Shown here: one piece after another, positions 1 to 64,000 of the stretch
How positions within the stretch are numbered: the stretch's first letter is position 1
How the letters are laid out: each line of letters starts with the position of its first letter
Assembly: GCA_965214095.1 (NCBI GenBank)
Contig: OZ243938.1
Location: forward strand, 3,264,001 to 3,328,000
Direction of reading: 5' to 3'
DNA: 64,000 nt
DNA from: Candidatus Poribacteria bacterium
GTDB lineage: Bacteria; Poribacteria; WGA-4E; WGA-3G
Program-made: the position numbers and the translations under genes
Notes under the pieces: generated by a model
The model's database searches: none
What the model was told of the DNA's origin: nothing
The model's input: the letters and a program-made list of their open reading frames with translations, nothing else

Positions 1-1896
1 TTCATCGGTCTATGGGATACTGCCACAGGTAAAGACCTCCACGAACTTATGTATAATGGTCAAATCGTCAGCATAGCGATCAGTTCGGATGGCAAAAAAA
101 TCGTAGGCACGAGTTCGGACCAGACGACTCAGGTTTGGGATATCATTACGGGAGAACACCTACATAGTCTCAACGGACACAAGGATATCGTGGGTGGTGC
201 TGCGTTTAGACCGGATGGACACATCATCGCAACCAGAAGTGACGACACAACGATCCGCTTGTGGGACGCAAACACGGGAGAACACCTACACACGCTCCTC
301 GGACATACGAAGAGGATAGGTGAGATAGTATTCAGTCCCGATGGCAATTACCTCGTCAGTGCGAGTGATGACACAACAATCAGGTTATGGGATCCAGCAA
401 CAGGTGAACTCCTCCATACCTTTGAAGGACATGCGGATTTTGTCCGCACATTAACCATCAGTTCCGATAACAAAACAATCGTATCTGGAAGTTGGGACAA
501 GACAGTCCAAACATGGGACATTGAAGCGAGGGAACACCGACAAACCCTCTCGCGCGAGAATTATGTCAATCAAGTTATTATCAGTCCGAATGGAGAAACT
601 ATCGCAAGTGAGGGTGGTTCGGTTCGTCTCTGGAATGCAGAAACAGGAGAACTCCGTCATAGTATCGGTGGAAACATGTCTTGGATCAATGAAGTCGCTT
701 TCGGTCCAGACGATAAAACCCTTGCAATTGCAAGTTGGAATTCACACCTCTATCTATTGGATATTGCTACAGGGGAATACATAAACACCTTAATAGGTCA
801 TGAGTACGTGATCAATTCAGTCGCATATAGTCCTGACGGTAAAACTATAACAACTGGCAGCGACGACAAATCTGTCCGACTATGGAACGCAGAGACGGGT
901 GAACTGATCAAAACCTTCACAGGACATACCGATGTTGTCTGGTCCGTAGCCTTCAGTTCAGATAGTAAGATACTCGCAAGCGGAGCTTTTGACACATCCA
1001 TCAGGTTATGGGATGTGGAAAAAGGTGAACAGATTGATGTCCTAAGAGGACATAATGATCGTGTCGTTAACATTGCGTTCAGTCCGGATGGTAAGACCCT
1101 CGCAAGTGCCAGCACCGACCACCTCGTTATGCTTTGGGATACTACCACACGGGAGCGTATCCACATACTCAGAGCTCATGATGATAATGTTTTTGAAGTC
1201 GCTTTCAGTCCGGATGGTAAGACCCTCGCAAGTGCCAGCAACGACGAAACTATTCGGCTATGGAACCCAGTCACAGGACAGAATACGCATACCTTTACAG
1301 AAAATTCAAATGAGGTCTATAAAAATCTCTATAGTGTAACGTTCAGCCATGACGGGAGTATCATCGCAGGTGGCACTGCCTACGGCACTATAAGTCTATG
1401 GGATATTGCCACGAAAGAACACCTCCGCACGTTCACTGGACATAATCGCACACCGGTGCGTTGCCTCGCCTTCAGTAGGGACGACAAAACGTTGGCAAGT
1501 AGCGCTTGGGATGGACAAGTCCTACTGTGGAATACCGCGCAATACACGCAATCCTTCGCAGTTGAACCGACTGATAAGCAGCTCACCACTTGGGGCAAGG
1601 TCAAGACAACCGCTGTCTACCAGAACTTTCCCAATCCTTTCAATCCAGAGACGTGGATACCTTATCAACTTGCGACGTCATCGGATGTATCCTTGACAAT
1701 ATACGACGTGCATGGTGTTGTTGTGCGGGATTTCCATTTAAGTCAACAACCAGCGGGTGTGTATAGGGATCGAGATCGTGCGTTGTATTGGGATGGTCGG
1801 AATACCCTTGGCGAAAGGGTCGCGAGCGGTATCTTCTTCTACAAGTTCATTACCGACGACTACACCACCTCCCGCAAAATGTTGATGTTAAAATAG
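1..1896 (+). CDS. WD40-repeat protein with C-terminal AVEP-TTWG motif and FlgD-Ig/T9SS-CTD-like domain (5' partial)
   Basis: About 12 GH...WD repeats. The frame is open from base 1 (FIGLWDTATGKDLHELM), so the gene starts upstream of the window. Tail is AVEPTDKQLTTWGKVK then QNFPNPFNPETWIPYQL...WDGRN..GERVASGIFFY. Confidence 0.9.
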   Translation, partial: FIGLWDTATGKDLHELMYNGQIVSIAISSDGKKIVGTSSDQTTQVWDIITGEHLHSLNGHKDIVGGAAFRPDGHIIATRSDDTTIRLWDANTGEHLHTLLGHTKRIGEIVFSPDGNYLVSASDDTTIRLWDPATGELLHTFEGHADFVRTLTISSDNKTIVSGSWDKTVQTWDIEAREHRQTLSRENYVNQVIISPNGETIASEGGSVRLWNAETGELRHSIGGNMSWINEVAFGPDDKTLAIASWNSHLYLLDIATGEYINTLIGHEYVINSVAYSPDGKTITTGSDDKSVRLWNAETGELIKTFTGHTDVVWSVAFSSDSKILASGAFDTSIRLWDVEKGEQIDVLRGHNDRVVNIAFSPDGKTLASASTDHLVMLWDTTTRERIHILRAHDDNVFEVAFSPDGKTLASASNDETIRLWNPVTGQNTHTFTENSNEVYKNLYSVTFSHDGSIIAGGTAYGTISLWDIATKEHLRTFTGHNRTPVRCLAFSRDDKTLASSAWDGQVLLWNTAQYTQSFAVEPTDKQLTTWGKVKTTAVYQNFPNPFNPETWIPYQLATSSDVSLTIYDVHGVVVRDFHLSQQPAGVYRDRDRALYWDGRNTLGERVASGIFFYKFITDDYTTSRKMLMLK

Positions 1897-1996
1897 GATC
1901 ATAGGCGAGGTCCCCTTGTCCGCACAATAAACAGGGAAAACTGTGGGGAGAGCCTATCCATACACAACGGTAAATCCTGATTAAGTAAATCAACAT

Positions 1997-2027
1997 GTCA
2001 GACTTCGCTCCGCTCACGCCGACCTAC
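1997..2027 (-). repeat. REP-like GTAG-anchored imperfect palindrome
   Basis: Reverse complement gtaggtcggcgtgagcggagcgaagtctgac resembles the arms of the inverted pair at 60204-60285. Confidence 0.55.
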
Positions 2028-2095
2028 GAAGATTGGTAGTTTCAGCGATTCCGATGAGCAAGCCACATATTTCGCGCTTATGGTATTGCATGAAA

Positions 2096-2137
2096 AAGAG
2101 AGGATAATGGTATAATATCTATACATTATCTTCTCTT
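2096..2137 (+). promoter_or_regulatory. Inverted repeat enclosing an extended -10 (TGGTATAAT)
   Basis: aagagaggataatg...cattatcttctctt; a homologous, longer version lies at 14991-15048. Confidence 0.5.
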
Positions 2138-2156
2138 CCTCTTTTTTGAAAAAACT

Positions 2157-2184
2157 TGAGACTATTTCGCCTCATACCGAGTCA
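2157..2184 (+). promoter_or_regulatory. Putative ECF autoregulatory promoter, class A (TGAGAC-N18-GTCA)
   Basis: Same motif and spacing upstream of copy 5 (15060-15087); typical ECF -35/-10 layout. Confidence 0.65.
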
Positions 2185-2230
2185 CTATATGCTGATGTGA
2201 AATGATGAACTCCTTTTCCAGAGGTTTTCA

Positions 2231-5200
2231 ATGAAAAATGCTGATGTTGAACTCATCCAACGTGTCCTTGATGGTGATGATACTGCGTTTACCGAACTGG
2301 TTAAGAAATACCAGAAATCTGTTCACGCGCTTGCATGGCGGAAGGTTCAAGACTTCCACATTGCAGAGGATATCACACAAGAAACATTCCTAAAGGTATA
2401 TCGGAATCTGTCAACACTGAAGGAACCCCAATCTTTTGCAAGTTGGTTGTATGTCATAGCAACAAACCACTGCAAGACGTGGCTTAGTAAGAAGCAAGTG
2501 TGGACACAATCGTTGGATAACTTCAATAGCGCAGAATTGGAAAAAGCAACCTATTCCAGCTATGTCAGTGCGGAAAACGAGCGGGTATCAGTAGAAGCGC
2601 AGCGTGAAGTTGTCAAAAAGTTACTTGCTAAGTTGCAGGAGAGTGACCGCACGGTCATAACGCTCTATTACCTCGGGGGAATGACGTATGAAGAGATAAG
2701 CAAGTTTTTAGGTGTATCGGTAAGTGCAATCAAGAACCGTCTCTACCGAGCACGCCAGTTTCTAAAGAAGGAGGAACCTATGATAAGAGAAGCTTTAGAG
2801 AATTACCAAATCACTCCAAATCTCACTGAGAACATCATGCAAGAAATATCTCGTCTCAGACCTACACCTTCCACCAGCAAACCCCTCGTGCCGTGGACAG
2901 TTGCTGCTGCAAGTGCAGTCTTAATTGTGTTACTACTTGGCATAGGTAGTCAGAACTTAGTCCATTTCCAACATCCTTATTCATTAGATGCACAAGCAGA
3001 GATGACGGTTGAACTTGTTGACACACCGATTGTGCTAAATATAGATGCAGAACCAGATGTTAGAAATCAATTTGGCAGTATAAATCCTGCTGGTGATAAT
3101 GAGAATGAAGGTCAGAAACCAGATGAAGTTTTGTTGGCTGCCGCAGAAACTGAAACAGATGACAAGGTATCCACATCCAAACAGCAGTGGATTCAATCTG
3201 AACCTATCAAAGGAAGTAGAGTACATAACCTCCATGTTACATCTGAAGGAGAACTCTACGTACTTACTAATACCAATAATGATCCTATCTACAAATTGTC
3301 TGCCAACGGTAACAACTGGTTACATATCTTTGACACTAAGTCATTGGATATTAAAGGTTGGTTAGGAAGTCGCATTGTAAAGTGGAACAATACGTTGTAC
3401 TATGTGCCATCTCATCAACTCTTCGCTATTAATGATGATAGCAAAACGGGTGATTTAATTTACACCTGGGATGGTAACAAATATGTGGAACCCGTTGAAT
3501 TCATTGTAACAGAAGGCACTTTTTATATCGCATTTAGGAATGGAATTTTGCGTTCCGAAGACAATGGTAGAACATGGGAGGAAATTAATGATGGATTAAT
3601 GGATGGAATTAGATCCTTAGTCAAAATCCAAAACACTCTGTTTGTTGGGACAGAAAATGGACTCTACCGTTTAATAGGTGACATCTGGCAACATGTGGAA
3701 TTCGCAGCACCTGTCGGCTGGATCCGTTCAATTGCAGTGACTGAAGATAATCTCTATGTTGCAGCAGACATAAACCGTCGTGCAGTTCCCCTTGAAGAGT
3801 GGTACACCTGGTGGGTATTCCGATCAACTGACATGGGGAACTCGTGGAGAAATATTACACCTAAAAATGCATGGTCTGTAAAGGAGGTCATTCCCTTTGT
3901 TAAACTTATTGCTGTTGGCGAAACACTCTTAATCAGCTGGAGAGATGTTGGTTTAGTACGCTCTACCGATAGTGGAGATACATGGATGCCTGTACAAGAA
4001 CCCAATTCTTACCCCAACATAGGCACTCATACCCCTGCTGTAGCCTTAAATGAACAAACTTTTTATATTGCAAGTGATGATGATGGACTGCATCGTTCCA
4101 TTGACGGTGGTAAGTCGTGGCATGCTATAAACATAGATCGTAAAAGTAAATTTCAGATGGATGACATAATTGCCAATAGAGGATTTGGTAAAGTGGAAAA
4201 CATGCCTACGGCAGTCTATGCGAAAGTTGGAAAAGAAATTGTGAAAACAACCGATAAGGGAAAATTCTGGAATACTGTTCAAATGGAAGAACCAAAGACT
4301 TCACGGGCAACAGTAGAAAGACCTTTTATTACCCAGATAGTCAAATCTGGAGATATTATCTATGCTAAAGGTGGAGATTCCTATGGTGATGGCAGTAGGT
4401 ATTCTTCAGGTGATGGTATTACACGTCTCTACCACATTTCTACAGATGACAATATCCTAAGACGAGTTCCAGACATTCCAATTTTTGATGCTAAACCATT
4501 AAGATTCCATTTGGCGGGAAGAACAACAAACTCTTTTGACTCACCAGAAGAAGAAGAAAAGTTCATAAAACGGATACAAAAAAGTACTGGTGGAGCAACT
4601 CAATTTTTCAAACATTTAGCTAAATGGGATCCAAAACAACCAGATTTCTATATGAAATTGGGGTTTCACGGACCGTTTGCAGTCAGTGCCAATACCTTTT
4701 ATTTGGAATATAACTTCAAACTCTTTCGGTACAAGAAGGGTGAGAGAGAATGGTCCGATACAGGGGTGGAAGAAACCATCGAGTTAACCTTGGATATAGC
4801 AGTGAAAAATCTCAAACTTGCCGTTTCAGGGAACACTGTCTATGTCGGCAAACGGGATGGCACTCTCTTACAGTCATTTGATGCCGGAACCAATTGGATT
4901 GATCTCACACCAGTACTACCATTCCCAGTAAAAGCATTCAAAGATATCGTGATTGTTAATGATACAGTGTATGTAGCAACAGATGCAGGTGTCACCACAT
5001 CAGATCGTGGAAATAATTGGGGTGTTATTACCGATTCAGAAGGCACAAATCTCAATATGGACATACTGACTGCTGATGGTACGATACTTTATGCTGTTTC
5101 CCAAGATACTGGTATCTATCGCTTGGAAAATGATACATGGAATCAGATTGTTTCAGAGATTCCAGAAAACATAACATCTCTCGCTGTCAATGGAAACACA

Positions 5201-5254
5201 TTATTTATTAGCACTGAAAGAAACGGAATGTTCCATTTTACTCTTGATGAATAA
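2231..5254 (+). CDS. ECF sigma factor fused to TM helix and Asp-box/BNR beta-propeller (array copy 1)
   Basis: sigma2 (AEDITQETFLK...FASWLYVIA), sigma4 (MTYEEISKFLGVSVSAIKNRLYRAR), hydrophobic helix PWTVAAASAVLIVLLLGIG, repeated SxDxGxTW boxes. Confidence 0.92.
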   Translation: MKNADVELIQRVLDGDDTAFTELVKKYQKSVHALAWRKVQDFHIAEDITQETFLKVYRNLSTLKEPQSFASWLYVIATNHCKTWLSKKQVWTQSLDNFNSAELEKATYSSYVSAENERVSVEAQREVVKKLLAKLQESDRTVITLYYLGGMTYEEISKFLGVSVSAIKNRLYRARQFLKKEEPMIREALENYQITPNLTENIMQEISRLRPTPSTSKPLVPWTVAAASAVLIVLLLGIGSQNLVHFQHPYSLDAQAEMTVELVDTPIVLNIDAEPDVRNQFGSINPAGDNENEGQKPDEVLLAAAETETDDKVSTSKQQWIQSEPIKGSRVHNLHVTSEGELYVLTNTNNDPIYKLSANGNNWLHIFDTKSLDIKGWLGSRIVKWNNTLYYVPSHQLFAINDDSKTGDLIYTWDGNKYVEPVEFIVTEGTFYIAFRNGILRSEDNGRTWEEINDGLMDGIRSLVKIQNTLFVGTENGLYRLIGDIWQHVEFAAPVGWIRSIAVTEDNLYVAADINRRAVPLEEWYTWWVFRSTDMGNSWRNITPKNAWSVKEVIPFVKLIAVGETLLISWRDVGLVRSTDSGDTWMPVQEPNSYPNIGTHTPAVALNEQTFYIASDDDGLHRSIDGGKSWHAINIDRKSKFQMDDIIANRGFGKVENMPTAVYAKVGKEIVKTTDKGKFWNTVQMEEPKTSRATVERPFITQIVKSGDIIYAKGGDSYGDGSRYSSGDGITRLYHISTDDNILRRVPDIPIFDAKPLRFHLAGRTTNSFDSPEEEEKFIKRIQKSTGGATQFFKHLAKWDPKQPDFYMKLGFHGPFAVSANTFYLEYNFKLFRYKKGEREWSDTGVEETIELTLDIAVKNLKLAVSGNTVYVGKRDGTLLQSFDAGTNWIDLTPVLPFPVKAFKDIVIVNDTVYVATDAGVTTSDRGNNWGVITDSEGTNLNMDILTADGTILYAVSQDTGIYRLENDTWNQIVSEIPENITSLAVNGNTLFISTERNGMFHFTLDE

Positions 5255-5336
5255 AATTCATTTTCTGGCCGGTGTCAAACACCGTCAATCTCATCTCTAT
5301 TATCCTTTTCTCCAAATTTCTCTTAATGCAGAATTA

Positions 5337-5365
5337 TGCAACCGTTTTACACCTAATTTGAGGCA
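5337..5365 (+). promoter_or_regulatory. Putative ECF promoter, class B, with mutated -10 (GCAAC-N19-GGCA)
   Basis: Near-identical to the copy-6 promoter except GTCA is GGCA. Confidence 0.55.
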
Positions 5366-5417
5366 TAATAGTTTGATATGTGTTTGCTCAAACTTTTGCA
5401 TAATGGAGACACACCTG

Positions 5418-8264
5418 ATGAAAAACGACGGTGCACTTATTAGACAAATACTCAGCGGTGATCAAATCGCTTTCGTTGGACTCGTGAAAAAGTATCAAAA
5501 ACAAGTTCACGTACTAGCATGGCGGAAGATTGGAGATTTCCACATTGCCGAGGACATTACCCAGGATGTCTTTTTGAAAGTATATCAGAAACTTCACACT
5601 CTGAAAGATCCGAATCAGTTTTCTGGGTTGCTCTACGTCGTGACAACTAACCTATGCAATACATGGCTCAGTAAAAATCGGGATCATTACCAGGTATCAG
5701 AAGATATTGAGACAACTATGATAGAAAGAGACGTATATTCCCGACATATAACAGAAGAGCGAGTTAAGACCACTCTTGAAGCACAACGTGAAGTGGTCAA
5801 GAGATTACTTGCTAAGTTGAAAGAAAGTGAACGCACGGTAATGACTCTCCATTATCTCGGCGAGATGACAGTAGAAGAGATTAGCAAGTTCTAAGGGGTT
5901 TCTGCTGGAACGATAAAGAGCCGACTTCAACGAGCGCGTAACCGTCTACAGAAGGAGGAAACAATGATTAGAGAAGCACTCAACCATTTTCAAATTTCAC
6001 CAAACCTAACTGAGAACATCATGCAAGAAATATCACGTCTCAAACCTACACCTCCCACCAGCAAACCACTTGTGCCGTGGGCAGTTGCTGGTGCAAGTGC
6101 TATCTTAATATTGTTGATGCTTGGTATAGGCAGCCAGAATTTAGTTCGTTTTCAGCAACCTTATACAATAGATGCACAAGCAGAAACAACAGTTGAACTT
6201 GTTGATGCACCTATTGTGCTAAATCTTGATACGAAACCAGATGTCCGAAATCAATTGGGAAACTCAAATGCGTTGGGTATAAGTGAGAGTGAAGGTCAGA
6301 AACCAGATGAAGTCCTGTTGGCTGCTGCACAGGTGGAAGAAAAAGATGTTTCAGATCCGAAACAACAGTGGAATCTGGCTGTTCCCATAAAAGGGAGTTT
6401 TGTAAGTGGTATGACAATCAATTCTAGTGGTGATATTTTCACTTATAATCATGGACTTATCTTTAAATTATCGTCTGATAAGAAGGAGTGGGAGTACATC
6501 CCCACTGCACATAGACTTAATATCACTCATAGTAAGTCTACACATATGAGACTAAAAGAATGGAACAGTACACTTTATCTCCTTCTAATCGAAAAACTCC
6601 TTACTTCAAAGGATGAAGGTATGACATGGGAACTGCTTTACACCTTCCCAATAGATCGGAATCGTGGACCGTTTGACTTCATAGCATCAGAACAGGCGTT
6701 ATTTGCCATCTTTTCAGACAATACTGTATTCCGTTCTGAAGACAATGGAAATACATGGAATATAGTCACCAATGAATTCCCAAAAGCACTAAACACTTTA
6801 GTAGTAGTGCAAGACATCATGTTTGCTGGAACACGTACAGGATTGTATCGTAAGAACATAGATGGATGGGAACACTTGAAATTTCCAACATCCAGGAATA
6901 TAGAAGTAACTTCAATCTTATCAATTAAGGATCAACTCTATGCTACTGGGTTACCAAACCCTTATTCGGAAAAGGATCAAAATCGGTGGATTTTTCGTTC
7001 AATTGACCTCGGTGATTCATGGGATGACATAACACCTACGATCACTTGGTCGAAAAACAGATGGCCACCAGGAATTACTCTCATTGCGACTGATGATACA
7101 CTCTTGGTAATGGAAAAGGGCATGGTTCTTTCAAAGGATAGTGGAGATACATGGTTATCACCACCATTAACAGGAACTACTCCGACAATGCAAAGGTTTA
7201 GTCCATTTGTTGTGACTGATGATTGTGTCATTTATGTTGGTAGTCCGGAGGATGGTCTATTCCGTTCAACGGATAAAGGCAATTCATGGAAAGCAATCAA
7301 TGTTCAACCAGTTGTTCCACGAATACATAACCTAATCGCATATAAGAGAAGTGACAATACACAGAACACACCATCGGACCTCTATGGTCTTCACTTAGGA
7401 GAGATAGCAAATACTACAAACAAAGGCAAATCTTGGCAAGTCGTTCGAATGGGAAAAGAAATGACAGATAATCCTAACATAATAGGAGTACCTCCAACTA
7501 TCAGTAAAATTGTCAAACACGGTGATATTCTCTATGCAAGAGGTACGGATCTCGTCATGGGAGACATGCTTATCTATCGCGTATCCCGTGATGATAGGAC
7601 GCTTGTACCGATACAAGGGATGCCTGTTCTTAACGCGAAGAGTAATCTTAGAAAAGACCGTATTCAAGAGGGATTAGAGGGAGTCTGCGCTGTTGACAAC
7701 GACACATTCTATATTGAATATAACTATAAACTATTCCGTTGGAAGCAAGGTGATACGGATTGGTTCGACACTGGACTGGAAGAAACCTTACATTTACCTA
7801 AGGACATTTTAAGGAGAACTCTTAAACTGGCGGTTTCAGGGAACACTGTCTATGTCGGTAAACGCGATGGACATTTGTTCGTATCGTATGATTCCGGAGA
7901 AAACTGGATAGACCTCACACCAGCTCTGCCATTCACCGTTAAGTCCTTCAAAGGCATTGTGACTGCTGGTTCCACCGTATATGTCGCAACAGACACAGGT
8001 ATCATCACATCTGATAATGGAAGAAATTGGACTACTATCACAGATACGGATGGAATCAATCTCAAAATCGACTACATGGCTATTGATGACACAACACTCT
8101 ATGGAGTTACAAAGGATACTGGTATCTATCGATTGGAAAATGGCACATGGAATCAGATTGTGTCAGAGATACCAGAGAGAATAACATCTCTCGCTGTTGA
8201 TGGAAACACCTTATATGTAGGAACACAGGATCAAGGTATGCTTCACTATAATCTCAGTGAATAA
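5418..8264 (+). pseudogene. ECF sigma-TM-beta-propeller copy 2, in-frame nonsense codon in sigma4; downstream ORF 5964-8264 intact
   Basis: aag ttc TAA ggg gtt at 5892-5894, versus aag ttc TTA ggg gtt in copy 6. Both halves are in the same frame. The conserved sigma2 W is also L (ttg, 5628-5630). Confidence 0.88.
5964..8264 (+). CDS. TM + Asp-box beta-propeller (C-terminal part of copy 2), possibly translated on its own
   Basis: 766-aa open frame; AGGAGG at 5953-5958, 5 nt before the ATG. Confidence 0.6.
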   Translation: MIREALNHFQISPNLTENIMQEISRLKPTPPTSKPLVPWAVAGASAILILLMLGIGSQNLVRFQQPYTIDAQAETTVELVDAPIVLNLDTKPDVRNQLGNSNALGISESEGQKPDEVLLAAAQVEEKDVSDPKQQWNLAVPIKGSFVSGMTINSSGDIFTYNHGLIFKLSSDKKEWEYIPTAHRLNITHSKSTHMRLKEWNSTLYLLLIEKLLTSKDEGMTWELLYTFPIDRNRGPFDFIASEQALFAIFSDNTVFRSEDNGNTWNIVTNEFPKALNTLVVVQDIMFAGTRTGLYRKNIDGWEHLKFPTSRNIEVTSILSIKDQLYATGLPNPYSEKDQNRWIFRSIDLGDSWDDITPTITWSKNRWPPGITLIATDDTLLVMEKGMVLSKDSGDTWLSPPLTGTTPTMQRFSPFVVTDDCVIYVGSPEDGLFRSTDKGNSWKAINVQPVVPRIHNLIAYKRSDNTQNTPSDLYGLHLGEIANTTNKGKSWQVVRMGKEMTDNPNIIGVPPTISKIVKHGDILYARGTDLVMGDMLIYRVSRDDRTLVPIQGMPVLNAKSNLRKDRIQEGLEGVCAVDNDTFYIEYNYKLFRWKQGDTDWFDTGLEETLHLPKDILRRTLKLAVSGNTVYVGKRDGHLFVSYDSGENWIDLTPALPFTVKSFKGIVTAGSTVYVATDTGIITSDNGRNWTTITDTDGINLKIDYMAIDDTTLYGVTKDTGIYRLENGTWNQIVSEIPERITSLAVDGNTLYVGTQDQGMLHYNLSE

Positions 8265-8281
8265 GTAGATTTGCGCAAATG

Positions 8282-8428
8282 CACAATCTTGTCGGCGCGC
8301 TTTTTATGGTGAGGCATACGAATTATATCTACACTTTCTATGAACGGTAGACGAGGTTTCCTAACCTCGCCTTAGCAATGTGTAGAATTATTTCAATAAT
8401 TTACCATAAATGCACCGACAAGATTGTG
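8282..8428. repeat. Nested inverted-repeat (MITE/REPIN-like) element containing a GTAG REP-like hairpin
   Basis: 14-bp perfect IR cacaatcttgtcgg/ccgacaagattgtg; inner arms tttatggt/accataaa and tctacac/gtgtaga; central gtagacgaggtttcctaacctcgcct at 8347-8372. Confidence 0.6.
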
Positions 8429-8476
8429 TTTTTATACTTTTACATTTCCTATAAATAGACTACGACTAACTCATCC

Positions 8477-8504
8477 TTGACAAACCCACCTAATTTGGTA
8501 GAAT
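8477..8504 (+). promoter_or_regulatory. Putative sigma70 promoter
   Basis: TTGACA-N16-TAGAAT with TG extension, upstream of copy 3. Confidence 0.5.
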
Positions 8505-8551
8505 AGTATCTCACTGTTTCCGACCAACTAATCTGTAAACCTGAAAAATTA

Positions 8552-8580
8552 TGCAACCGTTCTCCTCCTAACTTGCGTCA
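8552..8580 (+). promoter_or_regulatory. Putative ECF promoter, class B (GCAAC-N19-GTCA)
   Basis: Motif and spacing shared with copies 2, 4 and 6. Confidence 0.65.
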
Positions 8581-8629
8581 TTTAGTTTGATACGTAATTA
8601 ATCAAACTATTGATTTCTGGAGATACCTT

Positions 8630-11629
8630 ATGAATAACGACGATGTTGCACTTATCAGACAAATTCTTGATGGTGACGAAATCGCTTTCGCTGAACTTGT
8701 GAAAAAGTATCAAAAACAGGTTCACGTGTTAGCATGGCGAAAGATTGGTGACTTTCATATCGCTGAGGACATTACCCAAGACACCTTCCTGAAAGTGTAT
8801 CAGAGACTACATACCTTGAAAGATCCAAACCTATTTTCTGGGTGGCTCTATGTAATTACGACACGTTTATGTGCTACATGGCTACGGAGAAATAGAATTC
8901 AAACGCAACCTTTGGAGGATGTAGAGGAAAGCATGATACAGAGAGATGCATATTCACAACATGTCGCTGATGAACGCGCTAAAACAACCTCTCAGACACA
9001 ACGGGAAGTAGTCAAGAGACTTCTCGCGAAATTGAAAGAGAGTGAACGTACGGTGATGACGCTCTACTACCTCGGTGAAATGACAGTTGAAGAGATTAGC
9101 AAGTTCTTAGGTGTTTCTGCAGGAACGATAAAAAGCCGGCTTCAACGAGCACGTAACCGTTTACAAAAGGAAGAAACAATGATTAGAGAAGCACTCGACC
9201 ATTTCAAACTCTCACCGAACTTAACTGAAAACATCATGCAAGAAGTTTCGCGCCTCAGACCTACACCTTCCACCAGCAAACCTATAGTGCCGTGGGCAGT
9301 AGCTGCTGCAAGTGCAGTCTTAATTGTATTGATGCTTGGCATAGGCAGTCAACAATTACTCCGTTTTCAAAAACCTTTTTCATTAGATGCACAGGCAGAG
9401 ATGACAGTTGAACTTGTTGACACACCAATTGTGCTAAATATAGACACAAACCCAGATGTCCAAAATCGATTGGGCAATACAAATCCGTTGGGTATAAGTG
9501 AGAATGAAGGTCAGAATCCAGATGACATCTTGTGGGCAGTCGCGCAGGGGGAAGGAAAAGATGTTTCTGCTCCTAAACAACAGTGGATCCTGTCCGAACC
9601 TATCTATGGAAGCATAGTACAAGGTTTATGTGCTACCGAAGAAGAACTTTACGCTGTTAATTTTGCACACATATACAAATGGCAAGACGATAGCACGGGA
9701 TGGCAACAAGTTAGTGGTAACATCAGCGAAGTCAATGGTAAACAGATTGAAATCAATAGTGCAAGTAAAGTTCCGATAGCAAAGTTAGACAATACTCTTT
9801 ATATTGTTTTAGAAAATTTATTCTTAGCTTCAGAAGATGATGGGAAGAACTGGAAGATTGTTCATTCATGGACAGATGATTATCGTCTGCCTAACAAATT
9901 AGTGCTTACAGATCAAGAGTTTTGTGTCCAATTTAACAATGCCGTTTTCCGTTCAGAGGATAGAGGCATGACATGGAAGAATGTGAACGTTGATATATTT
10001 CAAGGTTCCAACTTTCTTATAGCAATACAGAACTCAGTATATGCTGGATCAAACACTGGCTTGTATCGCTGGAATACCGACAGATGGCAACGTATAAAAC
10101 TACCCATACCTGAAGCAATATTGGTCACTGATGCAGCAGCTACCAAAGATCGACTGTACGTAATGGCATCATTAGGTACTGACTTTTTTGATGATAAAGC
10201 AGCACGGAAGGGACAACAGCGGACTTGGTGGATATTCAGATCAACAGACCTCGGAAATTCATGGAAAGATATTACACCGACAAATGCCTGGCCCGTAAAG
10301 GGGGTACCACCCGATATCAATATGGTTGCTGCTGGTGAAACTATTCTGTTAATGGGACAAGGTCTGGTGCGTTCTACCGATGCAGGCGATACTTGGATGC
10401 CACTACAAGCCTCTACCACCTTCCCTATGAAAGTTTCCTCTGATAATACTCCTGTAGCAGTAAATGAAGGCACTTTTTTTGCTTCAAGGGGAGGTTTACA
10501 CCGGTCCACTGATGCTGGTCAATCATGGGAAAAAGTAAGAATCGCTCAGGATAAGATGAGATATGTTATAGAAAACCTAATCAAATTCAATAAGAACAGA
10601 AAAAGTCAAAACAGGCTACCTACTCTCTACGGGATAGATGTGGCAAGGCTTGTAAAAACAACTGACCAAGGTAAGTCTTGGAACGTTGTTCAGGTTGAAA
10701 TGCCTATGACGATACCTGTAAGAGAAGACCAACCATGGATTAATCAACTAACTACAACTGGTGATGTAATCTATGCAAGAGGCCACAGTGATTACCCTAT
10801 CGGAGAATTGCAATACTATCGTGTATCCGAAGATGGGAACACATTAGTTCCTATTCAAGGAATTCCTACCTTTGACTCAAGGAGATTAAGAGACCATCTA
10901 CATGAATCAAAAGATCTCTCTATAGAAACGCTGCAGGAAGAGTTTTCTGGAGCAACTCAATTCTTCAATGCGTTGCTTATATCAGATCCTCAACAACAGG
11001 ATATACTCATACAATCAGGACTTAACGGAACTTTTGCTGTCAGTAATGATATCATCTATATGGAGTACAACTTTAAACTCTTTCGGTGGGAACCAGGAGA
11101 TACAGAATGGCACGACATAAGGCAAGAAGAAACCTCAATCATCGCATGGCAAAATCTCCAACTCGCTGTCTCAGGAGATACAGTCTACGTCGGAAAACGT
11201 GATGGTCACCTTGTCGTATCGTTTGATAGGGGAGATCGCTGGATTGATCTTACACCAGCCCTGCCATTTACTGTTACAACTTTCAAAGAGATTGTGGTTG
11301 CTGGATCCACCGTGTATGTTGCAACGGACGCAGGCCTCATTAAATCTGATGATGGCAAAAATTGGCATATCCTTACTGATTCAAAGGGAACAAATCTCAT
11401 CATGGAACAGTTAGCAGTTGATGGCACAACGCTTTACGGTATTACCCAACAAACAGATCTATATATTTTGGAAAGTGATACTGACACTTGGAAACAGATC
11501 ATCACGGATATTCCGGAAGGTGCAATAATGGATGTAACGGCTAACGGAACATCTCTTATTGTTGCTGGCAGCAATTTATACTTGGGTACAGTATTTGAAG
11601 GTATACTGCATTTAACTCTTGAAGAATAA
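8630..11629 (+). CDS. ECF sigma-TM-Asp-box beta-propeller (array copy 3)
   Basis: sigma2/sigma4 motifs (GVSAGTIKSRLQRAR), TM helix, SxDxGxxW repeats; GGAGA RBS. Confidence 0.92.
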   Translation: MNNDDVALIRQILDGDEIAFAELVKKYQKQVHVLAWRKIGDFHIAEDITQDTFLKVYQRLHTLKDPNLFSGWLYVITTRLCATWLRRNRIQTQPLEDVEESMIQRDAYSQHVADERAKTTSQTQREVVKRLLAKLKESERTVMTLYYLGEMTVEEISKFLGVSAGTIKSRLQRARNRLQKEETMIREALDHFKLSPNLTENIMQEVSRLRPTPSTSKPIVPWAVAAASAVLIVLMLGIGSQQLLRFQKPFSLDAQAEMTVELVDTPIVLNIDTNPDVQNRLGNTNPLGISENEGQNPDDILWAVAQGEGKDVSAPKQQWILSEPIYGSIVQGLCATEEELYAVNFAHIYKWQDDSTGWQQVSGNISEVNGKQIEINSASKVPIAKLDNTLYIVLENLFLASEDDGKNWKIVHSWTDDYRLPNKLVLTDQEFCVQFNNAVFRSEDRGMTWKNVNVDIFQGSNFLIAIQNSVYAGSNTGLYRWNTDRWQRIKLPIPEAILVTDAAATKDRLYVMASLGTDFFDDKAARKGQQRTWWIFRSTDLGNSWKDITPTNAWPVKGVPPDINMVAAGETILLMGQGLVRSTDAGDTWMPLQASTTFPMKVSSDNTPVAVNEGTFFASRGGLHRSTDAGQSWEKVRIAQDKMRYVIENLIKFNKNRKSQNRLPTLYGIDVARLVKTTDQGKSWNVVQVEMPMTIPVREDQPWINQLTTTGDVIYARGHSDYPIGELQYYRVSEDGNTLVPIQGIPTFDSRRLRDHLHESKDLSIETLQEEFSGATQFFNALLISDPQQQDILIQSGLNGTFAVSNDIIYMEYNFKLFRWEPGDTEWHDIRQEETSIIAWQNLQLAVSGDTVYVGKRDGHLVVSFDRGDRWIDLTPALPFTVTTFKEIVVAGSTVYVATDAGLIKSDDGKNWHILTDSKGTNLIMEQLAVDGTTLYGITQQTDLYILESDTDTWKQIITDIPEGAIMDVTANGTSLIVAGSNLYLGTVFEGILHLTLEE

Positions 11630-11705
11630 CGAATCTTTCATGACGGCACAGCCTGATGTCCTTTTCCTGTTTTTCCTCAAATATTTCTTTCTTTTGCAGA
11701 ATTTG

Positions 11706-11733
11706 GCAACCATTTTGCATCTATCTTGCGTCA
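11706..11733 (+). promoter_or_regulatory. Putative ECF promoter, class B (GCAAC-N19-GTCA)
   Basis: gcaaccattttgcatctatcttgcgtca. Confidence 0.65.
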
Positions 11734-11783
11734 CTATAGGTTGATATATCAAAAACCCTCATATATTAGACAGGATGTATCTG

Positions 11784-14700
11784 ATGAACAACGATGATGT
11801 AACCCTTATTCAACGCATTCTCGCTGATGATGAAGCTGCTTTTGCAGAGCTTGTGAAGAAATATCAGAAAGCGGTGCATACTCTTGCTTGGCGAAAGATT
11901 GACGATTTTCACATTGCAGAGGACATCACACAAGATGCCTTCCTGAAAGTGTATCAGAGACTCCATACACTAAAAGATCCGAAGCAGTTCTCTGGATGGC
12001 TCTATGTGATTACTTCAAACTTATGTGCCACATGGCTTCGCAAAAAACGGTTACGGACACAACCTATAGAGGACGAAGAGGCAGTTATGACTCCAAGAGA
12101 TGTATATTCTCAGCATGTCGTAGAAGAACGGAACCAGGCGGCTGCTGAAACACAACGTGAAGTGGTCAAGAAACTGCTGGCGAGGTTAAAAGAGAGTGAA
12201 CGGACAGTGATGTCACTTTATTATCTTGGAGAGATGAGGGTTGAAGAGATAAGCAGATTTCTGGGGGTATCCACAAGCACAATCAAAAGCCGTCTTAGAC
12301 GTGCACGGAACCGTTTACAGAAGGAGGAAACGATGATTAGAGAAGCCCTTGAACATTTCAAACTTTCACCGAACTTCACCGAAAATATCATGCAAGAAAT
12401 ATCACATCTCAAACCTACACCTTCCACCAGCAAACCCCTCGTACCGTGGACAGTTGCTGCTTCAAGTGCAATCCTAATAGTGTTGATGCTTGGCATAGGC
12501 AGTCAGAATTTAGTTCGTTTTCAGAAACCTTATTCATTAGATGCACAAGCAGAGATGACGGTTGAACTTGTTGACACACCAATTGTGCTAAATATAGACG
12601 CGAAGCCAGATGTTAGAAATCAATTGGGCAGTATAAATCCTGCTGGTGATAGTGAAAATGAAGGTCAGAAACCAGATGAAGTCCTGTTAGCTGCCGCAGA
12701 AACCGAGGATGAGAACAAGGTATCCGTTCCCAAACAGCGGTGGATTCAGTCTGAACCTGTCAAAGGAAGTGATGTAGATGCTTTATCTGTAACATCTAAT
12801 GGTGAACTATACTCAGTTGCTAACAGGCATATTTACAAAATTGAATCCGATGGGGAAGCGTGGCAACAGATCGCAAATATTGATACACTGGATGTTAAGT
12901 ATGGGAGTTCTGCTTTTATCAAAGAGTGGGACAATATGCTCTATCTGTTATTAGATTCTACAATACTTACTTCAAAAGATGACGGTAAGACATGGGAGTT
13001 AGTTAACACACTGCTAACAGATTCTACATTTGCTCTTGATTTCATACTAACTAACCAAGCTTTTTATATCATTTTTTCTAATTACACTGCTTTTCGGTCT
13101 GAAGATAAGGGTGTAACATGGGAGGCAATGAACGTCGATTTTCCGCAGAACCCCAACTCTATAGTAGTGATTCAAGACACAATGTTTACTGGTACATTTA
13201 ATGGACTCTACCGATTAAAGGAAGACAACTGGGTACCAATGAAACTCCCTGGATCTGTTAGTGCAATTCTCTCAGTTGCTGGATCTGATGGGAAGATTTA
13301 TGTTGCGGCAGAGTTTAGCAAGGACGTGACTAGTTCTCAAAAAGTTCGTCAGGGGTTGGCACGGGGCTGGTGGATATTTCGCTCAACAGATCTCGGTGAT
13401 TCATGGGACGATATAACGCCGAAAAACGCATGGCCTGTAATGGGGTTGCCACCTAAAATCAAACTCGTTGCTGTCGGTGAAACACTCTTAGCAATGGAAC
13501 AGGGAATGGTTCGATCGACCGATGCAGGAAACACATGGCAGCCAAGACAACTACCTGGCACCTCACCTTCAATGGATAATAGACTCAGTTATGTTGCTAC
13601 GGTGAACGACAGATCCATTTATGTTGGCAGCAAAAAGGACGGCCTTTACCGCTCCACTGATGGCGGTATATCCTGGGACCCAGTAAATATTAATGGACGA
13701 AACTGGAAAATAATAACAAATTTAATTACGGTTGAAGGAAACAATAAAACACCAAATATGCCGTCCATGTTGTATGCAGAATTCGCAGGAGATATTGTAA
13801 AAACTACTGACAAGGGCAAATCTTGGAGAAGAATCCGGATGGGAATACCTATGACAGCTCCTGTTAGAGAAGTTCCGCCGTATTTTAGTCGGCTAGGTGA
13901 ATTCGGTGGTACCCTCTATGCCAAAACAGATGGTTGGCGCAGCTTTAGAAGCGAATATAAAACAGGTTTATATCGCATCTCTGAAGATGGAAACTCAGTC
14001 ATGTCTATACAAGGCATGCCTACCTTTAACTCAAGCATGTTGAAACATCTATGGAAGAACGGAAGAAGGGGATCTTTAGATGTGTCAGATAAGTCATTCA
14101 TTGAACAGTTGAATGAGAATTTCGTTGGGGCAGACCAGTTCTTTAAAACGTTGGCACAGGAGAAAACCCTAACGCAAAACGAACTTGATCAGGAACAACT
14201 ATATGAGGATCAGGAACGACTCATACTGGAAGGTTTATTAGACGGTGCTTTTGCTGTCAGCGGCGACACGTTTTACTTTGAATACAACTTTAAACTCTTC
14301 CGATGGAAGTCAGGTGAAACAACGTGGTACGACACGGGTGTACAGGAGACGGGTGAACTCCGTTATTTTGAAGCTGCAAAGGCATTTGAAAGAGAGGGAC
14401 TCTCAAATGAAAAGATTGGCGAAATTATTAGGGCTTGGCAATTCGGGTTCAAACTTGCCGTTTCAGGTAACACTGTCTATGTCGGCAAACGGGATGGCAC
14501 CCTCTTACAATCATTTGATGCAGGAACTAATTGGGTTGATCTCACGCCTGTACTACCATTCCCAGTAAAAGCATTCAAAGATATCGTGATTGTTAATGAT
14601 ACAGTGTATGTAGCAACAGATGCAGGTGTCACCACATCAGATCGTGGAAATAATTGGGGTGTTATTACCGATTCAGAAGGCACAAATCTCAATATGGACA

Positions 14701-14891
14701 TACTGACTGCTGATGGCACAAAACTCTATGGCGTTACCAAAGATACTGGCATTTATCGTTTGGAAAATGATGCATGGTATCAGATTGTTTCAGAGATTCC
14801 AGATAACATAAATTCTCTCGCTGTTGATGGGAATACCTTATTCGTGGGAACACAAGACCGCGGTATGCTTCATTTCACTCTTGAAGAATAA
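11784..14891 (+). CDS. ECF sigma-TM-Asp-box beta-propeller (array copy 4)
   Basis: Same architecture. Start set at MNNDD (11784) by alignment with copy 3; the ORF track opens at 11775. Confidence 0.92.
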   Translation: MNNDDVTLIQRILADDEAAFAELVKKYQKAVHTLAWRKIDDFHIAEDITQDAFLKVYQRLHTLKDPKQFSGWLYVITSNLCATWLRKKRLRTQPIEDEEAVMTPRDVYSQHVVEERNQAAAETQREVVKKLLARLKESERTVMSLYYLGEMRVEEISRFLGVSTSTIKSRLRRARNRLQKEETMIREALEHFKLSPNFTENIMQEISHLKPTPSTSKPLVPWTVAASSAILIVLMLGIGSQNLVRFQKPYSLDAQAEMTVELVDTPIVLNIDAKPDVRNQLGSINPAGDSENEGQKPDEVLLAAAETEDENKVSVPKQRWIQSEPVKGSDVDALSVTSNGELYSVANRHIYKIESDGEAWQQIANIDTLDVKYGSSAFIKEWDNMLYLLLDSTILTSKDDGKTWELVNTLLTDSTFALDFILTNQAFYIIFSNYTAFRSEDKGVTWEAMNVDFPQNPNSIVVIQDTMFTGTFNGLYRLKEDNWVPMKLPGSVSAILSVAGSDGKIYVAAEFSKDVTSSQKVRQGLARGWWIFRSTDLGDSWDDITPKNAWPVMGLPPKIKLVAVGETLLAMEQGMVRSTDAGNTWQPRQLPGTSPSMDNRLSYVATVNDRSIYVGSKKDGLYRSTDGGISWDPVNINGRNWKIITNLITVEGNNKTPNMPSMLYAEFAGDIVKTTDKGKSWRRIRMGIPMTAPVREVPPYFSRLGEFGGTLYAKTDGWRSFRSEYKTGLYRISEDGNSVMSIQGMPTFNSSMLKHLWKNGRRGSLDVSDKSFIEQLNENFVGADQFFKTLAQEKTLTQNELDQEQLYEDQERLILEGLLDGAFAVSGDTFYFEYNFKLFRWKSGETTWYDTGVQETGELRYFEAAKAFEREGLSNEKIGEIIRAWQFGFKLAVSGNTVYVGKRDGTLLQSFDAGTNWVDLTPVLPFPVKAFKDIVIVNDTVYVATDAGVTTSDRGNNWGVITDSEGTNLNMDILTADGTKLYGVTKDTGIYRLENDAWYQIVSEIPDNINSLAVDGNTLFVGTQDRGMLHFTLEE

Positions 14892-14990
14892 TATACCATA
14901 AGTGAGCGGTACCGAATGCCTCTACTCCATCCAATTATTTTAAATATCCTCACTAAACGTCGTATCCTCTGACAACATAGAACTTATATG

Positions 14991-15048
14991 AATATGAAAA
15001 GAGAGGATAATGGTATAATATCTGAACATTATACTCTCTTTTCATATT
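14991..15048 (+). promoter_or_regulatory. Long inverted repeat enclosing an extended -10 (TGGTATAAT)
   Basis: aatatgaaaagagaggataatg...cattatactctcttttcatatt; homologous to 2096-2137. Confidence 0.5.
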
Positions 15049-15059
15049 CTTTAAAAACT

Positions 15060-15087
15060 TGAGACTTTTTCTCCGCAAGTCGCGTCA
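15060..15087 (+). promoter_or_regulatory. Putative ECF promoter, class A (TGAGAC-N18-GTCA)
   Basis: Matches the copy-1 promoter. Confidence 0.65.
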
Positions 15088-15133
15088 CTATACGTCAATG
15101 TGAACGATTAAGTCCCTTTGTTAGAGGTATCTA

Positions 15134-15440
15134 GTCATAGTACCCAAACCTAAAGGGTTGGGCTTGTGCTTCATAGACGTTGCGTTTCACCAAAAGGATC
15201 ATCCGTCTTATTTCGTCTCCACAGTGGGTTCTAAGCAACCTCACTTGCTCTAAAAGAGCAACTTATTATTTGAGAGTGTGTTTTTCGGACTGGGTTTTTT
15301 ACCTCCCATGTCCCTACCACTCAATTGTTATGTGTCTATGGTAGTGAGAGCGTATATGTTTTTCAGTTTTATGCTCCGCAACATATAGCACCAAAGACTG
15401 CGGACAACCTCACACACGACTGCGTGTGATTGAACTTTCC
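15134..15440 (-). ncRNA. Putative stand-alone structured RNA ending in a TnpB omegaRNA/reRNA-like scaffold
   Basis: Minus-strand 3' part CTGTGGAGAC..TAAGAC..GTCTATGAAGCACAAGCCCAACCCTTTAGGTTTGGGTACTATGAC resembles IS605/tnpB right ends. Several hairpins lie upstream, and there is a dedicated promoter. Confidence 0.55.
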
Positions 15441-15446
15441 GAATAT

Positions 15447-15475
15447 ATTTTAGCAAGTTTGACATTTATTGTCAA
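15447..15475 (-). promoter_or_regulatory. sigma70 promoter inside the element, firing leftwards
   Basis: TTGACA-N17-TAAAAT on the minus strand. Confidence 0.7.
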
Positions 15476-15539
15476 GAAAAACATAGGAGCGGGCAGGAGA
15501 CCCAAACCTAAAGGATTGGGTCTCCTGCCCGAAGATTAG

Positions 15540-18530
15540 ATGAAAAATGCTGATGTTGAACTCATCCAACGTGTCCTTGATGGCGATGATACTGCGTTCT
15601 CAGAGCTTGTGAGAAATTATAAGAAGTCAGTCCATGCGCTTGCATGGCGAAAAGTTCAAGACTTCCACATCGCAGAGGACATCACACAGGAAACATTTCT
15701 GAAGGCATATCAGAAGTTGTCAACTTTGAATGAATCACAGTCATTTGCAAGTTGGCTCTATGTGATAGCGGCGAATGAATGTAAGGCATGGCTTCGTCGG
15801 AAACGTATACGGACACAGTCTTTGGAAGATATCAATGATGCAGAGTTGGAACAAGCGACCTATTCCAACTATGTCATTAATGAAAAAGAACGGACATCAG
15901 TAGAAGCGCAGCGCGAAGTTGTCAAGAAGTTGCTTGCGAAGCTGCAGGAGAGTGACCGTACGGTCATAACGCTCTATTACCTCGGGGGAATGACGTATGA
16001 AGAAATCAGCAGATTCTTAGGTGTATCGGTCAGTGCGATCAAGAACCGCCTCTACCGAGCGCGCCAGTTTCTAAAAAAGGAGGAACCCATGATAAGAGAA
16101 GTTTTAGAGAATTACCAAATCACACCCAATTTCACTGAGAACATCATGCAAGAAATATCACGTCTCAAACCTACACCTTCCACCAGCAAACCGCTTGTGC
16201 CGTGGGCAATTGCTGCTACAAGTACAATCTTAATTATGTTGATGCTTGGCATAGGCAGCCAACAATTAGTGCGTTTTCAGCAACCTTTTACATTAGATGC
16301 GCAAGCAGATATGACGGTTGAACTTGTTGACACACCAATTGTGCTGAATCTGGATTCTGTGCCAGATGTTAGAAATAGACTGGGCAGTATAAATCCTGCT
16401 GGTGATAGTGAAAATGAAGGTCAGAAACCAGATGAAGTCCTGTTAGCTGCCGCAGAAACCGAGGATGAGGACAAGGTATCCACACCTAAACAGCAGTGGA
16501 TTCAGTCTGAACCTATTAAAGGTAGTCAAGTATATAGTCTAAAAGGCACCACGCAAGGTGATCTGTATGTTCTTGTGAGTAATAGAGGAACTCCAAACAT
16601 CCTCAAGTTAACATCGGATGGAAATACTTGGCAATCTATAGATGGTTACCCGTCAGGTACAGTTTGGGGATTTAACGCAGCTATGGTAGAGTGGAATAAT
16701 ACTTTTTACATTATACCATCTAACGAGCTCTTTGCATCAGAAGATGAAGGAAAGACTTGGAATTCACTTTACACGTGGTCTAAAGACCACAATGTGATTG
16801 ATCTTCTACCCATGGATAATGCATTCTACGCTGCATTTCAAGAAGGTATTTATAAGTCTGATGATTTAGGAAAGACGTGGAAAGCAATACAAGATGAGCA
16901 AATCAAGTATATCGAATCTCTAGTAAGAATCCAAAACACATTGTTTGTTGAAACATCCACCAAACTTTACCGATTGGATGACGATGGTTTGAACTCATTG
17001 GAATTTCCAGTACCTGTTAGGAGCATTATTTCAGTTGCAGGAACTGATGGAAAGCTTTATGTTGAAGTAACGTCTAATTCAGATCGTAGTTGGTGGATAT
17101 TCCGTTCAACTGATCTTGGGGATTCGTGGATAGATATAACACCGACAAACGCTTGGTCTATAGAAGGACAACCACCTTATTGCAAATTGATTGCATCTGA
17201 AGAAACCCTGTTGGTAATGGAACAGGGAATGGTTCGCTCAACTGATGGAGGGAATACATGGCTGCCTCCACAGTTACCAGGAACCACTCCTTCAATGAGT
17301 AGTTCATATAATGCAGTTGCTGTAAATCAAGACACCTTTTATGTTGGAAGTAGTGATGGCTTACATCATTCAACTAATAAGGGAAAATCGTGGGATTTAG
17401 TGAGAGTCGCTCCAGATATGAGAAGACGTGTAATGTTTAATCTAATCGCAACCAAAAATAGTGTCGATAGTCTAAACTTGATGCCGACACTCTATGGGAT
17501 AGTTGAAGTCGGAGAGATAACAAAAACTAATGATGATGGCAAGTCATGGGAGACTGTTCGTGTTGATACACCTATGTCAACATCAAACAGAGGAAACGTA
17601 CCAACAATAACCCAGATTGTTAAATCAGGCGATGATGTCTACGTTAAAGGAGGATCTCTTGGTGAGGGAAAGGTAGGTCATTACATAGTATCTGACAACG
17701 GGAACACTTTAGTCCCAATTCAGGACATGCCAACTTTCAGTTCAACTGAATTAAGGATGCGTCTATTTACTTCTAAAGATCTTACGATAGGAGAGTTGCA
17801 AGAAGATTTCTCTGGTGCAAAAAATTTCTTCCAACAGATGCTTAATTCAGCACCTCAACAACTAATTAAGCTTGAAGAACTTGGACTTCGTGGCCCTTTT
17901 ACTGTCAGTGGTGACACATTCTATACGGAATACAACCTTAAACTCTTTAGATGGAATCCTGGAGATACAGAATGGTATGACACTGGTCAAGAAGACATTG
18001 GTGACTTTCCCTTGGATGAATTGTTCATAAGCACATTTAAGTCACACTTCATTGTTCCCAAACTTGCAGCTTATGACAACACAGTTTACTACGGAAAGCG
18101 GAATGGACAATTGGTAGTATCGTTTGATAAAGGTAATAATTGGGTTGATCTCACTCCAGGTCTACCCTATAAGGTAAAAACATATAATAGTATCGTGTTT
18201 GTGGGTTCCACAGTATATGTGGCAACAAATGCAGGTATCATTACATCAGATGATGGGAGAACGTGGAAAACTGTCACTGATTCTGGTAGATCTAATATCA
18301 TCATGGCGCATTTAGCTGTGGACGGTACAACACTCTATGGCATTACTAACACAACGAGTATCTACCGTTTAAATAGTGAAAGTGGTGCTTGGGAACAGGT
18401 TGTCACTAAGATACCAGAAATTAAAAATCTCAAAATAAGGGATTTCGTTACATCTTTCGCGGTTGCTGGAAGGACGTTGTATGTAAGTACTGAAGTAAAC
18501 GGAATGTTCCATTTTAACCTTGATGAATAA
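15540..18530 (+). CDS. ECF sigma-TM-Asp-box beta-propeller (array copy 5), separated from its RBS by the insertion
   Basis: Sigma domain very similar to copy 1; frame intact. Confidence 0.92.
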   Translation: MKNADVELIQRVLDGDDTAFSELVRNYKKSVHALAWRKVQDFHIAEDITQETFLKAYQKLSTLNESQSFASWLYVIAANECKAWLRRKRIRTQSLEDINDAELEQATYSNYVINEKERTSVEAQREVVKKLLAKLQESDRTVITLYYLGGMTYEEISRFLGVSVSAIKNRLYRARQFLKKEEPMIREVLENYQITPNFTENIMQEISRLKPTPSTSKPLVPWAIAATSTILIMLMLGIGSQQLVRFQQPFTLDAQADMTVELVDTPIVLNLDSVPDVRNRLGSINPAGDSENEGQKPDEVLLAAAETEDEDKVSTPKQQWIQSEPIKGSQVYSLKGTTQGDLYVLVSNRGTPNILKLTSDGNTWQSIDGYPSGTVWGFNAAMVEWNNTFYIIPSNELFASEDEGKTWNSLYTWSKDHNVIDLLPMDNAFYAAFQEGIYKSDDLGKTWKAIQDEQIKYIESLVRIQNTLFVETSTKLYRLDDDGLNSLEFPVPVRSIISVAGTDGKLYVEVTSNSDRSWWIFRSTDLGDSWIDITPTNAWSIEGQPPYCKLIASEETLLVMEQGMVRSTDGGNTWLPPQLPGTTPSMSSSYNAVAVNQDTFYVGSSDGLHHSTNKGKSWDLVRVAPDMRRRVMFNLIATKNSVDSLNLMPTLYGIVEVGEITKTNDDGKSWETVRVDTPMSTSNRGNVPTITQIVKSGDDVYVKGGSLGEGKVGHYIVSDNGNTLVPIQDMPTFSSTELRMRLFTSKDLTIGELQEDFSGAKNFFQQMLNSAPQQLIKLEELGLRGPFTVSGDTFYTEYNLKLFRWNPGDTEWYDTGQEDIGDFPLDELFISTFKSHFIVPKLAAYDNTVYYGKRNGQLVVSFDKGNNWVDLTPGLPYKVKTYNSIVFVGSTVYVATNAGIITSDDGRTWKTVTDSGRSNIIMAHLAVDGTTLYGITNTTSIYRLNSESGAWEQVVTKIPEIKNLKIRDFVTSFAVAGRTLYVSTEVNGMFHFNLDE

Positions 18531-18612
18531 AACCATTTTCTGGACGGTGTCAAACACCGTCCTTCTCATCTCCATCATCCCTTACCTCCAAATTTCTCTT
18601 TATGCAGAATTA

Positions 18613-18641
18613 TGCAACCGTTTTACTCCTAATTTGAGTCA
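18613..18641 (+). promoter_or_regulatory. Putative ECF promoter, class B (GCAAC-N19-GTCA)
   Basis: tgcaaccgttttactcctaatttgagtca. Confidence 0.65.
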
Positions 18642-18691
18642 TAATAGTTTGATATGTGTTTGATCAAACCTTCGTATAATGGAGACACCTG

Positions 18692-21600
18692 ATGAAAAAC
18701 GACGGTGCACTTATTAGACAAATACTCAGCGGTGATCAAATCGCTTTCGCTGAACTCGTGAAAAAGTATCAAAAACAAGTTCACGTACTAGCGTGGCGAA
18801 AAATTGGAGATTTCCACATTGCCGAGGACATTACCCAGGATGTCTTTCTGAAAGTATATCAGAAACTTCACACTCTGAAAGATGTGAATCAGTTTTCTGG
18901 GTGGCTCTACGTCGTTACAACAAACCTATGCAATACATGGCTCAGTAAAAATCGGATGCACAACCAACCGTTGGAAAACATTGAGACAACCATGATAGAA
19001 AGAGACGTATATTCCCATCATATCACAGAAGAGCGAGTTAAGACCACTCTTGAATCACAACGTGAAGTGGTCAAGAAACTCCTCGCTAAGTTGAAAGAAA
19101 GTGAACGCACGGTAATGACTCTCCACTATCTCGGCGAGATGACAGTGGAAGAGATTAGCAAGTTCTTAGGGGTTTCTGCTGGAACGATAAAGAGCCGACT
19201 TCAACGTGCGCGGAACCGTCTACAGAAGGAGGAAACAATGATTAGAGAAGCACTCGACCATTTTCAAATTTCACCAAACCTAACTGAAAACATCATGCAG
19301 GAAGTATCACATCTCAAACCGACACCTCCCACCAGCAAACCCTTCGTGCCGTGGGCGGTTGCATCTTCAAGTATAGTATTGATTATGATGATGCTCGGAA
19401 TTGGGAGTCAGTACTTAGCCTATTTTCAGAAGCCGTATAGTTTTGATGCTCAGTCAGAGATGACGGTTGAACTAATTGATACACCAATAGTTCTGAATCT
19501 TGATACGCAACCGAGAGAACAATATCAGTTTGGAATTGCAAATGCAATTAGTGAAAATGATAACAGCGGACAGAATCCCGATGAAGTCTTATTAGCTGAT
19601 GGGAAAACTGAAGGTGAAGACATTTCAATACCTAAGCAAGAGTGGGTTGAATATGAACATCAGCCATTCGCTTTTCCAAGCAAATTACTTGCGACACCTG
19701 AAGGTGAACTCTACACTTTGACCGCTGGTGGACACCTCCACAAATTGAAGAGAGATGGTGAAAGTTGGGAACATCTCAATGATATAAGTTCTTTAATTGA
19801 TGATTTTATTGCTCCTGATTCACTAATGGCGGAATGGAACGGTATTCTATACCTGGTGTGGTATAATGAATTCTATGCGTCTAAAGATGATGGAAAAACG
19901 TGGGACTTGGTATATAAATGGGAAATACCTGCTGCGGGAGGGGATTTTGAAGTTCAGGAACTGGTGTTAACGGAAGAATCTTTTTATCTTGTTTACCCAG
20001 ATGCTGTTTTCCGTTCTGAGGATCAAGGAAAAACATGGAAGAATATGCGTGATGAATTTCCAAATGTTCCAGACTCTATAACTGTTTTTCAAGATACAGT
20101 ATTTGTCACATCAGGTACAGGTTTCTATCGAGGCAATGCCGGCAGTTGGCATAAGTTAGCGTTACCAATTCCTGAAACTGTCTATATTACTTCAGTCGCT
20201 GCTTCTAAAAACCGATTATATGTTATGGCAAATTTAGGATCTGACTTTGATCCCCAAGCAGCATCAGAGGGGCGGCAACGAACATGGTGGATATTTCGCT
20301 CAACTGATTTGGGGAATACGTGGAAAGATATAACACCCACAAACGCTTGGCCCATTAAAGGCTGGTACCCAGATCTGAAACTTATTGCTGCTGGAGAGAA
20401 CATCCTGCTAATGGAAAAGGGTATGGTAATGTCAACTGACGGAGGAGAATCTTGGCTGCCACCATTGAAACCCAATGCTTCACCTTCAATGGATTCCTAC
20501 TCACCTGCTGTGGTACTAAACGACCATAGCATTTATGTTGGTAGCGGCGATGGATTTCAAAGTTCCAAAGATGGTGGAAAAACTTGGGAAAGTATTAAAA
20601 TACCAGCACGGAAAAAGTTTTCAAGGAATATCATAGCTAATTTAATCGTATATGATGGAATTGAGAATTCACAAGAAACACCTTCAGCGGTCTATGTTAA
20701 GTCTTGGCGATCACTTGTCAAAACTACAGATAGAGGTAAATCTTGGAATCCTGTTGAAAAGGAAGTACGAATGACAGAACCCTTCAGGGAGGAACAACCG
20801 GAGATTCTTAGCATAGTAGAAGCTGATGATGGACTTTATGCTAAAGGGGGTAGTGGCTATGACACTGTAAAGAAAGTTAATATGTATAGAGTATCTGAAG
20901 ATGGAAACTCGCTGATTGGTATTCAAGGTTTTCCATACTTACACTCTCATTCAATAACTAACAAATTGGATAGGCATCACAGGAACCCCTTAGGGCTGTC
21001 TGATACAGCATTGGTTGAGGAACTTCAAAAGAATTACAAAGGTGCAACGCAGTTTTTCAAGGAATTAGTAGATTTGGCACAGGGAGAATTAGTAGATTTG
21101 GGACAAGGCGGTATTCAAGGCCAAATTATTCTGGTTCAACGTGATCTTATAAATAGAGGTTTAAACGGTACATTTGCGGTAAGTGGAGATACGTTCTACT
21201 TAGAATACAACTTCAAACTCTTCCGATGGACACAAGGTGAAAGAGAATTGTATGATACAGGTGTGGAAGAGACGATTGGTCTTACTATCAGGTTGTCTGA
21301 TGGCAAGTATTTACCCGCTACACTTATACCTCCCGCTGACATGCCAAAAGGACGTGCACTGGAAAAGTTTCGTGCTTTGCATAATCTCAAACTTGCTGTT
21401 TCAGGTAATACTGTCTACGTTGGGAAACGAGATGGCCACCTTCTTGTATCTTATGATAGAGGAGATAATTGGACAGATATCACACAAAGTTTGCCGCATC
21501 CGGTTATTGCGTTCAAGGATATAAAGTTCGTTGGGTCCAAAATATATGTAGCAACGGATGCTGGTGTAACTATGTCACATAATGGAATACAGTGGCATGC

Positions 21601-21826
21601 AATCACTGATGCAGATGGAACAGATCTCGTCATGGAATACTTGGCTGTTGATGGTAGAAGACTGTTTGGAATGACTGATAAAACTGGTGTTTATCTCTTG
21701 GTGAATGGCACTTGGGAACAGATTGTATCAGATACGCCTGAGAGATTTACTTCTCTTGCTATAGATGGGAATACTGTGTATGTTAGCACTATGCAACGTG
21801 GTATGCTCCACTATGTTCTTGAGTAG
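18692..21826 (+). CDS. ECF sigma-TM-Asp-box beta-propeller (array copy 6)
   Basis: Sigma domain very similar to copy 2 but intact; same architecture. Confidence 0.92.
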   Translation: MKNDGALIRQILSGDQIAFAELVKKYQKQVHVLAWRKIGDFHIAEDITQDVFLKVYQKLHTLKDVNQFSGWLYVVTTNLCNTWLSKNRMHNQPLENIETTMIERDVYSHHITEERVKTTLESQREVVKKLLAKLKESERTVMTLHYLGEMTVEEISKFLGVSAGTIKSRLQRARNRLQKEETMIREALDHFQISPNLTENIMQEVSHLKPTPPTSKPFVPWAVASSSIVLIMMMLGIGSQYLAYFQKPYSFDAQSEMTVELIDTPIVLNLDTQPREQYQFGIANAISENDNSGQNPDEVLLADGKTEGEDISIPKQEWVEYEHQPFAFPSKLLATPEGELYTLTAGGHLHKLKRDGESWEHLNDISSLIDDFIAPDSLMAEWNGILYLVWYNEFYASKDDGKTWDLVYKWEIPAAGGDFEVQELVLTEESFYLVYPDAVFRSEDQGKTWKNMRDEFPNVPDSITVFQDTVFVTSGTGFYRGNAGSWHKLALPIPETVYITSVAASKNRLYVMANLGSDFDPQAASEGRQRTWWIFRSTDLGNTWKDITPTNAWPIKGWYPDLKLIAAGENILLMEKGMVMSTDGGESWLPPLKPNASPSMDSYSPAVVLNDHSIYVGSGDGFQSSKDGGKTWESIKIPARKKFSRNIIANLIVYDGIENSQETPSAVYVKSWRSLVKTTDRGKSWNPVEKEVRMTEPFREEQPEILSIVEADDGLYAKGGSGYDTVKKVNMYRVSEDGNSLIGIQGFPYLHSHSITNKLDRHHRNPLGLSDTALVEELQKNYKGATQFFKELVDLAQGELVDLGQGGIQGQIILVQRDLINRGLNGTFAVSGDTFYLEYNFKLFRWTQGERELYDTGVEETIGLTIRLSDGKYLPATLIPPADMPKGRALEKFRALHNLKLAVSGNTVYVGKRDGHLLVSYDRGDNWTDITQSLPHPVIAFKDIKFVGSKIYVATDAGVTMSHNGIQWHAITDADGTDLVMEYLAVDGRRLFGMTDKTGVYLLVNGTWEQIVSDTPERFTSLAIDGNTVYVSTMQRGMLHYVLE

Positions 21827-21897
21827 ATAGACACATCTTGAATATTAGGTGTCAAGTGTGTCATACAGCAAAACCTTTCCTGAGAGTAGTATCATTT

Positions 21898-24800
21898 TTA
21901 AAGTTCCGCGCTGACGGTCATCTCTAACCTATGCTCAGGCTTGCGTTGTTTTGTAGAAAGCAGACGGTAATTGAGTCTAAACAGCAGATCAGTAAATTTG
22001 CGTAATTTATAATCCGCAGTGGCACGCACTTCGTGGCTTATGCCTTCATAAAAATAGTATTGTGCGAAAGGGACACCACCATCACTCTTGCCATAACCAA
22101 GAGTATGGTTAACATCAATACGTCCCTTACCAAAGATACCGTAAACGATCCGATTCTCAAACGAAAAGGTGCGCGTCTTTGCATCAGGTTCATCATCAAG
22201 CTGCTCAATATCGGTTGTGCGTTTATATCCACCGGTACCACTCCAACGTAATGTCCGACTGATTTCATACTGCAGTTTCAATTCTGTTACCTGCTCAAAT
22301 TGTCGTAGATCAGAAATCGGTGTTGATGAGAATAAATCTGGGTTGGAAACATTTCCTGCCTCCATATCATCTGGATTGGTAATTCCTCCGATTTCATCGG
22401 GGTTGGAAATCTCTTCTATTTCTTCAGAGAAGTTCAGTTGGCTATATCTCTCTGTTTCTCTACGTTGTTCCCAATTAGCACCGATAGAGAGCCGTTGCGT
22501 CGGATTGACTGAAAAAGAAACATCCCATGTTCTATGTTTTCGGTGTCGTTCTTGGGTGTTAATCCGTCGGTTGAGCGACCGTCCCGTACGTAGATTACCT
22601 TCAATACTGAACTGTGGTGAGGGAGAGAATTCCACACGATGATGTTGGTTGACGCGTCCGAATAGTGTTTCTGAACCTTGAAGACTTTGGAGCAGATATA
22701 AGGATATTTCATCTTCCGCTTCCTGTTCCTCAGTAAGCCATAAACGTGTCTGGACATTAAAGGCTTTCAGGATCCGTGTGAACGGATTGATTCTTTCGGT
22801 GTTCTCATCTTGATTGATTTTACTTGAAGCCCTGCCGAAGTTACGAGATTGCCGTGCAAAGAACTGACGAGGTTGAAATCGGAGGCGGAATGCAGCATCT
22901 ACAGCAGTTGTCGGTTTGTCACCAACATTTTGGTATATCTTGATGTATGTGCCTTCTTCCGGATCCTCTACATAACGCAGGTCATCTAATCTAACGTAAA
23001 ACCCTTCTCCCGGTTGGATTCTATGTCCAGTCAGTGGATGAATATCGGTATAGATTTCACGACGTTGGGTCGTCAGTTTTTTGTCCAATTCGTAAGTAAC
23101 TTCAGCATCAATTGCACGATTGAAAGGCGTAAATTGTAGGGTCGTATCTGCCAACTGTGTTGTGGTATCTGTTCCCAGTTCTGAATGTGCTTTCACCATT
23201 CTGCGAGCAAGGTTGGTCCGTAGGTTAACCCAATTGCCTTGTTGTGAAAAGAGACCGACTTTCCAAGTTCGCGCTGTGGTAGAACGCATCCAATCTGAAA
23301 TACCGATATTCTCACCATCAAGTGCTAATAACGGTTCTTTTGCAAAAGACTGCTCCAGCTCGTAACTTGTGTGTATGGAAACCCATTTGAAATTAATCAG
23401 GTTCACACGACCAGAAGTGCGATTACGTCTACGGTTGCGAAAAGCGGAGAAATCATCCGTTGAGAGAAAGCGGTTGTATGTGCCGATAAGTTCAAAAGGT
23501 GAAAGAAGATAGGATAGACTACCCTCTTGTCTTGTCTTTTGGTAGTTTTCATCAGAATTCTGTGTTTCCTGATTCTGTTCAATATAGGATGTGCTACGAT
23601 AGTCATTCCAACGGACATTTGGCAACCATTTTAGAAACGACATTTTGCCTGTCGGTGTCTTTGGAGCAAGATCACTTTCCAACGCACTGGGTCTCCGCGC
23701 ACTATCTCTTTGATATTGTGATGATGATGAGGTGTATAGATTATCCACTTGTGGAGATACCGCCGCAAAAGCTGCACCCCGGCTTGTTCTTGGTGCGAAA
23801 TTGGCACCCCAATTGATATTATTCCGTCTGGTTGTCGCTCCTTCCAATGCAGACTCAATCGTTCTTCCTGCACCCATATCAAATTGTAACCATTGATACG
23901 GCAACAATTTGGAACCAAGATTAAAGGACTGCTCATCAGATGCTTGTGAGATAGAGGTGGGATCAAACAGAATGGCATCCTCAAAACCCTCAGTTGCGTA
24001 TTGTGTCACATATCTATCACGGTTCCGATTGTTACGAGACGCACCGACAGGCAGAAATTTTGCATCCATTGCTCGCACATCAAGATTGCCAATCAGTTTC
24101 GGACGCAGCTTATTTGTCCAAGTTGGTATGTCCCAACTTGTGCTACCAATGAGTTTCCAAGCATTACTCACATCCTTTCTATCTACTGCGGAATAGGTGT
24201 TACTATCAACTGCACTCACAGCGAATTCCCCATTTAGCCAAGTCTGTTGCGCAAGATTAAGACGACTCTCCAATCCCCATACAGTATGTTTCTGTGGCGG
24301 CACGAGAAGTGTACCATCCCCTTCTGAATCCAGTTGATGCAGACGGAGTGCAGCCAGATCATCCTCATTCAGCAAGACTAAGGCTTGATCGGGATCATCC
24401 ATATCGGCTTCTACTGCGTAAGAAGCACCGAAAGATAACCATTCTCCAGGGAAAGTCAAGACATTGTTGATTCCGTAAAGATTTTGTTGATATGCGTTAT
24501 CTTCAGGAATATACTCAAAATCAACGCGGATAACATCGTTGCTTGTAATCAGATGTTTGCTGTTGAACTCAATAATCGGATCACCGTATTCACGGATGAT
24601 GTAATCGTTGTTCTCACCGCGTCGCATCTTTTCTCCGTTTAGCCAAACAATCTCACTACCTGCCTTGACAATAACAAATTGGTTATTTACATCAAGTCGA
24701 TATTCACTACGTCCCTCCTCTCCACGAATAACTTTGCTGGTAGATTGTCCTTTTGGAAGTGCACTCGGAATGAGATGGAATTGTCCCCACGCAAAATTCC

Positions 24801-25614
24801 CTTCAACCTTGACACCCTCTAATGCTCGTGGGAAGAAGATAAATTCAGACGGTCCTAATGTTGCATTGAAATCCCCTAAAGTGCCTATCACATTGGGATG
24901 TATGATACGGATTAGTTTCTGATTAATGTCCTGTATATCTTCAGTCATGCCTTCCGGTTGAATAGGTAAATCTTGGTCAGAGAGCATTGCCAATACCTCA
25001 ATATTATCTGAGACGTTTCCACGCACATTGATTCGGAACTCCTGGTTTTGTGATAAGGAACGACCACTTCCAACAGCAATACCAAAGGTGCGACTTCCGG
25101 AATATTCTAACTGTGACGATGGTGTTGTAGAAGATGATCGGGGAGTTGTTGTCGGTTTGCTTTCCACATCAGTGGATACGTCTGTTGTTGTGGTTTCTGA
25201 CACATCGTTAGGAGATACACCAAATAGGTCTCGTTTATATATCTTCTGTAAAGTGAACGGAATTGCTCGGTAGGTTATTGTCCATGTAGTGTCTTTTTGT
25301 GCTGTGACAGATTTATCAAATATGATTTTGCCTGTTGTATAGTCAATCTGATAGTCTGTGTCTTTAACAAGCGTCTTTCCTTTATTATCTGATATCTGTT
25401 CACTATCCCAAAATATAGGTGGATATTTAATAGTCCATTCAGTTTTTTCCGTTTCCAATACGATGCTTTCGGATTTCTCAATTATGGCAAAGGTGGGTAG
25501 TTTGAGGGGTAGGTTCTGCGTTTGAAGTCCAGTTTGTGCATCAACACATACAACATAACCTAAATAAATAGAACAGATACACAATGGTAGTAGAATTTTG
25601 ATATGTCGTGCCAT
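21898..25614 (-). CDS. Large exported protein, probable outer-membrane beta-barrel (motifs recall a Bacteroidota conserved protein and SprA-like repeats)
   Basis: Signal peptide (..VCVDA-Q); DQDLPIQPEG and GSEIVWLNG..RG..NDYII motifs; amphipathic beta-strand C-terminus. Alternative start at 25629. Confidence 0.7.
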   Translation of the reverse strand: MARHIKILLPLCICSIYLGYVVCVDAQTGLQTQNLPLKLPTFAIIEKSESIVLETEKTEWTIKYPPIFWDSEQISDNKGKTLVKDTDYQIDYTTGKIIFDKSVTAQKDTTWTITYRAIPFTLQKIYKRDLFGVSPNDVSETTTTDVSTDVESKPTTTPRSSSTTPSSQLEYSGSRTFGIAVGSGRSLSQNQEFRINVRGNVSDNIEVLAMLSDQDLPIQPEGMTEDIQDINQKLIRIIHPNVIGTLGDFNATLGPSEFIFFPRALEGVKVEGNFAWGQFHLIPSALPKGQSTSKVIRGEEGRSEYRLDVNNQFVIVKAGSEIVWLNGEKMRRGENNDYIIREYGDPIIEFNSKHLITSNDVIRVDFEYIPEDNAYQQNLYGINNVLTFPGEWLSFGASYAVEADMDDPDQALVLLNEDDLAALRLHQLDSEGDGTLLVPPQKHTVWGLESRLNLAQQTWLNGEFAVSAVDSNTYSAVDRKDVSNAWKLIGSTSWDIPTWTNKLRPKLIGNLDVRAMDAKFLPVGASRNNRNRDRYVTQYATEGFEDAILFDPTSISQASDEQSFNLGSKLLPYQWLQFDMGAGRTIESALEGATTRRNNINWGANFAPRTSRGAAFAAVSPQVDNLYTSSSSQYQRDSARRPSALESDLAPKTPTGKMSFLKWLPNVRWNDYRSTSYIEQNQETQNSDENYQKTRQEGSLSYLLSPFELIGTYNRFLSTDDFSAFRNRRRNRTSGRVNLINFKWVSIHTSYELEQSFAKEPLLALDGENIGISDWMRSTTARTWKVGLFSQQGNWVNLRTNLARRMVKAHSELGTDTTTQLADTTLQFTPFNRAIDAEVTYELDKKLTTQRREIYTDIHPLTGHRIQPGEGFYVRLDDLRYVEDPEEGTYIKIYQNVGDKPTTAVDAAFRLRFQPRQFFARQSRNFGRASSKINQDENTERINPFTRILKAFNVQTRLWLTEEQEAEDEISLYLLQSLQGSETLFGRVNQHHRVEFSPSPQFSIEGNLRTGRSLNRRINTQERHRKHRTWDVSFSVNPTQRLSIGANWEQRRETERYSQLNFSEEIEEISNPDEIGGITNPDDMEAGNVSNPDLFSSTPISDLRQFEQVTELKLQYEISRTLRWSGTGGYKRTTDIEQLDDEPDAKTRTFSFENRIVYGIFGKGRIDVNHTLGYGKSDGGVPFAQYYFYEGISHEVRATADYKLRKFTDLLFRLNYRLLSTKQRKPEHRLEMTVSAEL

Positions 25615-25640
25615 CCTTCTACCTTCCATTCCTATATTAC

Positions 25641-26729
25641 TTATTCTGTTTTGTTGGCATCTGATGTAGAAATCTTCTTGAATATCACATTAAAAACTTT
25701 AATGTCTCCTGCTTCAGTATCACTTACATATACCTGTCCTTTCTGTGAAACAGCGATTCCACAAGGGTTCAAGAGCGTTTTCGCAGTGAAATCCATAACA
25801 GCACCTCCATCTTGTGTGAATATCTGAATCCTCTGATTTCCACTGTCTGTGATATATAGATAATTCCATTCGTCTAATGCAAGCCGCTTTGGATCACGGA
25901 ATTGTCCGAGTTCACTACCTTTTTCACCCCATGAAAGTGTGGGATTTCCACTGAAATCATAACTGACAATGCGATTGTTGCCAGTATCTACTACATACAC
26001 GGTGCCGTGTGGATTGATAACTATATCAGTAGGATTCCAGAACTGATCTCTATTACTACCGAAACTCCCCATAGCATTTATAGGAACAAGATTCTTACTG
26101 AATTGTATCCATCGATGATTGAGTGTGTCAACCACATATACCTCACCATTCCGACCAATACCGATTCCTTCGGGAGCGTCAAATTGATAGTCTTCCGTTG
26201 TTGTTGCGATTGGATAAAAGATACGATTCACGAGATTACAATACTGCACCCGATGATTTCCGGTATCAGCCACATAGAGCGCGTCCAAACTGAGTGCTAT
26301 GTCAGTAGGAAAATCAAATTCACCTTCACGCCACCCAAAACTACCGAATTCAGCGATAAAATGTCCATCCGTATCAATGACTTGCACCCTGTTATTCCCT
26401 GTATCTGCTACATACAACTGTTGATATGCATCTAAAACCAACCCCATAGGATTTAGAAATTCTCCTGCACCTTGTCCAGTTCTACCGATCGTTTTGATGT
26501 AACTCACCCCTAATATAGGCGGAGATTCTCGTGTTCTGATTGAAGGGACGATATCTACATTTGGGACGATTGGGGGTTGCAGTACACCTGCACTATCCGG
26601 TTCAGGCACAGCACAACTTATGAAACAGAGGAGGGCAACAAAGATAAGACATCTGCCGCAGTGAGTAAACTTTACCCTTGCTTTTCTATCTGTAGAAATG
26701 AGAGAGGGAGGTGTTGGAAACTGAACCAT
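25641..26729 (-). CDS. NHL-repeat beta-propeller protein, possible lipoprotein
   Basis: Repeated F..P.GI...LYVADTGNNRVQ; FISC lipobox-like. Start moved from 26810 to avoid overlap with the upstream gene. Confidence 0.85.
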   Translation of the reverse strand: MVQFPTPPSLISTDRKARVKFTHCGRCLIFVALLCFISCAVPEPDSAGVLQPPIVPNVDIVPSIRTRESPPILGVSYIKTIGRTGQGAGEFLNPMGLVLDAYQQLYVADTGNNRVQVIDTDGHFIAEFGSFGWREGEFDFPTDIALSLDALYVADTGNHRVQYCNLVNRIFYPIATTTEDYQFDAPEGIGIGRNGEVYVVDTLNHRWIQFSKNLVPINAMGSFGSNRDQFWNPTDIVINPHGTVYVVDTGNNRIVSYDFSGNPTLSWGEKGSELGQFRDPKRLALDEWNYLYITDSGNQRIQIFTQDGGAVMDFTAKTLLNPCGIAVSQKGQVYVSDTEAGDIKVFNVIFKKISTSDANKTE

Positions 26730-26751
26730 TGAAAAATGTGAGAGCTTGACA

Positions 26752-27432
26752 TCAATCCCGTTGCACCCTAAATTTGAAAACAAAGGTTGTCTGCTGATCA
26801 TTAAATTCACTTGTCACACCGGGTACTATAATACGCATGTTATTTGATTTGGTGGTTCGTTTTGGAAAATAGATATAGAATAGCGACTTGTTTTTCGGCA
26901 TCACGTTGGTCTTCTTGAAGTCATCAGTCGGCAGAACGGCAGCATCCCCTTGAACACGAATAGTCTTGTCATAGCGGAAAACATCTGCAGCGAATTCTGG
27001 AGGTAACTTGGGTCTAAAATTCTTGGGTAAATGGAAGGAGAGTTGCGACTTATCAACTTGTTTTATTATTTCCCCTGATTGGTCAAGTAATTTGCAATCT
27101 TCCCTTCTGTAAGTAATCCATTGGTTAGTGTTATTGTAAATTAGAATAGCGAATGCATTAAGATTCTTGACCTCATGGAGTGGCACTGCCATCGCGACGA
27201 TGCCATTTTTCTTGTATATAACGGTGCCGGTTTGCGGTGTTATAATAGCATTTGGATCAAATACTGGAACAATCCGTTCCGGTTTGAAGATGTCAACAAA
27301 AAAATCACCCACCTTTGCACAGCCACCTAAATATATAGTCAGTGCTAAGATTACAGAGATTTGCAATATACATTTCCAAATATAAGGTGATTTATGTATA
27401 GTGTCTGTTGTCTTATTGTGTAATTTTATCAA
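26752..27432 (-). CDS. Hypothetical lipoprotein
   Basis: Hydrophobic stretch ending LGGC; sits within the gene run. Confidence 0.7.
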   Translation of the reverse strand: MIKLHNKTTDTIHKSPYIWKCILQISVILALTIYLGGCAKVGDFFVDIFKPERIVPVFDPNAIITPQTGTVIYKKNGIVAMAVPLHEVKNLNAFAILIYNNTNQWITYRREDCKLLDQSGEIIKQVDKSQLSFHLPKNFRPKLPPEFAADVFRYDKTIRVQGDAAVLPTDDFKKTNVMPKNKSLFYIYFPKRTTKSNNMRIIVPGVTSEFNDQQTTFVFKFRVQRD

Positions 27433-27454
27433 AATGTATTTCCTTTTTTGTGTG

Positions 27455-28426
27455 TTACTTGTCGCTATACGCTAACATCGCTGCACCGACGAGTCCTGCG
27501 TCGTTTCCTAATTTTGCTGGTACTATTTCCATATTACCAGGGATATCCATTGCTCGTTTCGCGAATTCGGTGCGAATATGTTGAAAAAGTATGTCCTCTC
27601 CGGCTGCGGCAATCCCTCCACCGATGATGGCAATTTGAGGGTTGAGAATGTGGGCAATAGATGTTAATGCTACACCGATATATCTACCGGTCTCAGAGAA
27701 AATGTCTTTAGCAAGTTTATCCCCATCAGTTGCTGCTTGAGCGATCTGCTTCGGTGTTAATCCTTCAGGATTCAAACAGGTTTTCCTTCCCTCAGCTATC
27801 TTCTGTTGTGTACGTTCAACAATATGTCTTGCACCGGCATAGGCTTCAAGACAACCACGATTACCGCATCCGCATTCTCGTCCATCCGGTTGAACTACGG
27901 TGTGTCCCAATTCCCCAGCAGTATTCCAACTGCCGTGATAGACTTTTCTGTTGATGACTACACCACCACCGACACCGGTACCAAGTGTCAAGGCAACAAC
28001 GTTTTCATATCCAACGCCAGCACCATGGTGTAATTCGCCTAACACCATTACATTCACATCGTTATCAATATAGAGTGGAATGTTTATACCATCAAGTTCA
28101 GCAGAGACATATTCCAGTAACGGAATATCTGTCCACCCAGGGAAGTTCGGTGAAAAGTGGATAATACCGCTACCAGCGATGATGAGTCCAGGAGCACCTA
28201 AACCAATACCAATTATCTTACCTTTAATGTTATCACTATGATGAGATTCGGTATCTGCGTTGGTAATGACTTGTTGGATTGTCTGAGCAATACGGACTGC
28301 GATTGCTTTTGCGCCTTCATCTACACGAGTAGAAACGACTGTCCGGCATGAAAGTTTACCATCTGTCCCCAATAATCCAGCTTTAATATCAGTTCCACCC
28401 AGATCAATTCCGATACTATATTTCAT
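27455..28426 (-). CDS. glcK: ROK-family sugar kinase (glucokinase)
   Basis: GIDLGGT, NDVN, TLGTGVGGG, GELGH and CGCGNRGCLE motifs. Confidence 0.88.
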   Translation of the reverse strand: MKYSIGIDLGGTDIKAGLLGTDGKLSCRTVVSTRVDEGAKAIAVRIAQTIQQVITNADTESHHSDNIKGKIIGIGLGAPGLIIAGSGIIHFSPNFPGWTDIPLLEYVSAELDGINIPLYIDNDVNVMVLGELHHGAGVGYENVVALTLGTGVGGGVVINRKVYHGSWNTAGELGHTVVQPDGRECGCGNRGCLEAYAGARHIVERTQQKIAEGRKTCLNPEGLTPKQIAQAATDGDKLAKDIFSETGRYIGVALTSIAHILNPQIAIIGGGIAAAGEDILFQHIRTEFAKRAMDIPGNMEIVPAKLGNDAGLVGAAMLAYSDK

Positions 28427-28492
28427 ATATTAGAGATTTCTGCTGTCGTAGAGATTCCTTCCGATGGAAATCTGGAGTCTGCTATCAGTTTT

Positions 28493-29743
28493 CTAATTTT
28501 GTGAAATCCATTTGATGCGTGCGCCGTCCCCAACGTTGCATACATAAATTTCTGGTTCAATACCAGTGCGTTGTGTATACTCTTTCATTACCCGATTATG
28601 TAACGTCTCTACTGCATCTTGATAGACTAAATTCACTGTACATCCACCAAATCCTGCACCTGTCATTCTTGCACCGATGACACCCTCAATACTTTGCGCG
28701 ATTTCTGTTAGTATGTTTAATTCATCACAACTCACTTCATAAGCGTCCCGTAGTCCTGCGTGTGATTCATTCATCAGTGTGCCAAAGGTGCTGATATTCT
28801 TGGTTGTGAGAGCATTTACAGCCGTTTGTACACGTGTGTTCTCCTCAACAACGTACCTACACCTTTTTTGTGTAATTTGTGGTAGTTCTGCTTCATATTT
28901 TTTGAAATCGTCCAGTGTCACATCGCGAAGGGAAGTAATAGAAGGCATCCATTGTTGCATAATTTCAACTCCCTTCTCACATTCAGCACGACGTTTATTA
29001 TACTCTGAGGAGGCGAGTTCACGTTTGACATTTGTATTACAAATTACAAGCAGAATATCTTCCAAGTTGAGTGGAACATGTTTGTATTCAAGAGAACGGC
29101 AATCCAAAAACAGGGCGTAGTCTGTTTTTCCTAATAGCGATATTGAGGGGTCCATAATTCCGCAGTTGACACCAGCAAATTCGTGTTCTGTGCGTTGACA
29201 AAGCGCGGCTAACTCGGTAGGGGGTAGTTCAATTTTAGTTGCCTCACTATTGGTATTTATTTCTGTTCCATCTAACTGTAGACTGCACACTCCCAAGAAA
29301 GCAAGTGTTGAAGCGACTGAAAGTGCTGCGGAGGAACTGAGTCCTGCCCCAATCGGTACATCACCAGAAATAATGCCGGACATACCCATTAACGTGTGAT
29401 CAATTTCATTCAAAACCTGTTCTTGCAATAGATGTGCAACACCCTTTAAATAATTACTCCAAGCAGGTGTATCCGATGTGTCAACCGTATCCAGACTGAA
29501 GGTATATTCTTCATCCATATCTAACGCGTGTAGATGCACTTGACGGTCAGGTCGCTTGCCACCGACAATGTGGATGTATTTATCAATTGCAACTGGAAAT
29601 ACGAAACCATCATTATAGTCTGTATGTTCACCGATGAGATTAACGCGTCCTGGGGCAGAAACGATGAATTCTGGAGAATGACCGAAACGGTTAATAAATT
29701 CCAGTTTCAATCTATTGATATTTTCAGGTTCTTTTTTTCTCAT
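28493..29743 (-). CDS. galK: Galactokinase
   Basis: APGRVNLIGEHTDYN, GAGLSSSAA and GARMTGAGFGG; start set at MRKKE. Confidence 0.95.
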   Translation of the reverse strand: MRKKEPENINRLKLEFINRFGHSPEFIVSAPGRVNLIGEHTDYNDGFVFPVAIDKYIHIVGGKRPDRQVHLHALDMDEEYTFSLDTVDTSDTPAWSNYLKGVAHLLQEQVLNEIDHTLMGMSGIISGDVPIGAGLSSSAALSVASTLAFLGVCSLQLDGTEINTNSEATKIELPPTELAALCQRTEHEFAGVNCGIMDPSISLLGKTDYALFLDCRSLEYKHVPLNLEDILLVICNTNVKRELASSEYNKRRAECEKGVEIMQQWMPSITSLRDVTLDDFKKYEAELPQITQKRCRYVVEENTRVQTAVNALTTKNISTFGTLMNESHAGLRDAYEVSCDELNILTEIAQSIEGVIGARMTGAGFGGCTVNLVYQDAVETLHNRVMKEYTQRTGIEPEIYVCNVGDGARIKWISQN

Positions 29744-29786
29744 TTGATATTTTAAGTGGATGGAACTTGATCTGTGTTTTTCAGGA

Positions 29787-30551
29787 TCAATCCTTAATAG
29801 GTGTAGCAGCAAAGAACTTTAGTAATTTTACTACCATCGTGTACAACTCTGTTCGCGGAACATAACAGTCTACACTAATATCCGGTGTGATTTCTCTATT
29901 CTTCTCAGGCAGGAGTTGCTCTTCAGGAGCATGCAATGCGGGTTGTGGATTGATTCGCGCCATATTTTCCGTTTTAGATTCATTTTCTGCAATTACGATT
30001 TCTCCAACTGGAAGATGTGTGGTAAGTTGCGGAACATCTGTCTCTGTCAATATAGTTAGGTGTGGAAGAGATACCTCTGCTAACTCCTCCAACTGTATCA
30101 TCAGTGGAATAATTTCATTAAAGGAACATTGTGTTTCAGTTGGACTTGCTGTAATAACAGAAAGTAGAGGTATTGATTTCGCCAAGGCATTTCTGATTGT
30201 CTCAGAAAAAACACTTAGATGCCGATGTTCAAGCGTAGTTTCGGGTTGTAGTATAAACAGACTCACTGGATAACCTTCAATATTCTCTTCAATGCTAATT
30301 ACATCAATTGTTATTGCATTTTCGTTGTTTATGTCATTTGAATTCGTATCTGTAGTATCATTTGATGTATCATCACCCCGTAAGAGTTTAATACGATTTT
30401 CAATAGATATAACAAATAGTTTTTTGCACTTCGGACAGGTAAAACTATTGCGTTCTAACTCTCCTCTAAATGCTACTTCACCACAGTATTTGCATTTTTG
30501 CCATAAACTGATGTTATCTTCAGTGACTTCTGTGCTTCGGACTGTTTCCAT
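29787..30551 (-). CDS. AccD-like protein with intact Zn ribbon and degenerate carboxyltransferase domain
   Basis: LWQKCKYC...ELERN.FTCPKC...RIKLL matches the AccD N-terminus; GGSMG and GGARMQEG motifs are absent. Confidence 0.7.
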   Translation of the reverse strand: METVRSTEVTEDNISLWQKCKYCGEVAFRGELERNSFTCPKCKKLFVISIENRIKLLRGDDTSNDTTDTNSNDINNENAITIDVISIEENIEGYPVSLFILQPETTLEHRHLSVFSETIRNALAKSIPLLSVITASPTETQCSFNEIIPLMIQLEELAEVSLPHLTILTETDVPQLTTHLPVGEIVIAENESKTENMARINPQPALHAPEEQLLPEKNREITPDISVDCYVPRTELYTMVVKLLKFFAATPIKD

Positions 30552-30590
30552 TTTTCAACCAAGTAAATTCGTAAATGTAATATCTTTAAA

Positions 30591-30935
30591 CTATAAAAAA
30601 CTTGCTATTGCATCTGCTTCTGTGTCGTAACGGTCAAAAATTGTTACAAGTTTTGCCATAATGATGAGACTTCTGATGTTTCCTCCAATATTGAGGAGAA
30701 CAATTCTGCCATTATTACGTTTGATAGATGCATAGGCTGCGACAATGACTCCTAACCCGGAACTATCCATCATTTGTACACGTTCCAAATTCAAGATCAT
30801 AAACACCGGTTGCCCGCGTGCTTCACGAACTTGGTCGTCAATGGCGTTTTTCAGTGCGATGGTGTTAGGACCAACAAGGTTTCCTTCAACATCTAAAATA
30901 ATAACACTCCCTTTATGCCGTAAGTTGATTTGCAT
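30591..30935 (-). CDS. STAS-domain anti-sigma-factor antagonist (RsbV/SpoIIAA-like)
   Basis: MMDSSGLG motif with the phosphorylatable Ser. Confidence 0.9.
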   Translation of the reverse strand: MQINLRHKGSVIILDVEGNLVGPNTIALKNAIDDQVREARGQPVFMILNLERVQMMDSSGLGVIVAAYASIKRNNGRIVLLNIGGNIRSLIIMAKLVTIFDRYDTEADAIASFL

Positions 30936-31077
30936 AAATTCTCCTTTCTCCTTGAATGTTCATCTGAATCATCAGCACGTGAAGAATTGGATATAGGACA
31001 AGGTGCTTTGTTAATCTGTATACTGTTTACCTCAGTATAGTCTTCAACCATCTTTCTGGTATGTAACAAATTCAGAA

Positions 31078-31491
31078 TTACTTATATTTAACCATTTTGA
31101 CGATGGTACCGTTAGCCTCGAATTCTACCTCGTCCATGCATGCTTCCATCAGGAAAATGCCACGTCCGCTACTTTTGAGCAGGTTCTCAGGTTCAAGAGG
31201 GTTTGCGACCTCCTCGCGTTCAAACCCAATTCCTTCATCTGTTACGACAATTGTAAGTCTATCCTTATCTATAAGAAACTCAAAAATAGCGGTCTTATTG
31301 ATGTCTTCTTTATTGCCGTGTTTGATCGCGTTTGTCCCTGCTTCAATGACAGCGAGATTCACATGTTCCTGCGCTTCTTCATTAAAATCCATCTCTCTCA
31401 GAATATCGCTAATAACAGTGTCAAGTAGATAAATCAACTGCATTGTGCTTGGGAGAGAAAGTTGAATTCGCCATTGCTTATTCTCGCCCAC
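31078..31491 (-). CDS. Anti-sigma factor / Ser kinase (RsbW-like HATPase)
   Basis: EAGTNAIKHG, DEGIGF and GRGIFLM motifs. Confidence 0.9.
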   Translation of the reverse strand: MGENKQWRIQLSLPSTMQLIYLLDTVISDILREMDFNEEAQEHVNLAVIEAGTNAIKHGNKEDINKTAIFEFLIDKDRLTIVVTDEGIGFEREEVANPLEPENLLKSSGRGIFLMEACMDEVEFEANGTIVKMVKYK

Positions 31492-31567
31492 GAGTTATGC
31501 TCCTTCCTTGCGAATGCAAAGTTGCCGCGCTGAATTTTTTGTAGTATCAGTGTTCTCGATCATTTTG

Positions 31568-32818
31568 TTATGCTATCTTAGATTCAGTGCGTTTAATTAC
31601 AACTACGGCGCGGTCATCCTTAAGTTGTGTTGTCCCACTAAATTCTAAAAGTTCATTTTCAAGTATTTCACATAGAGATTCTGCGGGTAATGTTATATTT
31701 TTTGAGAAGCATTCAATCAAACGTTCTTCTCCATAAAATTCATTTGGTATTTTCCCCTCTGTTTCGGTTACACCATCAGTATAAAGTAATAGGACATCTC
31801 CTGGCGTTAATAGACATGTATCAAAAGAAAAAGTGGCAATATCGAATGCCCCTATTAACATTCCACCCGTTTCAAGCAACTCAACCTTATCCGGACTTTT
31901 ATCGGGGTGTTCTGTATTTGCTGATTCTACAATGAAATGGATTGGTGGACAGTGTCCACCGTTGGCATAAGTAAATTTTCCTGTCTCTAATTCTAATATG
32001 CCGTATACTATTGTAGCAAATTGTTCAAGGTCGGTGTTGTGAAAAAGTAAGGTATTAATTCGTTTTAGGATGGTAGCGGGACAGTGTGCTTGATTACTCA
32101 GCAACCGTGAAGCTGTCTGGATCATGACCATTAAGAGTGCAGCGGGAATTCCATGTCCTTTAACATCCCCTAAGACTACTCCAATGCTTGTATCTGTGAG
32201 AGGGATAAAATCGTAGAAATCTCCAGAGACAGAAGTAGAACTTCGGAACAGTGTTGCAAAATCAAACCCTTGATATGTTGGTGGTTTTTCAGGTAGTAAT
32301 TTCAGTTGTATTTCGGCAGCTGCTTGTAGATGTGTACCGAGTTCCGCAACACCCTCTTCACTGAAACTGTCACCCATAGCGTTGATTAGCGGATTGATGT
32401 ACTTCACGGGTCGCGTTCGTCCCAGTACTGCGTTAATTCGAGCGGTTACCTCTCGTAAATCAAAGGGTTTTGTAATATAGTCGTCTCCCCCAATTTCCAA
32501 ACCGCGTAATTTATCCTCAGTCTGTGTCTTTGCGGTCAACCAAAGTACAGGAATAGACCGTGTCTCAGTATCTTCTTTCAACCGTTTTATAACTTCTAAT
32601 CCATCCATCTGTGGCATCATGACATCAAGCAGGATGAGGTCTGGTTGAATAGTTTTTGCGTTATGTATCCCGCTTAGACCATCACCTGCAGTAACGACAT
32701 TGAACCCATCTGAAGCTAAGCTCATTTCAAGCAGAGCCAGAATATCAGAGTCGTCATCAATAACTAAAATAGTTTCTGCTTGCTCTATAGGGTTAGATGT
32801 ATAAATTGTTTCGGACAT
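31568..32818 (-). CDS. Response regulator receiver + PP2C/SpoIIE phosphatase (RsbU/RsbY-like)
   Basis: REC domain (LLDVMMP, KPF); SGDFYD, GDVKGHG, YTDGVTE and DD motifs. Confidence 0.92.
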   Translation of the reverse strand: MSETIYTSNPIEQAETILVIDDDSDILALLEMSLASDGFNVVTAGDGLSGIHNAKTIQPDLILLDVMMPQMDGLEVIKRLKEDTETRSIPVLWLTAKTQTEDKLRGLEIGGDDYITKPFDLREVTARINAVLGRTRPVKYINPLINAMGDSFSEEGVAELGTHLQAAAEIQLKLLPEKPPTYQGFDFATLFRSSTSVSGDFYDFIPLTDTSIGVVLGDVKGHGIPAALLMVMIQTASRLLSNQAHCPATILKRINTLLFHNTDLEQFATIVYGILELETGKFTYANGGHCPPIHFIVESANTEHPDKSPDKVELLETGGMLIGAFDIATFSFDTCLLTPGDVLLLYTDGVTETEGKIPNEFYGEERLIECFSKNITLPAESLCEILENELLEFSGTTQLKDDRAVVVIKRTESKIA

Positions 32819-32954
32819 CTCTAATCACCTTCATAATGAGTTTGATATTGGTTGTAGTTGATCTGATTATTGTCTGAACAGCATCTTCTTGGTATTCTCA
32901 ATCAATGATTTGTGAGATACGTTCTATTTATTTTTTCAAAATTGCATAAGCCCT

Positions 32955-35435
32955 TTATGATAAAAACGGAATCCAGAATTGAAAGTTGCATCCTTTTTCA
33001 TCTTCCCCAGCATCCACCCAGATTTTTCCTTTGTGTGCTTCAACAAATCCGCGTGCGATTGAAAGTCCTAAACCTGTTCCTCCCTGTTCGCGAGTTTGAA
33101 CATTACCAAGTTGTTGGAATTTATCGAATATGTTTTCACGTTCTTGAGGAGGTATTCCAGGTCCTGTGTCAATTACTTCCACGTGGATACCTTCCAGGTC
33201 ATCGGTGTCAGAAGTCGTATTCTCAAGCGGACATTTCTTGTTCGATATTTTGATTGTAACGTTCCCGTTTGGTGGTGTAAATTTTATTGCATTTCCAACG
33301 AGATTTGTGATTATTTGCCCGATTCGTTCTTCGTCTCCTGTTAGTTGAGGTAAATCAGGTTGAACCCTCAAGTCTAAGTTAATTGTCTTTTCATCAGCCT
33401 GTGGTTTAAGTTCTTCAAGTCGTTGTTGTGTGATTTCTGCAAGATCAACAGGTTCAAGATTCATCACGATACGTCCTGCTTCGATGCGAGAAATATCCAG
33501 CAAATCGTTAATCATCATTGCGAGACGTTTTGATTGACGATGGACGCGTGTTAGACTAAGTTGCTGATCTTTGTTCAGCGGTCCTGCTTTTCCATCAAGT
33601 ATCAGTGAAATGAAACCGATGATTGAAGTCAAAGGTGTACGTAATTCATGGGAAACAAGTGCTACAAAATCGGATTTCATTTGATCTATTTCATGTTCAC
33701 GTGTAATATCGTCAAAGACATAAACCATTCCTGCCATTTCTGTATTTTCATCATTAGTTGTTGTCTGAATTGATGAGAAATAACTTGTTACTACCCGGAG
33801 CACCCGATTTTTACCTTCCTGATCTAAGTTAATTTCAACAGTTGCTCGTGTATCTTTACCGTGTGTATTTGCTAAAACAGTTAGATCTGTGGTACTGAGT
33901 AATTCGGTAAAGCGATCAGGAAACTGTGATGTATCACTATAGTTAAGCAATTGTTTGGCGGCAGGGTTAAAATAGAGTATATGGTCATGTGTGTCAACAA
34001 CGATGAGTCCTTCACTGAGACAATCCACAATTGCGGTCATCTGTTGTTCGGCGTTGATAAGTTTCTCAACAGCGATTTTCAGGTTGTGGTGCATTTCGTT
34101 AAATTCATGTGCCAGCATTCCGACTTCGTTTCTGCTTTCTGCAGCAATTAACTCGGTTTCCTCATCTTTGAACCATCGCATATTTGCTATATTTTTTCGA
34201 ACTTGATCAGATTCTTCTTGTACTACCTGTTTTGCTTCTTGTCCAATACGTTTTGCGGTTTCTGCAAGCTGCATTACAGGTAAGGAAATCCGTTGTGCTG
34301 CGACATAGGCGACAGGTACAACGATGAGACATGAGAGTATTGTCACCCAAAATACATATTGATTCAATTTATTAACACCTGCATACGCCTCTGAACTTGG
34401 ATATGAAACAAAAACGATCCAATTTGCGAAATTCTGTTCTTTTTTCCACGGTTGCCATCTTGAAGGTGTTGTTCGTGCCCATCCATATACACGCATTTCA
34501 TTATTTTTGTCGGATTCGCCTTGTACCACATAACCGTAAGTTTCACCTTCCCGTCCTTTTTTCGCTTCTGCAATTGCTTTTGCGACTGCTTGTTCAAAAC
34601 GCATTTCCTGATTTATTCTATAACCGCTTTCCTCTGATGCAGCGACGATGATTCCTGATTGTGATGTTAAAATTGTTTGTGTATTCATATCTTCCATCGA
34701 TTCAACTACATTAGAGAGTTCTGGTATTGAAAAGGTAACCTTTAGTACGCCAATAGTATTCTTTTCTTGTGTTGACGGTCTTCTTTGACTGCCATCTCGG
34801 ATAGGGAGTGCTATGGTGAGATAGTGTATTTCCCGTGTCTCATCATATTGGACATCTTCAGCATAATCAAAACCGTATTCTTTGCTCAATGCATGATCCC
34901 ACCACACTTCCTCCTTAACTTGGGTTGGTAATTCATTTCTTTTATAGTCAATATTAGGATTGTTTGAACGTAGAACATATCCATCAACATTTGTAATCGT
35001 TACTTCACTTGTAATTACTGTTGCTCCATTTCTGTCTCTATTTCTTTCACCTCTGTTTCTAAATCCTCTTCTGGGACGACCTGCATAGGTTTCTAACAAC
35101 CGGATACTATCCTCCAAGTTTCCTCTTACCTCCCAAAAGACATCCTTGTCTACATTAGCAGCATTAGCTTTTATTACTTCTGGTCGGAGATTTGATAGTT
35201 CGTTCCGAATGTTTCTAACTCTCTGAAAAATAGCGCGATCAGCAAGAAACAACTTTTCTCGTGCCAGTAAAGCCAAACTTTCTCCGACATTTCTTTTCAG
35301 AGCATTTCCACCCAATGCTTTGATAGTCAGTGAAACAACTAACAAAGGCGCAAGCGAAACGATTAGAAATAGAACTACTTGTTGACCACGCAGTCCCATT
35401 TTAAACCAAGAATGTGCAGGTTTTTTGTTTTCCAT
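32955..35435 (-). CDS. Membrane sensor histidine kinase (Cache-like, HAMP, PAS, HisKA, HATPase)
   Basis: Two TM helices; SHELRTPL, NLVGNAIKF, DTGPGI and GGTGLGL motifs. Confidence 0.93.
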   Translation of the reverse strand: MENKKPAHSWFKMGLRGQQVVLFLIVSLAPLLVVSLTIKALGGNALKRNVGESLALLAREKLFLADRAIFQRVRNIRNELSNLRPEVIKANAANVDKDVFWEVRGNLEDSIRLLETYAGRPRRGFRNRGERNRDRNGATVITSEVTITNVDGYVLRSNNPNIDYKRNELPTQVKEEVWWDHALSKEYGFDYAEDVQYDETREIHYLTIALPIRDGSQRRPSTQEKNTIGVLKVTFSIPELSNVVESMEDMNTQTILTSQSGIIVAASEESGYRINQEMRFEQAVAKAIAEAKKGREGETYGYVVQGESDKNNEMRVYGWARTTPSRWQPWKKEQNFANWIVFVSYPSSEAYAGVNKLNQYVFWVTILSCLIVVPVAYVAAQRISLPVMQLAETAKRIGQEAKQVVQEESDQVRKNIANMRWFKDEETELIAAESRNEVGMLAHEFNEMHHNLKIAVEKLINAEQQMTAIVDCLSEGLIVVDTHDHILYFNPAAKQLLNYSDTSQFPDRFTELLSTTDLTVLANTHGKDTRATVEINLDQEGKNRVLRVVTSYFSSIQTTTNDENTEMAGMVYVFDDITREHEIDQMKSDFVALVSHELRTPLTSIIGFISLILDGKAGPLNKDQQLSLTRVHRQSKRLAMMINDLLDISRIEAGRIVMNLEPVDLAEITQQRLEELKPQADEKTINLDLRVQPDLPQLTGDEERIGQIITNLVGNAIKFTPPNGNVTIKISNKKCPLENTTSDTDDLEGIHVEVIDTGPGIPPQERENIFDKFQQLGNVQTREQGGTGLGLSIARGFVEAHKGKIWVDAGEDEKGCNFQFWIPFLS

Positions 35436-35482
35436 CCCTGCTCTCCTATAAGGTGTACGCTCCTGAAATGCCTGTTTTTGAC

Positions 35483-35818
35483 TTAAACAACAGCATCGTA
35501 TGCTGCTTCTTCAGTTTCATAAATTTCTAAAATTGATTTAAGACGTGTAACTTCCAATATACTGCTAACAGCTTTCTGTGGATTTAGCAGTACCAGTTTT
35601 CCACCGGATCTTTGCACAACTTGAAATGCAAGAATAATGACACCCAAGCCAGTGCTGTCAAGGAGTGGGACGTCCGTTAGATCAAGAATTAATTTGTTAT
35701 TACCATTTTGTAGCTGCTGTTCAATTTCGTCCTGCAGCTGATCCGCGATAGTACCGATGATTTTGCCTTGAGCGTGTAAAATTGCAGTATTTTGAACGTC
35801 CGATGTAATATGAAACAT
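35483..35818 (-). CDS. STAS-domain anti-sigma-factor antagonist
   Basis: LLDSTGLG motif; AAGGAG RBS before MFHIT. Confidence 0.88.
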   Translation of the reverse strand: MFHITSDVQNTAILHAQGKIIGTIADQLQDEIEQQLQNGNNKLILDLTDVPLLDSTGLGVIILAFQVVQRSGGKLVLLNPQKAVSSILEVTRLKSILEIYETEEAAYDAVV

Positions 35819-35904
35819 TGCATAAAACTCCTTCCCTACTGAACTGCTATTTCTAAAACACACGTATGTCTAAAAGTATGTCTATGTATAGAACATGGTA
35901 GTCA

Positions 35905-36588
35905 TTATAGGCTATTAGTCCATGTATTGCTGCGACTCACTACAACATAAGTACGTTTTAGTTTTTCAATACGGCTTGTGTGTATGTTTTCAATTTCTGC
36001 TCCAAGTTCATGCAGGACTCTCTTACTATGAGATATTTCAGTATTATGTTCTGTTGATTTATACGCTATCCATTTCCCTGTTGCATTTAGTAATGGCAAG
36101 CAGTAGTGCGCCGATTTGTCCAGTGAGGCTACATAACGGGTCAAAACCCAATCGTAAGCGTTGATAAATTCATCTGTTTCAGCACAAATTTCTGCACGTT
36201 TTGCGATAACCTGGATTGAAGCGTCTATGTTTAGTTGCGAAATCAAATAGTTTAAAAATGCCACCTTTTTCTCAGAAGCCTCGACAAGCGTTAGACAGAT
36301 AGATGGAATATATATTTTAATAACAATACCCGGAAATCCTGCGCCAGTTCCAATGTCAATTACTTCTTGGTTCTCTGTGATTGAAAAATGTTCAAGGATG
36401 CTGATAGAATCGAGAAAATGTTTATATATCACCTCAGAGTCATCATGAAGCGCGGTAAGATTTATACGAGTATTCCACCTTTTCAGTTCTGTGCGATAAA
36501 TGGTCAATTGTTCAATTTGCTCAGATGTAAGTGGAAATCCATGTCTGTTGAACACTTCATCAAGTTGATTTTGGAACTGTGTTTTCAT
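35905..36588 (-). CDS. rsmG: 16S rRNA m7G527 methyltransferase
   Basis: INLTA, HFLDS and DIGTGAGFPG motifs; directly follows mnmG. Confidence 0.93.
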   Translation of the reverse strand: MKTQFQNQLDEVFNRHGFPLTSEQIEQLTIYRTELKRWNTRINLTALHDDSEVIYKHFLDSISILEHFSITENQEVIDIGTGAGFPGIVIKIYIPSICLTLVEASEKKVAFLNYLISQLNIDASIQVIAKRAEICAETDEFINAYDWVLTRYVASLDKSAHYCLPLLNATGKWIAYKSTEHNTEISHSKRVLHELGAEIENIHTSRIEKLKRTYVVVSRSNTWTNSL

Positions 36589-36618
36589 GCTTCCTGTTTG
36601 TCAGTGTTGCCTTTACCT

Positions 36619-38505
36619 CTATGATGCTGAGATCTGTCTATGCTGATGTAGCATAACCATTAAAATTGAGATGTCCGCAGGTGACACACCTGGAAGTCGT
36701 GATGCTTGTCCTATTGACGCTGGACGAATTTTCTCCAAGTTCTCACGTGCCTCAGTTTTCAGTCCACGCACATCTACATAGTTGAAATTATCTGGTATTC
36801 GTAGATTTTCCATTTTTTTGAATTGGTGAATTTGCCGTTGTTGTCGTTGTATGTAGCCATCATATTTAATCTGAATTTCTACCTGTTCTTTCACCGAAGG
36901 CGACAGTTCTTCGTCAGATGGAGCTAACCGTGCTACATGTTCGTAGCAAAGTTCTGGTCGTTTCAGCAGATCTGCAAGTGCTGTAGGTTTTTTCAACTCA
37001 CCAGTTTCAACAATGTCTGCTAACTGATCAATAGTTTCTGTGTTTGGTGTCAAACGCGTTTGGTCTAAACGAGTTAATTCAGAGTTGATAGATGCAGCCT
37101 TTTTTTGAAATCTGTCATAAGTTTCATCATCAATCAGTCCTATTTGCCTTCCAATTTCGGTGAGTCTGAGATCGGCGTTGTCTTCTCTCAATGTTAACCG
37201 ATATTCCGCCCGTGATGTGAACATGCGGTAAGGTTCGCGTATATCCAATGTAACCAAATCGTCAATGAGAACGGCTATGTATGCTTCGGATCTATCAAGG
37301 ATGAGAGGGGCTTTTCCTTTGGCTTTCAATGCAGCATTTATTCCCGACATGAGTCCTTGTGCTGCGGCTTCCTCATAACCGGTAGTGCCGTTGAGTTGTC
37401 CTGCGAAATAGAGTCCAGGAACAGTTTTAGTTTCAAGAGTGGGTTTGAGTTGTGTGGCTGGTGCAAAGTCATATTCAACAGCATAACCGAATCGCATGAT
37501 TTCAGCATTTTCTAAACCTTTGATACTATGTACCATATCCACTTGAACGTCTTCAGGTAAACTTGCGGAGATGCCGTTTAGGTATATTTCATCTGTATTT
37601 AATCCTTCTGGTTCGATGAAGACTTGGTGCTCTGTTTTTTCTGCGAAACGGGTAACTTTATCTTCTATAGAGGGACAATAGCGAGGACCAATGCCAACGA
37701 TACGACCACTGTACATTGCTGAACGGTGCAGATTATTTCGTATCACATCATGTGTTTTCTCATTGGTGTAGGTCAGATAGCACGGAACTTGCGGTTGTGT
37801 TATTCGTTCAGTGGAGAAAGAGAAAGGGAGTGGGTTTTCATCACCGGGTTGGGTTTCCATTTGGTCGGTGTCAATGGAGTGTGCATTGACGCGAGGCGGT
37901 GTGCCTGTTTTGAGTCTGCCAATTTCAAATCCGAGATTGAGAAAACTATCAGAGAGTTTTTCTGCGGAGGACTCACCTGCCCTGCCAGCACTATATGACA
38001 CATCTCCGATATGGATTAATCCTCTCAGGAAAGTGCCTGTAGTTAGGATTACAGTATTTCCATAATATGCAGTTTGGGTTTGACTTTTAATGCCGATGCA
38101 TGTCCCATTTTCTACCAATAATTCTTCTACTAATACTTGCTTGATGTCAAGATGGTCCTGTTTTTCGAGGACACGTTTCATTTCATCTTGGTATGCCTTT
38201 TTGTCTGCTTGTGCGCGGCTGGACCGGACAGCGGGACCTTTTTTTGTGTTCAAACGGCGGAATTGAATACCGGTTTTATCAATGTTCTTTGCCATTTCTC
38301 CACCGAGTGCGTCTATTTCCTTGACAAGATGTCCCTTTGCGAGTCCACCGATAGCAGGATTGCATGACATCTTCGCAATCGTATCCAGATTGATAGTAAC
38401 GATGAGCGTTTCGCAACCCATGCGTGCAGCGGCGAGTGCTGCTTCACATCCAGCATGACCTGCTCCAACAACAATGACATCGTAATGTTTGTTATATATA
38501 TTCAT
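36619..38505 (-). CDS. mnmG: tRNA uridine-5-carboxymethylaminomethyl modification enzyme
   Basis: [32 protein letters not shown] and [12 protein letters not shown] motifs. Confidence 0.98.
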
Positions 38506-38541
38506 GATCTGTCTTCTTGTAATAGATTTGTCGTTTGATGG

Positions 38542-39501
38542 TTAGAATCCTTCATAAATAATGTTAACAACCAGTTTGCCGACAATTTCCAGGCTTTTTG
38601 GACTGCATTTGTCTACTGTATCTTCAAGTGTGTGCCAATGCGGGTAATCAAAGTCAATGATATTGACCATAGGCACACCTGCTCTTATTAAGGGGACATG
38701 GTCATCCATCACTGCGGGACCATCTCTGTCTTGAAAGGGGTCTAAACCGAGTTTCTTTGCGCGTTTCCAAATTATATCCATGAATTCTGGATTTGCTGCC
38801 CAAGAGAATTGTTCTTTCGGTATTTCCAAATCCTTGTCTCCTATCATATCCAACAGGATTCCATAGTCTGGTCGCCATTTTCCCATATTTTTTGCGAAAT
38901 AAGTGGAACCGAGGAACATTTGATCTGTAGTTTTTCCATAGTCTTCACCATCAAATAATATTATGATGATACGACGCGGCGGTGGAGTTTCTTTTAATAT
39001 TCTTGCAATTTCCAGTAATACTGCGACACCTGATGCTCCATCATTGGCTCCAAGTATAGGTTCTCTTTGATTTTCACTGTTTGGGTCTTGATCAGCACAA
39101 GGACGTGTGTCCCAATGTGCTGCGAGGAGAAGTGTTTCAGGATGTTTGCTGCCAAATTCTGCGATGATGTTATTCATGTGGAGCGTTTTTCGTTGGGGTG
39201 GATCATCAATTGTGTCTACTTCAGAGGAATAAGGTTGAAGGGATACTGTATCTGCATATTTTTTTAGTTCGTTGAAAAGATAGTCCTTGGTTTTGGTGTG
39301 TGCATCTGATCCTGGTGGCCGTGGACCGAATTCGCACTGCTTTTTCAGCATATCAAAAGCACGGTTACCATCAAAAGGCAAATGTGTCTGTTGCGTTGGT
39401 GCATTTGCGGGTTCTGCACATGCCCAAGTGATGATTCCACAACACAGACATAAAATAAGAGCAGACATTTGTATGATTTTCATCTGTTTTGTACTCAGCA
39501 T
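38542..39501 (-). CDS. M28-family peptidase / glutaminyl-peptide cyclotransferase
   Basis: AHWDTRP, GANDGASGV, FDGEDYG, DDH and WHT motifs; signal peptide. Confidence 0.85.
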   Translation of the reverse strand: MLSTKQMKIIQMSALILCLCCGIITWACAEPANAPTQQTHLPFDGNRAFDMLKKQCEFGPRPPGSDAHTKTKDYLFNELKKYADTVSLQPYSSEVDTIDDPPQRKTLHMNNIIAEFGSKHPETLLLAAHWDTRPCADQDPNSENQREPILGANDGASGVAVLLEIARILKETPPPRRIIIILFDGEDYGKTTDQMFLGSTYFAKNMGKWRPDYGILLDMIGDKDLEIPKEQFSWAANPEFMDIIWKRAKKLGLDPFQDRDGPAVMDDHVPLIRAGVPMVNIIDFDYPHWHTLEDTVDKCSPKSLEIVGKLVVNIIYEGF

Positions 39502-39599
39502 TTTAAAAGTAAATAAGGAAATCAGAAATGAAATAAAAATGAATCAAACAATTTACCCCATCTGACTTCCGTTTTTGATAGTGATCCCTGTAAGTATTC

Positions 39600-40199
39600 T
39601 TACACTGCTCGTCGACCTTCTAATGCTTTTGAGAGTGTTACTTCATCAATGTATTCTAAATCTCCTCCAACAGGAATACCGTAAGCGATTCGGGTGATGT
39701 TGACCTGAAAATGTTCAAGTTGCTGTATTAGATATAGTGCGGTTGCTTGCCCTTCTGTATCCCAATTTGTAGCGAGAATAACTTCTTTAACAGTACCGTT
39801 GTTAACACGGTTGAAGAGAGAATCCATCCGTAGTGAATCGGGACCCACGCCATCTAATGGCGACAAAACACCACCGAGAACATGATAAAGTCCTTTATGA
39901 CTTTCTGTGCGTTCAATTGCCCATAGATCATCAGGTTGTTCAACGACACAGATAATCTGCGAGTCTCGTCTTGGATTTGAACATATCTGACAAGGATTTA
40001 TGTCAGTGATAGTACCACATATTTTGCAATCAGACAAGTTTTTTTTAACTTCTAAGATCGCTTCAGCAATCTGTTTGGTCTCCATATCTGGCAACGTTAG
40101 CATAAAGAAAGCTAACCGTTGTGCTGTTTTTGGACCGACCGTTGGAAGTTTCTGGAGCTGCATGATAAGCCGCTCCAACGGAACTGGATATCCCTGCAT
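39600..40199 (-). CDS. recR: Recombination protein RecR
   Basis: HhH motif (LPTVGPKTAQRLA), C4 zinc finger, Toprim, RIAYGIPVGG; start set at MQGYP. Confidence 0.96.
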   Translation of the reverse strand: MQGYPVPLERLIMQLQKLPTVGPKTAQRLAFFMLTLPDMETKQIAEAILEVKKNLSDCKICGTITDINPCQICSNPRRDSQIICVVEQPDDLWAIERTESHKGLYHVLGGVLSPLDGVGPDSLRMDSLFNRVNNGTVKEVILATNWDTEGQATALYLIQQLEHFQVNITRIAYGIPVGGDLEYIDEVTLSKALEGRRAV

Positions 40200-40215
40200 G
40201 TATTTGCCTATTGCT

Positions 40216-40524
40216 TTATGGAAGTCCCGGAATTTTGAAACCACCAGTTAGTTTGCTCATTTCATCAGACATCATTTCGTGTGATTTCTGCAGTGCTTCA
40301 TTTATGGCTGCGACGACCAAATCCTCAAGCATTTCAGTGTCATCTGGGTCAACGACTTCAGGTGTAATGCGAAGTGAAACAAGTTCTTGTTGTCCATTGA
40401 CGACGGCTGTGACCATCCCGCCTCCGACAGTTGCTTCTATTGTTTGGTTCGCGAGTTCTTCACGGATTTCAAGCATGCGTTTTTGCATCTGTTGTGCTTG
40501 TTTCATTAAATCATTCATTTTCAT
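40216..40524 (-). CDS. ybaB: YbaB/EbfC nucleoid-associated protein
   Basis: MKQAQQMQ...GGGMV...MLEDLVVAAINEA; lies between dnaX and recR. Confidence 0.95.
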   Translation of the reverse strand: MKMNDLMKQAQQMQKRMLEIREELANQTIEATVGGGMVTAVVNGQQELVSLRITPEVVDPDDTEMLEDLVVAAINEALQKSHEMMSDEMSKLTGGFKIPGLP

Positions 40525-40617
40525 AATAGTAAATGTGCCGGTTCTCAGAAGAGAACTGGAATGTCTCCTTGACTAATGTCTCCTTGACTGTGGATACAGA
40601 ATATAATCATGTGTACG

Positions 40618-42390
40618 TTAAATGTTAATATCTAAAATTCTTGCGTCAAATAGGTCAAGCACGGGTTGGAGTTTTTCGTCTTCTTCGGCTTGACGTTTTC
40701 GCATCGTAGGTGTTTTTATTTCTTCTTCAGGTGTTTCATTGGGTTCTTGTGACTGTGAGACAGCTTCTGCTTTTTCAAGTTCGATCTGAACAGGTTTTCC
40801 GATTACATCTGAAAAAGTATTCTTAATATGTTGTTTTGCTTCTTCATCAACTAAAGAAAAACTAACATCAGGTGAGCAGACAATCTTTATGCAATCCTCT
40901 CCATCTGCGGTTGGTTTCGCGTCCTTGAACGCTCCGTGGACTAAATAAGGTGAAATGGATATAAGTCGTGATTTTACTTCTTCCCAAATGTCTGACAGTT
41001 CCTCCATACTACGCGGTGTTGATTGAGTAGTTTTATCGGTAACGTCTTCTGGTTCGCTACTTTCTTGTTCTGATGTGAGGACTGATTCAGAAGGAGGATC
41101 TGATTTTGGGGGAGGACGATTAGGCGGATTTCTTTCAAGGAATGTGTCAGCAGAGGTGTCTCTATGAGTTTTGGTCTGTGTGGGAGTCGGTGTAATTCCT
41201 GATTCTGCATCGGAACTACCGATTCTCTGCTCTATAGCAATTAGTTTATTGATGATTTCTTCAAGTTGGATCCCCTCTTTAATAGCATTAATCTGAATCA
41301 GTGCGCTCTCAAACTGGAGTTGGGGATAACCGTATTCTTTAATCTCACGGTTGGTATGCATCAGTATCTTTATGATTCGAGATAACCGTTCCACTGAGAC
41401 CTGTTCTGCTTTTTCCGTTAGGTCAGATAATTCAGATTTTGGACTTTGTATGAGTTCACCGAGTTGGTTATCAATAGCGAGGAGTCGTAGGTCACGAAAA
41501 TAAGCGAGAATGTGGTGAAGACATTGCTCTAAATCCATTCCTTGTATGGATAGTTTGTGTAGTGAATCTAAACTTGCGGCGAGGTCTCGTGCGATAATTG
41601 CGTCTGTAAGTTCGTGGAGCAGAGAGCTTGACCCGAGTCCGAGTGTCTCTTCTACGTTATCAAGTGTAAGATTTTTTCCTGCAGATGCGACCAACCTTTC
41701 CAGTAGGTTTTCTGCGTCGCGGAGACATCCTTCGGATTGCCGTGCTATGAGTGAGAGTACTTCACTATCTGAAGTAATTTCTTCATCATCAGCAATTAGT
41801 TGTAATCTTGAAATAATCTGGTCGGGGATAAGGTGGCGAAAATCAAAGTCTTGACAACGGGAGACGATGGTCTTTGGGATTTGAGAGTGTTCTGTAGTCG
41901 CCATGATGAAGATAACATGCGATGGGGGTTCTTCCAGTGTTTTGAGGAGTGCGTTGAATCCTTCTGAAGTGAGCATGTGAACTTCATCAATAATGTAAAT
42001 TTTGTATTTGTAAGCTGCAGGGGATAGTTTCACATTCTCACGTAGGTCACGAATCGTGTCAATGCCGCGATTAGATGCTGCATCCATCTCAATGACATCA
42101 AATGATGAACCTTGTGTAATATCTCTACAAGCATCGCATTGATTACAAGGTTCTCCCGTATTTACGGGACCTAAGTCTGTTTCTTGTGTGGGATTCAGGC
42201 AGTTGACCGCTTTTGCAAACAGACGTGCTACCGTAGTTTTACCAGTTCCTCTTGGTCCCCAAAACAGGTATGCATGCCCGAGTCGTTCGGTGCGAATTTG
42301 GTTCTGTAGAGTGGCGGTCACGTGTGCCTGTCCAACAACATCACTGAAGAATTGGGGTCTCCATTTCTGTGCGAAAACTTCATAAGACAT
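40618..42390 (-). CDS. dnaX: DNA polymerase III subunit gamma/tau
   Basis: KWRPQ.F, GPRGTGKTT, EMDAASN, IIDEVHML and NALLKTLEEPP motifs. Confidence 0.97.
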   Translation of the reverse strand: MSYEVFAQKWRPQFFSDVVGQAHVTATLQNQIRTERLGHAYLFWGPRGTGKTTVARLFAKAVNCLNPTQETDLGPVNTGEPCNQCDACRDITQGSSFDVIEMDAASNRGIDTIRDLRENVKLSPAAYKYKIYIIDEVHMLTSEGFNALLKTLEEPPSHVIFIMATTEHSQIPKTIVSRCQDFDFRHLIPDQIISRLQLIADDEEITSDSEVLSLIARQSEGCLRDAENLLERLVASAGKNLTLDNVEETLGLGSSSLLHELTDAIIARDLAASLDSLHKLSIQGMDLEQCLHHILAYFRDLRLLAIDNQLGELIQSPKSELSDLTEKAEQVSVERLSRIIKILMHTNREIKEYGYPQLQFESALIQINAIKEGIQLEEIINKLIAIEQRIGSSDAESGITPTPTQTKTHRDTSADTFLERNPPNRPPPKSDPPSESVLTSEQESSEPEDVTDKTTQSTPRSMEELSDIWEEVKSRLISISPYLVHGAFKDAKPTADGEDCIKIVCSPDVSFSLVDEEAKQHIKNTFSDVIGKPVQIELEKAEAVSQSQEPNETPEEEIKTPTMRKRQAEEDEKLQPVLDLFDARILDINI

Positions 42391-42495
42391 GTTTGTAACC
42401 TTTGACAGGCAAAAAATGGGAATTTGTTAATTGCGTATATTGAGAACCCACAATAACAGATTTGGATTCATGTTTAAGTATCCGCGTAAATATAA

Positions 42496-42767
42496 TGGCT
42501 ATGCACCCAGATTTGACAAGCCTTTCCGGACGTTGCCCATGTCGTTGGCTCAAGCCAGGCTACCTTGCGTCACACGAGAAAACTTATCTGCCGCTGCTTC
42601 CTTCCGGACCTGACGGGGTTCAACAAGTTCTCGTTGCTCAAGACCCAACTATCAACGCTACGTGCATGGGACAGACCCCACAAAGACAGGCCGCATGCTG
42701 GGGATTCAGTTCTGCTTTAGCGGATTGCAGATATAGGGCACCGCTACCTCCCCACCTAGCATAGCCA
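42496..42767 (-). ncRNA. ffs: Large (Alu-domain-containing) SRP RNA
   Basis: 5' ggctatgctaggtggggaggtagcggtgccct..ctgcaatccgct as in Bacillus scRNA; S-domain gtcaggtccggaaggaagcagc; ends are complementary; upstream of dnaX. Confidence 0.93.
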
Positions 42768-42834
42768 AGGTGTTATAGATTGTTTGTCAGATATAAGACT
42801 AAAAGTCACTAAAACCTAACCTAATTCAAGAAAC

Positions 42835-42926
42835 TGGCGGAGAGAGTGGGATTCGAACCCACGGTACTGCAAAACAGCACACATGATTTCCAGTCATGCC
42901 AGTTCAACCAACTCCTGCATCTCTCC
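42835..42926 (-). tRNA. tRNA-Ser(GGA)
   Basis: Anticodon arm catga-ctGGAaa-tcatg, long variable arm, CCA encoded. Confidence 0.95.
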
Positions 42927-42942
42927 GATAAGTGTAAATAAA

Positions 42943-43015
42943 TGGAGCAGACGGGATTTGAACCCGTGACCTCATCCGTGCGAGGGATACGCTCTCCCAA
43001 CTGAGCTACTGCCCC
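42943..43015 (-). tRNA. tRNA-Ala(CGC)
   Basis: Anticodon loop ctCGCac; G3:U70 pair; CCA not encoded. Confidence 0.93.
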
Positions 43016-43053
43016 GAATTAGACATAAGTTTTGTGACAATCATCCGTAAAAG

Positions 43054-43141
43054 TGGCGGAGAGAGTGGGATTCGAACCCACGGTGACTTGCGCCACAACA
43101 GTTTTCGAGACTGTCCAGTTCAACCGCTCCTGCATCTCTCC
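43054..43141 (-). tRNA. tRNA-Ser(CGA)
   Basis: acagt-ctCGAaa-actgt, long variable arm, CCA encoded. Confidence 0.95.
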
Positions 43142-43214
43142 TTATATATTGCAGTGAAAATGAACTTAAATATTAAAAACCCAAAATAGACTATTTATTA
43201 TCCAAACAATAGGA

Positions 43215-43709
43215 TTAACGCCTATTTTTAAAAAATGATTTCAACAGTGTACTACTCTTTTCGGCACAGACTCCGCTAATTAACTCCACTTCGTGGTTTA
43301 ATCGTTCATCTTGGACAATGTTATAGAGTGTTCCAGCTGCGCCTGCCTTCGGGTCATGAGCAGCATAAACGACCTTCGGAATTCGCGCCAAAACAATCGC
43401 TCCTGCACACATCGGACACGGTTCCAAGGTTACATATAAGACGGTATCTGTTAAACGCCAATTACCTAACTTCTGAGACGCTTCCTGTATCACAAGCATT
43501 TCTGCATGTGCAATTGGGTTACCAGATTGTTCCCGCAAATTATGGGCAGCAGCTACACAATGCCCGTCTTTAATCAGTATTGCAGCGACAGGTACTTCAC
43601 CTATTTTTCCTGCTTGTTGTGCCAATTCCAGTGCCTTTTCCATCCAGAAAACATCACTATCTAAAATTTGCACAGCAGGTTCGGTGTATGACACTGTTTT
43701 ATATCGCAT
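43215..43709 (-). CDS. tadA: tRNA adenosine(34) deaminase
   Basis: GEVPV, HAE, TLEPCPMC and DPKAGA motifs. Confidence 0.96.
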   Translation of the reverse strand: MRYKTVSYTEPAVQILDSDVFWMEKALELAQQAGKIGEVPVAAILIKDGHCVAAAHNLREQSGNPIAHAEMLVIQEASQKLGNWRLTDTVLYVTLEPCPMCAGAIVLARIPKVVYAAHDPKAGAAGTLYNIVQDERLNHEVELISGVCAEKSSTLLKSFFKNRR

Positions 43710-43737
43710 GAATCTTGAGCAATGTCAAGATTCAAAA

Positions 43738-43811
43738 AGCGCCTGAGAGGATTCGAACCCCCGGCCTTCTGATCCGTAGTCAGATGCTCTAATCCACTGA
43801 GCTACAGGCGC
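43738..43811 (-). tRNA. tRNA-Arg(ACG)
   Basis: tctga-ctACGga-tcaga; acceptor stem gcgcctg/caggcgc. Confidence 0.95.
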
Positions 43812-43904
43812 ATATTCACCACAATCTTGGTGACTATTGTGTCAGATATTGCTTCTTGACTATACCTGACTCAAATTTCAATTGATGTGGTTATAAGTTA
43901 AAAA

Positions 43905-43989
43905 CGGAGAGGGTGGGATTCGAACCCACGATGGCTTACGCCATAACTGCTTAGCAGGCAGTCCAGTTCAACCACTCCTGCACCTCTCC
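43905..43989 (-). tRNA. tRNA-Ser(GCT)
   Basis: actgc-ctGCTaa-gcagt, long variable arm. Confidence 0.95.
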
Positions 43990-43997
43990 AAAATATA

Positions 43998-44085
43998 TGG
44001 CGGTGGGAGTAGGATTCGAACCCACGGTGACTTGCGCCACAACGGTTTTCAAGACCGCCGCTTTCGTCCACTCAGCCATCCCACC
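43998..44085 (-). tRNA. tRNA-Ser(TGA)
   Basis: gcggt-ctTGAaa-accgt, long variable arm, CCA encoded. Confidence 0.95.
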
Positions 44086-44109
44086 ATTATTATTAAAGAA
44101 ACGATTTTA

Positions 44110-44138
44110 ATTTTAACACATATTTCACCCTTTGTCAA
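44110..44138 (-). promoter_or_regulatory. sigma70 promoter of the tRNA/tadA/ffs cluster
   Basis: TTGACA-N17-TAAAAT on the minus strand, just upstream of tRNA-Ser(TGA). Confidence 0.75.
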
Positions 44139-44232
44139 ACGAATTTGCATCAGTGTTGATGAGAATCTGTATTTCTGACGTAATTTATCACACAGCTTAT
44201 ATTTTGAAAGAATATTCTTATTTTAAAGAGTA

Positions 44233-45258
44233 TCAGTTGCCTTTAAGTTGGTCTTCCAAGAAAGCAATTCCGGGTGCCAGATCAATCTCATGTTCTCCTT
44301 GAAAGTGATCAAGTACTAACTTTTCGCGTTTGCCACATGCGCTATATATCTTTTCAAGGTGTTGAAACGCTGCCAATGCATCCGACTCAATAAAACACCG
44401 ATCATCGGAACCGATTTGCACCATACACGAACGCGGTGCGATAAGTCCAGCAACGTCTGCTATGTCACCAGCTGCGCGTAGTCCAAACATAAATTGCGAA
44501 CCACACGTATTCCCGCGTCCACGATCCCCTAATGCATCTATCAAAGTACTCAGGTAACAGACAATTACAGATGCCTTAACCCGCCAATCGAAAGCTGCAA
44601 TATAGGTCGTCATAGTACCGCCAAACGAACATCCCATACATCCTAAACGTTTTCCGTCTACTTCTGGACGTGATTGGAGATAGGTTAGACACCTTTGTCC
44701 ATCTGATATATTGAGCTGCAGCAACTGATAGCCAAAGTAGCCAAGTGCGAAATATTCAGCGTTACATCCATCTCTACCCGGACGACGCACCCACTCATCT
44801 CTATCTTTCCGCTCACCGAAGCATCGCCAATCCGGTGCCATTGTGACAAATCCCTGTTTTGCGAGTTCAACAGCATACTGTTTCTGATAATCATCCACGA
44901 TGCCGACTGCTCCATCTTTCCCAACTCCATGCCCATGGGCACATAGCACTGCAGGTGCAGGATTGTCTTCGCTTACACTATCAGGTATCAATACATAAGC
45001 TGGAATTGATGAGAATGCATCCGGATTGAATATTATCTTTTCTCGTGTATACCCATCCTGCTGTATCTGTTCTAATGTTTCTACCTCTAATGGTACTGGA
45101 TCAGGTCTTGGTCCTAAGTGCCGACGCATGTGTCGTCTGAATTGTTTACGCCATTCTTGCCAATCCGTTTTGGTGGTGCCGTTGAAGTAATGCGGCGGTG
45201 TTGTTTGGAGAAGTTGATCAACGCTCTGTTCCGCTGTCAAAAATCTATCTATTGCCAT
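44233..45258 (-). CDS. Alpha/beta hydrolase (dienelactone hydrolase/acetylxylan esterase-like)
   Basis: PAVLCAHGHG, GCSFGG nucleophile elbow, LIAPR, C-terminal GEH. Confidence 0.85.
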   Translation of the reverse strand: MAIDRFLTAEQSVDQLLQTTPPHYFNGTTKTDWQEWRKQFRRHMRRHLGPRPDPVPLEVETLEQIQQDGYTREKIIFNPDAFSSIPAYVLIPDSVSEDNPAPAVLCAHGHGVGKDGAVGIVDDYQKQYAVELAKQGFVTMAPDWRCFGERKDRDEWVRRPGRDGCNAEYFALGYFGYQLLQLNISDGQRCLTYLQSRPEVDGKRLGCMGCSFGGTMTTYIAAFDWRVKASVIVCYLSTLIDALGDRGRGNTCGSQFMFGLRAAGDIADVAGLIAPRSCMVQIGSDDRCFIESDALAAFQHLEKIYSACGKREKLVLDHFQGEHEIDLAPGIAFLEDQLKGN

Positions 45259-45462
45259 AGTCTGTCCCTCCTATTGTGATGTGTTATTTTACCACATATA
45301 GTATTGATTGCAAAGGCAATTTTACAGGTAATAACCACTGGGTTTGGTTTTCACAATATAAACAGTGATTGCTCTTGGAATCTACTTTATGCTATAATTG
45401 TTAATGGTCAATATTACATAAGCATAATTTCTATTATAAAATTAACTGAAGGAAAAAGTAAA

Positions 45463-45663
45463 ATGTCACGCATATTAGAAATTCAGCAAGAGATCCTCGC
45501 TCTACCTGCAGATGAATACAAACAATTGCGGCAGTGGTTTAGTGAATTGGACTGGAAAAAATGGGATCAAGAGATTGAGGTTGATTCAAAAGCAGGGAAA
45601 TTAGATTTCTTGATTGCAGAAGCTCAGGACGAGAAAGAAAAAGGAACACTTAAGGACCTTTAA
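45463..45663 (+). CDS. Putative antitoxin
   Basis: Acidic 66-aa protein (LRQWFSELDWKKWDQEIEVDSKAGKLD) abutting a ParE/RelE-like toxin; start set at MSRIL. Confidence 0.7.
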   Translation: MSRILEIQQEILALPADEYKQLRQWFSELDWKKWDQEIEVDSKAGKLDFLIAEAQDEKEKGTLKDL

Positions 45664-45918
45664 GTGCATAAAACGACTTCGCGTTTCTGGAGATTTCTTC
45701 AGCAGCTGCCCGAATCTGTACAGAATACTGCAAGACAGAATTTCGACCTACTCAAAAATAATCCACAACACCCATCTCTACATTTCAAGAAAGTTGGCAA
45801 GTACTGGTCTGCGCGCGTAGGACAAGATTATAGAGCACTTGCCATTAAAGATGGAAGTGATTTCACTTGGGTTTGGATTGGTAAACACGATGAATATGAG
45901 AGACTAATTAATCCTTAA
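45664..45918 (+). CDS. ParE/RelE-like toxin
   Basis: LP..VQ..A...F.LLK.NP.HPSLHFKKV...WSARVG..YRALA.....WVWIG.H.EY pattern. Confidence 0.8.
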   Translation: MHKTTSRFWRFLQQLPESVQNTARQNFDLLKNNPQHPSLHFKKVGKYWSARVGQDYRALAIKDGSDFTWVWIGKHDEYERLINP

Positions 45919-45990
45919 TTATATTGTGCTATGAGAATAGAGAACGAATTACCAATAAGACAAGTCTCCTTTCAGCGGATATAAGTATTA

Positions 45991-47871
45991 CTACCGCGGT
46001 TGACTATACGAAGGGGCATTAACAAAACGTTCCATTCCCACCTCTACCTCAATTTGGGTATTTGGTGGTAGATGAACTTGAAGGTATGTTCCATTTACCT
46101 CAACATTATTATCATTAACACGGGCTGTCGTGAAATTGTGTTCACACATTGAACCCGCCTGAACAATAACATCACGGGCTTCATAAGTGCTAAGGTTTAC
46201 TAACTCCAGTTCAGTTGTGTCATCAGTCAATTTGGATACTAATGCAGCGACATCCGCTGGAAGTCCTGGACGTTTCTGTTGTGGATCATAGTGTCGCACT
46301 CGCGTAACAAGCAGACCACCATTATAGTGTGGTAAAGGACCGCCACATGTAAGTTCAACCAATCCTTCACAGGTAACAGGATTGCGTCTTTGGAAATAAG
46401 CGTCTCCATAACCTGCTGGATCCTCGTCGTCATTTTCCATGAAGTCAAGTCGTTGCTGAACTTGCAACAGGTTATGATTGAGGATTGATTCTGGATATTC
46501 AGGAAAATCACCTCGCATATACGCCAACCAACCGCCATCACGTCCACCTTGGTCCTTGGTGTGATGCCATGCATTGATGTCAAATTTTGATCCAGTTTTT
46601 TTCGCTATTTGTACCGCACGGTTTTGGTCTTTGTTCTCCATTGACATTGCCCATAAATGTGCAACATCAGACGGATGCATCGGCATGAATTCAAACCAAC
46701 CATCCACCTGCAGTGCCGTGCCATCTTCGTTTGTTATCGGATATTGAAGCCACGGACCAGGGACATAGTTAACTTTGACTGGATCGCCATACTTCTGCGG
46801 CACATAGAGTTGATCGTTATGCTCTATACCCTGCTGAATTAAGACATCAATCTGTGAACGTGGGAAATCCATATATGTCAGATTTCTATGAAGGAGTGCT
46901 GCATTCTGCGCGGCAACACTAACTGCTTGACCAACGCTATGCCAGCCATGAGGCCAACTCCAGCCGTAACGAGAACCATACCACTTGCCATCCATGTGTT
47001 CTCCGATTATACCCGATAGTCCAACGTTATCCGGCACAATCCCGTGATTTTGTTCTGTGCGTGCAATCCACGCGTCAACATATTCTTGTACCCATGCCTT
47101 ATATTTCTCCTCCCCAGTGAGCATGTAAGCATTTGTAGCGAGCGTTGTCGCAGCGAGATTACCGACAGCGTCTCCTTTTCCTTGCCGTTCACAGATTACC
47201 TGTTCCATGCGTTTGCGTAATTCCTCGCTTTCCCTGACTGCCTCATGGCTTGTGCAACCGAGAACATCATAAAACGGCATGTTGTAGCCATCCCAAGGCC
47301 AAAATGATTGTCCTTCAAACGTCCAGAATGCGGGTCCTTTACTGCCGTTCATCACACACTTGATGATTTTGTGTTCTGGGTCGTAATTTGGTGCATCAGG
47401 GTCTTCGTTCATAAAGAATCCAGCGTATCGCGTCGCGCGTTCAAGGTTCGTCTCGTGAGATGGATCCGCCATACACAGCATATAAAACAAATAATTCCCT
47501 TCGCTTTGGTGGAACCAGTCATATCCCGGTTGATACTCTTTGATGACCATAGGATAGTCGTATCCAGAGCCGTATCGCGTCATGTCTTTCGTGATAACTT
47601 CAAATTCGTGTTGTGCATCAACCAAGAACTGTGCATCTCCACCAAGCATATAAAATAGGGGCCAGTTATGGAAACTCTCATAAGCATCATCTAATCCATC
47701 AATGCTTTGAAAATCTGGGTGTGTGGGCCAATACAACGTTCCATCTGGACGTGTATATTTTTTCAAAACTTTCGGTGCTGCATCATTGATTTTATCTATC
47801 AGTTCGCGTTCAAGCACTGCCCATTCTGGTGGCGTTTGAATTCGTGTTTTTGCTTCAATTGTTGGGAACAT
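45991..47871 (-). CDS. Conserved hypothetical protein (626 aa, aromatic-rich, possibly a sugar-modifying helical barrel)
   Basis: Long ORF with normal composition; no family recognised. Confidence 0.75.
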   Translation of the reverse strand: MFPTIEAKTRIQTPPEWAVLERELIDKINDAAPKVLKKYTRPDGTLYWPTHPDFQSIDGLDDAYESFHNWPLFYMLGGDAQFLVDAQHEFEVITKDMTRYGSGYDYPMVIKEYQPGYDWFHQSEGNYLFYMLCMADPSHETNLERATRYAGFFMNEDPDAPNYDPEHKIIKCVMNGSKGPAFWTFEGQSFWPWDGYNMPFYDVLGCTSHEAVRESEELRKRMEQVICERQGKGDAVGNLAATTLATNAYMLTGEEKYKAWVQEYVDAWIARTEQNHGIVPDNVGLSGIIGEHMDGKWYGSRYGWSWPHGWHSVGQAVSVAAQNAALLHRNLTYMDFPRSQIDVLIQQGIEHNDQLYVPQKYGDPVKVNYVPGPWLQYPITNEDGTALQVDGWFEFMPMHPSDVAHLWAMSMENKDQNRAVQIAKKTGSKFDINAWHHTKDQGGRDGGWLAYMRGDFPEYPESILNHNLLQVQQRLDFMENDDEDPAGYGDAYFQRRNPVTCEGLVELTCGGPLPHYNGGLLVTRVRHYDPQQKRPGLPADVAALVSKLTDDTTELELVNLSTYEARDVIVQAGSMCEHNFTTARVNDNNVEVNGTYLQVHLPPNTQIEVEVGMERFVNAPSYSQPR

Positions 47872-48350
47872 AATCTGTTATCCTTATGTTATCTAATCAA
47901 GAATATCATGCATGCTCAATTTCATTCCTGTTTTCAAGAAGGGCACTTTTCGTAGAGAATGTGTGCCACTCTATAAAATGACAACAAGGTAGTAAGTGGC
48001 ATAACACCTATGATATCTGTAGACTACCATCTTTAGATACTATTGTCAATTATCAGGACAATTTAGTTTTCAACCTATCTGACGAAGTTTATTACAAAAC
48101 AATTGTATTTCACCAAGAATTCAGGACCGCATTTTTTGCGTCTTGTATTACAATTATTGTATTTTATCCTGCAATTTCTGTAATTCCGGAATTATCCCGT
48201 TTTGCAATCGAAATTTGTACTAATGAACTTTAGAAAAAAATAGAGGATTATTAAGTACTATGTAAATCCAGCCTACGTATACATTTTTAGCAGAGCATAT
48301 TGAAATAAAATATGAAATTTACGTTAATATTCTTTCTACAATAAACCCAT

Positions 48351-48386
48351 TTGTATGTATTGGCACGAAACTTGTATGTATTAGCA
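48351..48386 (+). promoter_or_regulatory. 21-bp-period direct repeat overlapping a sigma54-like motif
   Basis: ttgtatgtattggca / ttgtatgtattagca; TGGCACG-N4-TTGTA at 48361-48376. Confidence 0.35.
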
Positions 48387-48499
48387 GAGATTTGTCTATG
48401 TTGAACAGAACAATACATTTTCTATGATAAATAAATCAATATAAAAAGTACCCTTTGGATAAACAATTCCAAGGAACTATAAAGAAAGGAAATGAAGAA

Positions 48500-50293
48500 G
48501 TGAAAAATTTGTTTGTTTTTGCAAGTATCCTTTCCGTGCTCTTCTTTCAAATGGGTTGTGGATCAGATGAAGATCAAATGGAAGTTGTGCCAGATACTGA
48601 AATGACTGAAGAAACTGATTCTATTGAGACATCAATAGACGTTGAGAAGACTGTACTTAAAGATATGAGTGAGGATGAAGTCCTGCAACTCACAAGCGAG
48701 AGTGCACTTGAATTAGTGACAGTGGTTGAAGGATCTAAGAAAACAAAATTAAAGGTTCGTTTTCGTGGTGTCCGAGATTTCGGTTTCGGATTCCCTCTAT
48801 ACGAGTGTGAGTTGATTGACCCATCTGCAGAAACATTGGGAGGTATTGCGCAAGGAATGTCCGGTTCACCTGTCGGTCCACCTGGACGGGTAATGGGTGC
48901 ACTTGCTTATGCTGATGCCTTCTCTCAGGCTCCTTATCGGTTTTGGGCTACATCAATAGATGCTATGAGGGAGGCAGTTGACCATCGGACATTTGGAGAA
49001 GTCTTGGATGAATCCTCTGCACCTGGTGCCCCTTCTGCTGTACTGAATTCCACATACACACCGGTAAAAACGCCGATAATGATTACAGGAGTCCAACCTT
49101 ACAGAATTAAGCAACTTACTGAACAACTTAAAGGTTCACGATTGAATTTTGTTGATTTATATTCTCATATAGGTTCTGCTCCCACAGGTTTAGCAACAGA
49201 CTTTTCGGATGAACTGGCTGCTGGGGATATGATCGGTGTTGCAATCGCTACTGGTGATGTAGTAAATGCTGTCGGTTTTGGAACGGTGACACAAGTTTAC
49301 GATGACAAGTTTGTTGCTTTCGGACATCCCATGTTCGGTGATGGAAAGGCATCACTACCGGTATATAGAGCAGTCGTAGATGGCATTGTTCCGAATCTAC
49401 GGATCTCATATAAATCGGTTGAATTATCTGGTGATCCTATTGGAACGATCACAAAAGATGTCACACCCGCAATTGTTGGTGAACTTGGTCCAGTTCCTGA
49501 TACGATCCCTGTTACTATCTCCTATCATCCTGCGAATCTTGACAAACCCGTTAAAAAGTATCATGAAGTAGCGTATGGTCAAGAGTCATATATTGGCTTA
49601 GTTGCTGCTTTGACTCAAGATGCAATTCGTATGGAGACAAGTCCTGGAACAACACACTGTGAAGTAACTCTAAAGTTTAAAGAGACCAACACCGATTTTA
49701 CCAGATCGTTTTGGAATATATCTACCGACCCGTTTATTGAGACATATATAAACGTTGACTCAATTGTATCTGCATTTACAAGCCGGATTCAAAACACTGC
49801 TGGCAAGGCAACTTTGAAAGATGTCTCAATAACTATAACGGATAGACCGCAGATCGGTCTTGCTGAGATTGAAAGTGTAAATGGACCGAGTACGATTAAA
49901 CGAGGTTCTTCTGCTACATTTTCAATTGTGTTAGTACCACACTGGAGTTCTGCAGGTGAGGAACGCACGATAGAGAAAGAAATTACATTGGATATTCCTG
50001 ATAATTTCCCTCTCGGAAGTGCCAATCTCAGTGTATCGGGTAGGTCTTACTCCAGTTTCTATGGAGATTATTTCTTTTTTGATGATTTTGACTTTGATGA
50101 TTTTGAAGATAAGATTCCAAAAACCTTGGACGATTTGATTGAAAAGTTGGAAGACGAAGAACAGAATCCGAGTGTAATTGAGGTAGAGTTGGAACCAAAT
50201 AACTTTGGAATCGACATAGAGAAAGAACTACACTTGGAAGGGTTTCTCGTGACCGGTTCAACAATCAAATTCATCACTATTGAGAGTCAGTAA
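48500..50293 (+). CDS. SpoIVB/peptidase S55-domain lipoprotein
   Basis: GIAQGMSGSPV, GALAY and AFGHPM motifs; QMGC lipobox after a GTG start (the ORF track opens at 48455). Confidence 0.82.
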   Translation: MKNLFVFASILSVLFFQMGCGSDEDQMEVVPDTEMTEETDSIETSIDVEKTVLKDMSEDEVLQLTSESALELVTVVEGSKKTKLKVRFRGVRDFGFGFPLYECELIDPSAETLGGIAQGMSGSPVGPPGRVMGALAYADAFSQAPYRFWATSIDAMREAVDHRTFGEVLDESSAPGAPSAVLNSTYTPVKTPIMITGVQPYRIKQLTEQLKGSRLNFVDLYSHIGSAPTGLATDFSDELAAGDMIGVAIATGDVVNAVGFGTVTQVYDDKFVAFGHPMFGDGKASLPVYRAVVDGIVPNLRISYKSVELSGDPIGTITKDVTPAIVGELGPVPDTIPVTISYHPANLDKPVKKYHEVAYGQESYIGLVAALTQDAIRMETSPGTTHCEVTLKFKETNTDFTRSFWNISTDPFIETYINVDSIVSAFTSRIQNTAGKATLKDVSITITDRPQIGLAEIESVNGPSTIKRGSSATFSIVLVPHWSSAGEERTIEKEITLDIPDNFPLGSANLSVSGRSYSSFYGDYFFFDDFDFDDFEDKIPKTLDDLIEKLEDEEQNPSVIEVELEPNNFGIDIEKELHLEGFLVTGSTIKFITIESQ

Positions 50294-50322
50294 ATCTGAC
50301 TCGTGTATGTATAACACAACCT

Positions 50323-50362
50323 AAACGGCAGGTGATTTTATTCATCTGCCGTTTTGCTTTTT
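50323..50362 (+). terminator. Rho-independent terminator
   Basis: aaacggcaggtga/tcatctgccgttt stem followed by a T-rich tail. Confidence 0.7.
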
Positions 50363-50503
50363 AAGTATCAAATATTCGTTAAAATGTAAGGAAACAGATT
50401 GCTATGTTGGGTGTGGTGTGCTATACTAATGTATGAACAGGAAATAGAAAACAAAGGACAAAAAACCTTATAAATGCGATTTTGATGGAGTATAAACACA
50501 CAC

Positions 50504-50977
50504 TTGCAAAATTATCAACCTTTGAGAATTTATCTTGACACTTGCTGTCTGAGTCGTATTTTTGATAATCAGGCGCAATCTAAAGTTCGTCAAGAAACCG
50601 AGGCAATGATATTGATTCTTAGTCGTTTGCAGGATGGATCATGGATTTGGGTTTCTAGTGGAATTTTGGAATTAGAAGTTGAAAAAAATCCTAATGAAAT
50701 ATATCGTTCTGAAATTAAAAGTTGGTTGGCTGACGCACATCAAGATGTTGCCGTTGAGACAGGTGAAATTTCAAGAGGAAGATATCTACAATCAATTAGT
50801 TTTAAGAAGAAAGATGCTTTGCATCTGGCTTGTGCAGAGAGCGGAGCGGCAGATGTTTTATTAACTACAGATGACGGTTTTCTCAAGAAGGCAAAAAGTG
50901 TGCAAAATCAACTTATCATTCAAGTTGATAATCCTCTGGAATGGCTTAAAAAGGTGACAGAAAATGAAGATACTTGA
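50504..50977 (+). CDS. PIN-domain (VapC-like) toxin
   Basis: RIYLDTCC, ELE, DALHLACA and LLTTDD acidic residues. Confidence 0.88.
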   Translation: MQNYQPLRIYLDTCCLSRIFDNQAQSKVRQETEAMILILSRLQDGSWIWVSSGILELEVEKNPNEIYRSEIKSWLADAHQDVAVETGEISRGRYLQSISFKKKDALHLACAESGAADVLLTTDDGFLKKAKSVQNQLIIQVDNPLEWLKKVTENEDT

Positions 50978-51701
50978 GATGACAGATAAAGAACTATATG
51001 AACACGGTCAAAAGGCACTTGCAGACAAACTTGGTGCCGATCAGGTCGGTCGGTTTATTCGCCAATGCAAACCGGGTGAGGGTGACTACTCTGTTGACCG
51101 CCATAAATTGTTAGCAAATCACGGAGATATTGACACAATTGTAGAACGTATCGAAGAGAGACGCAGAGCAAAAAAAGTAGAAGACCGTAAACGTGCTGAA
51201 AGATTCAATGCGTCTCAAGACGATATCCGAAAAATGACGGATATTGAAATATTTGAAATCGGACTTCAAGTTCTTGTTGATAAACTTGGGATCGCTGGGT
51301 ACTGGCGGTTTTTTCAGCAGTGCCAAGAGATTAACAGAGGTTATCCTATTAACCACATTCAAAGCAAAGAGGATGCCGAAGAAGAAATTGCACTTTATAC
51401 TGCAGGTATAACACTTAATCCGAAAACGGTTGAGAGTTATATCAAGCGGGGCAATGCCTATAGTTACATCGGAGAATATGACAAAGCCATCGTAGATTTT
51501 AGTGAAGCGATAAAACTCAAACCTGATTATGCTGAAGCATATAGCAATCGCGCAAAAGTTTATCTGAAAAAAGTTGATTTTGACAAAGCAATTGAAGACT
51601 ATACCAAAGTTATAGAACTCAATCCGCAAGATGTTGATGCGTATTACACACGCGGTAAACTTTACGATATGAAGAAAAGTAATGATGATCGTATACCTTA
51701 A
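50964..51701 (+). CDS. Duplicated antitoxin-like domain fused to TPR repeats
   Basis: MTD.E..E.G...L.DKLG.....RF..QC occurs twice, followed by about 3 TPRs; overlaps the PIN gene. Confidence 0.75.
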   Translation: MKILEMTDKELYEHGQKALADKLGADQVGRFIRQCKPGEGDYSVDRHKLLANHGDIDTIVERIEERRRAKKVEDRKRAERFNASQDDIRKMTDIEIFEIGLQVLVDKLGIAGYWRFFQQCQEINRGYPINHIQSKEDAEEEIALYTAGITLNPKTVESYIKRGNAYSYIGEYDKAIVDFSEAIKLKPDYAEAYSNRAKVYLKKVDFDKAIEDYTKVIELNPQDVDAYYTRGKLYDMKKSNDDRIP

Positions 51702-51839
51702 CAACTATTCTGCCCATAGAAGAAAAATGTGTATTTACAACGAACAATTCACAATAATCAACAAAGATGTACTGATGACCAATGCTATTGAATCTGTGCA
51801 AAAAAAAAGAGGCACGGACACTAATTCAAGAAACAGTAA

Positions 51840-52127
51840 ATGAATATCCGCTTTAACACCGATAGAGCAACTGACTTGCCTCATATTTATAAGCATGGTG
51901 TTAATGAGGATAAGGTTGAAGATGTTTTACTGAATCCTGGCGGAGACAGGACAGGAAGTAATAATTCAAGAGTTGCTATTGGCCAAACACGAGTGGGACG
52001 CTATTTACGATTCATTTATCTTCGCGATCCCGAACCTAATAGTATTTTTGTGCTTACGGCTTAAGAATTGAATGGGAAACCTTTAACGGCTTACCGCCGA
52101 CGACAACGGAGGAGAGGCAGACGATGA
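51840..52127 (+). pseudogene. BrnT/DUF4258-like toxin with premature TAA
   Basis: HIYKHGV.E..VEDVL..P......RVAIGQT..GRYL..IY. TAA at 52062-52064 interrupts TA(Y)ELNGKPLTAYRRR, which continues in frame to a TGA overlapping the next ATG (ATGA). Confidence 0.72.
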
Positions 52128-53629
52128 AACAGAATAAATTTCCCCCTGGCTGGGATGAGGAACGTGTGCAAAAGGTCATTGCATATTATGAAAATCAGAT
52201 GGAAGATGAAGCCGTCGCTGAAACTGAGGAAGCATTTCGCAATGAATCTATTAACGATCAATCCGATTCCCAAAATGAACGAAATAGAGTTTTAGAAAAG
52301 ATTCAAGAGATAGTGGAAAAATCTTCTGATGGAAATTATATCTATCGCGGAGAACCTCAATGTTATCCAAAAGTCTCTTCAGGGTTATATCGCCAATATG
52401 GAGGAGATTTTGGAATAGAAGATTCTGACATTGAAATCATCCAAGAAACAATGATTGTAGGGATGGCTAAAGACTATATGGATCAAACAGACGAATCAAA
52501 AATCCTAACTGAACTCCAACACTATGGTGGCAAAACTAATCTGATAGATTTTACGACTGATTATCTTATTGCCCTCTTTTTTGCCTGTGATGGATCTCAT
52601 CACGAAGAAGGTAGGGTTATCTTATTAAAAAAAGAATCGGAAGAGTACAAAGTTAGAGTGCCTTCCAAAGCGTTTAAGCGTTCTACATTCCAGAAGGGTA
52701 TCTTTATTCAATCACCCAAGGGTTTCGTTGTTCCAGATAAGGTAGTCACTATTCCAAAAACTCTCAAACACCCTATTTTAAACCATCTACAAAAATATCA
52801 TGACGTGTCTACTAGACACATCTACAACGATATACATGGGTTTATAAAATGGCTAGGTATTCACATAGATGCCCATGTGGAAGCAGCTAAAGGAACAATC
52901 TTTCAACATAGAGGAGATTTAGGGAAGAGTAGAAAGGAAAAACTGAAATGTTATGAAAAAGCTATTGCCTATTACTCTGAAGCCTTAAAACTAAATTCGA
53001 ACTTGTTTGATGTCTATAATAAACGAGGAATTGTTTACAACGATAAAGGCAAGTACGACCTAGCTATTAAAGATTATAATACAGCAATAGAATTGAAACC
53101 AGGGATCGCTAGGTCCTATTCTAATCGCGGTGTTACTTACACCGAAAAAGGCAATTTTGAGTTTGCCTTCGCTGATTTTAACACAGCGATAGAATTGGAT
53201 CCAAATGATGCTATGGCATATTCCAATCGAGGTGGGATTCACTTCTTAAAAGGCAATTTTGAGTTTGCCTTCGCTGACTTTAACACAGCGATAGAATTAG
53301 ATCCTGGTAACGCCGAGACCTATTCTAATCGCGGCAACGCTTATCTCTTCAAAGGCGATTTGGAATTCGCCCTCACTGATTTTGATGAAGTGATAAAGTT
53401 GAGACCAGAATCTGTTGATGCTTATTTTACTCGTGGAATAATTAGGTTATGCCTACAAGAATGGGAAAAAGCGAAGAAAGATCTGACCTTTGCTAGAGAC
53501 TTTGGGATGAATATCATGAACCTATTTCATAGCCGATACGAAAGCATTGAAAACTTTGAACTACAAAATAATGTCAAGTTGCCAGAAAACTTGGCAGCAA
53601 TGTTAAAGCAAACAGTAGAAACCAACTAA
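52124..53629 (+). CDS. Antitoxin-like N-terminus + FRG domain + TPR repeats
   Basis: FPPGWDEERVQKV..YYE.Q.EDEAVAE N-terminus; FRG motifs YIYRGE, LQHYG..T.LIDFT.D..IALFFAC; about 6 TPRs. Confidence 0.85.
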   Translation: MKQNKFPPGWDEERVQKVIAYYENQMEDEAVAETEEAFRNESINDQSDSQNERNRVLEKIQEIVEKSSDGNYIYRGEPQCYPKVSSGLYRQYGGDFGIEDSDIEIIQETMIVGMAKDYMDQTDESKILTELQHYGGKTNLIDFTTDYLIALFFACDGSHHEEGRVILLKKESEEYKVRVPSKAFKRSTFQKGIFIQSPKGFVVPDKVVTIPKTLKHPILNHLQKYHDVSTRHIYNDIHGFIKWLGIHIDAHVEAAKGTIFQHRGDLGKSRKEKLKCYEKAIAYYSEALKLNSNLFDVYNKRGIVYNDKGKYDLAIKDYNTAIELKPGIARSYSNRGVTYTEKGNFEFAFADFNTAIELDPNDAMAYSNRGGIHFLKGNFEFAFADFNTAIELDPGNAETYSNRGNAYLFKGDLEFALTDFDEVIKLRPESVDAYFTRGIIRLCLQEWEKAKKDLTFARDFGMNIMNLFHSRYESIENFELQNNVKLPENLAAMLKQTVETN

Positions 53630-53711
53630 TACACCTGGTGCATAGGAGAAAAATATGTATTATAGCAATCAATAATTCACAATCCGTATGCATGTTTAGG
53701 AGTAACAAAGA

Positions 53712-54272
53712 ATGAACGGTCATGAGACGATAGGTATTAATCTTTTAAAAAAACTCAAACTCAATCTTGCTAAAGTATACAACACTCGTGCAGAAATTCA
53801 CTACAAAAATTGTAATTTTGGCAATGCTATCGCAAACTATACCAAGGCAATACAACTAAATCTTCAAGATGCTGAGGCATATTATACGCGTGGAAAACTT
53901 TACGACGAAGATAAACAGTATGACAAAGCAATCTCGGATTTTAGCATAGCAATTAAACTTAACCCAAAGCATGCTGATGCGTGGGGTTTTCGCGCTACTC
54001 TTTACAGTGAACAAGGTGAGTATGATAAGGCAATTGAGGGGTATAGTAAGGAGATAGAACTTCGACCCTATGATGCCGAGATCTATGAAGAGCGCGGTAA
54101 AATTTATGTCAAAATAGGCAAATTTGACAAAGCTGTTGCGGATTTTACAGAGGCAATAAAACGAGTGCCAAGTTTTACAGATGCTTACTTTGAACGCGCT
54201 ATGGCTTACTTGCGATTGGATAGGTTGGAGTGTGCGATGCAGGATTTTGATAAGATTTCAGAATTGAGATAG
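53712..54272 (+). CDS. TPR-repeat protein
   Basis: About 5 TPR units (AYY.RG..Y.....YDKAI.DFS.AI.LNP). Confidence 0.85.
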   Translation: MNGHETIGINLLKKLKLNLAKVYNTRAEIHYKNCNFGNAIANYTKAIQLNLQDAEAYYTRGKLYDEDKQYDKAISDFSIAIKLNPKHADAWGFRATLYSEQGEYDKAIEGYSKEIELRPYDAEIYEERGKIYVKIGKFDKAVADFTEAIKRVPSFTDAYFERAMAYLRLDRLECAMQDFDKISELR

Positions 54273-54421
54273 GATTCTAAGTCAATCCATGTTGCATGAT
54301 GTGTCATTTGGTCACACCTGAAAGAATAAGAAAATTCTAAAATAGATTTGGGATGTGCCAAATATTAAAGTGAATCTTGTTAGTGTATTTCAACAATTTT
54401 ACTAAAGTATTGAGGATGTAG

Positions 54422-55606
54422 ATGTTGGCGCAAACAATTTCAGATATTGTACGGTGTAAGCAAACAATTGAGGAATATCAGTTTGACGAAACTGCTACAA
54501 AACAGTACATCGTTCTGCCAATCTTAAGAGCCTTGGATTGGCACGATAGTAATTTGTATACCCTGGAAGTTTTCCCTGAAAAGAAAATCGGGAGTGGAAA
54601 AGTTGACTACGCATTACAACATGATCAAACCTCTTTGATATTCATTGAATGCAAACGTTGGGGAGTAAATATTGAAAAATATCAAGAACAGATCTGTAAC
54701 TATGCTTTTCGTGCTGGAATTGAGATAGCTGTTATTACTAATGGAAAAATATGGGATTTCTATCTTCCTGACCAAACAAGTACGGTTGACAGAAGAGTTG
54801 TTCCGTGGGAGGATAGAATTTTCTGTTCTATTGATCTTGATTTGCAACAAGAAGCAGTATATGACTTTCAGAAGTACCTTTCTAAAACGAATGTGGAACA
54901 AGGAAATGCAAAATCAGATGCTCAAGAGGCATTTCAACCCCAAACTGTGGAAACACCTTTACCGAGACGGAGTTATGGCATACCTATATTGAGATCATTA
55001 GTAGAACTGGGAGGTACCGCAGCTACTCATCAAGTTTTAGATATGGTTTACCAACTCATGGAAACAGTTAACGAGCTGCGAGAAATAGATAAATCGCGTC
55101 GATCAGACGGGCAGTTTTATTGGGATAACCGAACGCAAGATATGCGAAGACAATTGATCAGTAAAGGCTTAATGAAGAGCGATTCTCCATGGGGTATTTG
55201 GGAAATTACCTCTGCGGGACGTGAATATGTCCGCGATACAGATGACTATGATCCTTCTCAATTTCTACAATCTGCTATCTCTTTTGAAGAAAACAACGCT
55301 GAACCTTCCAATGTCCCCCTAACCCGAAGGCGTTATGCTCTACCTATTTTAATCGCATTAAGCCAACTTGGAGGCACTGCAGCAACTAGCGATGTGCTCA
55401 GAACAGTTCGCCAATTGATGTCGGATGAACTGAAACCAATAGATCTTTCACAACGACCCGCAGGACATTTGTATTGGGAGAATCGAATACATGATATGCG
55501 GAGAGAATTGATAAATAAAGGTTTGTTGAAGGGGAATTCTCCGCGCGGTATATGGGAAATCTCTGAAGCGGGACGTAACCATCTTCTTAATAATGGAGGA
55601 ACCTAA
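54422..55606 (+). CDS. HsdR_N-like PD-(D/E)XK nuclease fused to two Mrr_N-like winged-helix domains
   Basis: E..T....VLPIL.ALDW, VDYAL, IECK, Q...YA and ITNG..W motifs; PIL..L..LGG.A...W.NR...R..L...GL....SP.GIWEI repeated twice. Confidence 0.8.
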   Translation: MLAQTISDIVRCKQTIEEYQFDETATKQYIVLPILRALDWHDSNLYTLEVFPEKKIGSGKVDYALQHDQTSLIFIECKRWGVNIEKYQEQICNYAFRAGIEIAVITNGKIWDFYLPDQTSTVDRRVVPWEDRIFCSIDLDLQQEAVYDFQKYLSKTNVEQGNAKSDAQEAFQPQTVETPLPRRSYGIPILRSLVELGGTAATHQVLDMVYQLMETVNELREIDKSRRSDGQFYWDNRTQDMRRQLISKGLMKSDSPWGIWEITSAGREYVRDTDDYDPSQFLQSAISFEENNAEPSNVPLTRRRYALPILIALSQLGGTAATSDVLRTVRQLMSDELKPIDLSQRPAGHLYWENRIHDMRRELINKGLLKGNSPRGIWEISEAGRNHLLNNGGT

Positions 55607-55608
55607 AA

Positions 55609-56457
55609 ATGAAAAATGATACTAAACCTATTAAAGCAGCACAGACAGCAACTATAGAAGGATCACCAACACCAGTATCTCCTGGTGAACTTAGCGGAAG
55701 AAAAAATATCCTTACAGATACCCTCTATGAAATGGGTTATGATGACACGTTGGTAGACATTTTGATAGAAAGAAATGTAATAGATTTCAGCATTGTTGAC
55801 TACACAAGCCATATCAAGTACCAACTTAAAGAACATTATGGTGAATCTATTGCGTGGGATGAAAGTCTTGAAGAAGCTGTTGTAATTGAAGGTTTGAATG
55901 TTTCTCTAATAGGTGAATTAGGAAGGAATTGGCGTGGATCTGAAAGCGATACTTTTCAAGAACGGATCCTTGATATGATCGTGCCTTCACTTAAAAAGTT
56001 AGGTTTGAAAGCTGTTTTACGTTATGATTTAGTGAAAAGTATTACGTTATCCGAAGAATTGGAAGGAGTTAAACGACATTTGTCAATTGATTATGGTGAA
56101 TACAATTTTATTCTCCCATATATTAATATTGTTATATACAACTCTGAAAATTGGCGTGTTGTCGCTGTAATTTCGTGTAAAGTCAATTTGAGAAACCGAA
56201 TCATTGATATGGCTTATTGGAAACTCAAACTTAATGCAAACGAAAATACAGCTGCTATCAAATTTTATCTTATCACAACTGATTTGGATGGAACCTTGAA
56301 AATTACAGACGGACAACAGAATGGACGCGCCATTGTAGAAACAGATCTTGACGGTACTTATGTCCTAACGAAGGAAGAATTTGATGAAAGCGACAAGGTC
56401 AAACTCTTCGAACATTTCATTGAGGATTTCAAAAAAGTCATAGAAGAAAATCAATAA
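55609..56457 (+). CDS. BsaWI-like type II restriction endonuclease-domain protein, probably degenerate
   Basis: IDYGEY..LP....VIY......VAVISCKV.LR.RI...AYWKLKL resembles the BsaWI family, but the expected acidic residues read PYIN and LRNR. Confidence 0.62.
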   Translation: MKNDTKPIKAAQTATIEGSPTPVSPGELSGRKNILTDTLYEMGYDDTLVDILIERNVIDFSIVDYTSHIKYQLKEHYGESIAWDESLEEAVVIEGLNVSLIGELGRNWRGSESDTFQERILDMIVPSLKKLGLKAVLRYDLVKSITLSEELEGVKRHLSIDYGEYNFILPYINIVIYNSENWRVVAVISCKVNLRNRIIDMAYWKLKLNANENTAAIKFYLITTDLDGTLKITDGQQNGRAIVETDLDGTYVLTKEEFDESDKVKLFEHFIEDFKKVIEENQ

Positions 56458-56461
56458 CCAC

Positions 56462-57361
56462 ATGAAAACAGCAAATGCACCATGCTCTTGGGGTGTGCTT
56501 GAATTTGACCTGCAAGGCAAATCCCCTGATTATACCCAAGTCTTAGACGAAATGCACGATATCGGTTACCTCGGCACAGAATTGGGAGATTGGGGATTCA
56601 TGCCAACTGATCCCGCACAACTCCGTGACGAACTTGCTGCACGCGAGTTAACGCTCTTAGGTGCTTTTGTGCCGGTTGCTTTAGCAGATACAGAGACACA
56701 CACAGCAGGTGAAGAATCAGCATTGCAACATGCGCGTCTGTTAGCAGAAGTGGCGGGTGACACACCGTTCATCGTGCTGGCAGATGATAACGGGACAGTG
56801 GAACATCGCACACACAACGCAGGACGTATCCATCCTGAACACGGATTAACGCAGGAGCAGTGGGACACTTTTGTGCGGGGTGTGCATCGTATTGCGCAAT
56901 CTGTGCAGGACGACACTGGACTCCGCACCGTTTTTCACCATCATTGCGCAGGATATGTAGAAACTCCCGCAGAGGTGGATACGTTGATGCAACATACTGA
57001 TCCGAATCTGGTTGGGTTGTGTTTTGATACGGGACATTTCCGTTTCGGTGGTGGTGATCCGATTGATATATTTGATCGTTATGCTGATCGGATATGGCAT
57101 GTGCATTTCAAGGATTGCCAACCTAATATCGCTACCCGTTCTCGTAAAGACGGATGGGATTACTTCAAATCTGTAGAGAATGGCGTTTTTTGCGAATTGG
57201 GTAAAGGTGAGGTAGATTTCCCATCGTTCATAGCCGAATTGCAAAATAGGAACTACGACGGATGGATCGTTGTTGAGCAGGATGTTTTGCCGGGAATGGG
57301 TAGTCCATATCAGAGTGCAAAACGGAATTACCAATATCTGAGTTCAATCATTACAACATGA
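56462..57361 (+). CDS. iolE: myo-inosose-2 dehydratase-like TIM barrel
   Basis: NAPCSWG, GTELG, HHH...YVET, DTGH, HVHFKD and WIVVEQD motifs; adjacent to iolG. Confidence 0.8.
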   Translation: MKTANAPCSWGVLEFDLQGKSPDYTQVLDEMHDIGYLGTELGDWGFMPTDPAQLRDELAARELTLLGAFVPVALADTETHTAGEESALQHARLLAEVAGDTPFIVLADDNGTVEHRTHNAGRIHPEHGLTQEQWDTFVRGVHRIAQSVQDDTGLRTVFHHHCAGYVETPAEVDTLMQHTDPNLVGLCFDTGHFRFGGGDPIDIFDRYADRIWHVHFKDCQPNIATRSRKDGWDYFKSVENGVFCELGKGEVDFPSFIAELQNRNYDGWIVVEQDVLPGMGSPYQSAKRNYQYLSSIITT

Positions 57362-58380
57362 ACACACCATCAAAAATTGGTGTCGGTGTAATCGGAACGG
57401 GACGCATCGGCAAACTCCACATTGAACATCTTTCCCAGAATATACCCGAAGCAGATCTCGTTGCGATATGCAGCTTAGACACTAAAACAGCAGAATCTCT
57501 TGCCGAACAGTTCAAAATCCCAACGATAACCACCGATTATCTCACACTCATATCAAATTCACAGATTGATGCTGTGATAGTGGCATCTTCAACGGATACA
57601 CACGTTGAGATATGTCAAGCAGCAGCTGCCGCAGGTAAGCACATATTCTGTGAGAAGCCAATAGCCTTAGACTTGGATCAGATTGACGAAACTTTAGCAT
57701 CTATTGAAGACGCAGCAGTGAAGTTTCAGGTGGGTTTCAATCGCAGGTTTGATAAGAACTTTATGCAAGTGCATGAGGCGATTGAATCTGGTGAGATAGG
57801 CGATCCGCACATTTTGCGCATCACAAGTCGTGATCCTGCACCACCACCGATTGAATATGTCAAAATATCAGGTGGGATGTTTCTTGACATGACGATACAC
57901 GACTTTGATATGGCACGTTATCTCATCCGTGAGGAAGTTGATGAGATATACGCTGTGGGAGGTGTCCGTGTTGATCCGATAATCGGGGAGGTAGGAGACA
58001 TTGATACTGCGATCATTACGCTCCGTTTCCAAAACGGAGTGCTTGCGACCATTGATAACAGCAGACAGGCAGTTTATGGATATGATCAGCGGGTAGAGGT
58101 ATTCGGTTCAAAAGGCATGATTTCGGTTGAAAATCCGTTGACTAATTCGGTAAATTTCAGTGGCAGAGAGGGGAGTCGTGCCGCGTTGCCACCATACTTC
58201 TTTATAGAACGTTACAAGGAAGCATATCTGTCGGAGATGGAGGCGTTTATTCGTTGTATAATGGAGGATACAGAACCTGCTGTAACAGGTGTAGATGGTC
58301 GTGTGCCTATTGTGATAGGGTATACTGCATTGAAATCGCTTCGTGAAAACCGTCCTGTTCTTTTATCTGAAATCTCGTAG
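57358..58380 (+). CDS. iolG: Inositol 2-dehydrogenase
   Basis: GTGRIG, CEKP, GFNRRFD, DMTIHDFD and YGYDQRVEVFG motifs. Confidence 0.92.
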   Translation: MNTPSKIGVGVIGTGRIGKLHIEHLSQNIPEADLVAICSLDTKTAESLAEQFKIPTITTDYLTLISNSQIDAVIVASSTDTHVEICQAAAAAGKHIFCEKPIALDLDQIDETLASIEDAAVKFQVGFNRRFDKNFMQVHEAIESGEIGDPHILRITSRDPAPPPIEYVKISGGMFLDMTIHDFDMARYLIREEVDEIYAVGGVRVDPIIGEVGDIDTAIITLRFQNGVLATIDNSRQAVYGYDQRVEVFGSKGMISVENPLTNSVNFSGREGSRAALPPYFFIERYKEAYLSEMEAFIRCIMEDTEPAVTGVDGRVPIVIGYTALKSLRENRPVLLSEIS

Positions 58381-58392
58381 AAACACGAAACA

Positions 58393-59124
58393 TTACTCGT
58401 GCCCGCCAACTTCGCCAACCTCAATTTCAATCTCATCACGATTACGGATGCGCTCAACAAGACCGTCCCGGATATCCACAATCCGATCAGATACATCCAG
58501 CATTTTTAGGTCGTGTGTTGCTGAAATCACGGTGACACCCTGTGCTGTATTCAATTTCTTGATAAGGTCAATAATCTCGCGTCCAGTGATTGTGTCAAGG
58601 TTTGCAGTGGGTTCATCAGCAAGGACAATGCTGGGATCATTTGCAAGTGCTCTGGCAATGGCAACACGTTGGCGTTGTCCCCCAGAGAGTTCATCGGGTA
58701 GGTGATACATTCTGTCTCCTAACCCGACCATATCTAATAACTTCTCAGCTTTTTCATTTCGTTCTTTTTCAGGGATACCTGCGAAAATCATTGGTAACGT
58801 AACATTGCCGTGTGCTGTGCGAACATTCAACAAGTTGTAACTCTGGAAGATATAACCAACTCGGTGACATCGAAACGCTGCAATCTGCCTTTGCGACAGA
58901 TGCGACATATTCTGTCCATCAATGTATACCTCTCCTTCAGTGGGTCGGTCAAGTGCACCTATCATATTGAATAGCGTAGATTTACCAGAACCTGAGGGTC
59001 CCATCAACGAAATATATTCTCCGCGTTCAATCTCAATGTTGATACCATCCAAAGCGCGAAGAACGTTTGAACCCATCCGATATTCTTTGACGACATCTTC
59101 AGTTTTTACAACTATGTCTGGCAT
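58393..59124 (-). CDS. ABC transporter ATP-binding protein (LolD/MacB-like)
   Basis: GPSGSGKST, LSGGQRQRVAIARAL and DEPTANLD motifs. Confidence 0.93.
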   Translation of the reverse strand: MPDIVVKTEDVVKEYRMGSNVLRALDGINIEIERGEYISLMGPSGSGKSTLFNMIGALDRPTEGEVYIDGQNMSHLSQRQIAAFRCHRVGYIFQSYNLLNVRTAHGNVTLPMIFAGIPEKERNEKAEKLLDMVGLGDRMYHLPDELSGGQRQRVAIARALANDPSIVLADEPTANLDTITGREIIDLIKKLNTAQGVTVISATHDLKMLDVSDRIVDIRDGLVERIRNRDEIEIEVGEVGGHE

Positions 59125-59161
59125 AGTAAGTCCTTATTTTCTTAGATATTGTGTATATTGT

Positions 59162-59839
59162 TTAGACTTCTGTTCGCATTGCTTCGGCTGGTGGAAGTTT
59201 TGCAGCACGCCATGCCGGAAAAGACGAACCAATGATTGCTAAGACCATTCCAAGAACACAACCGAATAGAATCAATAAGAGTACACCGAGTTGAAATGCT
59301 CCGTTTTCATGTTGTGCTGGAAGTAATGGAAAATAGAAGAAGAGATCAAGTCCATAGTTTTTCAACCCTAAAACAACTGCCCCCAACAAACCGATAAGTG
59401 CGCCAATCAACGCCCCAGCAAATCCTTGGAAACCCGATTCAAGTAGGAATAACCGCACGACAAATCCATCTAATGCTCCGAGACATTTCATCGTTCCGAT
59501 TTCGCGAAAACGTTCTGTCACTGCCATTAGCATAGAGTTTGCGATTCCCACAACACAAACTATCAGCGACATAATGATAAGCCAGATATCCTTGGTTGAA
59601 ATTCCTTGTTCCGCTGCTTCATCAAGATTTGTAATTGCGGAACTTCTGCCGCTCTCTTGTAGGGCAAGTTCAATCTCATTATTTGTCCATACGGAAACGA
59701 GAAAAGCGATTCCGAGTGTGATACCTGCCGTTGTGATAATAGAACGACCAAATCGGATTTTTAGGCTTTGAAAACTTATTCGCAATGATTCTACAAATGG
59801 TAGATCAATCTGTTCTTCTATAGGGGTTTGCTGTTGCAA
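59162..59839 (-). CDS. FtsX/MacB-type ABC permease (short)
   Basis: NSMLMAVTERFREIGTMKCLGA and PAWRAAKLPPAEAMR; TTG start after AGGAG (the ORF track opens at 59890). Confidence 0.88.
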   Translation of the reverse strand: MQQQTPIEEQIDLPFVESLRISFQSLKIRFGRSIITTAGITLGIAFLVSVWTNNEIELALQESGRSSAITNLDEAAEQGISTKDIWLIIMSLIVCVVGIANSMLMAVTERFREIGTMKCLGALDGFVVRLFLLESGFQGFAGALIGALIGLLGAVVLGLKNYGLDLFFYFPLLPAQHENGAFQLGVLLLILFGCVLGMVLAIIGSSFPAWRAAKLPPAEAMRTEV

Positions 59840-60201
59840 ATTTCTGACTCCTTGAACTTTGTATAATATGTCATTGTAACATATATGCAAATTCAGGTCA
59901 AGTTCTGTTAATTGGAGAGTGATGTGCTGTCCATACCAAACATTCAGATCGTAAATGATATGCTACTCCTTGCGGAAAGCTCAGCCACAATTCACGGTAA
60001 GTCATTTCTGTATCCATTTCGCTGTTTCTCACTATGCGGGGTACTAAAATTTTGAAAAACGCAAACAGCCGATGAAACCGATGCCTACGCAATTCAGTCA
60101 AAAATACAGAGGACACTTTTTTAGTACCCTCCCCTAATTTGATACCTACAATATTTTGTCAAATTACAACTATTGTTCTGTTCATGCTTACAATGCTTAC
60201 A

Positions 60202-60287
60202 TTGTAGGTCGGGTAGAGGAACGAAACCCGACTTTATTGATGATAAAGGGATGCATGTCGGGTTTCGTGTCTCTACCCGACCTACAA
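60202..60287. repeat. REPIN-like inverted pair of GTAG REP elements
   Basis: ttgtaggtcgggtagaggaacgaaacccgac...gtcgggtttcgtgtctctacccgacctacaa. Confidence 0.75.
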
Positions 60288-60420
60288 GATTAGTATAGAC
60301 ACTCCACTAGCGCGCTTGCAAAGCACTAAAACGGTATGAATTCCTTTTGGTATTCCGCACCTACGGTGTTTTAAGCAAATGAGAATTACCGATATTATGT
60401 GCGTTGCAAATTTATAGTAC

Positions 60421-61044
60421 CTAACTGCGTATCTGTTCGTTTAGGTTGACAGGATATATTTCAAGGTCGGAACGGGTGATGAGTATACCAACGTAAAAGG
60501 TTAACCAGTTACCGCAGAGTTCAATAGACATCAATTCTTCGTTTTCGCTGATGTATTCATGGAGTTCTGCTTCAAATTCCTCTTTATTCTGCACATCTGT
60601 GACGGTGAGTTTTGTGGGAACAATCTCCTGTCGGTGGTATTCAACAGCGATTTCCTCGTCCTCATTGTCCGGGTCTGGATAGTAAAGGGTCATCTCATCT
60701 GGTAATGGATCACCGAGTTCTTGTTCTCCATCAACAACCCATCGTGAGATTTCGTATTCGTCTTTTGTTCCGGCGATTTGATCTACCCCGACAACGAGTT
60801 CACCCTCTACATCCTTGATGTGATACATATATCGTAGGAGTCCGTTACCCTCATACTTTTTTATCGTATAGAGTGTGAAGGCATGAGAGGTATCACCTGT
60901 TTCCTGATATGTTGTCAGGTCAGAGAGTTCAATGATACTGTTGATTGGAATATCAACTAACTCATGCCGTTCTGGTTTTTTCGTATCTTCTTCTTTCCGC
61001 TTGCTAAAGAGTGATTTTCCTTCTTTTTTGCCAAATAATGCCAT
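60421..61044 (-). CDS. Acidic hypothetical protein (weakly DUF4178-like)
   Basis: 207-aa ORF with an AGGTGG RBS; family call tentative. Confidence 0.7.
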   Translation of the reverse strand: MALFGKKEGKSLFSKRKEEDTKKPERHELVDIPINSIIELSDLTTYQETGDTSHAFTLYTIKKYEGNGLLRYMYHIKDVEGELVVGVDQIAGTKDEYEISRWVVDGEQELGDPLPDEMTLYYPDPDNEDEEIAVEYHRQEIVPTKLTVTDVQNKEEFEAELHEYISENEELMSIELCGNWLTFYVGILITRSDLEIYPVNLNEQIRS

Positions 61045-61102
61045 ATCACCACCTAAAAGTTAGTTTATAGTAGGTTATAGAATTAATTGTAACACTGTGA
61101 AC

Positions 61103-61165
61103 AGGCGAGGTCAGGAAACCTCGCCTACCAGTGAATGTCCAAGGCGCAATGAATTGCGCGACTAC
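61103..61165 (-). repeat. Two tandem GTAG REP-like hairpins
   Basis: Reverse complements gtaggcgaggtttcctgacctcgcct (nearly the same as 8347-8372) and gtagtcgcgcaattcattgcgcct. Confidence 0.7.
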
Positions 61166-61195
61166 GAACGGCCTCTGTTTTACGCTGAATTTAGG

Positions 61196-62332
61196 CTAAA
61201 AATAACCTTTGTTATATAATACCAACATTATGCCGCCAACGATGAGGAGACTACAAAATACGAGAATGAACCACGTTGCCCCTGAAGTTTTCTTCTCAAC
61301 GATAATCCTTTGCTGAACGGGTTCTGGTGGGGCGCGTTGTGTATTCGCATTCACAGACGGTGTTTCAGCGGTTGCAAGAAGTTCCTGTTTTATTGCCTCT
61401 TCATCAGGTAATTCATCGACCGTTACTGCCTCTACATTGTCCCCGTAGAATTTATCAGGATTTTCTTCAACGTAACTTGCAACAAAATCTTCATCCCGAT
61501 TTGTGCCAGGGTCTACGTAGTTCTCATTGGGTTCAACCCCTTGGTTTTCGTAATAATCTTTGTAGAATTCGTACTCTTTCTGTTTCTCGTCAGTCCAATG
61601 CTGTCTGTCGTAGTTTGGGTGGTGATAATGCCATAAATAACTACGACGAATCGCATGGTTATAGTAGTCATGGAAATAGAGTCCGAACATCAGATTATTA
61701 TACAACATAGCCCTCTCAAGACTATACATAGAGTAGCTTGAGTATGGATTATAGTACCCACGGTAGTTTGCGACAGTGATGGTTTGACGTTGTTGTCTGC
61801 GAGCACTTGCAGTTTGTCGGTTTGCTGTCGTGACCTTTCGTTTCAAACTACGGTTTTCTGCTTTTAGCTGCCGCACCTGTTTTCGATTTTGTGCTGTGGT
61901 TGCACGGTTGGTAGTGGTTTTACGTGTTGTCGGTGTGTTGGTTGCCTTTGCTCGATTCGTAGCAGTCTGTTTTTGGCGTGCAGATGTGCTTGACCGGGTC
62001 GTTGGAGTTTTTGATGTGCGGCTTCCGCTGTAACTGCTTCCTGTGCTACGTGTTGAAGAAGTGCGTGGCTTAGTATAAGAACTCTTTGAGGAAGAAGTGC
62101 TACTGCGAGAACTACTACTTGTGCGTTTCGGAGTGGAATAACTCCTTGAGCTGCGTGAGTAACTTCGACTTGAGCTGCGACTGAAACTGCGACTGAAACT
62201 GCGACCACCGCCAAAACTTCTGCGGCTTTCTACGATATCGGGGGCAATAGAAAATAAAAATAAAACTATTCCGAATATTGACAATATCCGTTTACATTTG
62301 GTTCCAAATGTTGGTTGATGGTATTTGTTCAT
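61196..62332 (-). CDS. Membrane-anchored exported protein with Ser/Arg/Thr-rich low-complexity N-terminus
   Basis: Signal peptide, RRSFGGGRSFSRS..., Tyr/His-rich core, C-terminal TM helix; GGAGG RBS before MNKYH. Confidence 0.8.
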   Translation of the reverse strand: MNKYHQPTFGTKCKRILSIFGIVLFLFSIAPDIVESRRSFGGGRSFSRSFSRSSSRSYSRSSRSYSTPKRTSSSSRSSTSSSKSSYTKPRTSSTRSTGSSYSGSRTSKTPTTRSSTSARQKQTATNRAKATNTPTTRKTTTNRATTAQNRKQVRQLKAENRSLKRKVTTANRQTASARRQQRQTITVANYRGYYNPYSSYSMYSLERAMLYNNLMFGLYFHDYYNHAIRRSYLWHYHHPNYDRQHWTDEKQKEYEFYKDYYENQGVEPNENYVDPGTNRDEDFVASYVEENPDKFYGDNVEAVTVDELPDEEAIKQELLATAETPSVNANTQRAPPEPVQQRIIVEKKTSGATWFILVFCSLLIVGGIMLVLYNKGYF

Positions 62333-62371
62333 GATACTGAAATCCTCCCACAAGTACTATAGACAAAAAAC

Positions 62372-62401
62372 TTGACAAACAATATCTATATTTGTTAAAC
62401 T
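62372..62401 (+). promoter_or_regulatory. sigma70 promoter of tRNA-Arg(CCG)
   Basis: TTGACA-N18-TAAACT with TG extension. Confidence 0.55.
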
Positions 62402-62420
62402 AATATGACCCTTATAGTAT

Positions 62421-62494
<74 letters not shown>

Positions 62495-62604
62495 TTTTTT
62501 GTTCCTTCGCTGTTTGGTAAACCTCTTGAACCTTTACTGGCATCTCATTTTAATTATGTTAACATGAAAGGAAATGAGTGTCAAGGATATAGAAAGGAAA
62601 AAAT

Positions 62605-63477
62605 ATGGCACTTGATGTCCGTGATGAAAAACTATTGGAATTAGTTGATTCAGAAGCAGAAGTCAAACAGTTGGCTACTGGATTTCAATTTACCGAAGGA
62701 CCTCTCTGGAATTCTATTGGACGATATTTGCTCTTTAGTGATATTCCTGCGAATAAAATACGTAAATGGGATGAAGAATCTGGTATGTCCGTTTTCAGAG
62801 ACCCGTCTGGTAAGTCAAACGGTTTGACTTACGATAAAGGTGGCCACTTGATTACTTGTGAACACGCGAACCGTCGTGTTTCAAGAACTACAGCGGATGG
62901 AGACATTCAAACGATTGCATCACACTACAAAGGAAAACGTTTGAATAGTCCCAACGATATTGTTGTCAAATCGGATGGTAGCATCTATTTTACGGATCCA
63001 CCATACGGGATAACATCGGAATCAGAGAAAGAACTTGATTTTCACGGTGTGTACCGATTGTCTCCTGATAAACAAGACTTGACATTACTTGTAGATGATT
63101 TTGATAGACCGAACGGTATCTGTTTTTCACCTGATGAGTCTGTCTTATATATTAATGACACGAAACGGATGCACGTGCGTGCTTTTGATGTGCAAGATGA
63201 TGGTACGTTAGCCAATGGTCGTGTTTTCGCAGAGGAAGAGGGAAAAAATGGCGTTCCAGATGGTATGAAAGTGGATGTGAACGGTAATGTCTATTTGACA
63301 GGACCCAATGGTATATGGATATTTGCTCCAGATGGGACACACCTTGGTATTATTCTTGTTCCTGAACGCACAGCGAATCTTGCATGGGGTGGAGATTTTT
63401 GGAAGAGTCTTTTTATCACTGCGAGCACATCTATCTATCGCGTAGAATGCAAAGTAGAAGGGATAGCAGTTTCCTAA
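62605..63477 (+). CDS. SMP-30/gluconolactonase family protein
   Basis: FTEGP.W, SNGL, LNSPND, FTDPPYG, PNGI.FSPD and PDGMKVD motifs. Confidence 0.92.
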   Translation: MALDVRDEKLLELVDSEAEVKQLATGFQFTEGPLWNSIGRYLLFSDIPANKIRKWDEESGMSVFRDPSGKSNGLTYDKGGHLITCEHANRRVSRTTADGDIQTIASHYKGKRLNSPNDIVVKSDGSIYFTDPPYGITSESEKELDFHGVYRLSPDKQDLTLLVDDFDRPNGICFSPDESVLYINDTKRMHVRAFDVQDDGTLANGRVFAEEEGKNGVPDGMKVDVNGNVYLTGPNGIWIFAPDGTHLGIILVPERTANLAWGGDFWKSLFITASTSIYRVECKVEGIAVS

Positions 63478-63908
63478 TGAAAGTGAAAATTAAAAGAGTA
63501 GACAAATCACTTCCTTTACCAAAATACGAAACTGACGGTTCGGTTGGATTTGACTTGTTGTGTCGTGAATCTGCTGAAATTGCACCGCATGAAATAGTTT
63601 TAATTCCAGCGAATGTAATTGTGGAAACGCCTCCCGGATACATGTTAATGTTGTGTATGCGGAGTAGTACCCCTCGTAAATTCGGATTGATGATGGCACA
63701 AAGTGTCGGTATTATTGACACTGACTATTGCGGTGAAGAAGATGAGATAAAAATCCAAGTTTACAATTTCACCGATGAGACTGTGACCATTGAACGTGGG
63801 AGTCGGATCGCACAAGCGATATTTGTCCGTGTTGCGACTGTGGAATGGGATGAGGTAGCGGGGATGACAGAGTCTTCGCGTGGAGGATTTGGGAGTACTG
63901 ACAAGTAA
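63477..63908 (+). CDS. dut: dUTP diphosphatase
   Basis: GSVGFDL, RSS, GIIDTDYCG, RIAQ and RGGFGSTD motifs; ATG overlaps the upstream stop (TAATG). Confidence 0.93.
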   Translation: MKVKIKRVDKSLPLPKYETDGSVGFDLLCRESAEIAPHEIVLIPANVIVETPPGYMLMLCMRSSTPRKFGLMMAQSVGIIDTDYCGEEDEIKIQVYNFTDETVTIERGSRIAQAIFVRVATVEWDEVAGMTESSRGGFGSTDK

Positions 63909-63971
63909 CTCTATTTTCTACCATTTCGTATTTATAGATAAACAAAATATAAGGGAGATATAAAAATAAAT

Positions 63972-64000
63972 ATGAAACAGTATCTTGAAGGACTACAACA
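63972..64000 (+). CDS. thyA: Probable thymidylate synthase start (3' partial)
   Basis: MKQYLEGLQ resembles the ThyA N-terminus and follows dut; only 9 codons are visible. Confidence 0.45.

Follow-up and report, generated by a model that had tools for sequence, protein, structure and literature searches.

Fused sigma/sensor genes of a sponge-associated Candidatus Poribacteria bacterium carry a conserved Shine-Dalgarno sequence and in-frame start codon that may direct internal initiation

The analysed window, a 64-kb stretch of DNA from an uncultured sponge-associated Candidatus Poribacteria bacterium, contains six copies of a gene family whose product joins an ECF sigma factor, through a short linker and a single membrane helix, to a BNR/sortilin-like propeller. 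At the join of sigma region 4 (sigma4) and linker, these genes carry a Shine-Dalgarno (SD) sequence and a correctly spaced, in-frame start codon. Motif, spacing, frame and codons are conserved, the feature recurs in other fused sigma genes, and sigma-less relatives keep the frame downstream of it. On balance, the best reading of these sequences is probably that a sigma/anti-sigma coupling signal has been retained and still drives internal initiation. Since a strong SD and an ATG have been kept at the join, a free sensor without sigma is probably made from each gene as well.

Pfam matches within residues 7-181 were Sigma70_r2 (E 5e-15), Sigma70_r4_2 (5.7e-16) and Sigma70_ECF (5e-8), and in the three of six window copies that were scanned, sigma regions 1 and 3 had no match with an E of 0.01 or less. 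With regions 2 and 4 present and 1 and 3 absent, the window copies are ECF (group 4) sigma factors. Each has one hydrophobic 19-mer, located within residues 219-238 (Kyte-Doolittle 1.98-2.34, runner-up 1.52 or lower), downstream of which BNR, Sortilin-Vps10 and PSII_BNR domains were matched in the same three copies. Sigma factor, membrane helix and outside domain therefore lie in one chain, the frame being open in five of the six window copies (Table 1). The cytoplasmic linker comprises 35 residues without a Cys/His motif; in copy 1 the hydrophobic segment starts 35 residues beyond the internal Met. An AlphaFold2 (AF2) model predicts a confident linker helix at 198-209, places Met184 within a continuous helix (residues 164-190) and matches AlgU, SigW and sigmaE in fold. 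The genome holds 29 family copies, many in a tandem array, and relatives yield 11-52 matches per genome. The array member preceding copy 1 enters the window with its sensor part only, its junction being further upstream at G000:C1:3260671-3261165. A Peptidase_M50 (RseP-type) gene of 570 aa is also present in the studied genome.

Table 1 Family members and internal SD/ATG sites in the 64-kb window
Feature	Position	Strand	Basis or remark
Preceding array member, 3' part, sensor only	1..1896	+	Open frame entering at window start
Copy 1, 1007 aa	2231..5254	+	r2 23-89, r4 127-178, membrane helix residues 220-238, BNR/sortilin-like propeller
Copy 1 internal SD (AAGGAGG) + ATG 2780	2768..2782	+	Predicted anti-SD pairing -12.6 kcal/mol
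Copy 1 hydrophobic segment VPWTVAAASAVLIVLLLGI	2888..2944	+	Kyte-Doolittle 2.31 vs next-best 19-mer 1.52
Copy 2, sigma interrupted by TAA	5418..8264	+	766-aa frame from ATG 5964 intact
Copy 2 internal SD + ATG 5964	5952..5966	+	First start codon of only long open frame
Copy 3, 999 aa	8630..11629	+	ORF and domain search
Copy 3 weakened SD (AAGGAAG) + ATG 9179	9167..9181	+	Predicted pairing -6.2 kcal/mol
Copy 4, 1038 aa from first ATG	11775..14891	+	Family-conserved start = ATG 11784
Copy 4 internal SD + ATG 12333	12321..12335	+	Motif search, anti-SD pairing
Copy 5, 996 aa	15540..18530	+	ORF
Copy 5 internal SD + ATG 16089	16077..16091	+	Motif search, anti-SD pairing
Copy 6, 1044 aa	18692..21826	+	ORF and domain search
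Copy 6 internal SD + ATG 19238	19226..19240	+	Motif search, anti-SD pairing

The preliminary description of this DNA had reported AGGAGG-N5-ATG at a K-E-E-x-M junction in five of six copies, and the motif was found on the + strand at 2769, 5953, 12322, 16078 and 19227. All five ATGs are in frame, the codons being AAG GAG GAA xxx ATG for K-E-E-(P/T)-M. The variant noted for copy 3 is likewise present, as AAG GAA GAA ACA ATG with AAGGAAG at 9167-9173. The window contains no further AGGAGG-N5-ATG; against these five occurrences 0.39 were expected in 64 kb, and none of 100 shuffles reached five. The 16S rRNA ends at its 3' side in ...GGATCACCTCCTTTCT, a canonical anti-SD, so that the internal sites place an in-frame start codon 5-9 nt after a sequence complementary to the organism's own anti-SD. 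Predicted pairing at the five sites (-12.2 to -12.6 kcal/mol) exceeds that at the six main starts (-1.8 to -7.3 kcal/mol), as had been proposed, and the copy 3 site falls inside the main-start range. Predicted mRNA accessibility at the internal site is unremarkable (57th-76th percentile).

Such motifs are otherwise scarce within the genes of this genome. At its true starts the organism uses SD sequences: GGAG is most frequent 6-8 nt ahead of first ATGs, and the usual AGGAGG ends 5-8 nt short of the ATG. Within genes, SD-like hexamers are avoided (0.47 of expectation): synonymous shuffling of 3,313 ORFs predicts 999.8 AGGAGG, and 470 are present. An in-frame AGGAGG-N4-9-ATG at least 30 codons into an ORF occurs only 25 times in 3,333 ORFs, and 16 of these 25 belong to the family. 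The presumed preference for AAA and GAA was borne out (AAA 70%, AAG 30%; GAA 75%, GAG 25%; 3,333 ORFs of at least 150 aa), and K-E-E is written AAG GAG GA(A/G) in 15 of 18 cases within the family vs 19 of 247 outside it.

The caveat that the copies share ancestry holds for the six in the window, which are not independent because they recombine; the pattern nevertheless extends to far more distant relatives. Among 39 representatives with <80% nucleotide identity, drawn from three families of the order, AAA/GAA use at the site departed from background rates, so that the idea passed the homologue test set for it in the preliminary description: 35 of 37 were G-ending at position -4 and 21 of 27 at -3, with just 2 of 25 at -2. 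The background amounts to 85/317 (27%) downstream and 173/388 (45%) in upstream sigma4 codons, and this high frequency of G-ending K/E/Q codons in the sigma4-coding stretch limits the codon argument. In relatives of 50% GC, 44 of 48 Glu codons at the site are GAG and 30 of 40 Lys codons AAG, compared with 40% each elsewhere in the same ORFs. Parsimony required two changes at -4 over 37 tips; for the 11 columns on the sigma4 side, upstream of -5, the figure was two to nine. Anti-SD pairing along the sequence peaks only once, at -14 with -9.4 kcal/mol (mean -1.0), and the junction is the strongest anti-SD site of 363 nt in 29 of the 39 representatives. ATG occupies position 0 in 74 of 84 family sequences, of which 72 have SD and start codon together, six the SD alone, three the start alone and three neither.

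The feature is also found beyond the family. In seven of ten unrelated fused ECF genes in the same genome (0.23 expected), the 40 codons that follow sigma4 include an in-frame ATG whose SD pairs at -8.3 kcal/mol or more strongly. A fossil origin of the junction fits with the unfused sigma/anti-sigma pairs of this genome, whose final sigma codons contain the anti-sigma SD and whose genes overlap by ATGA or nearly so; one such pair reads M-E-E-T-E-V-stop and overlaps in ATGA.

An alternative reading is a relic without present function, left over from the fusion. It would merely look conserved through inherited codons, gene conversion between paralogues that homogenises the join, and the protein's need for K-E-E-x-M as the end of the last sigma4 helix. 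Consistent with this, Met184 is predicted within a helix, where the structure may want a hydrophobic residue, and eight of the 29 paralogues in the genome have CTG, ATT, GTG, CTT or ATA instead of ATG, replacing Met by I, L or V. Codons are frozen in other columns too (one Glu column is 87% GAG; AGT in 23 of 25 at -46). Moreover, the sigma part of copy 2 is nearest to copy 6 (dS 0.19) and its sensor nearest to a G005 gene with an unrelated sigma (dS 3.8); from such different histories, recombination near the join is real. Against a relic, the G-ending codons persist across the three families although the subfamilies have reached saturation at synonymous sites (dS above 1.5 or not computable) and the neighbouring codons are free to vary. 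They do so even where the motif sits one codon further upstream and among other amino acids (K-K-E-M-I-P-M, R-E-E-I-T-N-M, K-G-E-T-G-M), in a genome that otherwise depletes such motifs two-fold, and unrelated fused sigma genes share the feature. We therefore regard a functionless relic as unlikely. With the caveat of the other frozen columns, SD and start codon appear to be conserved beyond what the protein sequence demands.

Further evidence for a retained initiation signal comes from relatives in which the sigma part is damaged. Overlooked in the preliminary description, copy 2 has an in-frame TAA at 5892-5894 (+) in sigma4 where other copies have TTA (Leu), reading K-F-stop-G-V-S in place of K-F-L-G-V-S; the one long open frame left in this copy begins at the internal ATG. 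No confirmation of this TAA was obtained from independent contigs; RNA contigs of a 93-95% relative from two metatranscriptome runs cover the region, and such contigs cannot reveal starts. Downstream of the TAA, dN/dS against the G005 orthologue is 0.27, similar to intact copies. Seven relatives with a broken or deleted sigma, taken from ranked lists and hence not a rate, keep the frame from the internal ATG open over 766-813 codons. G051 has a 1-nt deletion in sigma4, a homopolymer indel that could be an assembly error, followed by 813 open codons (dN/dS 0.21 vs copy 5). In G055 and G020 sigma2 is gone, and G053 and G134 carry frameshifts. In G155 sigma is deleted, and a stand-alone gene of 809 codons starts at the junction ATG behind GAGG-N6; its terminal branch (dS 0.37) has a dN/dS of 0.19-0.22, with 0.19-0.23 in fused orthologues. 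In G002 a single nucleotide inserted at the join has restored a stop/start overlap, ACG-TAATG. Among the matches listed for the junction query, truncations downstream of the join (~11/150) are more numerous than lesions in sigma, an excess that neutral decay would predict.

The same relatives can be read as products of module swapping, with the short run of identical nucleotides at the join serving as a recombination site at which sigma types and sensors are shuffled. SD and ATG would then rescue the sensor as a gene after sigma loss, a benefit at the level of the lineage without a second product in intact genes. The mosaic of copy 2 (a copy-6-like sigma with a different sensor), that of G051 (a sigma and linker resembling copy 2, dS 0.61 across the initial 60 codons, joined to a propeller resembling copy 5, dS ~0.1) and the sensor frame kept in the seven sigma-lesioned copies agree with swapping. 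Breakpoints are, however, not confined to the SD, the one in G051 lying ~60 codons downstream; recombination homology requires neither an SD nor a correctly spaced start codon, and second-order selection of this kind is usually weak. Swapping as the reason for the motif thus seems quite improbable.

An elongation pause, in which the SD-like sequence pairs with 16S rRNA and slows the ribosome after sigma4 to aid folding or membrane targeting, is very unlikely. Only the position speaks for it, a domain boundary 35 codons ahead of the membrane helix, and as this helix is not yet made at the pause, targeting would not benefit. A pause would leave unexplained the in-frame ATG at start-like spacing in most family sequences, the same pairing in unrelated fusions, and the existence of sigma-less derivatives. 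Pausing by internal SD-like sequences has been disputed. An internal ECF-type promoter (-35 GGAAC/GAAAC within AAGGAGGAAC) driving a separate transcript is hardly credible. All six window copies have a GGAAC or GGAAAC that overlaps the motif, but distant relatives, which read AAGGAGATGATACCG or GAGGAGTTAATT, do not conserve it. A transcript starting ~30 nt downstream would be without the ATG, and a sigma70-type scan gave no recurrent + strand promoter (59 sites vs 52 expected).

Taken together, the avoidance of SD-like hexamers, the AAA/GAA preference, the G-ending codons, the unrelated fusions and the sigma-lesioned relatives suggest that the motif is more than shared ancestry. In the reading of a retained coupling signal, the gene product is a membrane-tethered ECF sigma factor in one chain, in which sigma2-sigma4 is followed by the linker, the membrane helix and, on the outside, a large propeller. 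The SD and ATG at the sigma4/linker join would be the translational-coupling signal retained when ancestral sigma and anti-sigma genes fused in frame, and selection would keep them there at the nucleotide level. The most likely cause is that ribosomes still initiate at the join on the same mRNA and yield a second product of linker, membrane helix and propeller, the layout of an ordinary single-pass anti-sigma/sensor. Given the weak SDs at the main starts, this second product could outnumber the full-length protein. It would probably serve as an excess of free sensor/anti-sigma over tethered sigma, either catching or buffering sigma once it has been released or acting as a partner of the full-length chain. 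Both the initiation in intact fused genes and this role are what we infer from the comparisons above. The preliminary description had offered a sigma-less isoform or a fossil fusion junction; these readings are not exclusive and both gain support, so that its interpretation stands in part, with use of the internal ATG as a start backed indirectly by the sigma-lesioned relatives that keep the downstream frame.

More tentatively, one-component fused ECF sigma genes may be two-product genes as a rule, in which case the join in Poribacteria would keep a ribosome-binding site that works, and each of these genes would yield a tethered sigma and its own free sensor/anti-sigma, in a ratio set in the mRNA by two ribosome-binding sites. 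Fusion would add a tethered form to the sigma/anti-sigma pair without replacing it, and through the same signal sensor modules could persist and find new use after loss or swap of sigma. Fused-extension ECF sigma factors are viewed as signalling devices of one protein each; should translation still begin at the join, the functional unit would be a pair from one gene, and modelling, annotation and re-use as orthogonal switches would change for very large families. Independent of the protein question is the comparative result that rare codons keep a strong SD inside genes of a genome otherwise purging such motifs.

Similar to the Poribacteria family, IutY (ECF243) from Pseudomonas putida unites an N-terminal ECF sigma, a single membrane segment and an outside sensor in one chain; in this sigma/anti-sigma hybrid, proteolysis by Prc and RseP frees the sigma part (PMC8999054, PMC5411451). 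In contrast, the outside domain is FecR-like in IutY and a BNR/sortilin-like propeller in the family studied, for which the three window copies scanned gave no FecR family Pfam match with an E of 0.01 or less, and which has expanded to 29 copies in this genome. In the accessible text of the IutY paper, 'internal', 'start codon' and 'translation' occur 0 times and a second product is not discussed. Membrane-spanning C-terminal extensions are also described for ECF48, ECF52 (e.g. SCO4117) and ECF53, and ECF57 is found in Planctomycetes, with 5.3 ECF57 per planctomycete genome as an example of multiple copies in some phyla (PMC8999054, PMC7826278). As far as these sources cover them, the extension fused to sigma stands in for a separate anti-sigma factor in all four groups, as it would in Poribacteria. 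The extensions of ECF52 and ECF53 carry a zinc-finger anti-sigma domain, whereas no zf-HC2 or other anti-sigma Pfam match was found in the three window copies scanned. ECF57, with its repeat-propeller extensions, resembles the Poribacteria family in architecture only; 'Poribacteria' and 'BNR' have 0 occurrences in the accessible main text of PMC7826278.

The short cytoplasmic linker with its confident predicted helix recalls CnrY, a short class II anti-sigma factor. Residues 1-260 of the AF2 model superpose best on CnrH in its complex with CnrY (4cxf_A; rmsd 4.5 A, TM-score 0.73 when normalised by target length), compared with ~27 A rmsd for RNA-polymerase-bound ECF sigmas, a model-based resemblance that serves only as a lead.

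Classic examples of internal initiation are IF2, ClpB and CheA. Nested in-frame genes expressed through an internal SD and start codon are documented in bacteria (10.1101/520783, PMC9430671); there, too, a longer ORF contains an in-frame start preceded by a good SD, and the protein made from it is the C-terminal part without the N-terminal domain. The Poribacteria case differs in that the second product is a proposed one and the site lies where a regulator meets its own inhibitor/sensor, an arrangement of which no description was found in the literature searched. Coupled sigma/anti-sigma operons share with the fused genes the SD in the last sigma codons, with the anti-sigma start at or adjoining the sigma stop; in the fused genes this stop codon is gone, and the two reading frames have become one.

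The genome under study (G000; 5.25 Mb, 41% GC) contains 29 paralogues that span the join between an ECF sigma factor and its extension; homologues carry the source name Candidatus Poribacteria. A single tandem array around the window accounts for fifteen of the paralogues, and the 3' end of that array includes six complete genes, here copies 1 to 6. Each couples the sigma factor through a short linker to a membrane helix and a propeller (Table). Family searches returned 11-52 matches per genome in 23 of the 24 other genomes of the genus and a few in each of two further families of the order, and none in five genomes searched from a fourth family. In two genera of the family, WD40-type outside domains also occur on this sigma and linker module, again joined at MIREA, named after the residues from the internal Met onward (P0263/L101 of genome G055 and relatives). 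In a search that favours intact sensors, 91 of 176 phylum genomes gave matches at E <=1e-60; in several genomes single in-frame stops (TAG and TAA) recur within otherwise full-length matches of the WD40-type relatives. A separate contig of G000 (C2, 32,066 bases) has 64% GC vs 41% on the main contig and could be foreign DNA or have been binned with G000 in error.

Table. Location of the family genes, their parts and selected sites; window positions or protein residues unless a contig is named.
Feature	Position	Strand	Basis or remark
Tandem array, 15 members	G000:C1:3229415-3285826	one strand	about 57 kb; 3' end = window 1-21826
Window	G000:C1:3264001-3328000
Six complete family genes and the end of one more	1-21826	+	ORF reading
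ECF sigma factor, region 2 and region 4	residues 7-181		Pfam
Linker, 35 residues	between ECF sigma part and hydrophobic segment
Single strongly hydrophobic segment	residues 219-238		hydrophobicity scan
Beta-propeller sensor	about 770 residues		Pfam (BNR, Sortilin-Vps10, PSII_BNR matches)
AGGAGG/internal ATG, five copies	2769/2780, 5953/5964, 12322/12333, 16078/16089, 19227/19238
Copy 1	2231-5254	+
Copy 2	5418-8264	+
Copy 6	18692-21826	+
In-frame TAA in sigma region 4, copy 2	5892-5894
ECF sigma fused to FtsZ-like protein	G000:C1:4552337-4554121		outside the window

The preliminary description had placed AGGAGG-N5-ATG at the border of sigma4 and linker (K-E-E-x-M) in five of the six copies. All five sites are present and the window holds no sixth, with 0.39 expected and five reached in 0 of 100 shuffles. 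Their join codons read AAG GAG GAA xxx ATG; copy 3 does deviate as described, with AAG GAA GAA. The claim that the internal Shine-Dalgarno (SD) sequences exceed those of the main starts, i.e. the starts of the full-length fused frames, stands, with anti-SD pairing of -12.2 to -12.6 kcal/mol in these five copies and -6.2 in copy 3 vs -1.8 to -7.3 at the six main starts. The assumed preference for AAA and GAA was likewise borne out genome-wide (Lys = AAA 70%, Glu = GAA 75%). The 16S rRNA has the canonical CCUCC end, and GGAG peaks 6-8 nt upstream of the first ATG in long ORFs, hence SD-led initiation is normal in G000. Inside genes the genome avoids AGGAGG, with 470 occurrences where shuffling synonymous codons in 3,313 ORFs predicts 999.8. 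K-E-E is written AAG GAG GA(A/G) in 19 of 247 cases outside the family vs 15 of 18 in the 21 ORFs caught by the family motif, and of 25 in-frame AGGAGG-N4-9-ATG sites lying at least 30 codons into an ORF (3,333 ORFs), 16 belong to family members.

From sequence comparison we consider it probable, if well short of certain, that a coupling signal has been kept at the join which still starts translation and would yield a free sensor or anti-sigma-like protein. Codon use was compared across 84 family junctions, i.e. the 29 G000 paralogues and loci from 33 other genomes, from which 39 representatives with <80% identity over 363 nt were kept to lessen dependence between copies. Counting back from the ATG (position 0), the third position is G in 35/37 cases at codon -4, 21/27 at -3 and 2/25 at -2, against a background for all other K/E/Q codons of 173/388 on the sigma4 side and 85/317 on the linker side. 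On the tree of representatives codon -4 needs two changes over 37 tips, and 11 sigma4-side columns upstream of -5 need 2-9. Sliding anti-SD pairing gave a single peak (mean -9.4 kcal/mol at -14; next best window -5.25, overall mean -1.0); in 29 of the 39, no other site within the 363 nt pairs as strongly. Background use of AAA and GAA at the join in distant homologues had been named as the observation that would speak against the proposal. Two other families of the order (35-52% protein identity, 50% GC) differ in the join peptide, which reads K-K-E-M-I-P-M-M, K-E-E-L-T-M or R-E-E-I-T-N-M, and keep AAGGAG or GAGGAG 8-9 nt upstream of a conserved ATG; G-ending codons are retained there (GAG 44/48, AAG 30/40; each 40% elsewhere in the same ORFs), so that this objection fails. 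The codon argument is weakened by the general richness of the sigma4-coding stretch in G-ending codons and by recombination among family copies, and other columns are equally skewed (one Glu column 87% GAG in 58 sequences; AGT 23/25 at -46). With these points on one side and the codons kept in distant relatives on the other, we regard a functionless relic as an unlikely explanation of the motif.

As to a coupling signal that still acts as a start, position 0 is ATG in 74 of the 84 sequences, the other ten having ATA (3), CTG (2) and ATT, GTG, CTT, GTA and ACA (1 each). With an SD called at -9 kcal/mol or stronger, SD and start codon occur together in 72 of the 84, SD alone in six, the start alone in three and neither in three; within G000, 8 of the 29 paralogues lack the ATG. 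G000 has ten further fused ECF genes whose extensions are of other kinds, one being FtsZ-like. In seven of these ten, some of the seven being paralogues of each other, sigma4 is followed within 40 codons by an in-frame ATG whose SD pairs at <=-8.3 kcal/mol, where 700 random ORFs give an expectation of 0.23 in ten. Among 12 stand-alone sigma genes inspected, at least four have a downstream start no more than 11 nt from the sigma stop, with its SD in the last sigma codons: one ends ATG GAG GAG ACA GAA GTATGA (M-E-E-T-E-V-stop, with an ATGA overlap), another L-M-E-T-stop followed by ATG. With its invariable ATGAT, the fused join K-E-E-T-M-I resembles a coupled junction of this sort between sigma and downstream gene, one that would have come to be read through in frame. 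A relative in genome G002 has a 1-nt insertion at the join, giving ACG-TAATG, the reverse of the fusion step. The sigma-FtsZ-like fusion itself has AAAGGAGAA-N5-ATG at its join; it was dropped as a proof of principle, since with two other FtsZ-like genes in G000 free FtsZ need not come from the fusion.

In copy 2 the TAA in sigma region 4 leaves a long frame that begins at the internal ATG. Its sigma part is nearest to that of copy 6 (dS 0.19, dN/dS 0.22; other sigma comparisons 0.06-0.11) and has Leu at the family-invariant Trp72. Its sensor part is nearest to a gene of genome G005 (L086; dS 0.48, with the usual dN/dS of 0.27) whose own sigma is unrelated to that of copy 2 (dS 3.8), and the modules are thus a mosaic. 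Locus L097 of genome G051 carries a sigma module close to that of copy 2 (dS 0.108, dN/dS 0.33; 13 non-synonymous and 10 synonymous differences), with a 1-nt deletion in the codon adjoining the TAA position, some 70 nt upstream of the internal ATG. Its sensor is of copy-5 type (813 open codons, dN/dS 0.21), so that a copy-2-type sigma and linker are joined to a copy-5-type propeller. Judged from such pairings, sigma and sensor modules are evidently shuffled by recombination near the join. The two adjacent-codon lesions, which arose independently in the same sigma module (TTA to TAA in G000, GGGG to GGG in G051), may reflect coincidence, an error-prone spot or assembly error. That the join is a recombination joint would agree with this shuffling; set beside the SD and start codon found together at most junctions, we hold it to be improbable.

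Further sigma-lesioned genes were found with a sigma-less representative as query; they were picked from ranked lists and attest existence, with no claim of enrichment or rate. Sigma2 is lost in G055 and G020, the latter case adjoining a transposase remnant. Frameshifts occur in G053 and G134, and cases in G049 and G041 end at contig edges and are uninformative. In G155 the sigma is absent and a stand-alone 809-codon gene starts at the internal ATG behind AAAGAGGAACCA. Its orthologues are fused in three other species (frames of 972-977 aa), and its terminal branch has a dS of 0.37 and a dN/dS of 0.19-0.22 (fused orthologues 0.19-0.23); these values suggest either a very recent deletion or a gene that works without sigma, starting at the internal ATG. 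In locus L111 (G043:C164, locus position 1000) a TAG stop falls right on the join (Q-K-E-stop) and GTC replaces the ATG, leaving a complete free sigma gene and an open frame of 803 codons that lacks an obvious start. The idea that sigma lesions are enriched relative to sensor lesions was rejected: in the best 150 of 867 matches to the junction query there was no such excess, and about 11 were truncated downstream of the join, more than had a lesion in sigma, as predicted from length alone. A search of 1.84 billion representatives with the sigma-less query shows the fused form to be the rule: 73 of the best 150 matches reach the first 12 residues of the query, with at least 94 residues upstream in 65 of them (177-224 in 61) and 42 in one, and seven begin at the Met itself or beside it.

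Two readings place the function of the motif elsewhere than in starting translation. An elongation pause at the SD-like stretch is very unlikely in our estimate; the motif would then act on ribosomes already translating the fusion. For the 39 representatives, predicted mRNA accessibility at the join is ordinary (57th-76th percentile). An internal promoter is scarcely credible, given that no recurrent sigma70-like site was found and that distant relatives do not keep the ECF -35-like GGAAC. Since no recurrent internal promoter was found, a short product initiated at the retained coupling signal would be translated from the same mRNA as the full-length fusion. A dnaX-like slippery site (A-AAA-AAG) at the join was rejected because it occurs only in some copies. 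Two public runs (0.90-0.92 word share) cover the region in fragments, their library type not being on record. Contigs from two metatranscriptome runs are 93-95% alike over the propeller part of copy 1 (3219-5221), and one 52-nt piece crosses its join (2763-2814); starts are not readable from these contigs. RNA libraries therefore include a relative's gene, with DNA carry-over possible.

An AF2 model of the sigma part and linker, the membrane part lying outside it (44-row alignment, mean pLDDT 75.5), places Met184, the residue encoded by the internal ATG, within a helix at 164-190; a second helix, also confident, comes next at 198-209. The model is nearest to the closed, anti-sigma-bound CnrH (TM-score 0.73, rmsd 4.5 A, against about 27 A for polymerase-bound sigmas), a hint that the sigma part may be covered by the linker. 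A complex prediction for sigma 1-183 with linker 184-232 scored 0.02 and 0.07 against a mark of 0.32 and weighs neither for nor against such a cover.

The literature searched, including the main text of the ECF classification (PMC7826278), contained neither a conserved internal start at a sigma/extension join nor this Poribacteria family, and the IutY paper (PMC5411451) does not mention an internal start. According to the reports on it, IutY has the same one-chain fused design as the family protein, and Prc and RseP release it (PMC8999054, PMC5411451); G000 carries an RseP-type gene. The architecture is of a known kind, and the family described here is a further member of it.

Follow-up and report, generated by a model that had tools for sequence, protein, structure and literature searches.

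A tandem array of predicted membrane-bound sigma factor receptors in Candidatus Poribacteria whose promoters point to their own gene family

The stretch of DNA analysed here (the window; 64,000 nucleotides of contig OZ243938.1, assembly GCA_965214095.1) carries part of a tandem gene array from a Candidatus Poribacteria bacterium. With slightly better than even confidence, we read its products as fused ECF sigma/anti-sigma receptors, from which ligand-gated proteolysis frees a sigma factor whose main effect is to amplify the receptor class it belongs to. Two short junction helices would keep sigma2 and sigma4 closed at the membrane, in the manner of a two-helix anti-sigma factor; ligand bound to a periplasmic double propeller would open an A-x-S/A motif to a site-1 protease, be it signal peptidase or a different enzyme, and trimming of the remnant by an RseP-like protease would then free the sigma. 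The freed sigma would transcribe its own gene and the sisters of the same -35 class, and the mRNA would give rise both to the full fusion and, from an internal start, to a sigma-less membrane receptor, which would add binding domain and could re-capture free sigma. Since transcription would be self- and sister-directed, the output would be more of the engaged binding domain, alongside co-transcribed secreted neighbours, and not a distant regulon. Recombination would change which binding domains share one feedback class.

Array layout and protein architecture

Six units lie on the forward strand at positions 2231–21826 of the window. The first-pass annotation, made from the sequence alone, described six tandem genes of about 1000 aa; the same-strand sextet stands, but only five of the genes are intact: g1 (2231–5254, 1007 aa, sigma helix SAIKNRLYRA), g3 (8630–11629, 999 aa, GTIKSRLQRA), g4 (11775–14891, 1038 aa, STIKSRLRRA), g5 (15540–18530, 996 aa, SAIKNRLYRA) and g6 (18692–21826, 1044 aa, GTIKSRLQRA). 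The sigma part of g2 (5418–8264) is broken by an in-frame TAA at 5892–5894 (as assembled), which cuts sigma4, and it also carries W72L; the reading frame resumes at MIREAL (5964–8264, 766 aa) with junction, transmembrane (TM) helix and propeller intact. Four sequencing runs yielded contigs, none of which crosses the whole array, and no entry falls at window position 5893, in g2, among the 40 listed of 738. A few low-depth joints between paralogues were also seen in these contigs; they may reflect other strains or repeats and were set aside.

The whole array comprises 16 units over 57 kb (13 of the Asp-box and three of the WD40 type); ten of these are upstream of the window, the array reaching 35 kb beyond its edge, and g6 is the last unit. 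The source genome (G000) holds 31 copies of the junction-TM cassette. The neighbours of the array are paralogues, a TolB-like gene and a WD40 gene. A sigma-less WD40 gene, whose start lies some 460 nt upstream of the window and whose 3' part occupies 1–1896 on the forward strand, is a passenger within the array and ends in a T9SS-type C-terminal tail (TIGR04183 at cut-off). The g2–g3 spacer contains a REP/MITE-like high-copy repeat (8321–8411; ~130–350 related genomic sites), and a 409-bp mini-element (15131–15539; four near-full genomic copies) separates the g5 ribosome site from the g5 ATG; in the related genome G032 a 1.4-kb element occupies the same site. A terminator scan of the window was overall at shuffle level and gave no convincing intergenic terminator; a sigma70 scan of the window was likewise at shuffle level overall.

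All six units match sigma2 and sigma4 in Pfam, alongside BNR/sortilin/YCF48 families, and each carries a MIRE[AV]L linker, an EL[VI]D[TA]P stalk, six to eight Asp-boxes and a single hydrophobic 19-mer at about residues 219–239 (Kyte–Doolittle 1.98–2.34). The domain order first proposed, sigma2–sigma4, MIREAL, one TM helix, stalk and Asp-box repeats, is therefore borne out by Pfam, motifs and hydropathy. In g1, sigma2/sigma4 span residues 1–180 and the junction helices 182–209; these are followed by the predicted TM helix (219–239; 2885–2947, forward strand, from hydropathy, with a low-confidence model helix at 225–246), the stalk and, at residues 320–1007, a predicted 14-blade double Asp-box propeller. 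The helix was judged by hydropathy, flanking charge and the kind of C-terminal domains: among relatives, a lone hydrophobic window at ~200–240 is found in 124 of 135, the net charge is +1.6 before the helix and -2.1 after it, and the same cassette also bears lectin, LamG, LRR, Ig-like and Reg_prop C-terminal domains. These features support a one-protein receptor-sigma design at the level of sequence. PF04542, PF08281 and TIGR02937 all score above cut-off for the sigma part, its closest PDB match is SigW (E 4e-34), and the combination of sigma2 and sigma4 with a short linker and without sigma3 is that of a group 4 ECF. Mean identity among the five intact window genes is 68% for sigma, 79% for the junction, 76% for the TM helix, 69% for the stalk and 46% for the propeller; the contrast between conserved sigma and divergent propeller holds, although junction, TM helix and stalk exceed even the sigma.

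The cassette was found in 129 of the 151 phylum genomes searched, and the search did not find it in three of 99 same-family genomes. All 16 loci of relatives belong to Candidatus Poribacteria; the atlas clusters at 0.99 are mostly from Poribacteria, and clusters from Planctomycetota score 0.79–0.80. Approximately 135 clusters (50% identity) carry the full cassette.

Junction, internal start and release

Before MIREAL, g1 contains an internal Shine-Dalgarno sequence, AAGGAGG, with an ATG (M184; 2768–2782). The same pair recurs in g2 (5952–5966), g4 (12321–12335), g5 (16077–16091) and g6 (19226–19240), with a weaker AAGGAAG in g3 (9167–9181), all on the forward strand. The motif matches the 3' end of 16S rRNA and the internal ATG is present in 122/137 genes, whilst Met at 184 is kept in only 45 of 80 divergent representatives. 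The junction residues KEE are coded by AAG GAG GAA in 103/117 cases vs 31/237 genome-wide, a Shine-Dalgarno count that is inflated because the junction is homogenised by conversion. This strong ribosome site probably makes a sigma-less anti-sigma/receptor form. That the array has no separate anti-sigma was correct in that no such gene is found, but the statement is likely wrong in substance, as the conserved internal start probably supplies one in cis. Programmed frameshift release at the junction ATGA was considered and dropped because the preceding codons vary between classes.

In the N-terminal model the junction helices have a pLDDT of 86–90 and the sigma is closed. Over both domains the model superposes on SigW (Z 15.0, rmsd 4.7, 157 aligned) and CnrH (Z 14.5, rmsd 3.3, 150 aligned) in their anti-sigma-bound form and does not superpose on polymerase-bound ECFs (rmsd 26–28), although AlphaFold, having been trained on closed ECF structures, may prefer this form. 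Complex prediction of sigma (1–178) with the junction (179–214) scored 0.07. A junction profile searched against the PDB, Pfam and four plasmid sigma/anti-sigma loci gave no meaningful anti-sigma match; the top hits were to a TM peptide of Notch3 (E 0.015) and, weakly, to the linker of a Paenibacillus sigma fusion (E 0.03, in a tiny set), and no conserved Cys or His was found in junction columns 176–218.

Proteolytic release, proposed at first pass as the likely route, gains support from several sequence features. By analogy with RsiV, an A-x-A in g1 (2990–2998, forward strand; A-x-S/A in the family) is a candidate signal-peptidase site-1 cut. A small-x-small motif at 254/256 is present in 73 of 80 divergent representatives (those of 135 that passed the anchor), across unrelated C-terminal domains, and it sits 15–17 residues past the TM helix vs ~7 in RsiV. 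The genome encodes one 570-aa M50 (RseP-like) protease and three S41 (Prc/CtpA-like) proteases.

Promoters, re-pairing and competing explanations

Each of the six units is preceded, on the forward strand, by a bipartite ECF-type promoter: TGAGACT-N15-GAGTCA for g1 (2157–2184), TGCAACC-N16-GAGGCA with a degenerate -10 for g2 (5337–5365), TGCAACC-N16-GCGTCA for g3 (8552–8580), GGCAACC-N16-GCGTCA for g4 (11705–11733), TGAGACT-N15-GCGTCA, displaced by the 409-bp insertion, for g5 (15060–15087) and TGCAACC-N16-GAGTCA for g6 (18613–18641). A sigma70-like element (TTGACA-16-TAGAAT; 8477–8504) lies upstream of the g3 ECF promoter, and the same element precedes five array genes. Across the family an own-gene -35/-10 promoter was found for 119/141 TM-type genes vs 11/3000 shuffled upstreams, under a scoring rule set after the G000 motifs had been seen. 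The identity of the -35 box follows the sigma4 helix: in five classes the expected pairing holds in 28/28, 26/26, 23/23, 20/21 and 9/10 genes, which amounts to about five or six independent events because promoter and sigma are co-inherited and change five times on the sigma tree. A sixth helix, TIKTRLMRA, goes with a CGCGACC box in 3/3 (read by eye), and one gene with the helix TIKSRLYRA has the box TGCAACT. The two promoter classes described at first are indeed the main ones in the window (GAGACT for g1 and g5; GCAACC for g2, g3, g4 and g6), but the family has at least five.

Class changes number 42 on the propeller tree vs 5 on the sigma tree. Among 54 pairs from different genomes whose propellers share at least 80% identity, 27 have sigmas that are less than 75% identical; the g1 propeller is joined to three sigma classes across G000, G032 and G031, with switch points at codons 181–330. 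Between paralogues dS is 0.68 in junction-TM-stalk, 1.58 in sigma and 1.28 in the propeller. As judged from these comparisons, crossovers in the homogenised junction-TM-stalk re-pair sigma with ectodomain. A diversifying repertoire, as first suggested, is supported; its diversity stems from old paralogues that recombination re-pairs and purifying selection maintains (pN/pS 0.13 for sigma and 0.30 for the propeller). Positive selection on the propellers was rejected at the resolution of windows and loop classes, as no 30-codon window exceeded a pN/pS of 0.45 and no loop class exceeded 0.39. Nor was a moving unit of propeller plus the next promoter-sigma supported as a rule: the next sigma is closer than the own one in 22/39 pairs.

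When a matrix trained on other genomes was applied to G000, 22 sites reached at least 20 bits, 18 of them before family genes, one elsewhere in intergenic DNA and three in coding DNA; shuffled intergenic G000 DNA gave 0–1 such sites. Five cassette-bearing genomes gave 42 matches to the GCAACC pattern, against 2 for the reversed control; five genomes without a detected cassette gave 3, against 6. By motif, the promoters occur only at genes of the family and the operons these belong to, and the matrix scan detected no outside regulon in G000; the many ligands once proposed to feed into two promoter classes would act on the receptor genes themselves. It is nevertheless conceivable, though we think it improbable, that many receptors act through few sigma classes on an unlinked regulon with weaker promoters, the upstream boxes serving autoregulation, which is normal for ECFs. 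Of the 88 exact matches across five further genomes, 24 lie, by position, away from family genes and operons (reversed control 5), and weak outside targets are possible amongst these; at one locus (L052) the promoter stands before an operon in which two other genes precede the sigma gene, and several dispersed copies precede genes with signal-peptide-like N-termini (by eye). Against this, intergenic non-family sites in G000 are at shuffle level (7 at 17 bits vs 3–6 in shuffles; 1 at 20 bits vs 0–1), the best of them has no same-strand gene downstream, and three recurring non-family sites fall inside coding DNA there. Self-only promoters would also suit a ligand-independent export reporter, in which the hydrophobic segment is a long signal peptide, cut on export and folding, and sigma sets the level of secreted propellers by feedback. 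The persistence of A-x-S/A in 73/80 despite unrelated C-terminal domains, the strong internal start and the 9 of 152 footprints that have lost an intact sigma and kept a junction-ectodomain ORF of at least 500 aa all favour it; we consider it unlikely, as constitutive cleavage leaves several coexisting -35 classes and a conserved two-helix junction without reason, 135 of the 152 footprints retain the entire fusion, and an n-region of 33 and a c-region of 15–17 residues are long for a signal peptide.

The variation in array size between the loci compared (16 units in G000, 13 found in G032, five in G031), the decay of some arrays by insertions and truncations (G001) and the same-family genomes in which the search did not find the cassette would fit selfish or neutral expansion, whereby a cassette with its own promoter duplicates and captures neighbouring domains and re-pairing is a by-product of repeats. 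Capture by an expanding cassette has been proposed earlier for Planctomycetes ECFs (PMC7671368). The purifying pN/pS values, the intact footprints, the shift of -35 boxes along with the sigma4 helix and the consistently extracytoplasmic type of the domains captured behind the TM helix make this a poor candidate overall, although the re-pairing itself may be unselected. Least probable of all is a reading of the ectodomains as glycan hydrolases of the GH74 kind, which would induce their own synthesis by acting on a substrate or binding it. The ectodomain, annotated at first as one Asp-box propeller per gene, is predicted as two 7-bladed propellers with a helical insert at residues 755–812 (in the full-length model residues 184–316 have a pLDDT below 50), and by fold it is most like GH74 xyloglucanases (Foldseek E 1.5e-20; VIA Z 22.3, rmsd 8.4, 571 aligned), which share the double 7-bladed Asp-box propeller. 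However, identity to these is 12–16%, the non-enzyme AIP1 ties with them (Z 22.2), and no conserved acidic residue was found in the b-c loops of blades 1 and 8 (conservation 0.1–0.4), which we take to be where the GH74 catalytic aspartates lie; the conserved ectodomain aspartates are mostly at Asp-box positions. From the predicted fold alone, the likely ligands, at a guess, are host or envelope macromolecules (glycans or proteins).

If the favoured model of a ligand-gated, self-amplifying receptor holds, a highly abundant sponge symbiont runs dozens of circuits that mainly target their own sensor, which is unusual for ECF sigma factors, and the WD40, LRR, lectin and Asp-box proteins of such symbionts, whose role is a long-standing question, gain a testable function. 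More tentatively, the arrays could be an adaptive, self-selecting repertoire, in which a receptor that has met its ligand boosts itself and its class siblings, the shed or sigma-less domain acts as effector and homologous recombination within the common junction moves binding domains from one feedback class to another. Bacteria would then have a counterpart to clonal amplification, coupled to combinatorial rewiring, and many of the 'eukaryote-like' repeat proteins found in sponge symbionts would have to be seen as inducible sensor-effectors. On the favoured model, the fusion and its own promoter would allow a ligand screen in a laboratory host, so the cassette would be a ready-made reporter. 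Promoter recognition by ECF sigmas can also be tested on the natural series of sigma4 helix/-35 box pairs.

Comparison with known systems

The array was first put forward as a candidate for an undescribed system. The literature covered gave no description of the family; in architecture it is a variation on sigma/anti-sigma fusions already known (IutY, ECF57, ECF48/52/53), and by analogy its working mode resembles that of IutY, ECF57 and RsiV. GH74 enzymes share the two 7-bladed Asp-box propellers, and the membrane-linked sensors BT4663/BT4673, of the Bacteroides hybrid two-component type, are built in a similar way; the array proteins differ in their 12–16% identity, catalytic residues that are not evident, the 755–812 insert and a sigma in place of a kinase output. 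BNR/sortilin/YCF48 or WD40 propellers also occur on the ECF-adjacent TM anti-sigmas of ECF128s2, ECF39 and ECF266, which are separate, unfused genes of Actinobacteria and Firmicutes, for which the cited sections describe neither arrays nor re-pairing (PMC7826278).

ECF48/52/53 of Actinobacteria (e.g. SCO4117) are described as sigma-TM proteins with an outer domain, possibly a carbohydrate binder, for which proteolytic activation is expected; their anti-sigma domain is ZAS-like and binds zinc, and their extensions reach up to ~400 aa (PMC7826278, PMC8999054), whereas in the array family no Cys or His is conserved in the junction and the ectodomain is ~690 aa. ECF57 is likewise an expanded group of ECFs whose C-terminal extensions contain TM helices and, in some members, WD40; membrane release is proposed for them, and a conserved sigma is joined to extensions of differing history. 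As described, ECF57 is 100% Planctomycetes and has ~2 TM helices and an invariant pair of Cys, one each in sigma2 and sigma4, whereas its promoter motifs and its context are not conserved, which is explained by fortuitous insertion (PMC7826278, PMC7671368). The array family, set apart by description, is from Candidatus Poribacteria; it has one TM window, keeps its junction-stalk cassette and, strongly, its self-promoters conserved, and is laid out in tandem. Cys81 is found in 114/135 and a sigma4 Cys in 47/135 and in none of the six window genes (scored by presence), unlike the ECF57 pair.

In SigV-RsiV of Bacillus subtilis the anti-sigma is the receptor, and a conserved post-TM AXA ~7 residues from the TM helix is cut by signal peptidase before site-2 protease acts, as the cited sections describe (PMC4183432). 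The array family has a conserved small-x-small motif after its TM helix, where similar cleavage may occur; SigV-RsiV consists of two separate genes with one ligand and a real regulon (PMC4183432). IutY of Pseudomonas putida is an ECF243 sigma/anti-sigma hybrid that joins a cytosolic ECF sigma, a TM helix and a periplasmic domain in one polypeptide and is released by Prc and RseP; according to the sections cited, it is a single FecI/FecR-type gene relaying from an outer-membrane receptor (PMC5411451, PMC8999054). The window genes gave no Pfam hit to a FecR-type domain, and the array neighbours include no TonB-dependent receptor of the kind linked to ECF243; the family is set apart from IutY by its SigW/RpoE-like sigma, its predicted double propeller, its arrayed copies, which number in the dozens, its several promoter classes and the re-pairing of sigma with ectodomain by recombination.

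Architecture and distribution of the array

The six tandem receptor-sigma units described by the first-pass annotation (g1–g6, window positions 2231–21826) were all recovered. Each has Pfam sigma2 and sigma4 matches followed by BNR/sortilin/YCF48 matches with six to eight Asp-boxes, and a single hydrophobic 19-mer near residues 219–239 agrees with the one transmembrane (TM) helix claimed for every unit. The earlier statement that the propellers are more divergent than the sigmas also held, with mean identities of 48% versus 69% in 12 intact Asp-box array genes (junction 81%, TM 81% and stalk 75% in the same genes). The array, which lies within a 5.2-Mb contig, begins 35 kb before the window, ends at position 21826 and comprises 16 units, 13 of them Asp-box and three WD40 (one WD40 unit is without a sigma), with one TolB-like gene and one WD40/T9SS-tail gene as passengers; the source genome (G000) carries 31 junction-TM copies in total. 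A palindromic REP/MITE-like element is found at window 8321–8411 and in other array spacers, and exact copies of its core motif number 340 over both strands of G000. A minus-strand gene (window 21898–25629) flanking the array encodes a protein of 1243 aa whose N-terminus resembles a signal peptide; it gave no Pfam match and is kept beside the array in loci L005, L011 and L015. Within the array, g2 contains an in-frame TAA at 5892–5894 and also W72L, in a column that is W without exception in 105 aligned intact genes. As its counterpart in the related genome G032 is broken by a one-base deletion two codons from the position of this TAA, decay of the g2 sigma looks real, with the TAA as a candidate stop codon.

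All 16 related loci among the matches listed belong to Candidatus Poribacteria. A junction-TM profile matched 129/151 genomes of the phylum: this cassette is present in 96/99 same-family genomes, usually in tens of copies (up to at least 38), and in 32/36 genomes of two other families at 1–5 copies each, whilst the six remaining families searched gave 0/15 genomes. At this locus the array counts 16 units in G000 and five in G031, and 13 were found in G032. The corresponding array of G001 (L036/L015) shows decay, in the form of gene truncations and unrelated inserted ORFs. Contig C2 of G000 (32 kb, 64% GC versus 41% for the genome) is perhaps a contaminant or mobile element.

Among the top 150 junction-TM profile matches, 49 cluster as Asp-box and 47 as WD40. 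A domain scan of 32 of the others found LRR, C-type lectin, carboxypeptidase-regulatory, LamG, Ig-like, Kelch, PD40, Reg_prop, TPR-trypsin, thioredoxin-like and transglutaminase C-termini, with sigma matches alone in about one third. A hydrophobic window is present in 128/135 family sequences, and together with the net charge around it (+1.6 before, −2.1 after) this fits a cytoplasmic sigma with the C-terminal cargo domain outside. Related sigmas without the TM cassette, fused to other domains, occur on contig C1 of G000 at ~0.89, 1.82, 1.88, 2.35, 4.43 and 4.55 Mb, and several TM-less related sigmas of this genome have the same promoter upstream. One member of the family sequence set (P0137) is a sliding-clamp fusion. 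In Paenibacillus cellulosilyticus, an ECF sigma is fused to a domain that by eye looks like a glyoxalase (L060:2501–3360); the linker has a weak likeness to the junction (E 0.03), and a junction-like linker may be part of a wider class of ECF extensions.

Promoter classes and their targets

A −35/−10 box lies upstream of every window gene (6/6). Under a scoring rule drawn up once the G000 motifs were known, promoters were found for 125/150 family genes from 19 genome sources (119/141 TM types) versus 11/3000 shuffles. The −35 box was found to pair with the sigma4 helix: GT.KS..Q with TGCAACC (28/28), SA.KN..Y with GAGACT (26/26), NT.RS..R with TGCACCA (23/23), NT.KS..R with TGCACCC (20/21) and ST.KS..R with GGCAACC (9/10). 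In addition, helix TIKTRLMRA (L045/L046 genes) goes with CGCGACC in 3/3, read by eye, and TIKSRLYRA (L013:11755) with TGCAACT, two pairs that appear to be natural promoter-specificity variants. Across these sequences the −35 box tracks the helix, with support that amounts to about five or six independent events, not a hundred.

With a core promoter matrix trained solely on genomes other than G000, 22 sites of at least 20 bits were found in G000: 18 before family genes, three coding and one other intergenic, the last without a downstream gene on the same strand. At 17 bits or more there were 81 sites, 27 of them family, 47 coding and seven other intergenic (3–6 in shuffles). Three exact patterns gave 88 matches in five other genomes (versus five for a reversed control); assigned by position, 64 of these lie ahead of family genes or of operons containing them, and 24 lie elsewhere. 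As few of the 24 were inspected, weak targets outside the family may exist. The GCAACC pattern gave 42 matches (control 2) in five cassette-bearing genomes and three (control 6) in five genomes without a match to the cassette. A case of local output was also seen, in which one family promoter heads two other genes ahead of the sigma gene, and by eye some dispersed copies have secreted-looking genes next downstream. On the minus strand of L050 in genome G017 (6025–6052), a family-type promoter stands without a downstream sigma gene, possibly as a remnant or captured promoter.

Re-pairing of sigma and propeller

Where propellers from different genomes were at least 80% identical, their sigmas fell below 75% identity in 27/54 pairs, although these pairs are non-independent. 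The g1 propeller is partnered by a Y-class sigma (SA.KN..Y, as in g1 and g5) in G000, a g4-type sigma (ST.KS..R) in G032 and an NTIR-class sigma (NT.RS..R) in G031, and G000 differs from G032 by a reciprocal exchange of the g1 and g4 sigmas. Donor switch points in nucleotide tracks fall at codons 181–330. On FastTree trees of 95 rows, five sigma-class changes are needed on the sigma tree versus 42 on the propeller tree (shuffled propeller-tree mean 55, minimum 48). Paralogue dS is lowest in the junction-TM-stalk segment (0.68, versus 1.58 for sigma and 1.28 for propeller, the latter near saturation), which also holds the most exact matches, as would a zone of crossover and conversion.

Proposed mechanism, alternatives and known systems

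The reading that is favoured, as somewhat more likely than not, is that each gene encodes a fused sigma/anti-sigma receptor with ligand-gated cleavage. Ligand binding would permit site-1 and then site-2 cleavage, the sigma set free would amplify its own promoter class, and the amplified transcription would yield more fusion and more sigma-less receptor. The architecture, the promoters and where they lie, the re-pairing and the selection can be read from the sequences; junction inhibition, cleavage, the internal product and the ligands are inferred. In an N-terminal model (pLDDT 79, pTM 0.70) two junction helices are predicted with confidence, and the model overlays anti-sigma-bound SigW, CnrH and Bartonella RpoE, not polymerase-bound ECFs (on anti-sigma helix roles, see PMC7406223). 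This predicted form is suggestive of a junction that holds the sigma closed like an anti-sigma, and only suggestive given likely training bias and a junction sequence that matched none of the known anti-sigmas; in the full-length model (105 sequences, pLDDT 74, pTM 0.63), residues 184–316 are of low confidence. A candidate cleavage motif, small-x-small (mostly A-x-S, then E), is found at 254–256 in 73/80 representatives (of 135, 55 being left out by the alignment anchor), and G000 encodes one RseP-like protease and three S41 proteases.

The sigma-less receptor would arise from an internal start at the junction. The KEE preceding it is coded AAG GAG GAA in 103/117 cases versus 31/237 genome-wide, with K180 97% AAG and E181 89% GAG, the top two of 24 conserved K/E columns, and an ATG follows in 122/137 genes (of 150, 13 being left out by the alignment anchor). 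This motif complements the 16S 3′ end over a longer stretch than at the main starts, and a distant-family copy keeps it despite different amino acids. Counting against an internal start, the copies are non-independent through gene conversion; the Met is kept in only 45/80 divergent representatives. Among 152 gene footprints, 135 are intact and two touch locus ends. Nine lack an intact sigma yet retain at least 500 aa of open junction-ectodomain reading frame (weak evidence, as several are orthologues), and in six the sigma is intact and the ectodomain short. In g5, a 409-bp mini-element with hairpin ends (15131–15539) lies between the ribosome site and the ATG, and may silence the sigma form whilst leaving the internal start working; G000 has three further near-full copies, and in G032 the site is occupied by an element of 1.4 kb.

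A classical regulon reached through weak promoters is the most plausible of the alternatives, albeit unlikely. Somewhat less probable again is a ligand-independent export reporter. Neutral spread is improbable; orthologue pN/pS is 0.13 for sigma (16 pairs) and 0.30 for propeller (19 pairs), and no 30-codon window goes beyond 0.45. That the ectodomain is an enzyme is very improbable. Its best fold matches are GH74 xyloglucanases, with AIP1 tying by Z, and Bacteroides hybrid two-component sensors also match, at high rmsd. By count, the strands of the full-length model make up 14 blades, and a helical insert occupies 755–812. Among 95 genes (14 dispersed or distant genes omitted), conservation is lowest in the length-variable b-c (0.41) and d-a (0.51) loops, and reaches 0.72 in the fixed-length Asp-box c-d loops, a pattern that suits a variable binding face but is generic for propellers as well. 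In g1, conserved polar top-face residues (YNFK, GKRD, TDAG) lie at 816–833 and 869–877 in blades 10–13, which are kept where blades 1–9 vary, and may serve as a common interface or as a site for a partner.

No published account of a Poribacteria receptor-sigma family was found in the literature searched; 'sigma' is absent from PMC3909097, PMC8546597 and PMC5087111 as far as their main text goes, as is 'Poribacteria' from the available part of the supplement of PMC7826278. Going by the accessible portions of the papers cited, IutY (PMC5411451, PMC8999054) and RsiV (PMC4183432) work in like manner to the favoured receptor reading. RsiV is cut by signal peptidase at an AXA site (PMC4183432), which the Poribacteria A-x-S motif recalls, but the latter sits further from the helix. 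ECF57 and ECF48/52/53 also resemble the family (PMC7826278); the defining features tested for these groups and for IutY were not found in it. In Planctomycetes, duplicated ECFs with unrelated extensions have been described, where, in the part of the source available, the extensions are a matter of fortuitous insertion and a conserved context is absent (PMC7671368). The Poribacteria family is a real and large system and a variant of sigma/anti-sigma fusions, whose two unusual properties, as supported by the sequence comparisons, appear to be self-directed output and recombinational rewiring.

Follow-up and report, generated by a model that had tools for sequence, protein, structure and literature searches.

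The 406 nt at positions 15134–15539 of the window (the whole 64,000-nt stretch of Candidatus Poribacteria DNA that was analyzed) are very likely a gene-less, non-autonomous IS200/IS605 element of the PATE type (palindrome-associated transposable element), and siting at start codons is very likely a trait of its lineage. This confidence applies to what the element is and to its siting at start codons; the steps of the mechanism proposed below are each less certain. The element lies between the ribosome-binding site (RBS) and the ATG of the gene copy 5, whose reading frame is intact (Table 1).

The top strand of the insert is the minus strand of the window, and the element runs from its left end (LE) at 15539 down to its right end (RE) at 15134. 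The left flank, ...gttagaggtatcta with its last base at 15133, gives way to the insert letters GTCATAGTACCC...CCCGAAGATTAG, and ATGAAAAATGC follows from 15540 onward. This flank could be aligned with the region upstream of the paralogue copy 1 as far as the copy 1 ATG. Eight loci in other species of the genus are orthologous or paralogous to this one, and at seven of them the same flank was joined straight to ATGAAAAATG, corresponding to an empty site; there the Shine–Dalgarno stands at normal spacing from the ATG. The last 25 nt are identical at the empty site of genome G044 (...ccctttgttagaggtatcta joined to ATGAAAAATGCTGATG); at the eighth locus, in G051, another element of the same family occupies the identical junction. 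Since moving either boundary by one base fails to recreate the empty site, the ends of the insert are unambiguous and there is zero target duplication. The insertion is more than a chance arrangement: four full copies with 98–100% identity were found at unrelated loci in the genome, differing only by three point changes plus two 5-nt hairpin blocks, and exact empty sites were present in other species for all four, as well as for a copy in G015. An initial annotation of this DNA had claimed a precise insertion between RBS and start codon without duplication; the exact empty sites bear this out, and its coordinates, 15134–15539, and description of the sequence hold as given.

Three origins other than an IS200/IS605 element were rejected. 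A native regulatory leader (riboswitch or attenuator) would fit the placement of the element in a 5′ leader, but the same 406 nt precede four unrelated genes and the empty sites are exact. An inverted-repeat MITE with TA or TAG duplication is suggested by the TAG found at either end of the window copy and of copy c4, but there are no terminal inverted repeats in the 406-nt element and no duplicated base at the empty sites. A TAG duplication, which the initial annotation had named as an argument against its own reading, is not borne out by c2 and c3, the flanks of which end in ACG and CCA; that the window copy has TAG at each end is a coincidence of its flank. An IStron, an intron–transposon chimaera, would contain a group I ribozyme in the sense direction of the host gene, which was unmatched: a search of 14000–17000 against Rfam, on either strand at E ≤ 1, returned neither group I introns nor any other family, chance microRNA models aside. 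The ends, moreover, are common to tnpB elements (see below). A reading as anything other than a transposon thus has next to no chance of being right, since the empty sites and the shared ends refute it.

The element is made up of a left end with a hairpin and a promoter, ≈170 nt specific to the lineage, and a right end with an omega-RNA-type scaffold. No conserved ORF was found among seven sequences of such mini-elements (minis), in which the longest frames, 26–70 aa, vary in place and strand. On the minus strand the element comes after TTCAT and ends in CTATGAC. In the left-end stem, 15490–15509 pairs with 15512–15531, while the canonical left-end hairpin has a 5 × 5 purine internal loop (GGAGA/AGGAA); the DNA folds gave −22 kcal/mol for the window copy and −10.7 kcal/mol for the canonical copy c2. 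The perfect palindrome of the window copy is a derived form. Related hairpins at the two ends, as claimed initially, are represented by ACCCAAACCTAAAGGGTTGGG at 15142–15162 and a 95% copy at 15500–15520, inside the left-end perfect stem. The convergent promoter of the initial annotation was likewise recovered, as TTGACA-17-TAAAAT on the minus strand; relatives that carry TnpB have kept this block in their left ends, and it stands where full-length elements have the tnpB promoter. In the sense of the gene, the foot of the left-end hairpin is followed by AAGATTAG (15532–15539) and then the ATG, and AGGAG or GGAGG occupies the hairpin-adjacent place in 6/7 mini sequences.

The right end shares ≈80% identity with the sequence that follows tnpB genes on their 3′ side. 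This homology covers the last ≈115 nt; the interior upstream of it has no detectable similarity to tnpB. A consensus fold of 15 aligned right ends predicted 16 pairs, six of them with compensatory changes, and the right-end hairpin has compensatory changes at four pairs. Since the minis retain only this ≈115 nt of the tnpB-element scaffold, the guide RNA is putative. The terminator-like hairpin is weak, with a 7-bp stem containing three G–C pairs, an interrupted T run and a fold no better than shuffles. Upstream of the displaced Shine–Dalgarno, the conserved TGAGAC ... GCGTCA block resembles an ECF-type promoter and is putatively that of copy 5.

Table 1. Features of the element and its host gene in the window.
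Feature	Position	Strand	Basis
Block TGAGAC ... GCGTCA, conserved upstream of paralogous genes	15060..15089	+	paralogue and orthologue upstream alignments
Original Shine–Dalgarno AGAGGT, displaced from the ATG by 406 nt	15123..15128	+	6 nt from junction
Non-autonomous IS200/IS605 (PATE-like) mini-element, whole, 406 nt	15134..15539	-	empty sites; four copies, 98–100%; no conserved ORF
Right end: subterminal hairpin (15142–15162) and putative omega-RNA-type scaffold, terminus CTATGAC	15134..15250	-	alignment, consensus fold
Terminator-like hairpin and T-rich run, host-gene sense	15245..15271	+	stem kept in other minis with compensatory changes
Sigma-70-type promoter TTGACA-17-TAAAAT with TG, LE to RE, antisense to host gene	15447..15475	-	11/12 matches
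AGGAG, sense of gene, directly 5′ of left-end hairpin; candidate split RBS	15485..15489	+	sequence
Left-end subterminal hairpin, perfect 20-bp stem in the window copy	15490..15531	-	fold
Target/transposon-adjacent motif TTCAT (+ strand ATGAA, start codon and two bases), outside the element	15540..15544	-	
Host gene copy 5, 996 aa, ECF sigma factor (regions 2 and 4) fused to BNR/Sortilin-like beta-propeller	15540..18530	+	

The relatives of the element place it in the IS200/IS605 family. CTATGAC forms the terminus of all 18 right ends listed. TCAT stands directly before the left end at all ten mini sites, and at 29 of the 45 left-end matches fetched from the genus, with five more in which the left end is 2 nt longer; the lack of a TTCAT preference that the initial annotation had listed against itself was therefore not what we found. 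The left end is 82–87% identical to that of 1386-nt elements encoding a TnpB of 373 aa with OrfB_IS605 and TNB domains, for which the closest solved structure is ISDra2 TnpB (8EXA/8BF8/8H1J, E 4e-38). The proposal of an IS200/IS605-type mini-element beside TTCAT is thus upheld by the end hairpins, the lack of duplication and the ends common to tnpB elements. A TnpA had been expected in the genome, and four intact Y1 tnpA genes of 141 codons are present, the 138–141-aa transposase being closest among solved structures to IS608 TnpA (2A6M/2VHG, E 3e-34). The tnpA elements of the window genome have a similar inner hairpin (CCCAAnnCTTTAGnnTTGGG), but they use the target TTCAC and the end GTTGAA, so that their TnpA is no more than a candidate for a strictly cognate one. 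The suggested search for a tnpA/tnpB element with matching ends succeeded for one end: autonomous tnpA–tnpB elements in three other species (G009, G022 and G002) have the right-end type of the mini, but their left ends differ.

We then considered where these elements insert. At all ten independent mini sites, from six related sponge-symbiont species, the element immediately precedes the ATG of a real ORF, and an RBS-like motif stands 6–12 nt from the junction; the ORFs that open there encode 109–996 aa and have an in-frame stop at most 27 codons upstream. Among the longer relatives, 17 of 38 sites are at start codons. Start-like positions make up 2.2–8.5% of motif sites genome-wide, and 15–39% where only non-coding and start sites are counted as tolerated. 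Under the most generous of these nulls (39%), the siting of the minis has a binomial p = 8e-5 and that of the longer relatives p 0.29, and the two groups differ from each other (Fisher p 0.0026); the nulls rest on gene models made by crude ORF and motif rules. Some 17,500 of 20,336 ATGAA sites are intragenic, as are none of the ten minis. The link between an ATGAA target and start codons was thus far stronger than first guessed, and start-codon siting is a trait of the TTCAT-targeting lineage rather than an accident of the window copy. No description of such a bias in PATE-like or other IS200/IS605 elements was found in the literature searched.

The bias might be produced by the motif and purifying selection only. 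Any accessible TTCAT would then be hit, genic insertions would be purged and start-codon insertions tolerated, with neither targeting nor function, and the ten of ten would be an extreme draw aided by a T-rich target. The extended target is indeed TTTTCAT at 5/10 and TTTCAT at 8/10 mini sites, and its reverse, ATGAAAA, is enriched at starts, where it accounts for the 39% of tolerated sites. The longer relatives are compatible with that null, and three TnpB copies in G020 may be intra-ORF, as expected of a recent, unfiltered burst. The minis, however, still depart from the 39% null and are unlike the longer relatives. An insertion in ordinary intergenic DNA should do no more harm than a split between RBS and ATG, yet no minis are found there, and two sites are common to sister species, through a different element or through an element much younger than its flanks. 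Motif and selection alone therefore offer a credible account, but one we consider somewhat less than probable.

The shared sites raise a second possibility, that sites are actively chosen or maintained by RNA-guided homing. TnpB with the element's guide RNA would cut or open the empty allele (TTCAT and flank), and repair or TnpA integration would restore the element, so that colonized sites are re-colonized or filled alleles spread between strains; a structural preference, e.g., for unstructured single-stranded DNA at translation starts, would favor start codons. The window site in G051 holds a 1386-nt TnpB element whose ends are only 80–87% like the mini, in a flank that is 97% identical. At site c4, G000 and G051 share a mini with one point difference and two hairpin blocks in 406 nt, while 37 differences in the 1000 nt upstream would lead one to expect ≈15 in the mini (Poisson P(≤3) = 2e-4); the nearest flank differences, at −36 and +68, resemble a short conversion tract. 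Site occupation in a sister species by an element far more similar than its flanks, together with a nuclease predicted to cut the empty allele, recalls homing group I introns, inteins and homing-endonuclease genes, from which the present case would differ in that the nuclease is an RNA-guided TnpB acting in trans. TnpB-stimulated recombination is also described in the relevant passages of Meers et al. (PMC10055086). Against this, the same pattern could arise through concerted evolution, or through ordinary recombination among species that live together, and the start region is conserved anyway. Homing also accounts for recurrence at the same site and not for the choice of new start codons, and all support is indirect, guide-RNA expression and TnpB activity being presumed. 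We therefore hold active siting or homing to be unlikely.

Scarless excision by a TnpA supplied in trans is plausible, although the perfected left-end hairpin may even have lowered the mobility of the window copy. The empty junction (15133 joined to 15540) that the initial annotation proposed to look for was not found in contigs from four runs, which contained the filled junctions and in which rare variants are dropped. TnpB with a guide RNA is expected to oppose element loss. In IS608 and ISDra2, the top strand lies on the lagging-strand template. The window copy would have the opposite placement, with its top strand on the leading-strand template, if the origin lay near 3.21 Mb, where the minima of GC skew and gene strand both fall; the signal is weak and the terminus could not be placed.

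Insertion might serve as a reversible OFF switch, silencing copy 5 through the displaced RBS, the stem before the ATG and the convergent promoter until precise excision by TnpA reactivates it, a form of phase variation of surface or signaling genes. Several features could have this effect. The RBS has been moved 406 nt away; the 20-bp stem, for which the RNA fold gives −42 kcal/mol, reaches to within 8 nt of the AUG; and a strong antisense promoter is joined by the terminator-like hairpin in the sense direction. Excision would be exact, five of ten mini targets start with signal-peptide-like or membrane-like N-termini, and the G000 targets besides copy 5 are lectin-like, VIT-VWA and WD40 proteins. 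However, selected silencing should leave mostly intragenic insertions, the class to which most ATGAA sites and no minis belong. The mini in G015 lies between the RBS and ATG of a conserved IscA-like gene that has one match per genome in 38/40 genomes. No empty allele was found beside a filled one in the assembled contigs, MK(K/R/N) starts are picked out by the TTTTCAT target regardless, and the left end of the window copy is a derived palindrome. An OFF switch is thus improbable, and the suggestion that copy 5 is probably off found no direct support, the IscA-like gene being indirect evidence against general silencing.

From the sequence, it is more likely that expression of copy 5 is modulated rather than abolished. 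The left end supplies, in the gene sense, AGGAG, a hairpin and 7–8 nt before the ATG. In the split RBS of the phage T4 gene 38 type, the two parts are bridged by a hairpin. The host-sense transcript of the mini would have the same order (AGGAG, stem-loop, 7–8 nt, AUG) and putatively the same function, but its stem is far longer, at 20 bp or, in the other form, two stems separated by an internal loop. Contigs from RNA libraries of two studies, which do not give the strand, cover the element and 26 nt of the c4 flank, a hint of expression.

Among characterized elements, ISDra2 of Deinococcus radiodurans resembles the family in its TnpB. It encodes TnpA and TnpB, has TTGAT as target and TAM, 5′ of the left end, and a guide RNA at the right end, and excises precisely; here the target is TTCAT, the right-end terminus is CTATGAC and the window element lacks both genes. 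Helicobacter pylori IS608, whose TnpA targets TTAC, shares imperfect subterminal hairpins and insertion 3′ of the motif without duplication. It differs in that no pairing rule of the IS608 kind, from guide to target, could be read from the mini ends and in that the left end has a 5 × 5 internal loop between two stems. The term PATE is reportedly also applied in Haloquadratum. The PATE-like minimal elements beside ISGst elements in Geobacillus stearothermophilus, as the relevant passages of Meers et al. (2023, PMC10055086) describe them, are also gene-less and retain the guide-RNA region; they share both ends with tnpB/tnpA elements of their own genome and need TnpA and TnpB in trans. In contrast to known PATEs, all ten independent copies here lie between RBS and ATG, and the interior has no detectable tnpB origin. 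For ISGst5, an IscB element of G. stearothermophilus, the same passages give a TAM of 5′-TTCAT-3′ beside the left end, i.e., the pentanucleotide of the mini with a different nuclease and host. The phrase "start codon" is absent from the PMC copy of that paper, as searched.

We propose that single-strand "peel-and-paste" transposition brought the element to the 3′ side of a minus-strand TTCAT. As this motif is ATGAA in reverse, the element lands antisense, exactly between RBS and ATG, with no duplication. A Y1 TnpA in trans presumably moved it recently. The left-end promoter would transcribe an omega-type RNA guided by the flank containing the displaced RBS, with which TnpB in trans would cut the empty allele and favor retention of the element. 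The host transcript would run through the element, where the left end would offer AGGAG and a hairpin, with 8 nt from there to the ATG. Excision would leave no scar, and the evidence gathered gives no sign of its use as a switch.

A more speculative extension, which we regard as doubtful, is a PATE lineage specialized for translation starts, whether directed or kept there, as a TnpB-guided homing 5′-leader cassette with its own RBS signal. If so, AGGAG, the hairpin and 8 nt would keep the host gene working, and a guide RNA made from the antisense promoter and spanning the flank with the displaced RBS would, with TnpB in trans, cut empty alleles, driving the filled allele or re-colonization across strains and sister species. 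The element would then be a selfish homing cassette, not a random insertion.

Gene-less IS200/IS605 derivatives and their guide RNAs were known already; what is new, relative to the literature searched, is a lineage with every copy between RBS and start codon. For annotation, a real RBS can lie 400 nt upstream in these genomes, and "intergenic repeats" may lie within leaders. If the bias reflects targeting, it points to a hitherto unknown level at which single-strand transposition chooses its targets, or to RNA-guided homing from genome to genome; if tolerance is behind it, the left end must act as a portable translation-initiation signal. Either way, these minis provide a natural system for the coexistence of TnpA, TnpB and guide-RNA elements with host gene expression.

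In the window, the upstream flank of the host gene copy 5 runs to 15133 (...gttagaggtatcta), where it is followed by the insert (GTCATAGTACCC...CCCGAAGATTAG) and then by ATGAAAAATGC. The flank can be aligned with the region upstream of the paralogue copy 1 as far as the copy 1 ATG. Of eight loci read after a search of 40 genomes of the genus with 234 nt of this flank, seven had the flank joined directly to ATGAAAAATG, and the junction in genome G044 was identical to the predicted empty site, ...ccctttgttagaggtatcta joined to ATGAAAAATGCTGATG. Moving either boundary by one base fails to give the G044 sequence, so the insert is exactly the 406 nt of the element, referred to in the following as the mini, with no duplicated base. 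These empty sites confirmed the exact insertion between the RBS and the copy 5 ATG claimed in the initial annotation, and they lack the TAG target duplication that it had regarded as counter-evidence; the TAG at both ends of the window copy is a chance feature of the copy 5 flank.

The source genome, G000 (5.2 Mb, four contigs), contains four full copies of the mini, 98–100% identical: the window copy and three others, c2, c3 and c4. Oriented by its relatives, the top strand reads TTCAT, then CTAATCTTCGGGCAGG at the left end, the left-end hairpin, the right-end hairpin and a terminal GGGTACTATGAC. The TTCAT and TGAC borders recognized earlier on the minus strand therefore held up, as did the related hairpins, with ACCCAAACCTAAAGG(G/A)TTGGG found at each end. 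The right end is ≈80% identical to the sequence 3' of tnpB genes (341–382 codons), and a 1386-nt element on contig C1 has a left end of the mini's kind, a TTCAT target and a 373-aa TnpB with OrfB_IS605 and Cas12f1-like TNB domains, whose nearest solved relative is ISDra2 TnpB (E 4e-38). Fifteen aligned right ends (six minis and nine longer elements) were homologous over the last ≈115 nt. Their consensus fold had 16 pairs, distributed over the right-end hairpin and a longer-range stem (GAGCAG/CTGCTA versus GAGACG/CGTCTA in the latter); six of the pairs showed compensatory changes. Upstream of this segment, the minis have a common sequence of their own in which a tnpB origin was not detectable, and no conserved ORF was found among seven mini sequences. 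The position of the tnpB promoter in full-length relatives is taken in the mini by a sigma-70-type promoter (TTGACA-17-TAAAAT, with TG) directed from left to right end; a promoter scan revealed none in the sense direction inside the mini. An Rfam scan of 14000–17000 (E ≤ 1) returned only chance microRNA models, and no intron or known guide-RNA family. Minimal IS200/IS605 elements that keep the guide-RNA region (PATE-like) are noted by Meers et al. (PMC10055086); the mini shares the anatomy described there, including a retained guide-RNA-type region, and the same paper places TTCAT beside ISGst5, as for the mini. Every testable defining feature was confirmed, and the mini is an ordinary PATE-type IS200/IS605 derivative.

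Coordinates of the mini, its relatives and neighboring features (bare coordinates are window positions)
Feature	Position	Locus	Remarks
Mini, window copy	15134-15539		406 nt; top strand is the window minus strand
Left-end hairpin, window copy	15490-15531		perfect palindrome
Copy 5	from 15540		ECF sigma/beta-propeller fusion
Tandem array	2231-21826		about six paralogues of ≈1000 aa (ECF sigma factor fused to beta-propeller)
Palindrome	14988-15051		60 nt, near-perfect, ATGAAAAGAGAGGATAATGGTATAATAT...TCTCTTTTCAT
TnpB element	C1:325905-327290		1386 nt
Occupied window site in G051	G051:C4	L141:1-1510	1386-nt TnpB element
tnpA-tnpB element	G000:C1:4228581-4231934	L023	interrupted left-end hairpin
Hairpin remnant	G000:C1:1717515-1717562	L018:1504-1551	48 nt
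Left-end fragment	G000:C1:1260400-1260475	L005:1501-1576	76 nt, 93% identity

Two reduced end sequences were also present in G000. The 48-nt remnant joins the 5' half of one left end to the 3' half of one right end around a single hairpin, as if recombination between the two end hairpins had deleted an entire element. The 76-nt fragment is an isolated piece of the mini's left end that follows GTTCAT and is not located at a long ORF. In the tandem array, a conserved TGxxAC...GCGTCA block resembling an ECF-type promoter lies ahead of each paralogue. The palindrome in the table occurs upstream of both copy 5 and copy 1; it ends in TTTTCAT and gave a chance microRNA-model match on both strands.

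In G000, every one of the four minis separates a GGAG-type motif from the ATG of the gene behind it. The genes are unrelated and encode the ECF-sigma/beta-propeller fusion, a Laminin_G_3 protein, a VIT-VWA protein and a WD40 protein; for each of the four minis, another species shows the exact empty site. Searching the 40 genomes by BLAST and with an interior word that the minis conserve, which had 18 matches in nine genomes, yielded six further copies, three in G042 and one each in G006, G015 and G022; the c4 copy is common to G000 and G051, the nearest species. Searching by left-to-right-end spacing re-found the six non-G000 copies and no new minis, the pattern having missed the copies in G000. 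At all ten independent sites, an ORF of 109–996 aa opens at the junction ATG (two reach the locus end), with an in-frame stop at most 27 codons upstream and an RBS-like motif, the weakest being GAAGG, 6–12 nt from the junction. Relatives with the same left end, longer or of unknown length, occupied 38 unique sites: 17 start codons, two ambiguous (ORFs of 55 and 74 aa) and 19 that were not starts. Left-end matches numbered 45; four after TCAC were dropped, as were seven without such a motif, three of which did not resemble elements. The location of ten of ten minis and 17 of 38 relatives agrees with the earlier suggestion that an ATGAA target biases insertion toward start codons.

The genome has 55,273 ATGA, 20,336 ATGAA and 2,314 ATGAAAA sites, of which 2.2, 3.6 and 8.5% are start-like, rising to 15, 21 and 39% when tolerated sites are limited to start-like and non-coding ones; the gene models behind these nulls are crude (ORF ≥90 aa, RBS motif at −16 to −5, greedy choice of long ORFs). 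With the 39% null, the probability of ten of ten minis at starts is 8e-5. The relatives are at starts more often than the 21% null predicts (p 9e-4) but do not exceed the 39% one (p 0.29), and minis and longer relatives differ in their start-codon share (Fisher p 0.0026). The motif thus accounts for starts as possible sites, but not for the absence of minis elsewhere. Selection for silencing does not explain this exclusivity either, because most TTCAT sites are intragenic, yet no mini is. Start-codon location was associated with a strong AGGAG next to the left end (16/19 versus 8/22; Fisher p 0.004), which we keep only as a hint, since the copies are non-independent and there was no association within one lineage. 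We found no description of such site behavior in the literature searched.

No rule of IS608-style guide-to-target pairing could be derived, the left-end start CAACGTTT following TCAT once and TCAC in other cases. Pairing of the left-end loop GGAGA with a host RBS CTCC as an extended target was ruled out by insertions with the same left end that are not at starts and have no CTCC in the flank.

G000 has four intact Y1 transposase genes (141 codons) and one fragment; the encoded protein is nearest to IS608 TnpA (E 3e-34). Its tnpA-tnpB elements have an inner hairpin, CCCAAGTC-TTTA-GACTTGGG, similar to the mini's, but they follow TTCAC and terminate in GTTGAA, unlike the mini's TTCAT and GGGTACTATGAC. 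A tnpA/tnpB element with the mini's ends, as called for in the initial annotation, was therefore found for the right end in three other species (...GGGTACTATGAC), but not among the genome's own tnpA elements. Judging from these termini, it is plausible that a TnpA exists which can mobilize the mini, and the near-identical copies point to recent movement. In one of the four tnpA-tnpB elements (L023), the 5' half of the interrupted hairpin lies ≈200 nt further upstream. In genomes G003 and G020 (loci L111–L139), a TnpB element of 1.4 kb that shares the left-end start and the TTCAT target is present in 13–18 copies; three of those in G020 may interrupt ORFs, pointing to a recent burst.

In G051, the junction 15133/15540 is occupied not by the mini but by a TnpB element that shows 92% identity with the 1386-nt element on C1 and matches the mini at the ends only (80–87%); the flank is 97% identical to that of the window. 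The c4 minis of G000 (L004) and G051 (L093) differ by one point change and two hairpin blocks, and are ≈99.7% identical with the blocks set aside, whereas their flanks have 37 differences in the upstream 1000 nt. The closest of these lies at −36, and on the gene side differences begin at +68. At the rate of the upstream flank, the 406 nt of the mini should contain about 15 differences (Poisson P(≤3) = 2e-4), so the mini is much younger than the c4 flanks. Two explanations would fit: a homing-like transfer of filled alleles from lineage to lineage on short recombination tracts, or repeated insertion at the same sites.

The insertion might silence copy 5: its original RBS is now 406 nt away, an RNA stem within a predicted −42 kcal/mol fold would end 8 nt before the AUG, and the mini contains a convergent promoter and a weak terminator-like hairpin in the sense direction. 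Speaking against a general silencing effect, in G015 the mini lies between the AGGAG and ATG of a 109-aa IscA/HesB-like gene that has one match per genome in 38 of the 40 genomes (E ≤ 1e-20), and read in the gene sense the left end retains the order AGGAG/GGAGG, hairpin, 7–8 nt, ATG in six of seven minis despite 57–87% overall identity. From these two observations we infer that the host gene is more probably modulated than off. For the IscA/HesB-like gene, the exact empty site occurs in G041, a sister species of G015, and nine further species retain the AGGAGAT-N5-6-ATG spacing, with AGAGGTG in G042. The c4 gene has an intact ORF in both G000 and G051, with a dN/dS of 0.36 over 495 codons; this is no proof of function while occupied, because the locus is a mosaic, with identities of 85% in the gene, 95.5% in the flank and ≈99% in the mini. 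Copy 5 and its G051 counterpart align over the first 973 nt only, at 86% identity, and diverge after that. The run labels (sponge metagenome) fit a sponge symbiont of the Poribacteria type. RNA-library contigs from two studies (X15 and X16) cover the mini and stop 26 nt past its right end in the c4 flank, a weak, strandless hint that fits a guide RNA or a host 5' end alike. The RNA-run contigs do not extend to the window copy's own flanks and are no evidence of silence.

Excision of the mini would be exact, and the reversible switch envisaged in the initial annotation is still a hypothesis. In assembled Logan contigs, the empty junction that it had proposed to look for was not recovered as an exact 15133-to-15540 joint; contigs from runs X1 and X6 contain the filled left junction of the window copy, and one skipping joint in X1, from 15092 to 15540, does not match the empty site and most likely comes from a paralogue. 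Five near-identical mini copies differ by only three point changes and two 5-nt blocks in the left-end hairpin. The canonical hairpin, in c2, c3 and most relatives, has a 5 × 5 internal loop, GGAGA/AGGAA, which is replaced by GGAGA/TCTCC in the window copy and in c4 of G051, and by TTCCT/AGGAA in c4 of G000. Both derived forms are perfect palindromes (DNA fold −22 versus −10.7 kcal/mol for the canonical form). Comparison of the window hairpin with loci L002, L003, L004 and L093 shows at least three conversions of the loop into a palindrome, going in both directions, and copy b of G042 has a fourth perfected hairpin. The pattern resembles the repeated "perfecting" of a quasi-palindrome by template switching. 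As for the orientation of the copies relative to replication, the minima of cumulative GC skew and of gene-strand bias coincide near 3.21 Mb but are weak, and no clear terminus was found. The perfected hairpin weighs against an easy switch. In the published model, TnpB and its guide RNA cut the empty donor site, so that retention is favored; this, too, weighs against easy switching.

The start-codon exclusivity of the mini lineage is a stronger and better-supported finding than the switch: the mini is an element of an ordinary kind, but its site behavior is not ordinary.

Follow-up and report, generated by a model that had tools for sequence, protein, structure and literature searches.

The window analysed here, a 64,000-nt stretch of genomic DNA, contains a 406-bp protein-free IS200/IS605 mini-element (PATE/MITE) on the minus strand at positions 15134–15539, in Candidatus Poribacteria, a sponge symbiont. 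We read this mini-element as a non-autonomous derivative of a tnpB-only IS200/IS605 insertion sequence (IS), equipped with the promoter of the family and an omegaRNA scaffold and predicted to be used in trans by TnpB and TnpA; we put the probability of this reading at roughly 0.75. The kind of element is already known, because omegaRNA-encoding PATEs are described by Meers et al. (2023), and the present one is another published-type example. The features of the element and of its insertion site are as follows.

15134–15539, minus strand: whole mini-element, left end at 15539 and right end at 15134.
15540–15544, minus strand: target or TAM motif TTCAT, abutting the left end; it is the ATGAA start codon of the ECF-sigma fusion gene.
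15540–18530, plus strand: interrupted host gene; its ORF of 996 aa is intact and joins an ECF sigma factor to a propeller of the BNR/sortilin type.
15491–15530, minus strand: left-end hairpin, GGGCA / 5-mer / CCCAAnC – CTTTAG loop – GnTTGGG / 5-mer / TGCCC.
15475–15470 (−35) and 15452–15447 (−10), minus strand: sigma-70-type promoter TTGACA-N17-TAAAAT, 11 of 12 matches plus TG before the −10.
15325–15440, minus strand: lineage-specific leader of about 116 nt with two predicted hairpins.
15134–15324, minus strand: omegaRNA scaffold of about 191 nt, assigned from covariation and from homology to the right ends of tnpB IS.
15322–15318/15278–15274, minus strand: helix H1, GAGTG/CACTC.
15313–15307/15292–15287, minus strand: helix H2, GGAC-A-TGGG/CCCAGTCC.
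15261–15254/15249–15245, minus strand: helix H3, TTGCTC/GAGCAA.
15242–15237/15230–15226, minus strand: helix H4, from the alignment of mini-elements.
15218–15214/15179–15175, minus strand: helix H5, from the same alignment.
15162–15155/15150–15143, minus strand: helix H7, the right-end hairpin, from the same alignment.
15114–15133, minus strand: flank and putative guide, holding the displaced Shine-Dalgarno sequence AGAGG (15123–15127, plus strand).

The mini-element lies in the 648-bp gap between two paralogous genes (11775–14891 and 15540–18530), both encoding ECF-sigma/BNR-propeller fusions. A comparison of positions 15080–15500 with the genome of origin (G000; 5.25 Mb, 4 contigs) returned 15 matches, four of them to the whole element at 99–100% identity and the others partial, to its ends. 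The four full copies, located at C1:3279134 (the window copy), C1:959174, C1:781434 and C1:5082566, are 98–100% identical, and their flanks are mutually unrelated. Three of the four are equal in length, the only differences among them being position 15422 and two 5-mers that belong to the left-end hairpin, while the remaining copy, compared at the level of overall identity, is 98% identical and contains at least one indel of 1 nt. The boundaries are fixed by the uninterrupted leader of a paralogue and by another occupant with identical junctions in the sister species G032. A first-pass annotation of this DNA had placed the element at 15110–15475; these bounds are partly off, since they include 24 nt of flank and omit the outermost 64 nt of the left end, where its hairpin lies.

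As that annotation had proposed, the element is free of protein genes. Searches by tblastn with five TnpB types and TnpA detected no TnpA or TnpB remnant inside it (best E 0.03), and hence no decayed tnpB ORF of the kind envisaged as a possible origin of the 5' part; its two longest ORFs reach 54 and 45 aa. The 45-aa sense ORF, which is partly in frame in the related genome G006, was considered as a leader small protein and rejected because it begins upstream of the predicted transcription start and because three of four substitutions in the part of the frame common to the window copy and G006 are nonsynonymous. Both ends carry subterminal imperfect hairpins (15491–15530 and 15143–15162) with a CTTTAG loop and covarying stems, and terminal inverted repeats are lacking; insertion has occurred 3' of a short motif, in a single orientation and without target duplication. 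At the left end, positions 15460–15547 are 79.5% identical to the left end of the full-length element IS_L6 over 88 nt. Since the ends are homologous and no TnpA or TnpB remnant was found, we classify the element as a PATE/MITE with IS_L6-type ends.

The right end provides the link to tnpB. Seven partial matches in G000 cover only the first ~90–150 nt (15134–15240), at 74–83% identity, and five of these seven lie directly downstream of a 341–382-aa ORF beginning MR(K)TYKYK. The segment 15134–15240 shares 74–83% identity with the sequence just downstream of five G000 tnpB ORFs. This identifies it as a tnpB-type IS200/IS605 right end in minus-strand orientation, in agreement with the initial description. 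Identity reaches 78% over the last 111 nt for IS_L6 and 82% over 92 nt for three other IS. Helices H4–H7, i.e., the 3' ~110 nt, align to the right ends of full-length IS, and a covariance model of 210 nt aligned to IS_L6-type elements placed counterparts of H1 and H2 in the last tnpB codons; no counterpart of H3 was found in this covariance-model alignment. Since the H1 and H2 counterparts lie inside the 3' end of tnpB, the ~191 nt from 15324 to 15134 are the equivalent of an entire omegaRNA, which ends where the transposon ends and has its homologue in the 3' end and right end of tnpB elements. The scaffold has diverged since its release from coding constraint.

The secondary structure of the scaffold is conserved through compensatory changes. 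For 19 distinct mini-element sequences of 9 genomes, the final 210 nt were aligned and a six-helix structure was scored: 95.9% of 641 cells were paired, and 16 of 34 pairs had changed on both sides. None of 500 shuffles reached any of the five measures, and sliding the 3' partners by 1–3 columns left 33–44% of the cells paired. The covariation analysis called for by the first-pass annotation is thus positive, and the four hairpins that it listed are all present in the window sequence. H2 and H3 are kept by compensatory changes, and CACACG/CGTGTG shows one such change in its sole diverged homologue. CTACCA/TGGTAG is not kept in G006; its TGGTAG arm overlaps the better-supported H1 pairing GAGTG/CACTC, and CTACCA pairs with an upstream TGGTG. 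The fold energy of the whole RNA is unremarkable (z = −1.47). The Rfam search that had likewise been suggested returned no relevant match in gathering or E-value mode: no family reached the gathering threshold in 14850–15600, and chance-level microRNA and sRNA matches fell outside the scaffold only. On the plus strand, H3 resembles a terminator, 15245–15261 being followed by CTTATTATTT; over 15245–15270, H3 and the conserved A-rich tract, read antisense, give a terminator-like hairpin with a T-run after it, and this hairpin faces transcripts coming from the host gene's own promoter.

Related sequences are widespread in the genus. The DNA of the mini-element found matches in 31 of 61 relatives, and the covariance model of the scaffold in 31 of 40 genus genomes. 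The best 37 covariance-model matches (at least 138 bits, 14 genomes) are separated from the rest, which score at most 114 bits and include full-length IS. Upstream inspection of 34 of these 37, with three at contig ends left out, revealed no tnpB frame running into the scaffold, and a left end was located ~380–400 nt upstream in 12 sequences bearing TTCGGGCA as well as in five of six sequences of another set. A second, larger mini-element lineage (G000 C1:3131649, C1:1048368 and C1:4577970, and many loci in relatives) has the same scaffold architecture, a different left end with a target of about TTTAAC, and a different, well-conserved leader; it numbers four copies in G003 and five identical copies in G022.

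Transcription of the scaffold is predicted from the left end. The near-consensus minus-strand promoter reported in the first-pass annotation was recovered as the sole match of this strength in a sigma-70-type scan of 14850–15650. In IS_L6, TTGACA-N17-TATACT occupies the equivalent position of the left end; the mini-element promoter is thus a positional homologue of the promoter that serves tnpB in the full-length IS. No outward sigma-70-type site toward the sigma gene was detected on the plus strand of 14850–15650, ECF-type promoters being outside the scan.

Expression was assessed in public RNA libraries (sponge metagenome/metatranscriptome, two studies, assembled contigs), in which 23–31% of the sampled words of 14900–15900 occur. 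Each of four RNA runs contained one contig on the mini-element, with lengths of 395 nt (15131–15502), 347 nt (15131–15454, in two runs) and 313 nt (15131–15419). The contigs extend 23–24 letters beyond 15131, and these letters equal the flank of the C1:959174 copy and not that of the window copy, which means that each contig reaches some 26–27 nt past the right-end boundary. They come without strand, true ends or level and may include DNA carry-over, and are hence supportive of expression rather than decisive. The four runs contained no contig on 14900–15103 or 15580–15900 and are uninformative on the expression of the neighbouring genes.

The left-end hairpin, whose stem covaries in relatives with retention of the CTTTAG loop, differs among the copies. 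Its 5x5 internal loop reads GGAGA/AGGAA in two G000 copies and in relatives, is perfectly paired as GGAGA/TCTCC in the window copy (15496–15500 and 15521–15525), and is perfected in the complementary way, TTCCT/AGGAA, in the C1:959174 copy. Quasi-palindromes can be corrected by template switching, and such a correction is the likely source of the perfected hairpins. Perfect pairing in the window copy may impair excision, affect recognition by TnpA and leave the guide idle. On the plus strand of 15485–15542, a conserved AGGAG is found just upstream of the left-end hairpin, and the ATG follows 9 nt after the hairpin; that folding of the hairpin in the mRNA would bring this Shine-Dalgarno-like AGGAG near the start codon is pure speculation.

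A candidate partner nuclease is encoded in the same genome. The TnpB of IS_L6 (G000 C1:326092–327213) is an intact 373-aa ORF flanked by TTCAT like the mini-element, and contains the Pfam domains OrfB_IS605 and Cas12f1-like_TNB. Its motifs GIDFG, AAETLN and HDRDINAA, read from the ORF, are taken by us to be the RuvC catalytic motifs. The protein matches the ISDra2 TnpB structures 8bf8, 8exa and 8h1j with an E value of 3.7e-38. The mini-element scaffold differs from that of IS_L6 over the last 111 nt as given above and in its extra hairpin H3 and diverged H1 and H2; because of this difference, we only infer that the two are compatible. The lack of any compatible TnpB had been named as an objection to the omegaRNA idea, and an intact TnpB sharing the TTCAT motif speaks against that objection to the extent that this putative compatibility holds. 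In G006, which carries a 75%-identical homologue of the mini-element, the query used returned no IS_L6-type TnpB (at least 70% identity); its best match reached 57%, in an assembly that is 92% complete.

As to the transposase, G000 has four complete Y1_Tnp genes (PF01797), each adjoining a 421-aa tnpB gene. The end hairpins of these tnpA+tnpB IS605 elements read CCCAAGT-CTTTAG-ACTTGGG, with the loop and most of the stem common to the mini-element hairpins, and the four copies are likely to supply the transposase for the mini-element, as far as hairpin likeness can indicate. In one tnpA+tnpB IS605 element (A2, G000 C1:4230081 region), the loop of the left-end hairpin is itself split by an insert of ~120 nt, which has ATGAAGATTAAG and TTAATCTTCAT at its two borders.

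The position of the element defines the putative guide. The host gene encodes the Pfam domains Sigma70_r2, Sigma70_r4_2, PSII_BNR and Sortilin-Vps10, and the mini-element sits exactly between its Shine-Dalgarno sequence and its start codon. In the paralogue at 2231 the leader is uninterrupted and continues through AGAGG and 7 nt into ATGAAAAATG; compared by eye with the window guide, this leader shows 6 mismatches in 19 positions. The minus-strand flank 15133–15115 reads TAGATACCTCTAACAAAGG and is antisense to the displaced AGAGG, as had been recognised. The idea that this flank serves as a guide downstream of a tnpB-type scaffold, with the element's own promoter reading into it, is likewise supported at the level of sequence. 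Among the matches listed for the four guides of G000, the only perfect genome match of each is its own flank, and all others have at least two mismatches. No second TTCAT-flanked target of the window guide with at most two mismatches exists in the genome, and the C1:959174 guide has one TTCAT-flanked site with three mismatches. The sole TAM-plus-guide substrate is therefore the excised (empty) allele, which matches the retention model published by Meers et al. (2023). The earlier proposal of a guide directed at the excised allele thus holds in that this is the only TTCAT-plus-guide target; what it describes is the published role of TnpB and nothing special to this copy. Neither the window site nor the C1:959174 site was found as an empty allele among the five relatives searched, and the C1:781434 copy has a repetitive flank with no clear orthologue.

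Two further suggestions of the first-pass annotation concerned the sigma gene itself. An RNA acting as antisense on the ribosome-binding site loses its point because the insertion has already moved that site 406 nt from the start codon. The guide does face the sigma-gene leader, as had been stated, and this orientation is a by-product of the insertion preference of the subfamily, which inserts 3' of TTCAT, the reverse complement of an ATGAA start. The leader of the sigma gene contains a near-perfect palindrome of ~88 nt (14976–15063) that is conserved in G032 and gives chance microRNA-model matches, and similar leaders precede other sigma paralogues. Positions 1–21826 of the window form a tandem array of ~1000-aa ECF-sigma/BNR-propeller fusion genes, most large plus-strand ORFs looking paralogous (two of them Pfam-checked).

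Combining these elements, we propose that transcription starts near 15440 on the minus strand, would run through leader and scaffold, and would cross the right-end boundary at 15134, so that the first ~16–26 nt of the flank could become the guide. The RNA would then be trimmed to scaffold plus guide and loaded in trans by the IS_L6 TnpB (C1:326092–327213), which shares the TTCAT motif. Excision by a Y1 TnpA, presumably provided by the four tnpA+tnpB IS605 copies with CTTTAG loops, would restore a site reading TTCAT plus the guide target. In Meers et al. (2023; PMC10055086), PATEs are stated often to encode omegaRNAs, which are necessarily used in trans by the TnpB of another IS, and the excision of IS200/IS605 elements is stated to be scarless.

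The target motif has a direct consequence for where these elements land. TTCAT abuts three of the four G000 copies and CTCAT the fourth, and in each case the motif contains the ATG of the downstream ORF; TTCAT and CTCAT can be read as start-codon sites because they are the reverse complement of ATGA(A). A survey of 24 distinct left ends of this type (loci L006–L089) showed that 18 abut CAT, and at 14 of these 18 an ORF of 41 codons or more begins with the ATG, in many cases with a start resembling a signal peptide. Over the whole genome, the same applies to 26.9% of the 55,048 ATGA sites as background (binomial P about 1e-5, the insertion sites coming from related genomes and not being fully independent), and 3.2% of ATGA sites are at crudely called gene starts. 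The TTCAT subfamily thus lands on gene start codons and splits the Shine-Dalgarno sequence from the ATG. The TTCAT motif together with selection against intragenic insertion may be enough to account for this bias. A literature search found no paper on IS605-type insertion at start codons, and for TTCAT in connection with TnpB the only lead was ISGst5, with its IscB TAM.

Sites are shared between species, with different occupants. In the sister species G032, the locus orthologous to the window site (L062, G032:C4:742448–745639) carries an intact 1386-bp tnpB IS at junctions identical to 15134/15539; its left flank is 97% identical to the window over 191 nt, and its right flank matches at 112 of 114 positions. 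The only window-type mini-element of G032 lies at L065 (G032:C3), a site orthologous to that of the C1:959174 copy. It is identical to the latter at 395 of 406 positions, with 10 of the 11 differences in the two hairpin 5-mers, and to the window copy at 405 of 406. Compared with G000, the flanks of L065 show 18 differences in 400 positions on the left and 37 in 400 on the right, so that copies about 99.7% alike are embedded in flanks differing by 4.5–9%. This would require either re-use of the sites or a replacement or homogenisation of elements where they sit. Tandem right-end/left-end junctions, examined as possible traces of replacement, gave two pattern matches in 40 genomes and no support; the match inspected is ordinary coding DNA without end hairpins, and the second has the same 19 matched letters.

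These observations allow a more far-reaching reading, in which the TTCAT subfamily is specialised for translation starts, inserts antisense between Shine-Dalgarno sequence and ATG, has its sites re-used or turned over, and forms with TnpB a reversible, homing-like lock that keeps genes OFF. We regard this as quite unlikely; if true, genes would be locked OFF under RNA guidance, reversibly and without a scar, and the lock would spread from allele to allele like a homing element. The related idea that the antisense mini-element, with its strong promoter and a terminator-like hairpin opposing the gene's own transcripts, acts mainly at the level of the host, as a precisely reversible OFF switch with TnpB biasing the gene to OFF, is highly improbable in our view. 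It draws on the 14 of 18 CAT-type sites at ORF starts against the 26.9% background, on the terminator-like plus strand of H3, and on the scarless excision stated in PMC10055086; set against it are the alternative origin of the start-codon bias from TTCAT and selection against intragenic insertions, and the lack of empty alleles in the genomes examined.

The mini-element could also be an inert relic, i.e., a dead deletion derivative whose promoter and hairpins are kept by descent and whose RNA has no TnpB function. The altered left-end hairpin of the window copy would fit this, as would G006, which retains a mini-element homologue without a close TnpB partner and with a degenerate promoter (GTAGCA ... 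TACACT). However, compensatory evolution over 9 genomes has maintained H1–H5, parts of the scaffold that TnpA does not need, the near-identical copies in G000 and G032 stand out from their 4.5–9% diverged flanks and thereby indicate recent activity or homogenisation, and contigs of the RNA libraries cover the element. We therefore consider an inert relic unlikely and retain the reading as a mini-element whose omegaRNA is predicted to be used in trans.

The part of the element that is least well sampled is the leader. The first-pass annotation had regarded a structured 5' part of ~200 nt as unexplained and possibly a new RNA domain. The claim of a new domain is not borne out: ~75 nt of it, from 15325 to ~15245 and comprising H1–H3, belong to the scaffold, and what is left unexplained is the ~116-nt leader (15440–15325). 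Among 40 genus genomes, this leader occurs only in G000 (four copies), G032 (one) and G006 (one); when 185,579 species genomes were scanned by pattern, G006 was the only one to contain it, and a metagenome scan did not find it. The leaders of G000 and G006 are 90% identical, as compared with ~75% for the whole element, and fold into the same two predicted hairpins, with one compensatory pair, one GU-to-GC and one AU-to-GU change. The known leaders thus amount to two distinct sequences.

Could the leader be a functional RNA domain of its own, such as a stabiliser, a processing signal or part of a regulatory sRNA? Its higher identity relative to the rest of the element (90% against about 75%), the two hairpins predicted in both genomes with their compensatory pair, and the different conserved leader of similar length in other mini-element lineages of the genus would be in line with this. 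The identity is explained equally well by a recent exchange of segments between elements, the sample consists of two distinct sequences in 3 of 40 genus genomes with nothing beyond G006 in the species and metagenome scans, and the leader has no Rfam match. Sequence 5' of the scaffold is, moreover, reportedly removed when TnpB processes its own mRNA. As two sequences cannot show selection for structure, a function of the leader is left at low probability, and we think it very unlikely.

Among known systems, ISDra2 is similar in that the partner TnpB is homologous to its nuclease (8bf8/8exa/8h1j), in that its RNA is made from the 3' end of tnpB plus the right end and goes no further than the transposon boundary, and in having a five-base TAM 5' of the left end. 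The motif of ISDra2 is TTGAT, in comparison with TTCAT here. ISDra2 carries both tnpA and tnpB, whereas the RNA gene described here is separate from any protein gene. The closest resemblance in kind is to the PATEs of Geobacillus stearothermophilus (PMC10055086): they contain no protein gene, their ends are like those of tnpB IS in the same genome, and they have a right-end omegaRNA scaffold, a guide from the flank, and TnpB and TnpA presumed to act in trans. The present element differs in its host phylum, Poribacteria, in its extra ~116-nt leader, in a scaffold that has diverged from the ORF-embedded version and gained H3, and in its landing at start codons. The PATEs of Haloquadratum walsbyi (PMC3119063), described before omegaRNAs were known, are reportedly also derivatives of IS200/IS605 that lack protein genes, are short, occur in multiple copies and carry subterminal palindromes. 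TldR proteins, nuclease-dead TnpB-like repressors, reportedly share a TnpB-type scaffold and a guide matching the 5' region of a host gene (PMC10705468); there the guides are fixed, directed to intact promoters and used by a domesticated inactive protein, whereas the guide here is the flank of an insertion and the partner TnpB retains the putative RuvC catalytic motifs given above.

Taken together, the core of the mini-element interpretation is right, but it describes what elements of a known kind ordinarily do. The element offers a well-documented case, in bacteria of an uncultivated phylum of sponge symbionts, in which a guide-RNA gene has parted from the gene of its nuclease and has its own promoter. 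Its scaffold, evolving by compensatory change off coding constraint, helps to define the minimal and the tolerant parts of this omegaRNA, and the landing at start codons, a shared site with different occupants, and copies more alike than their flanks could show how such elements choose and hold their sites.
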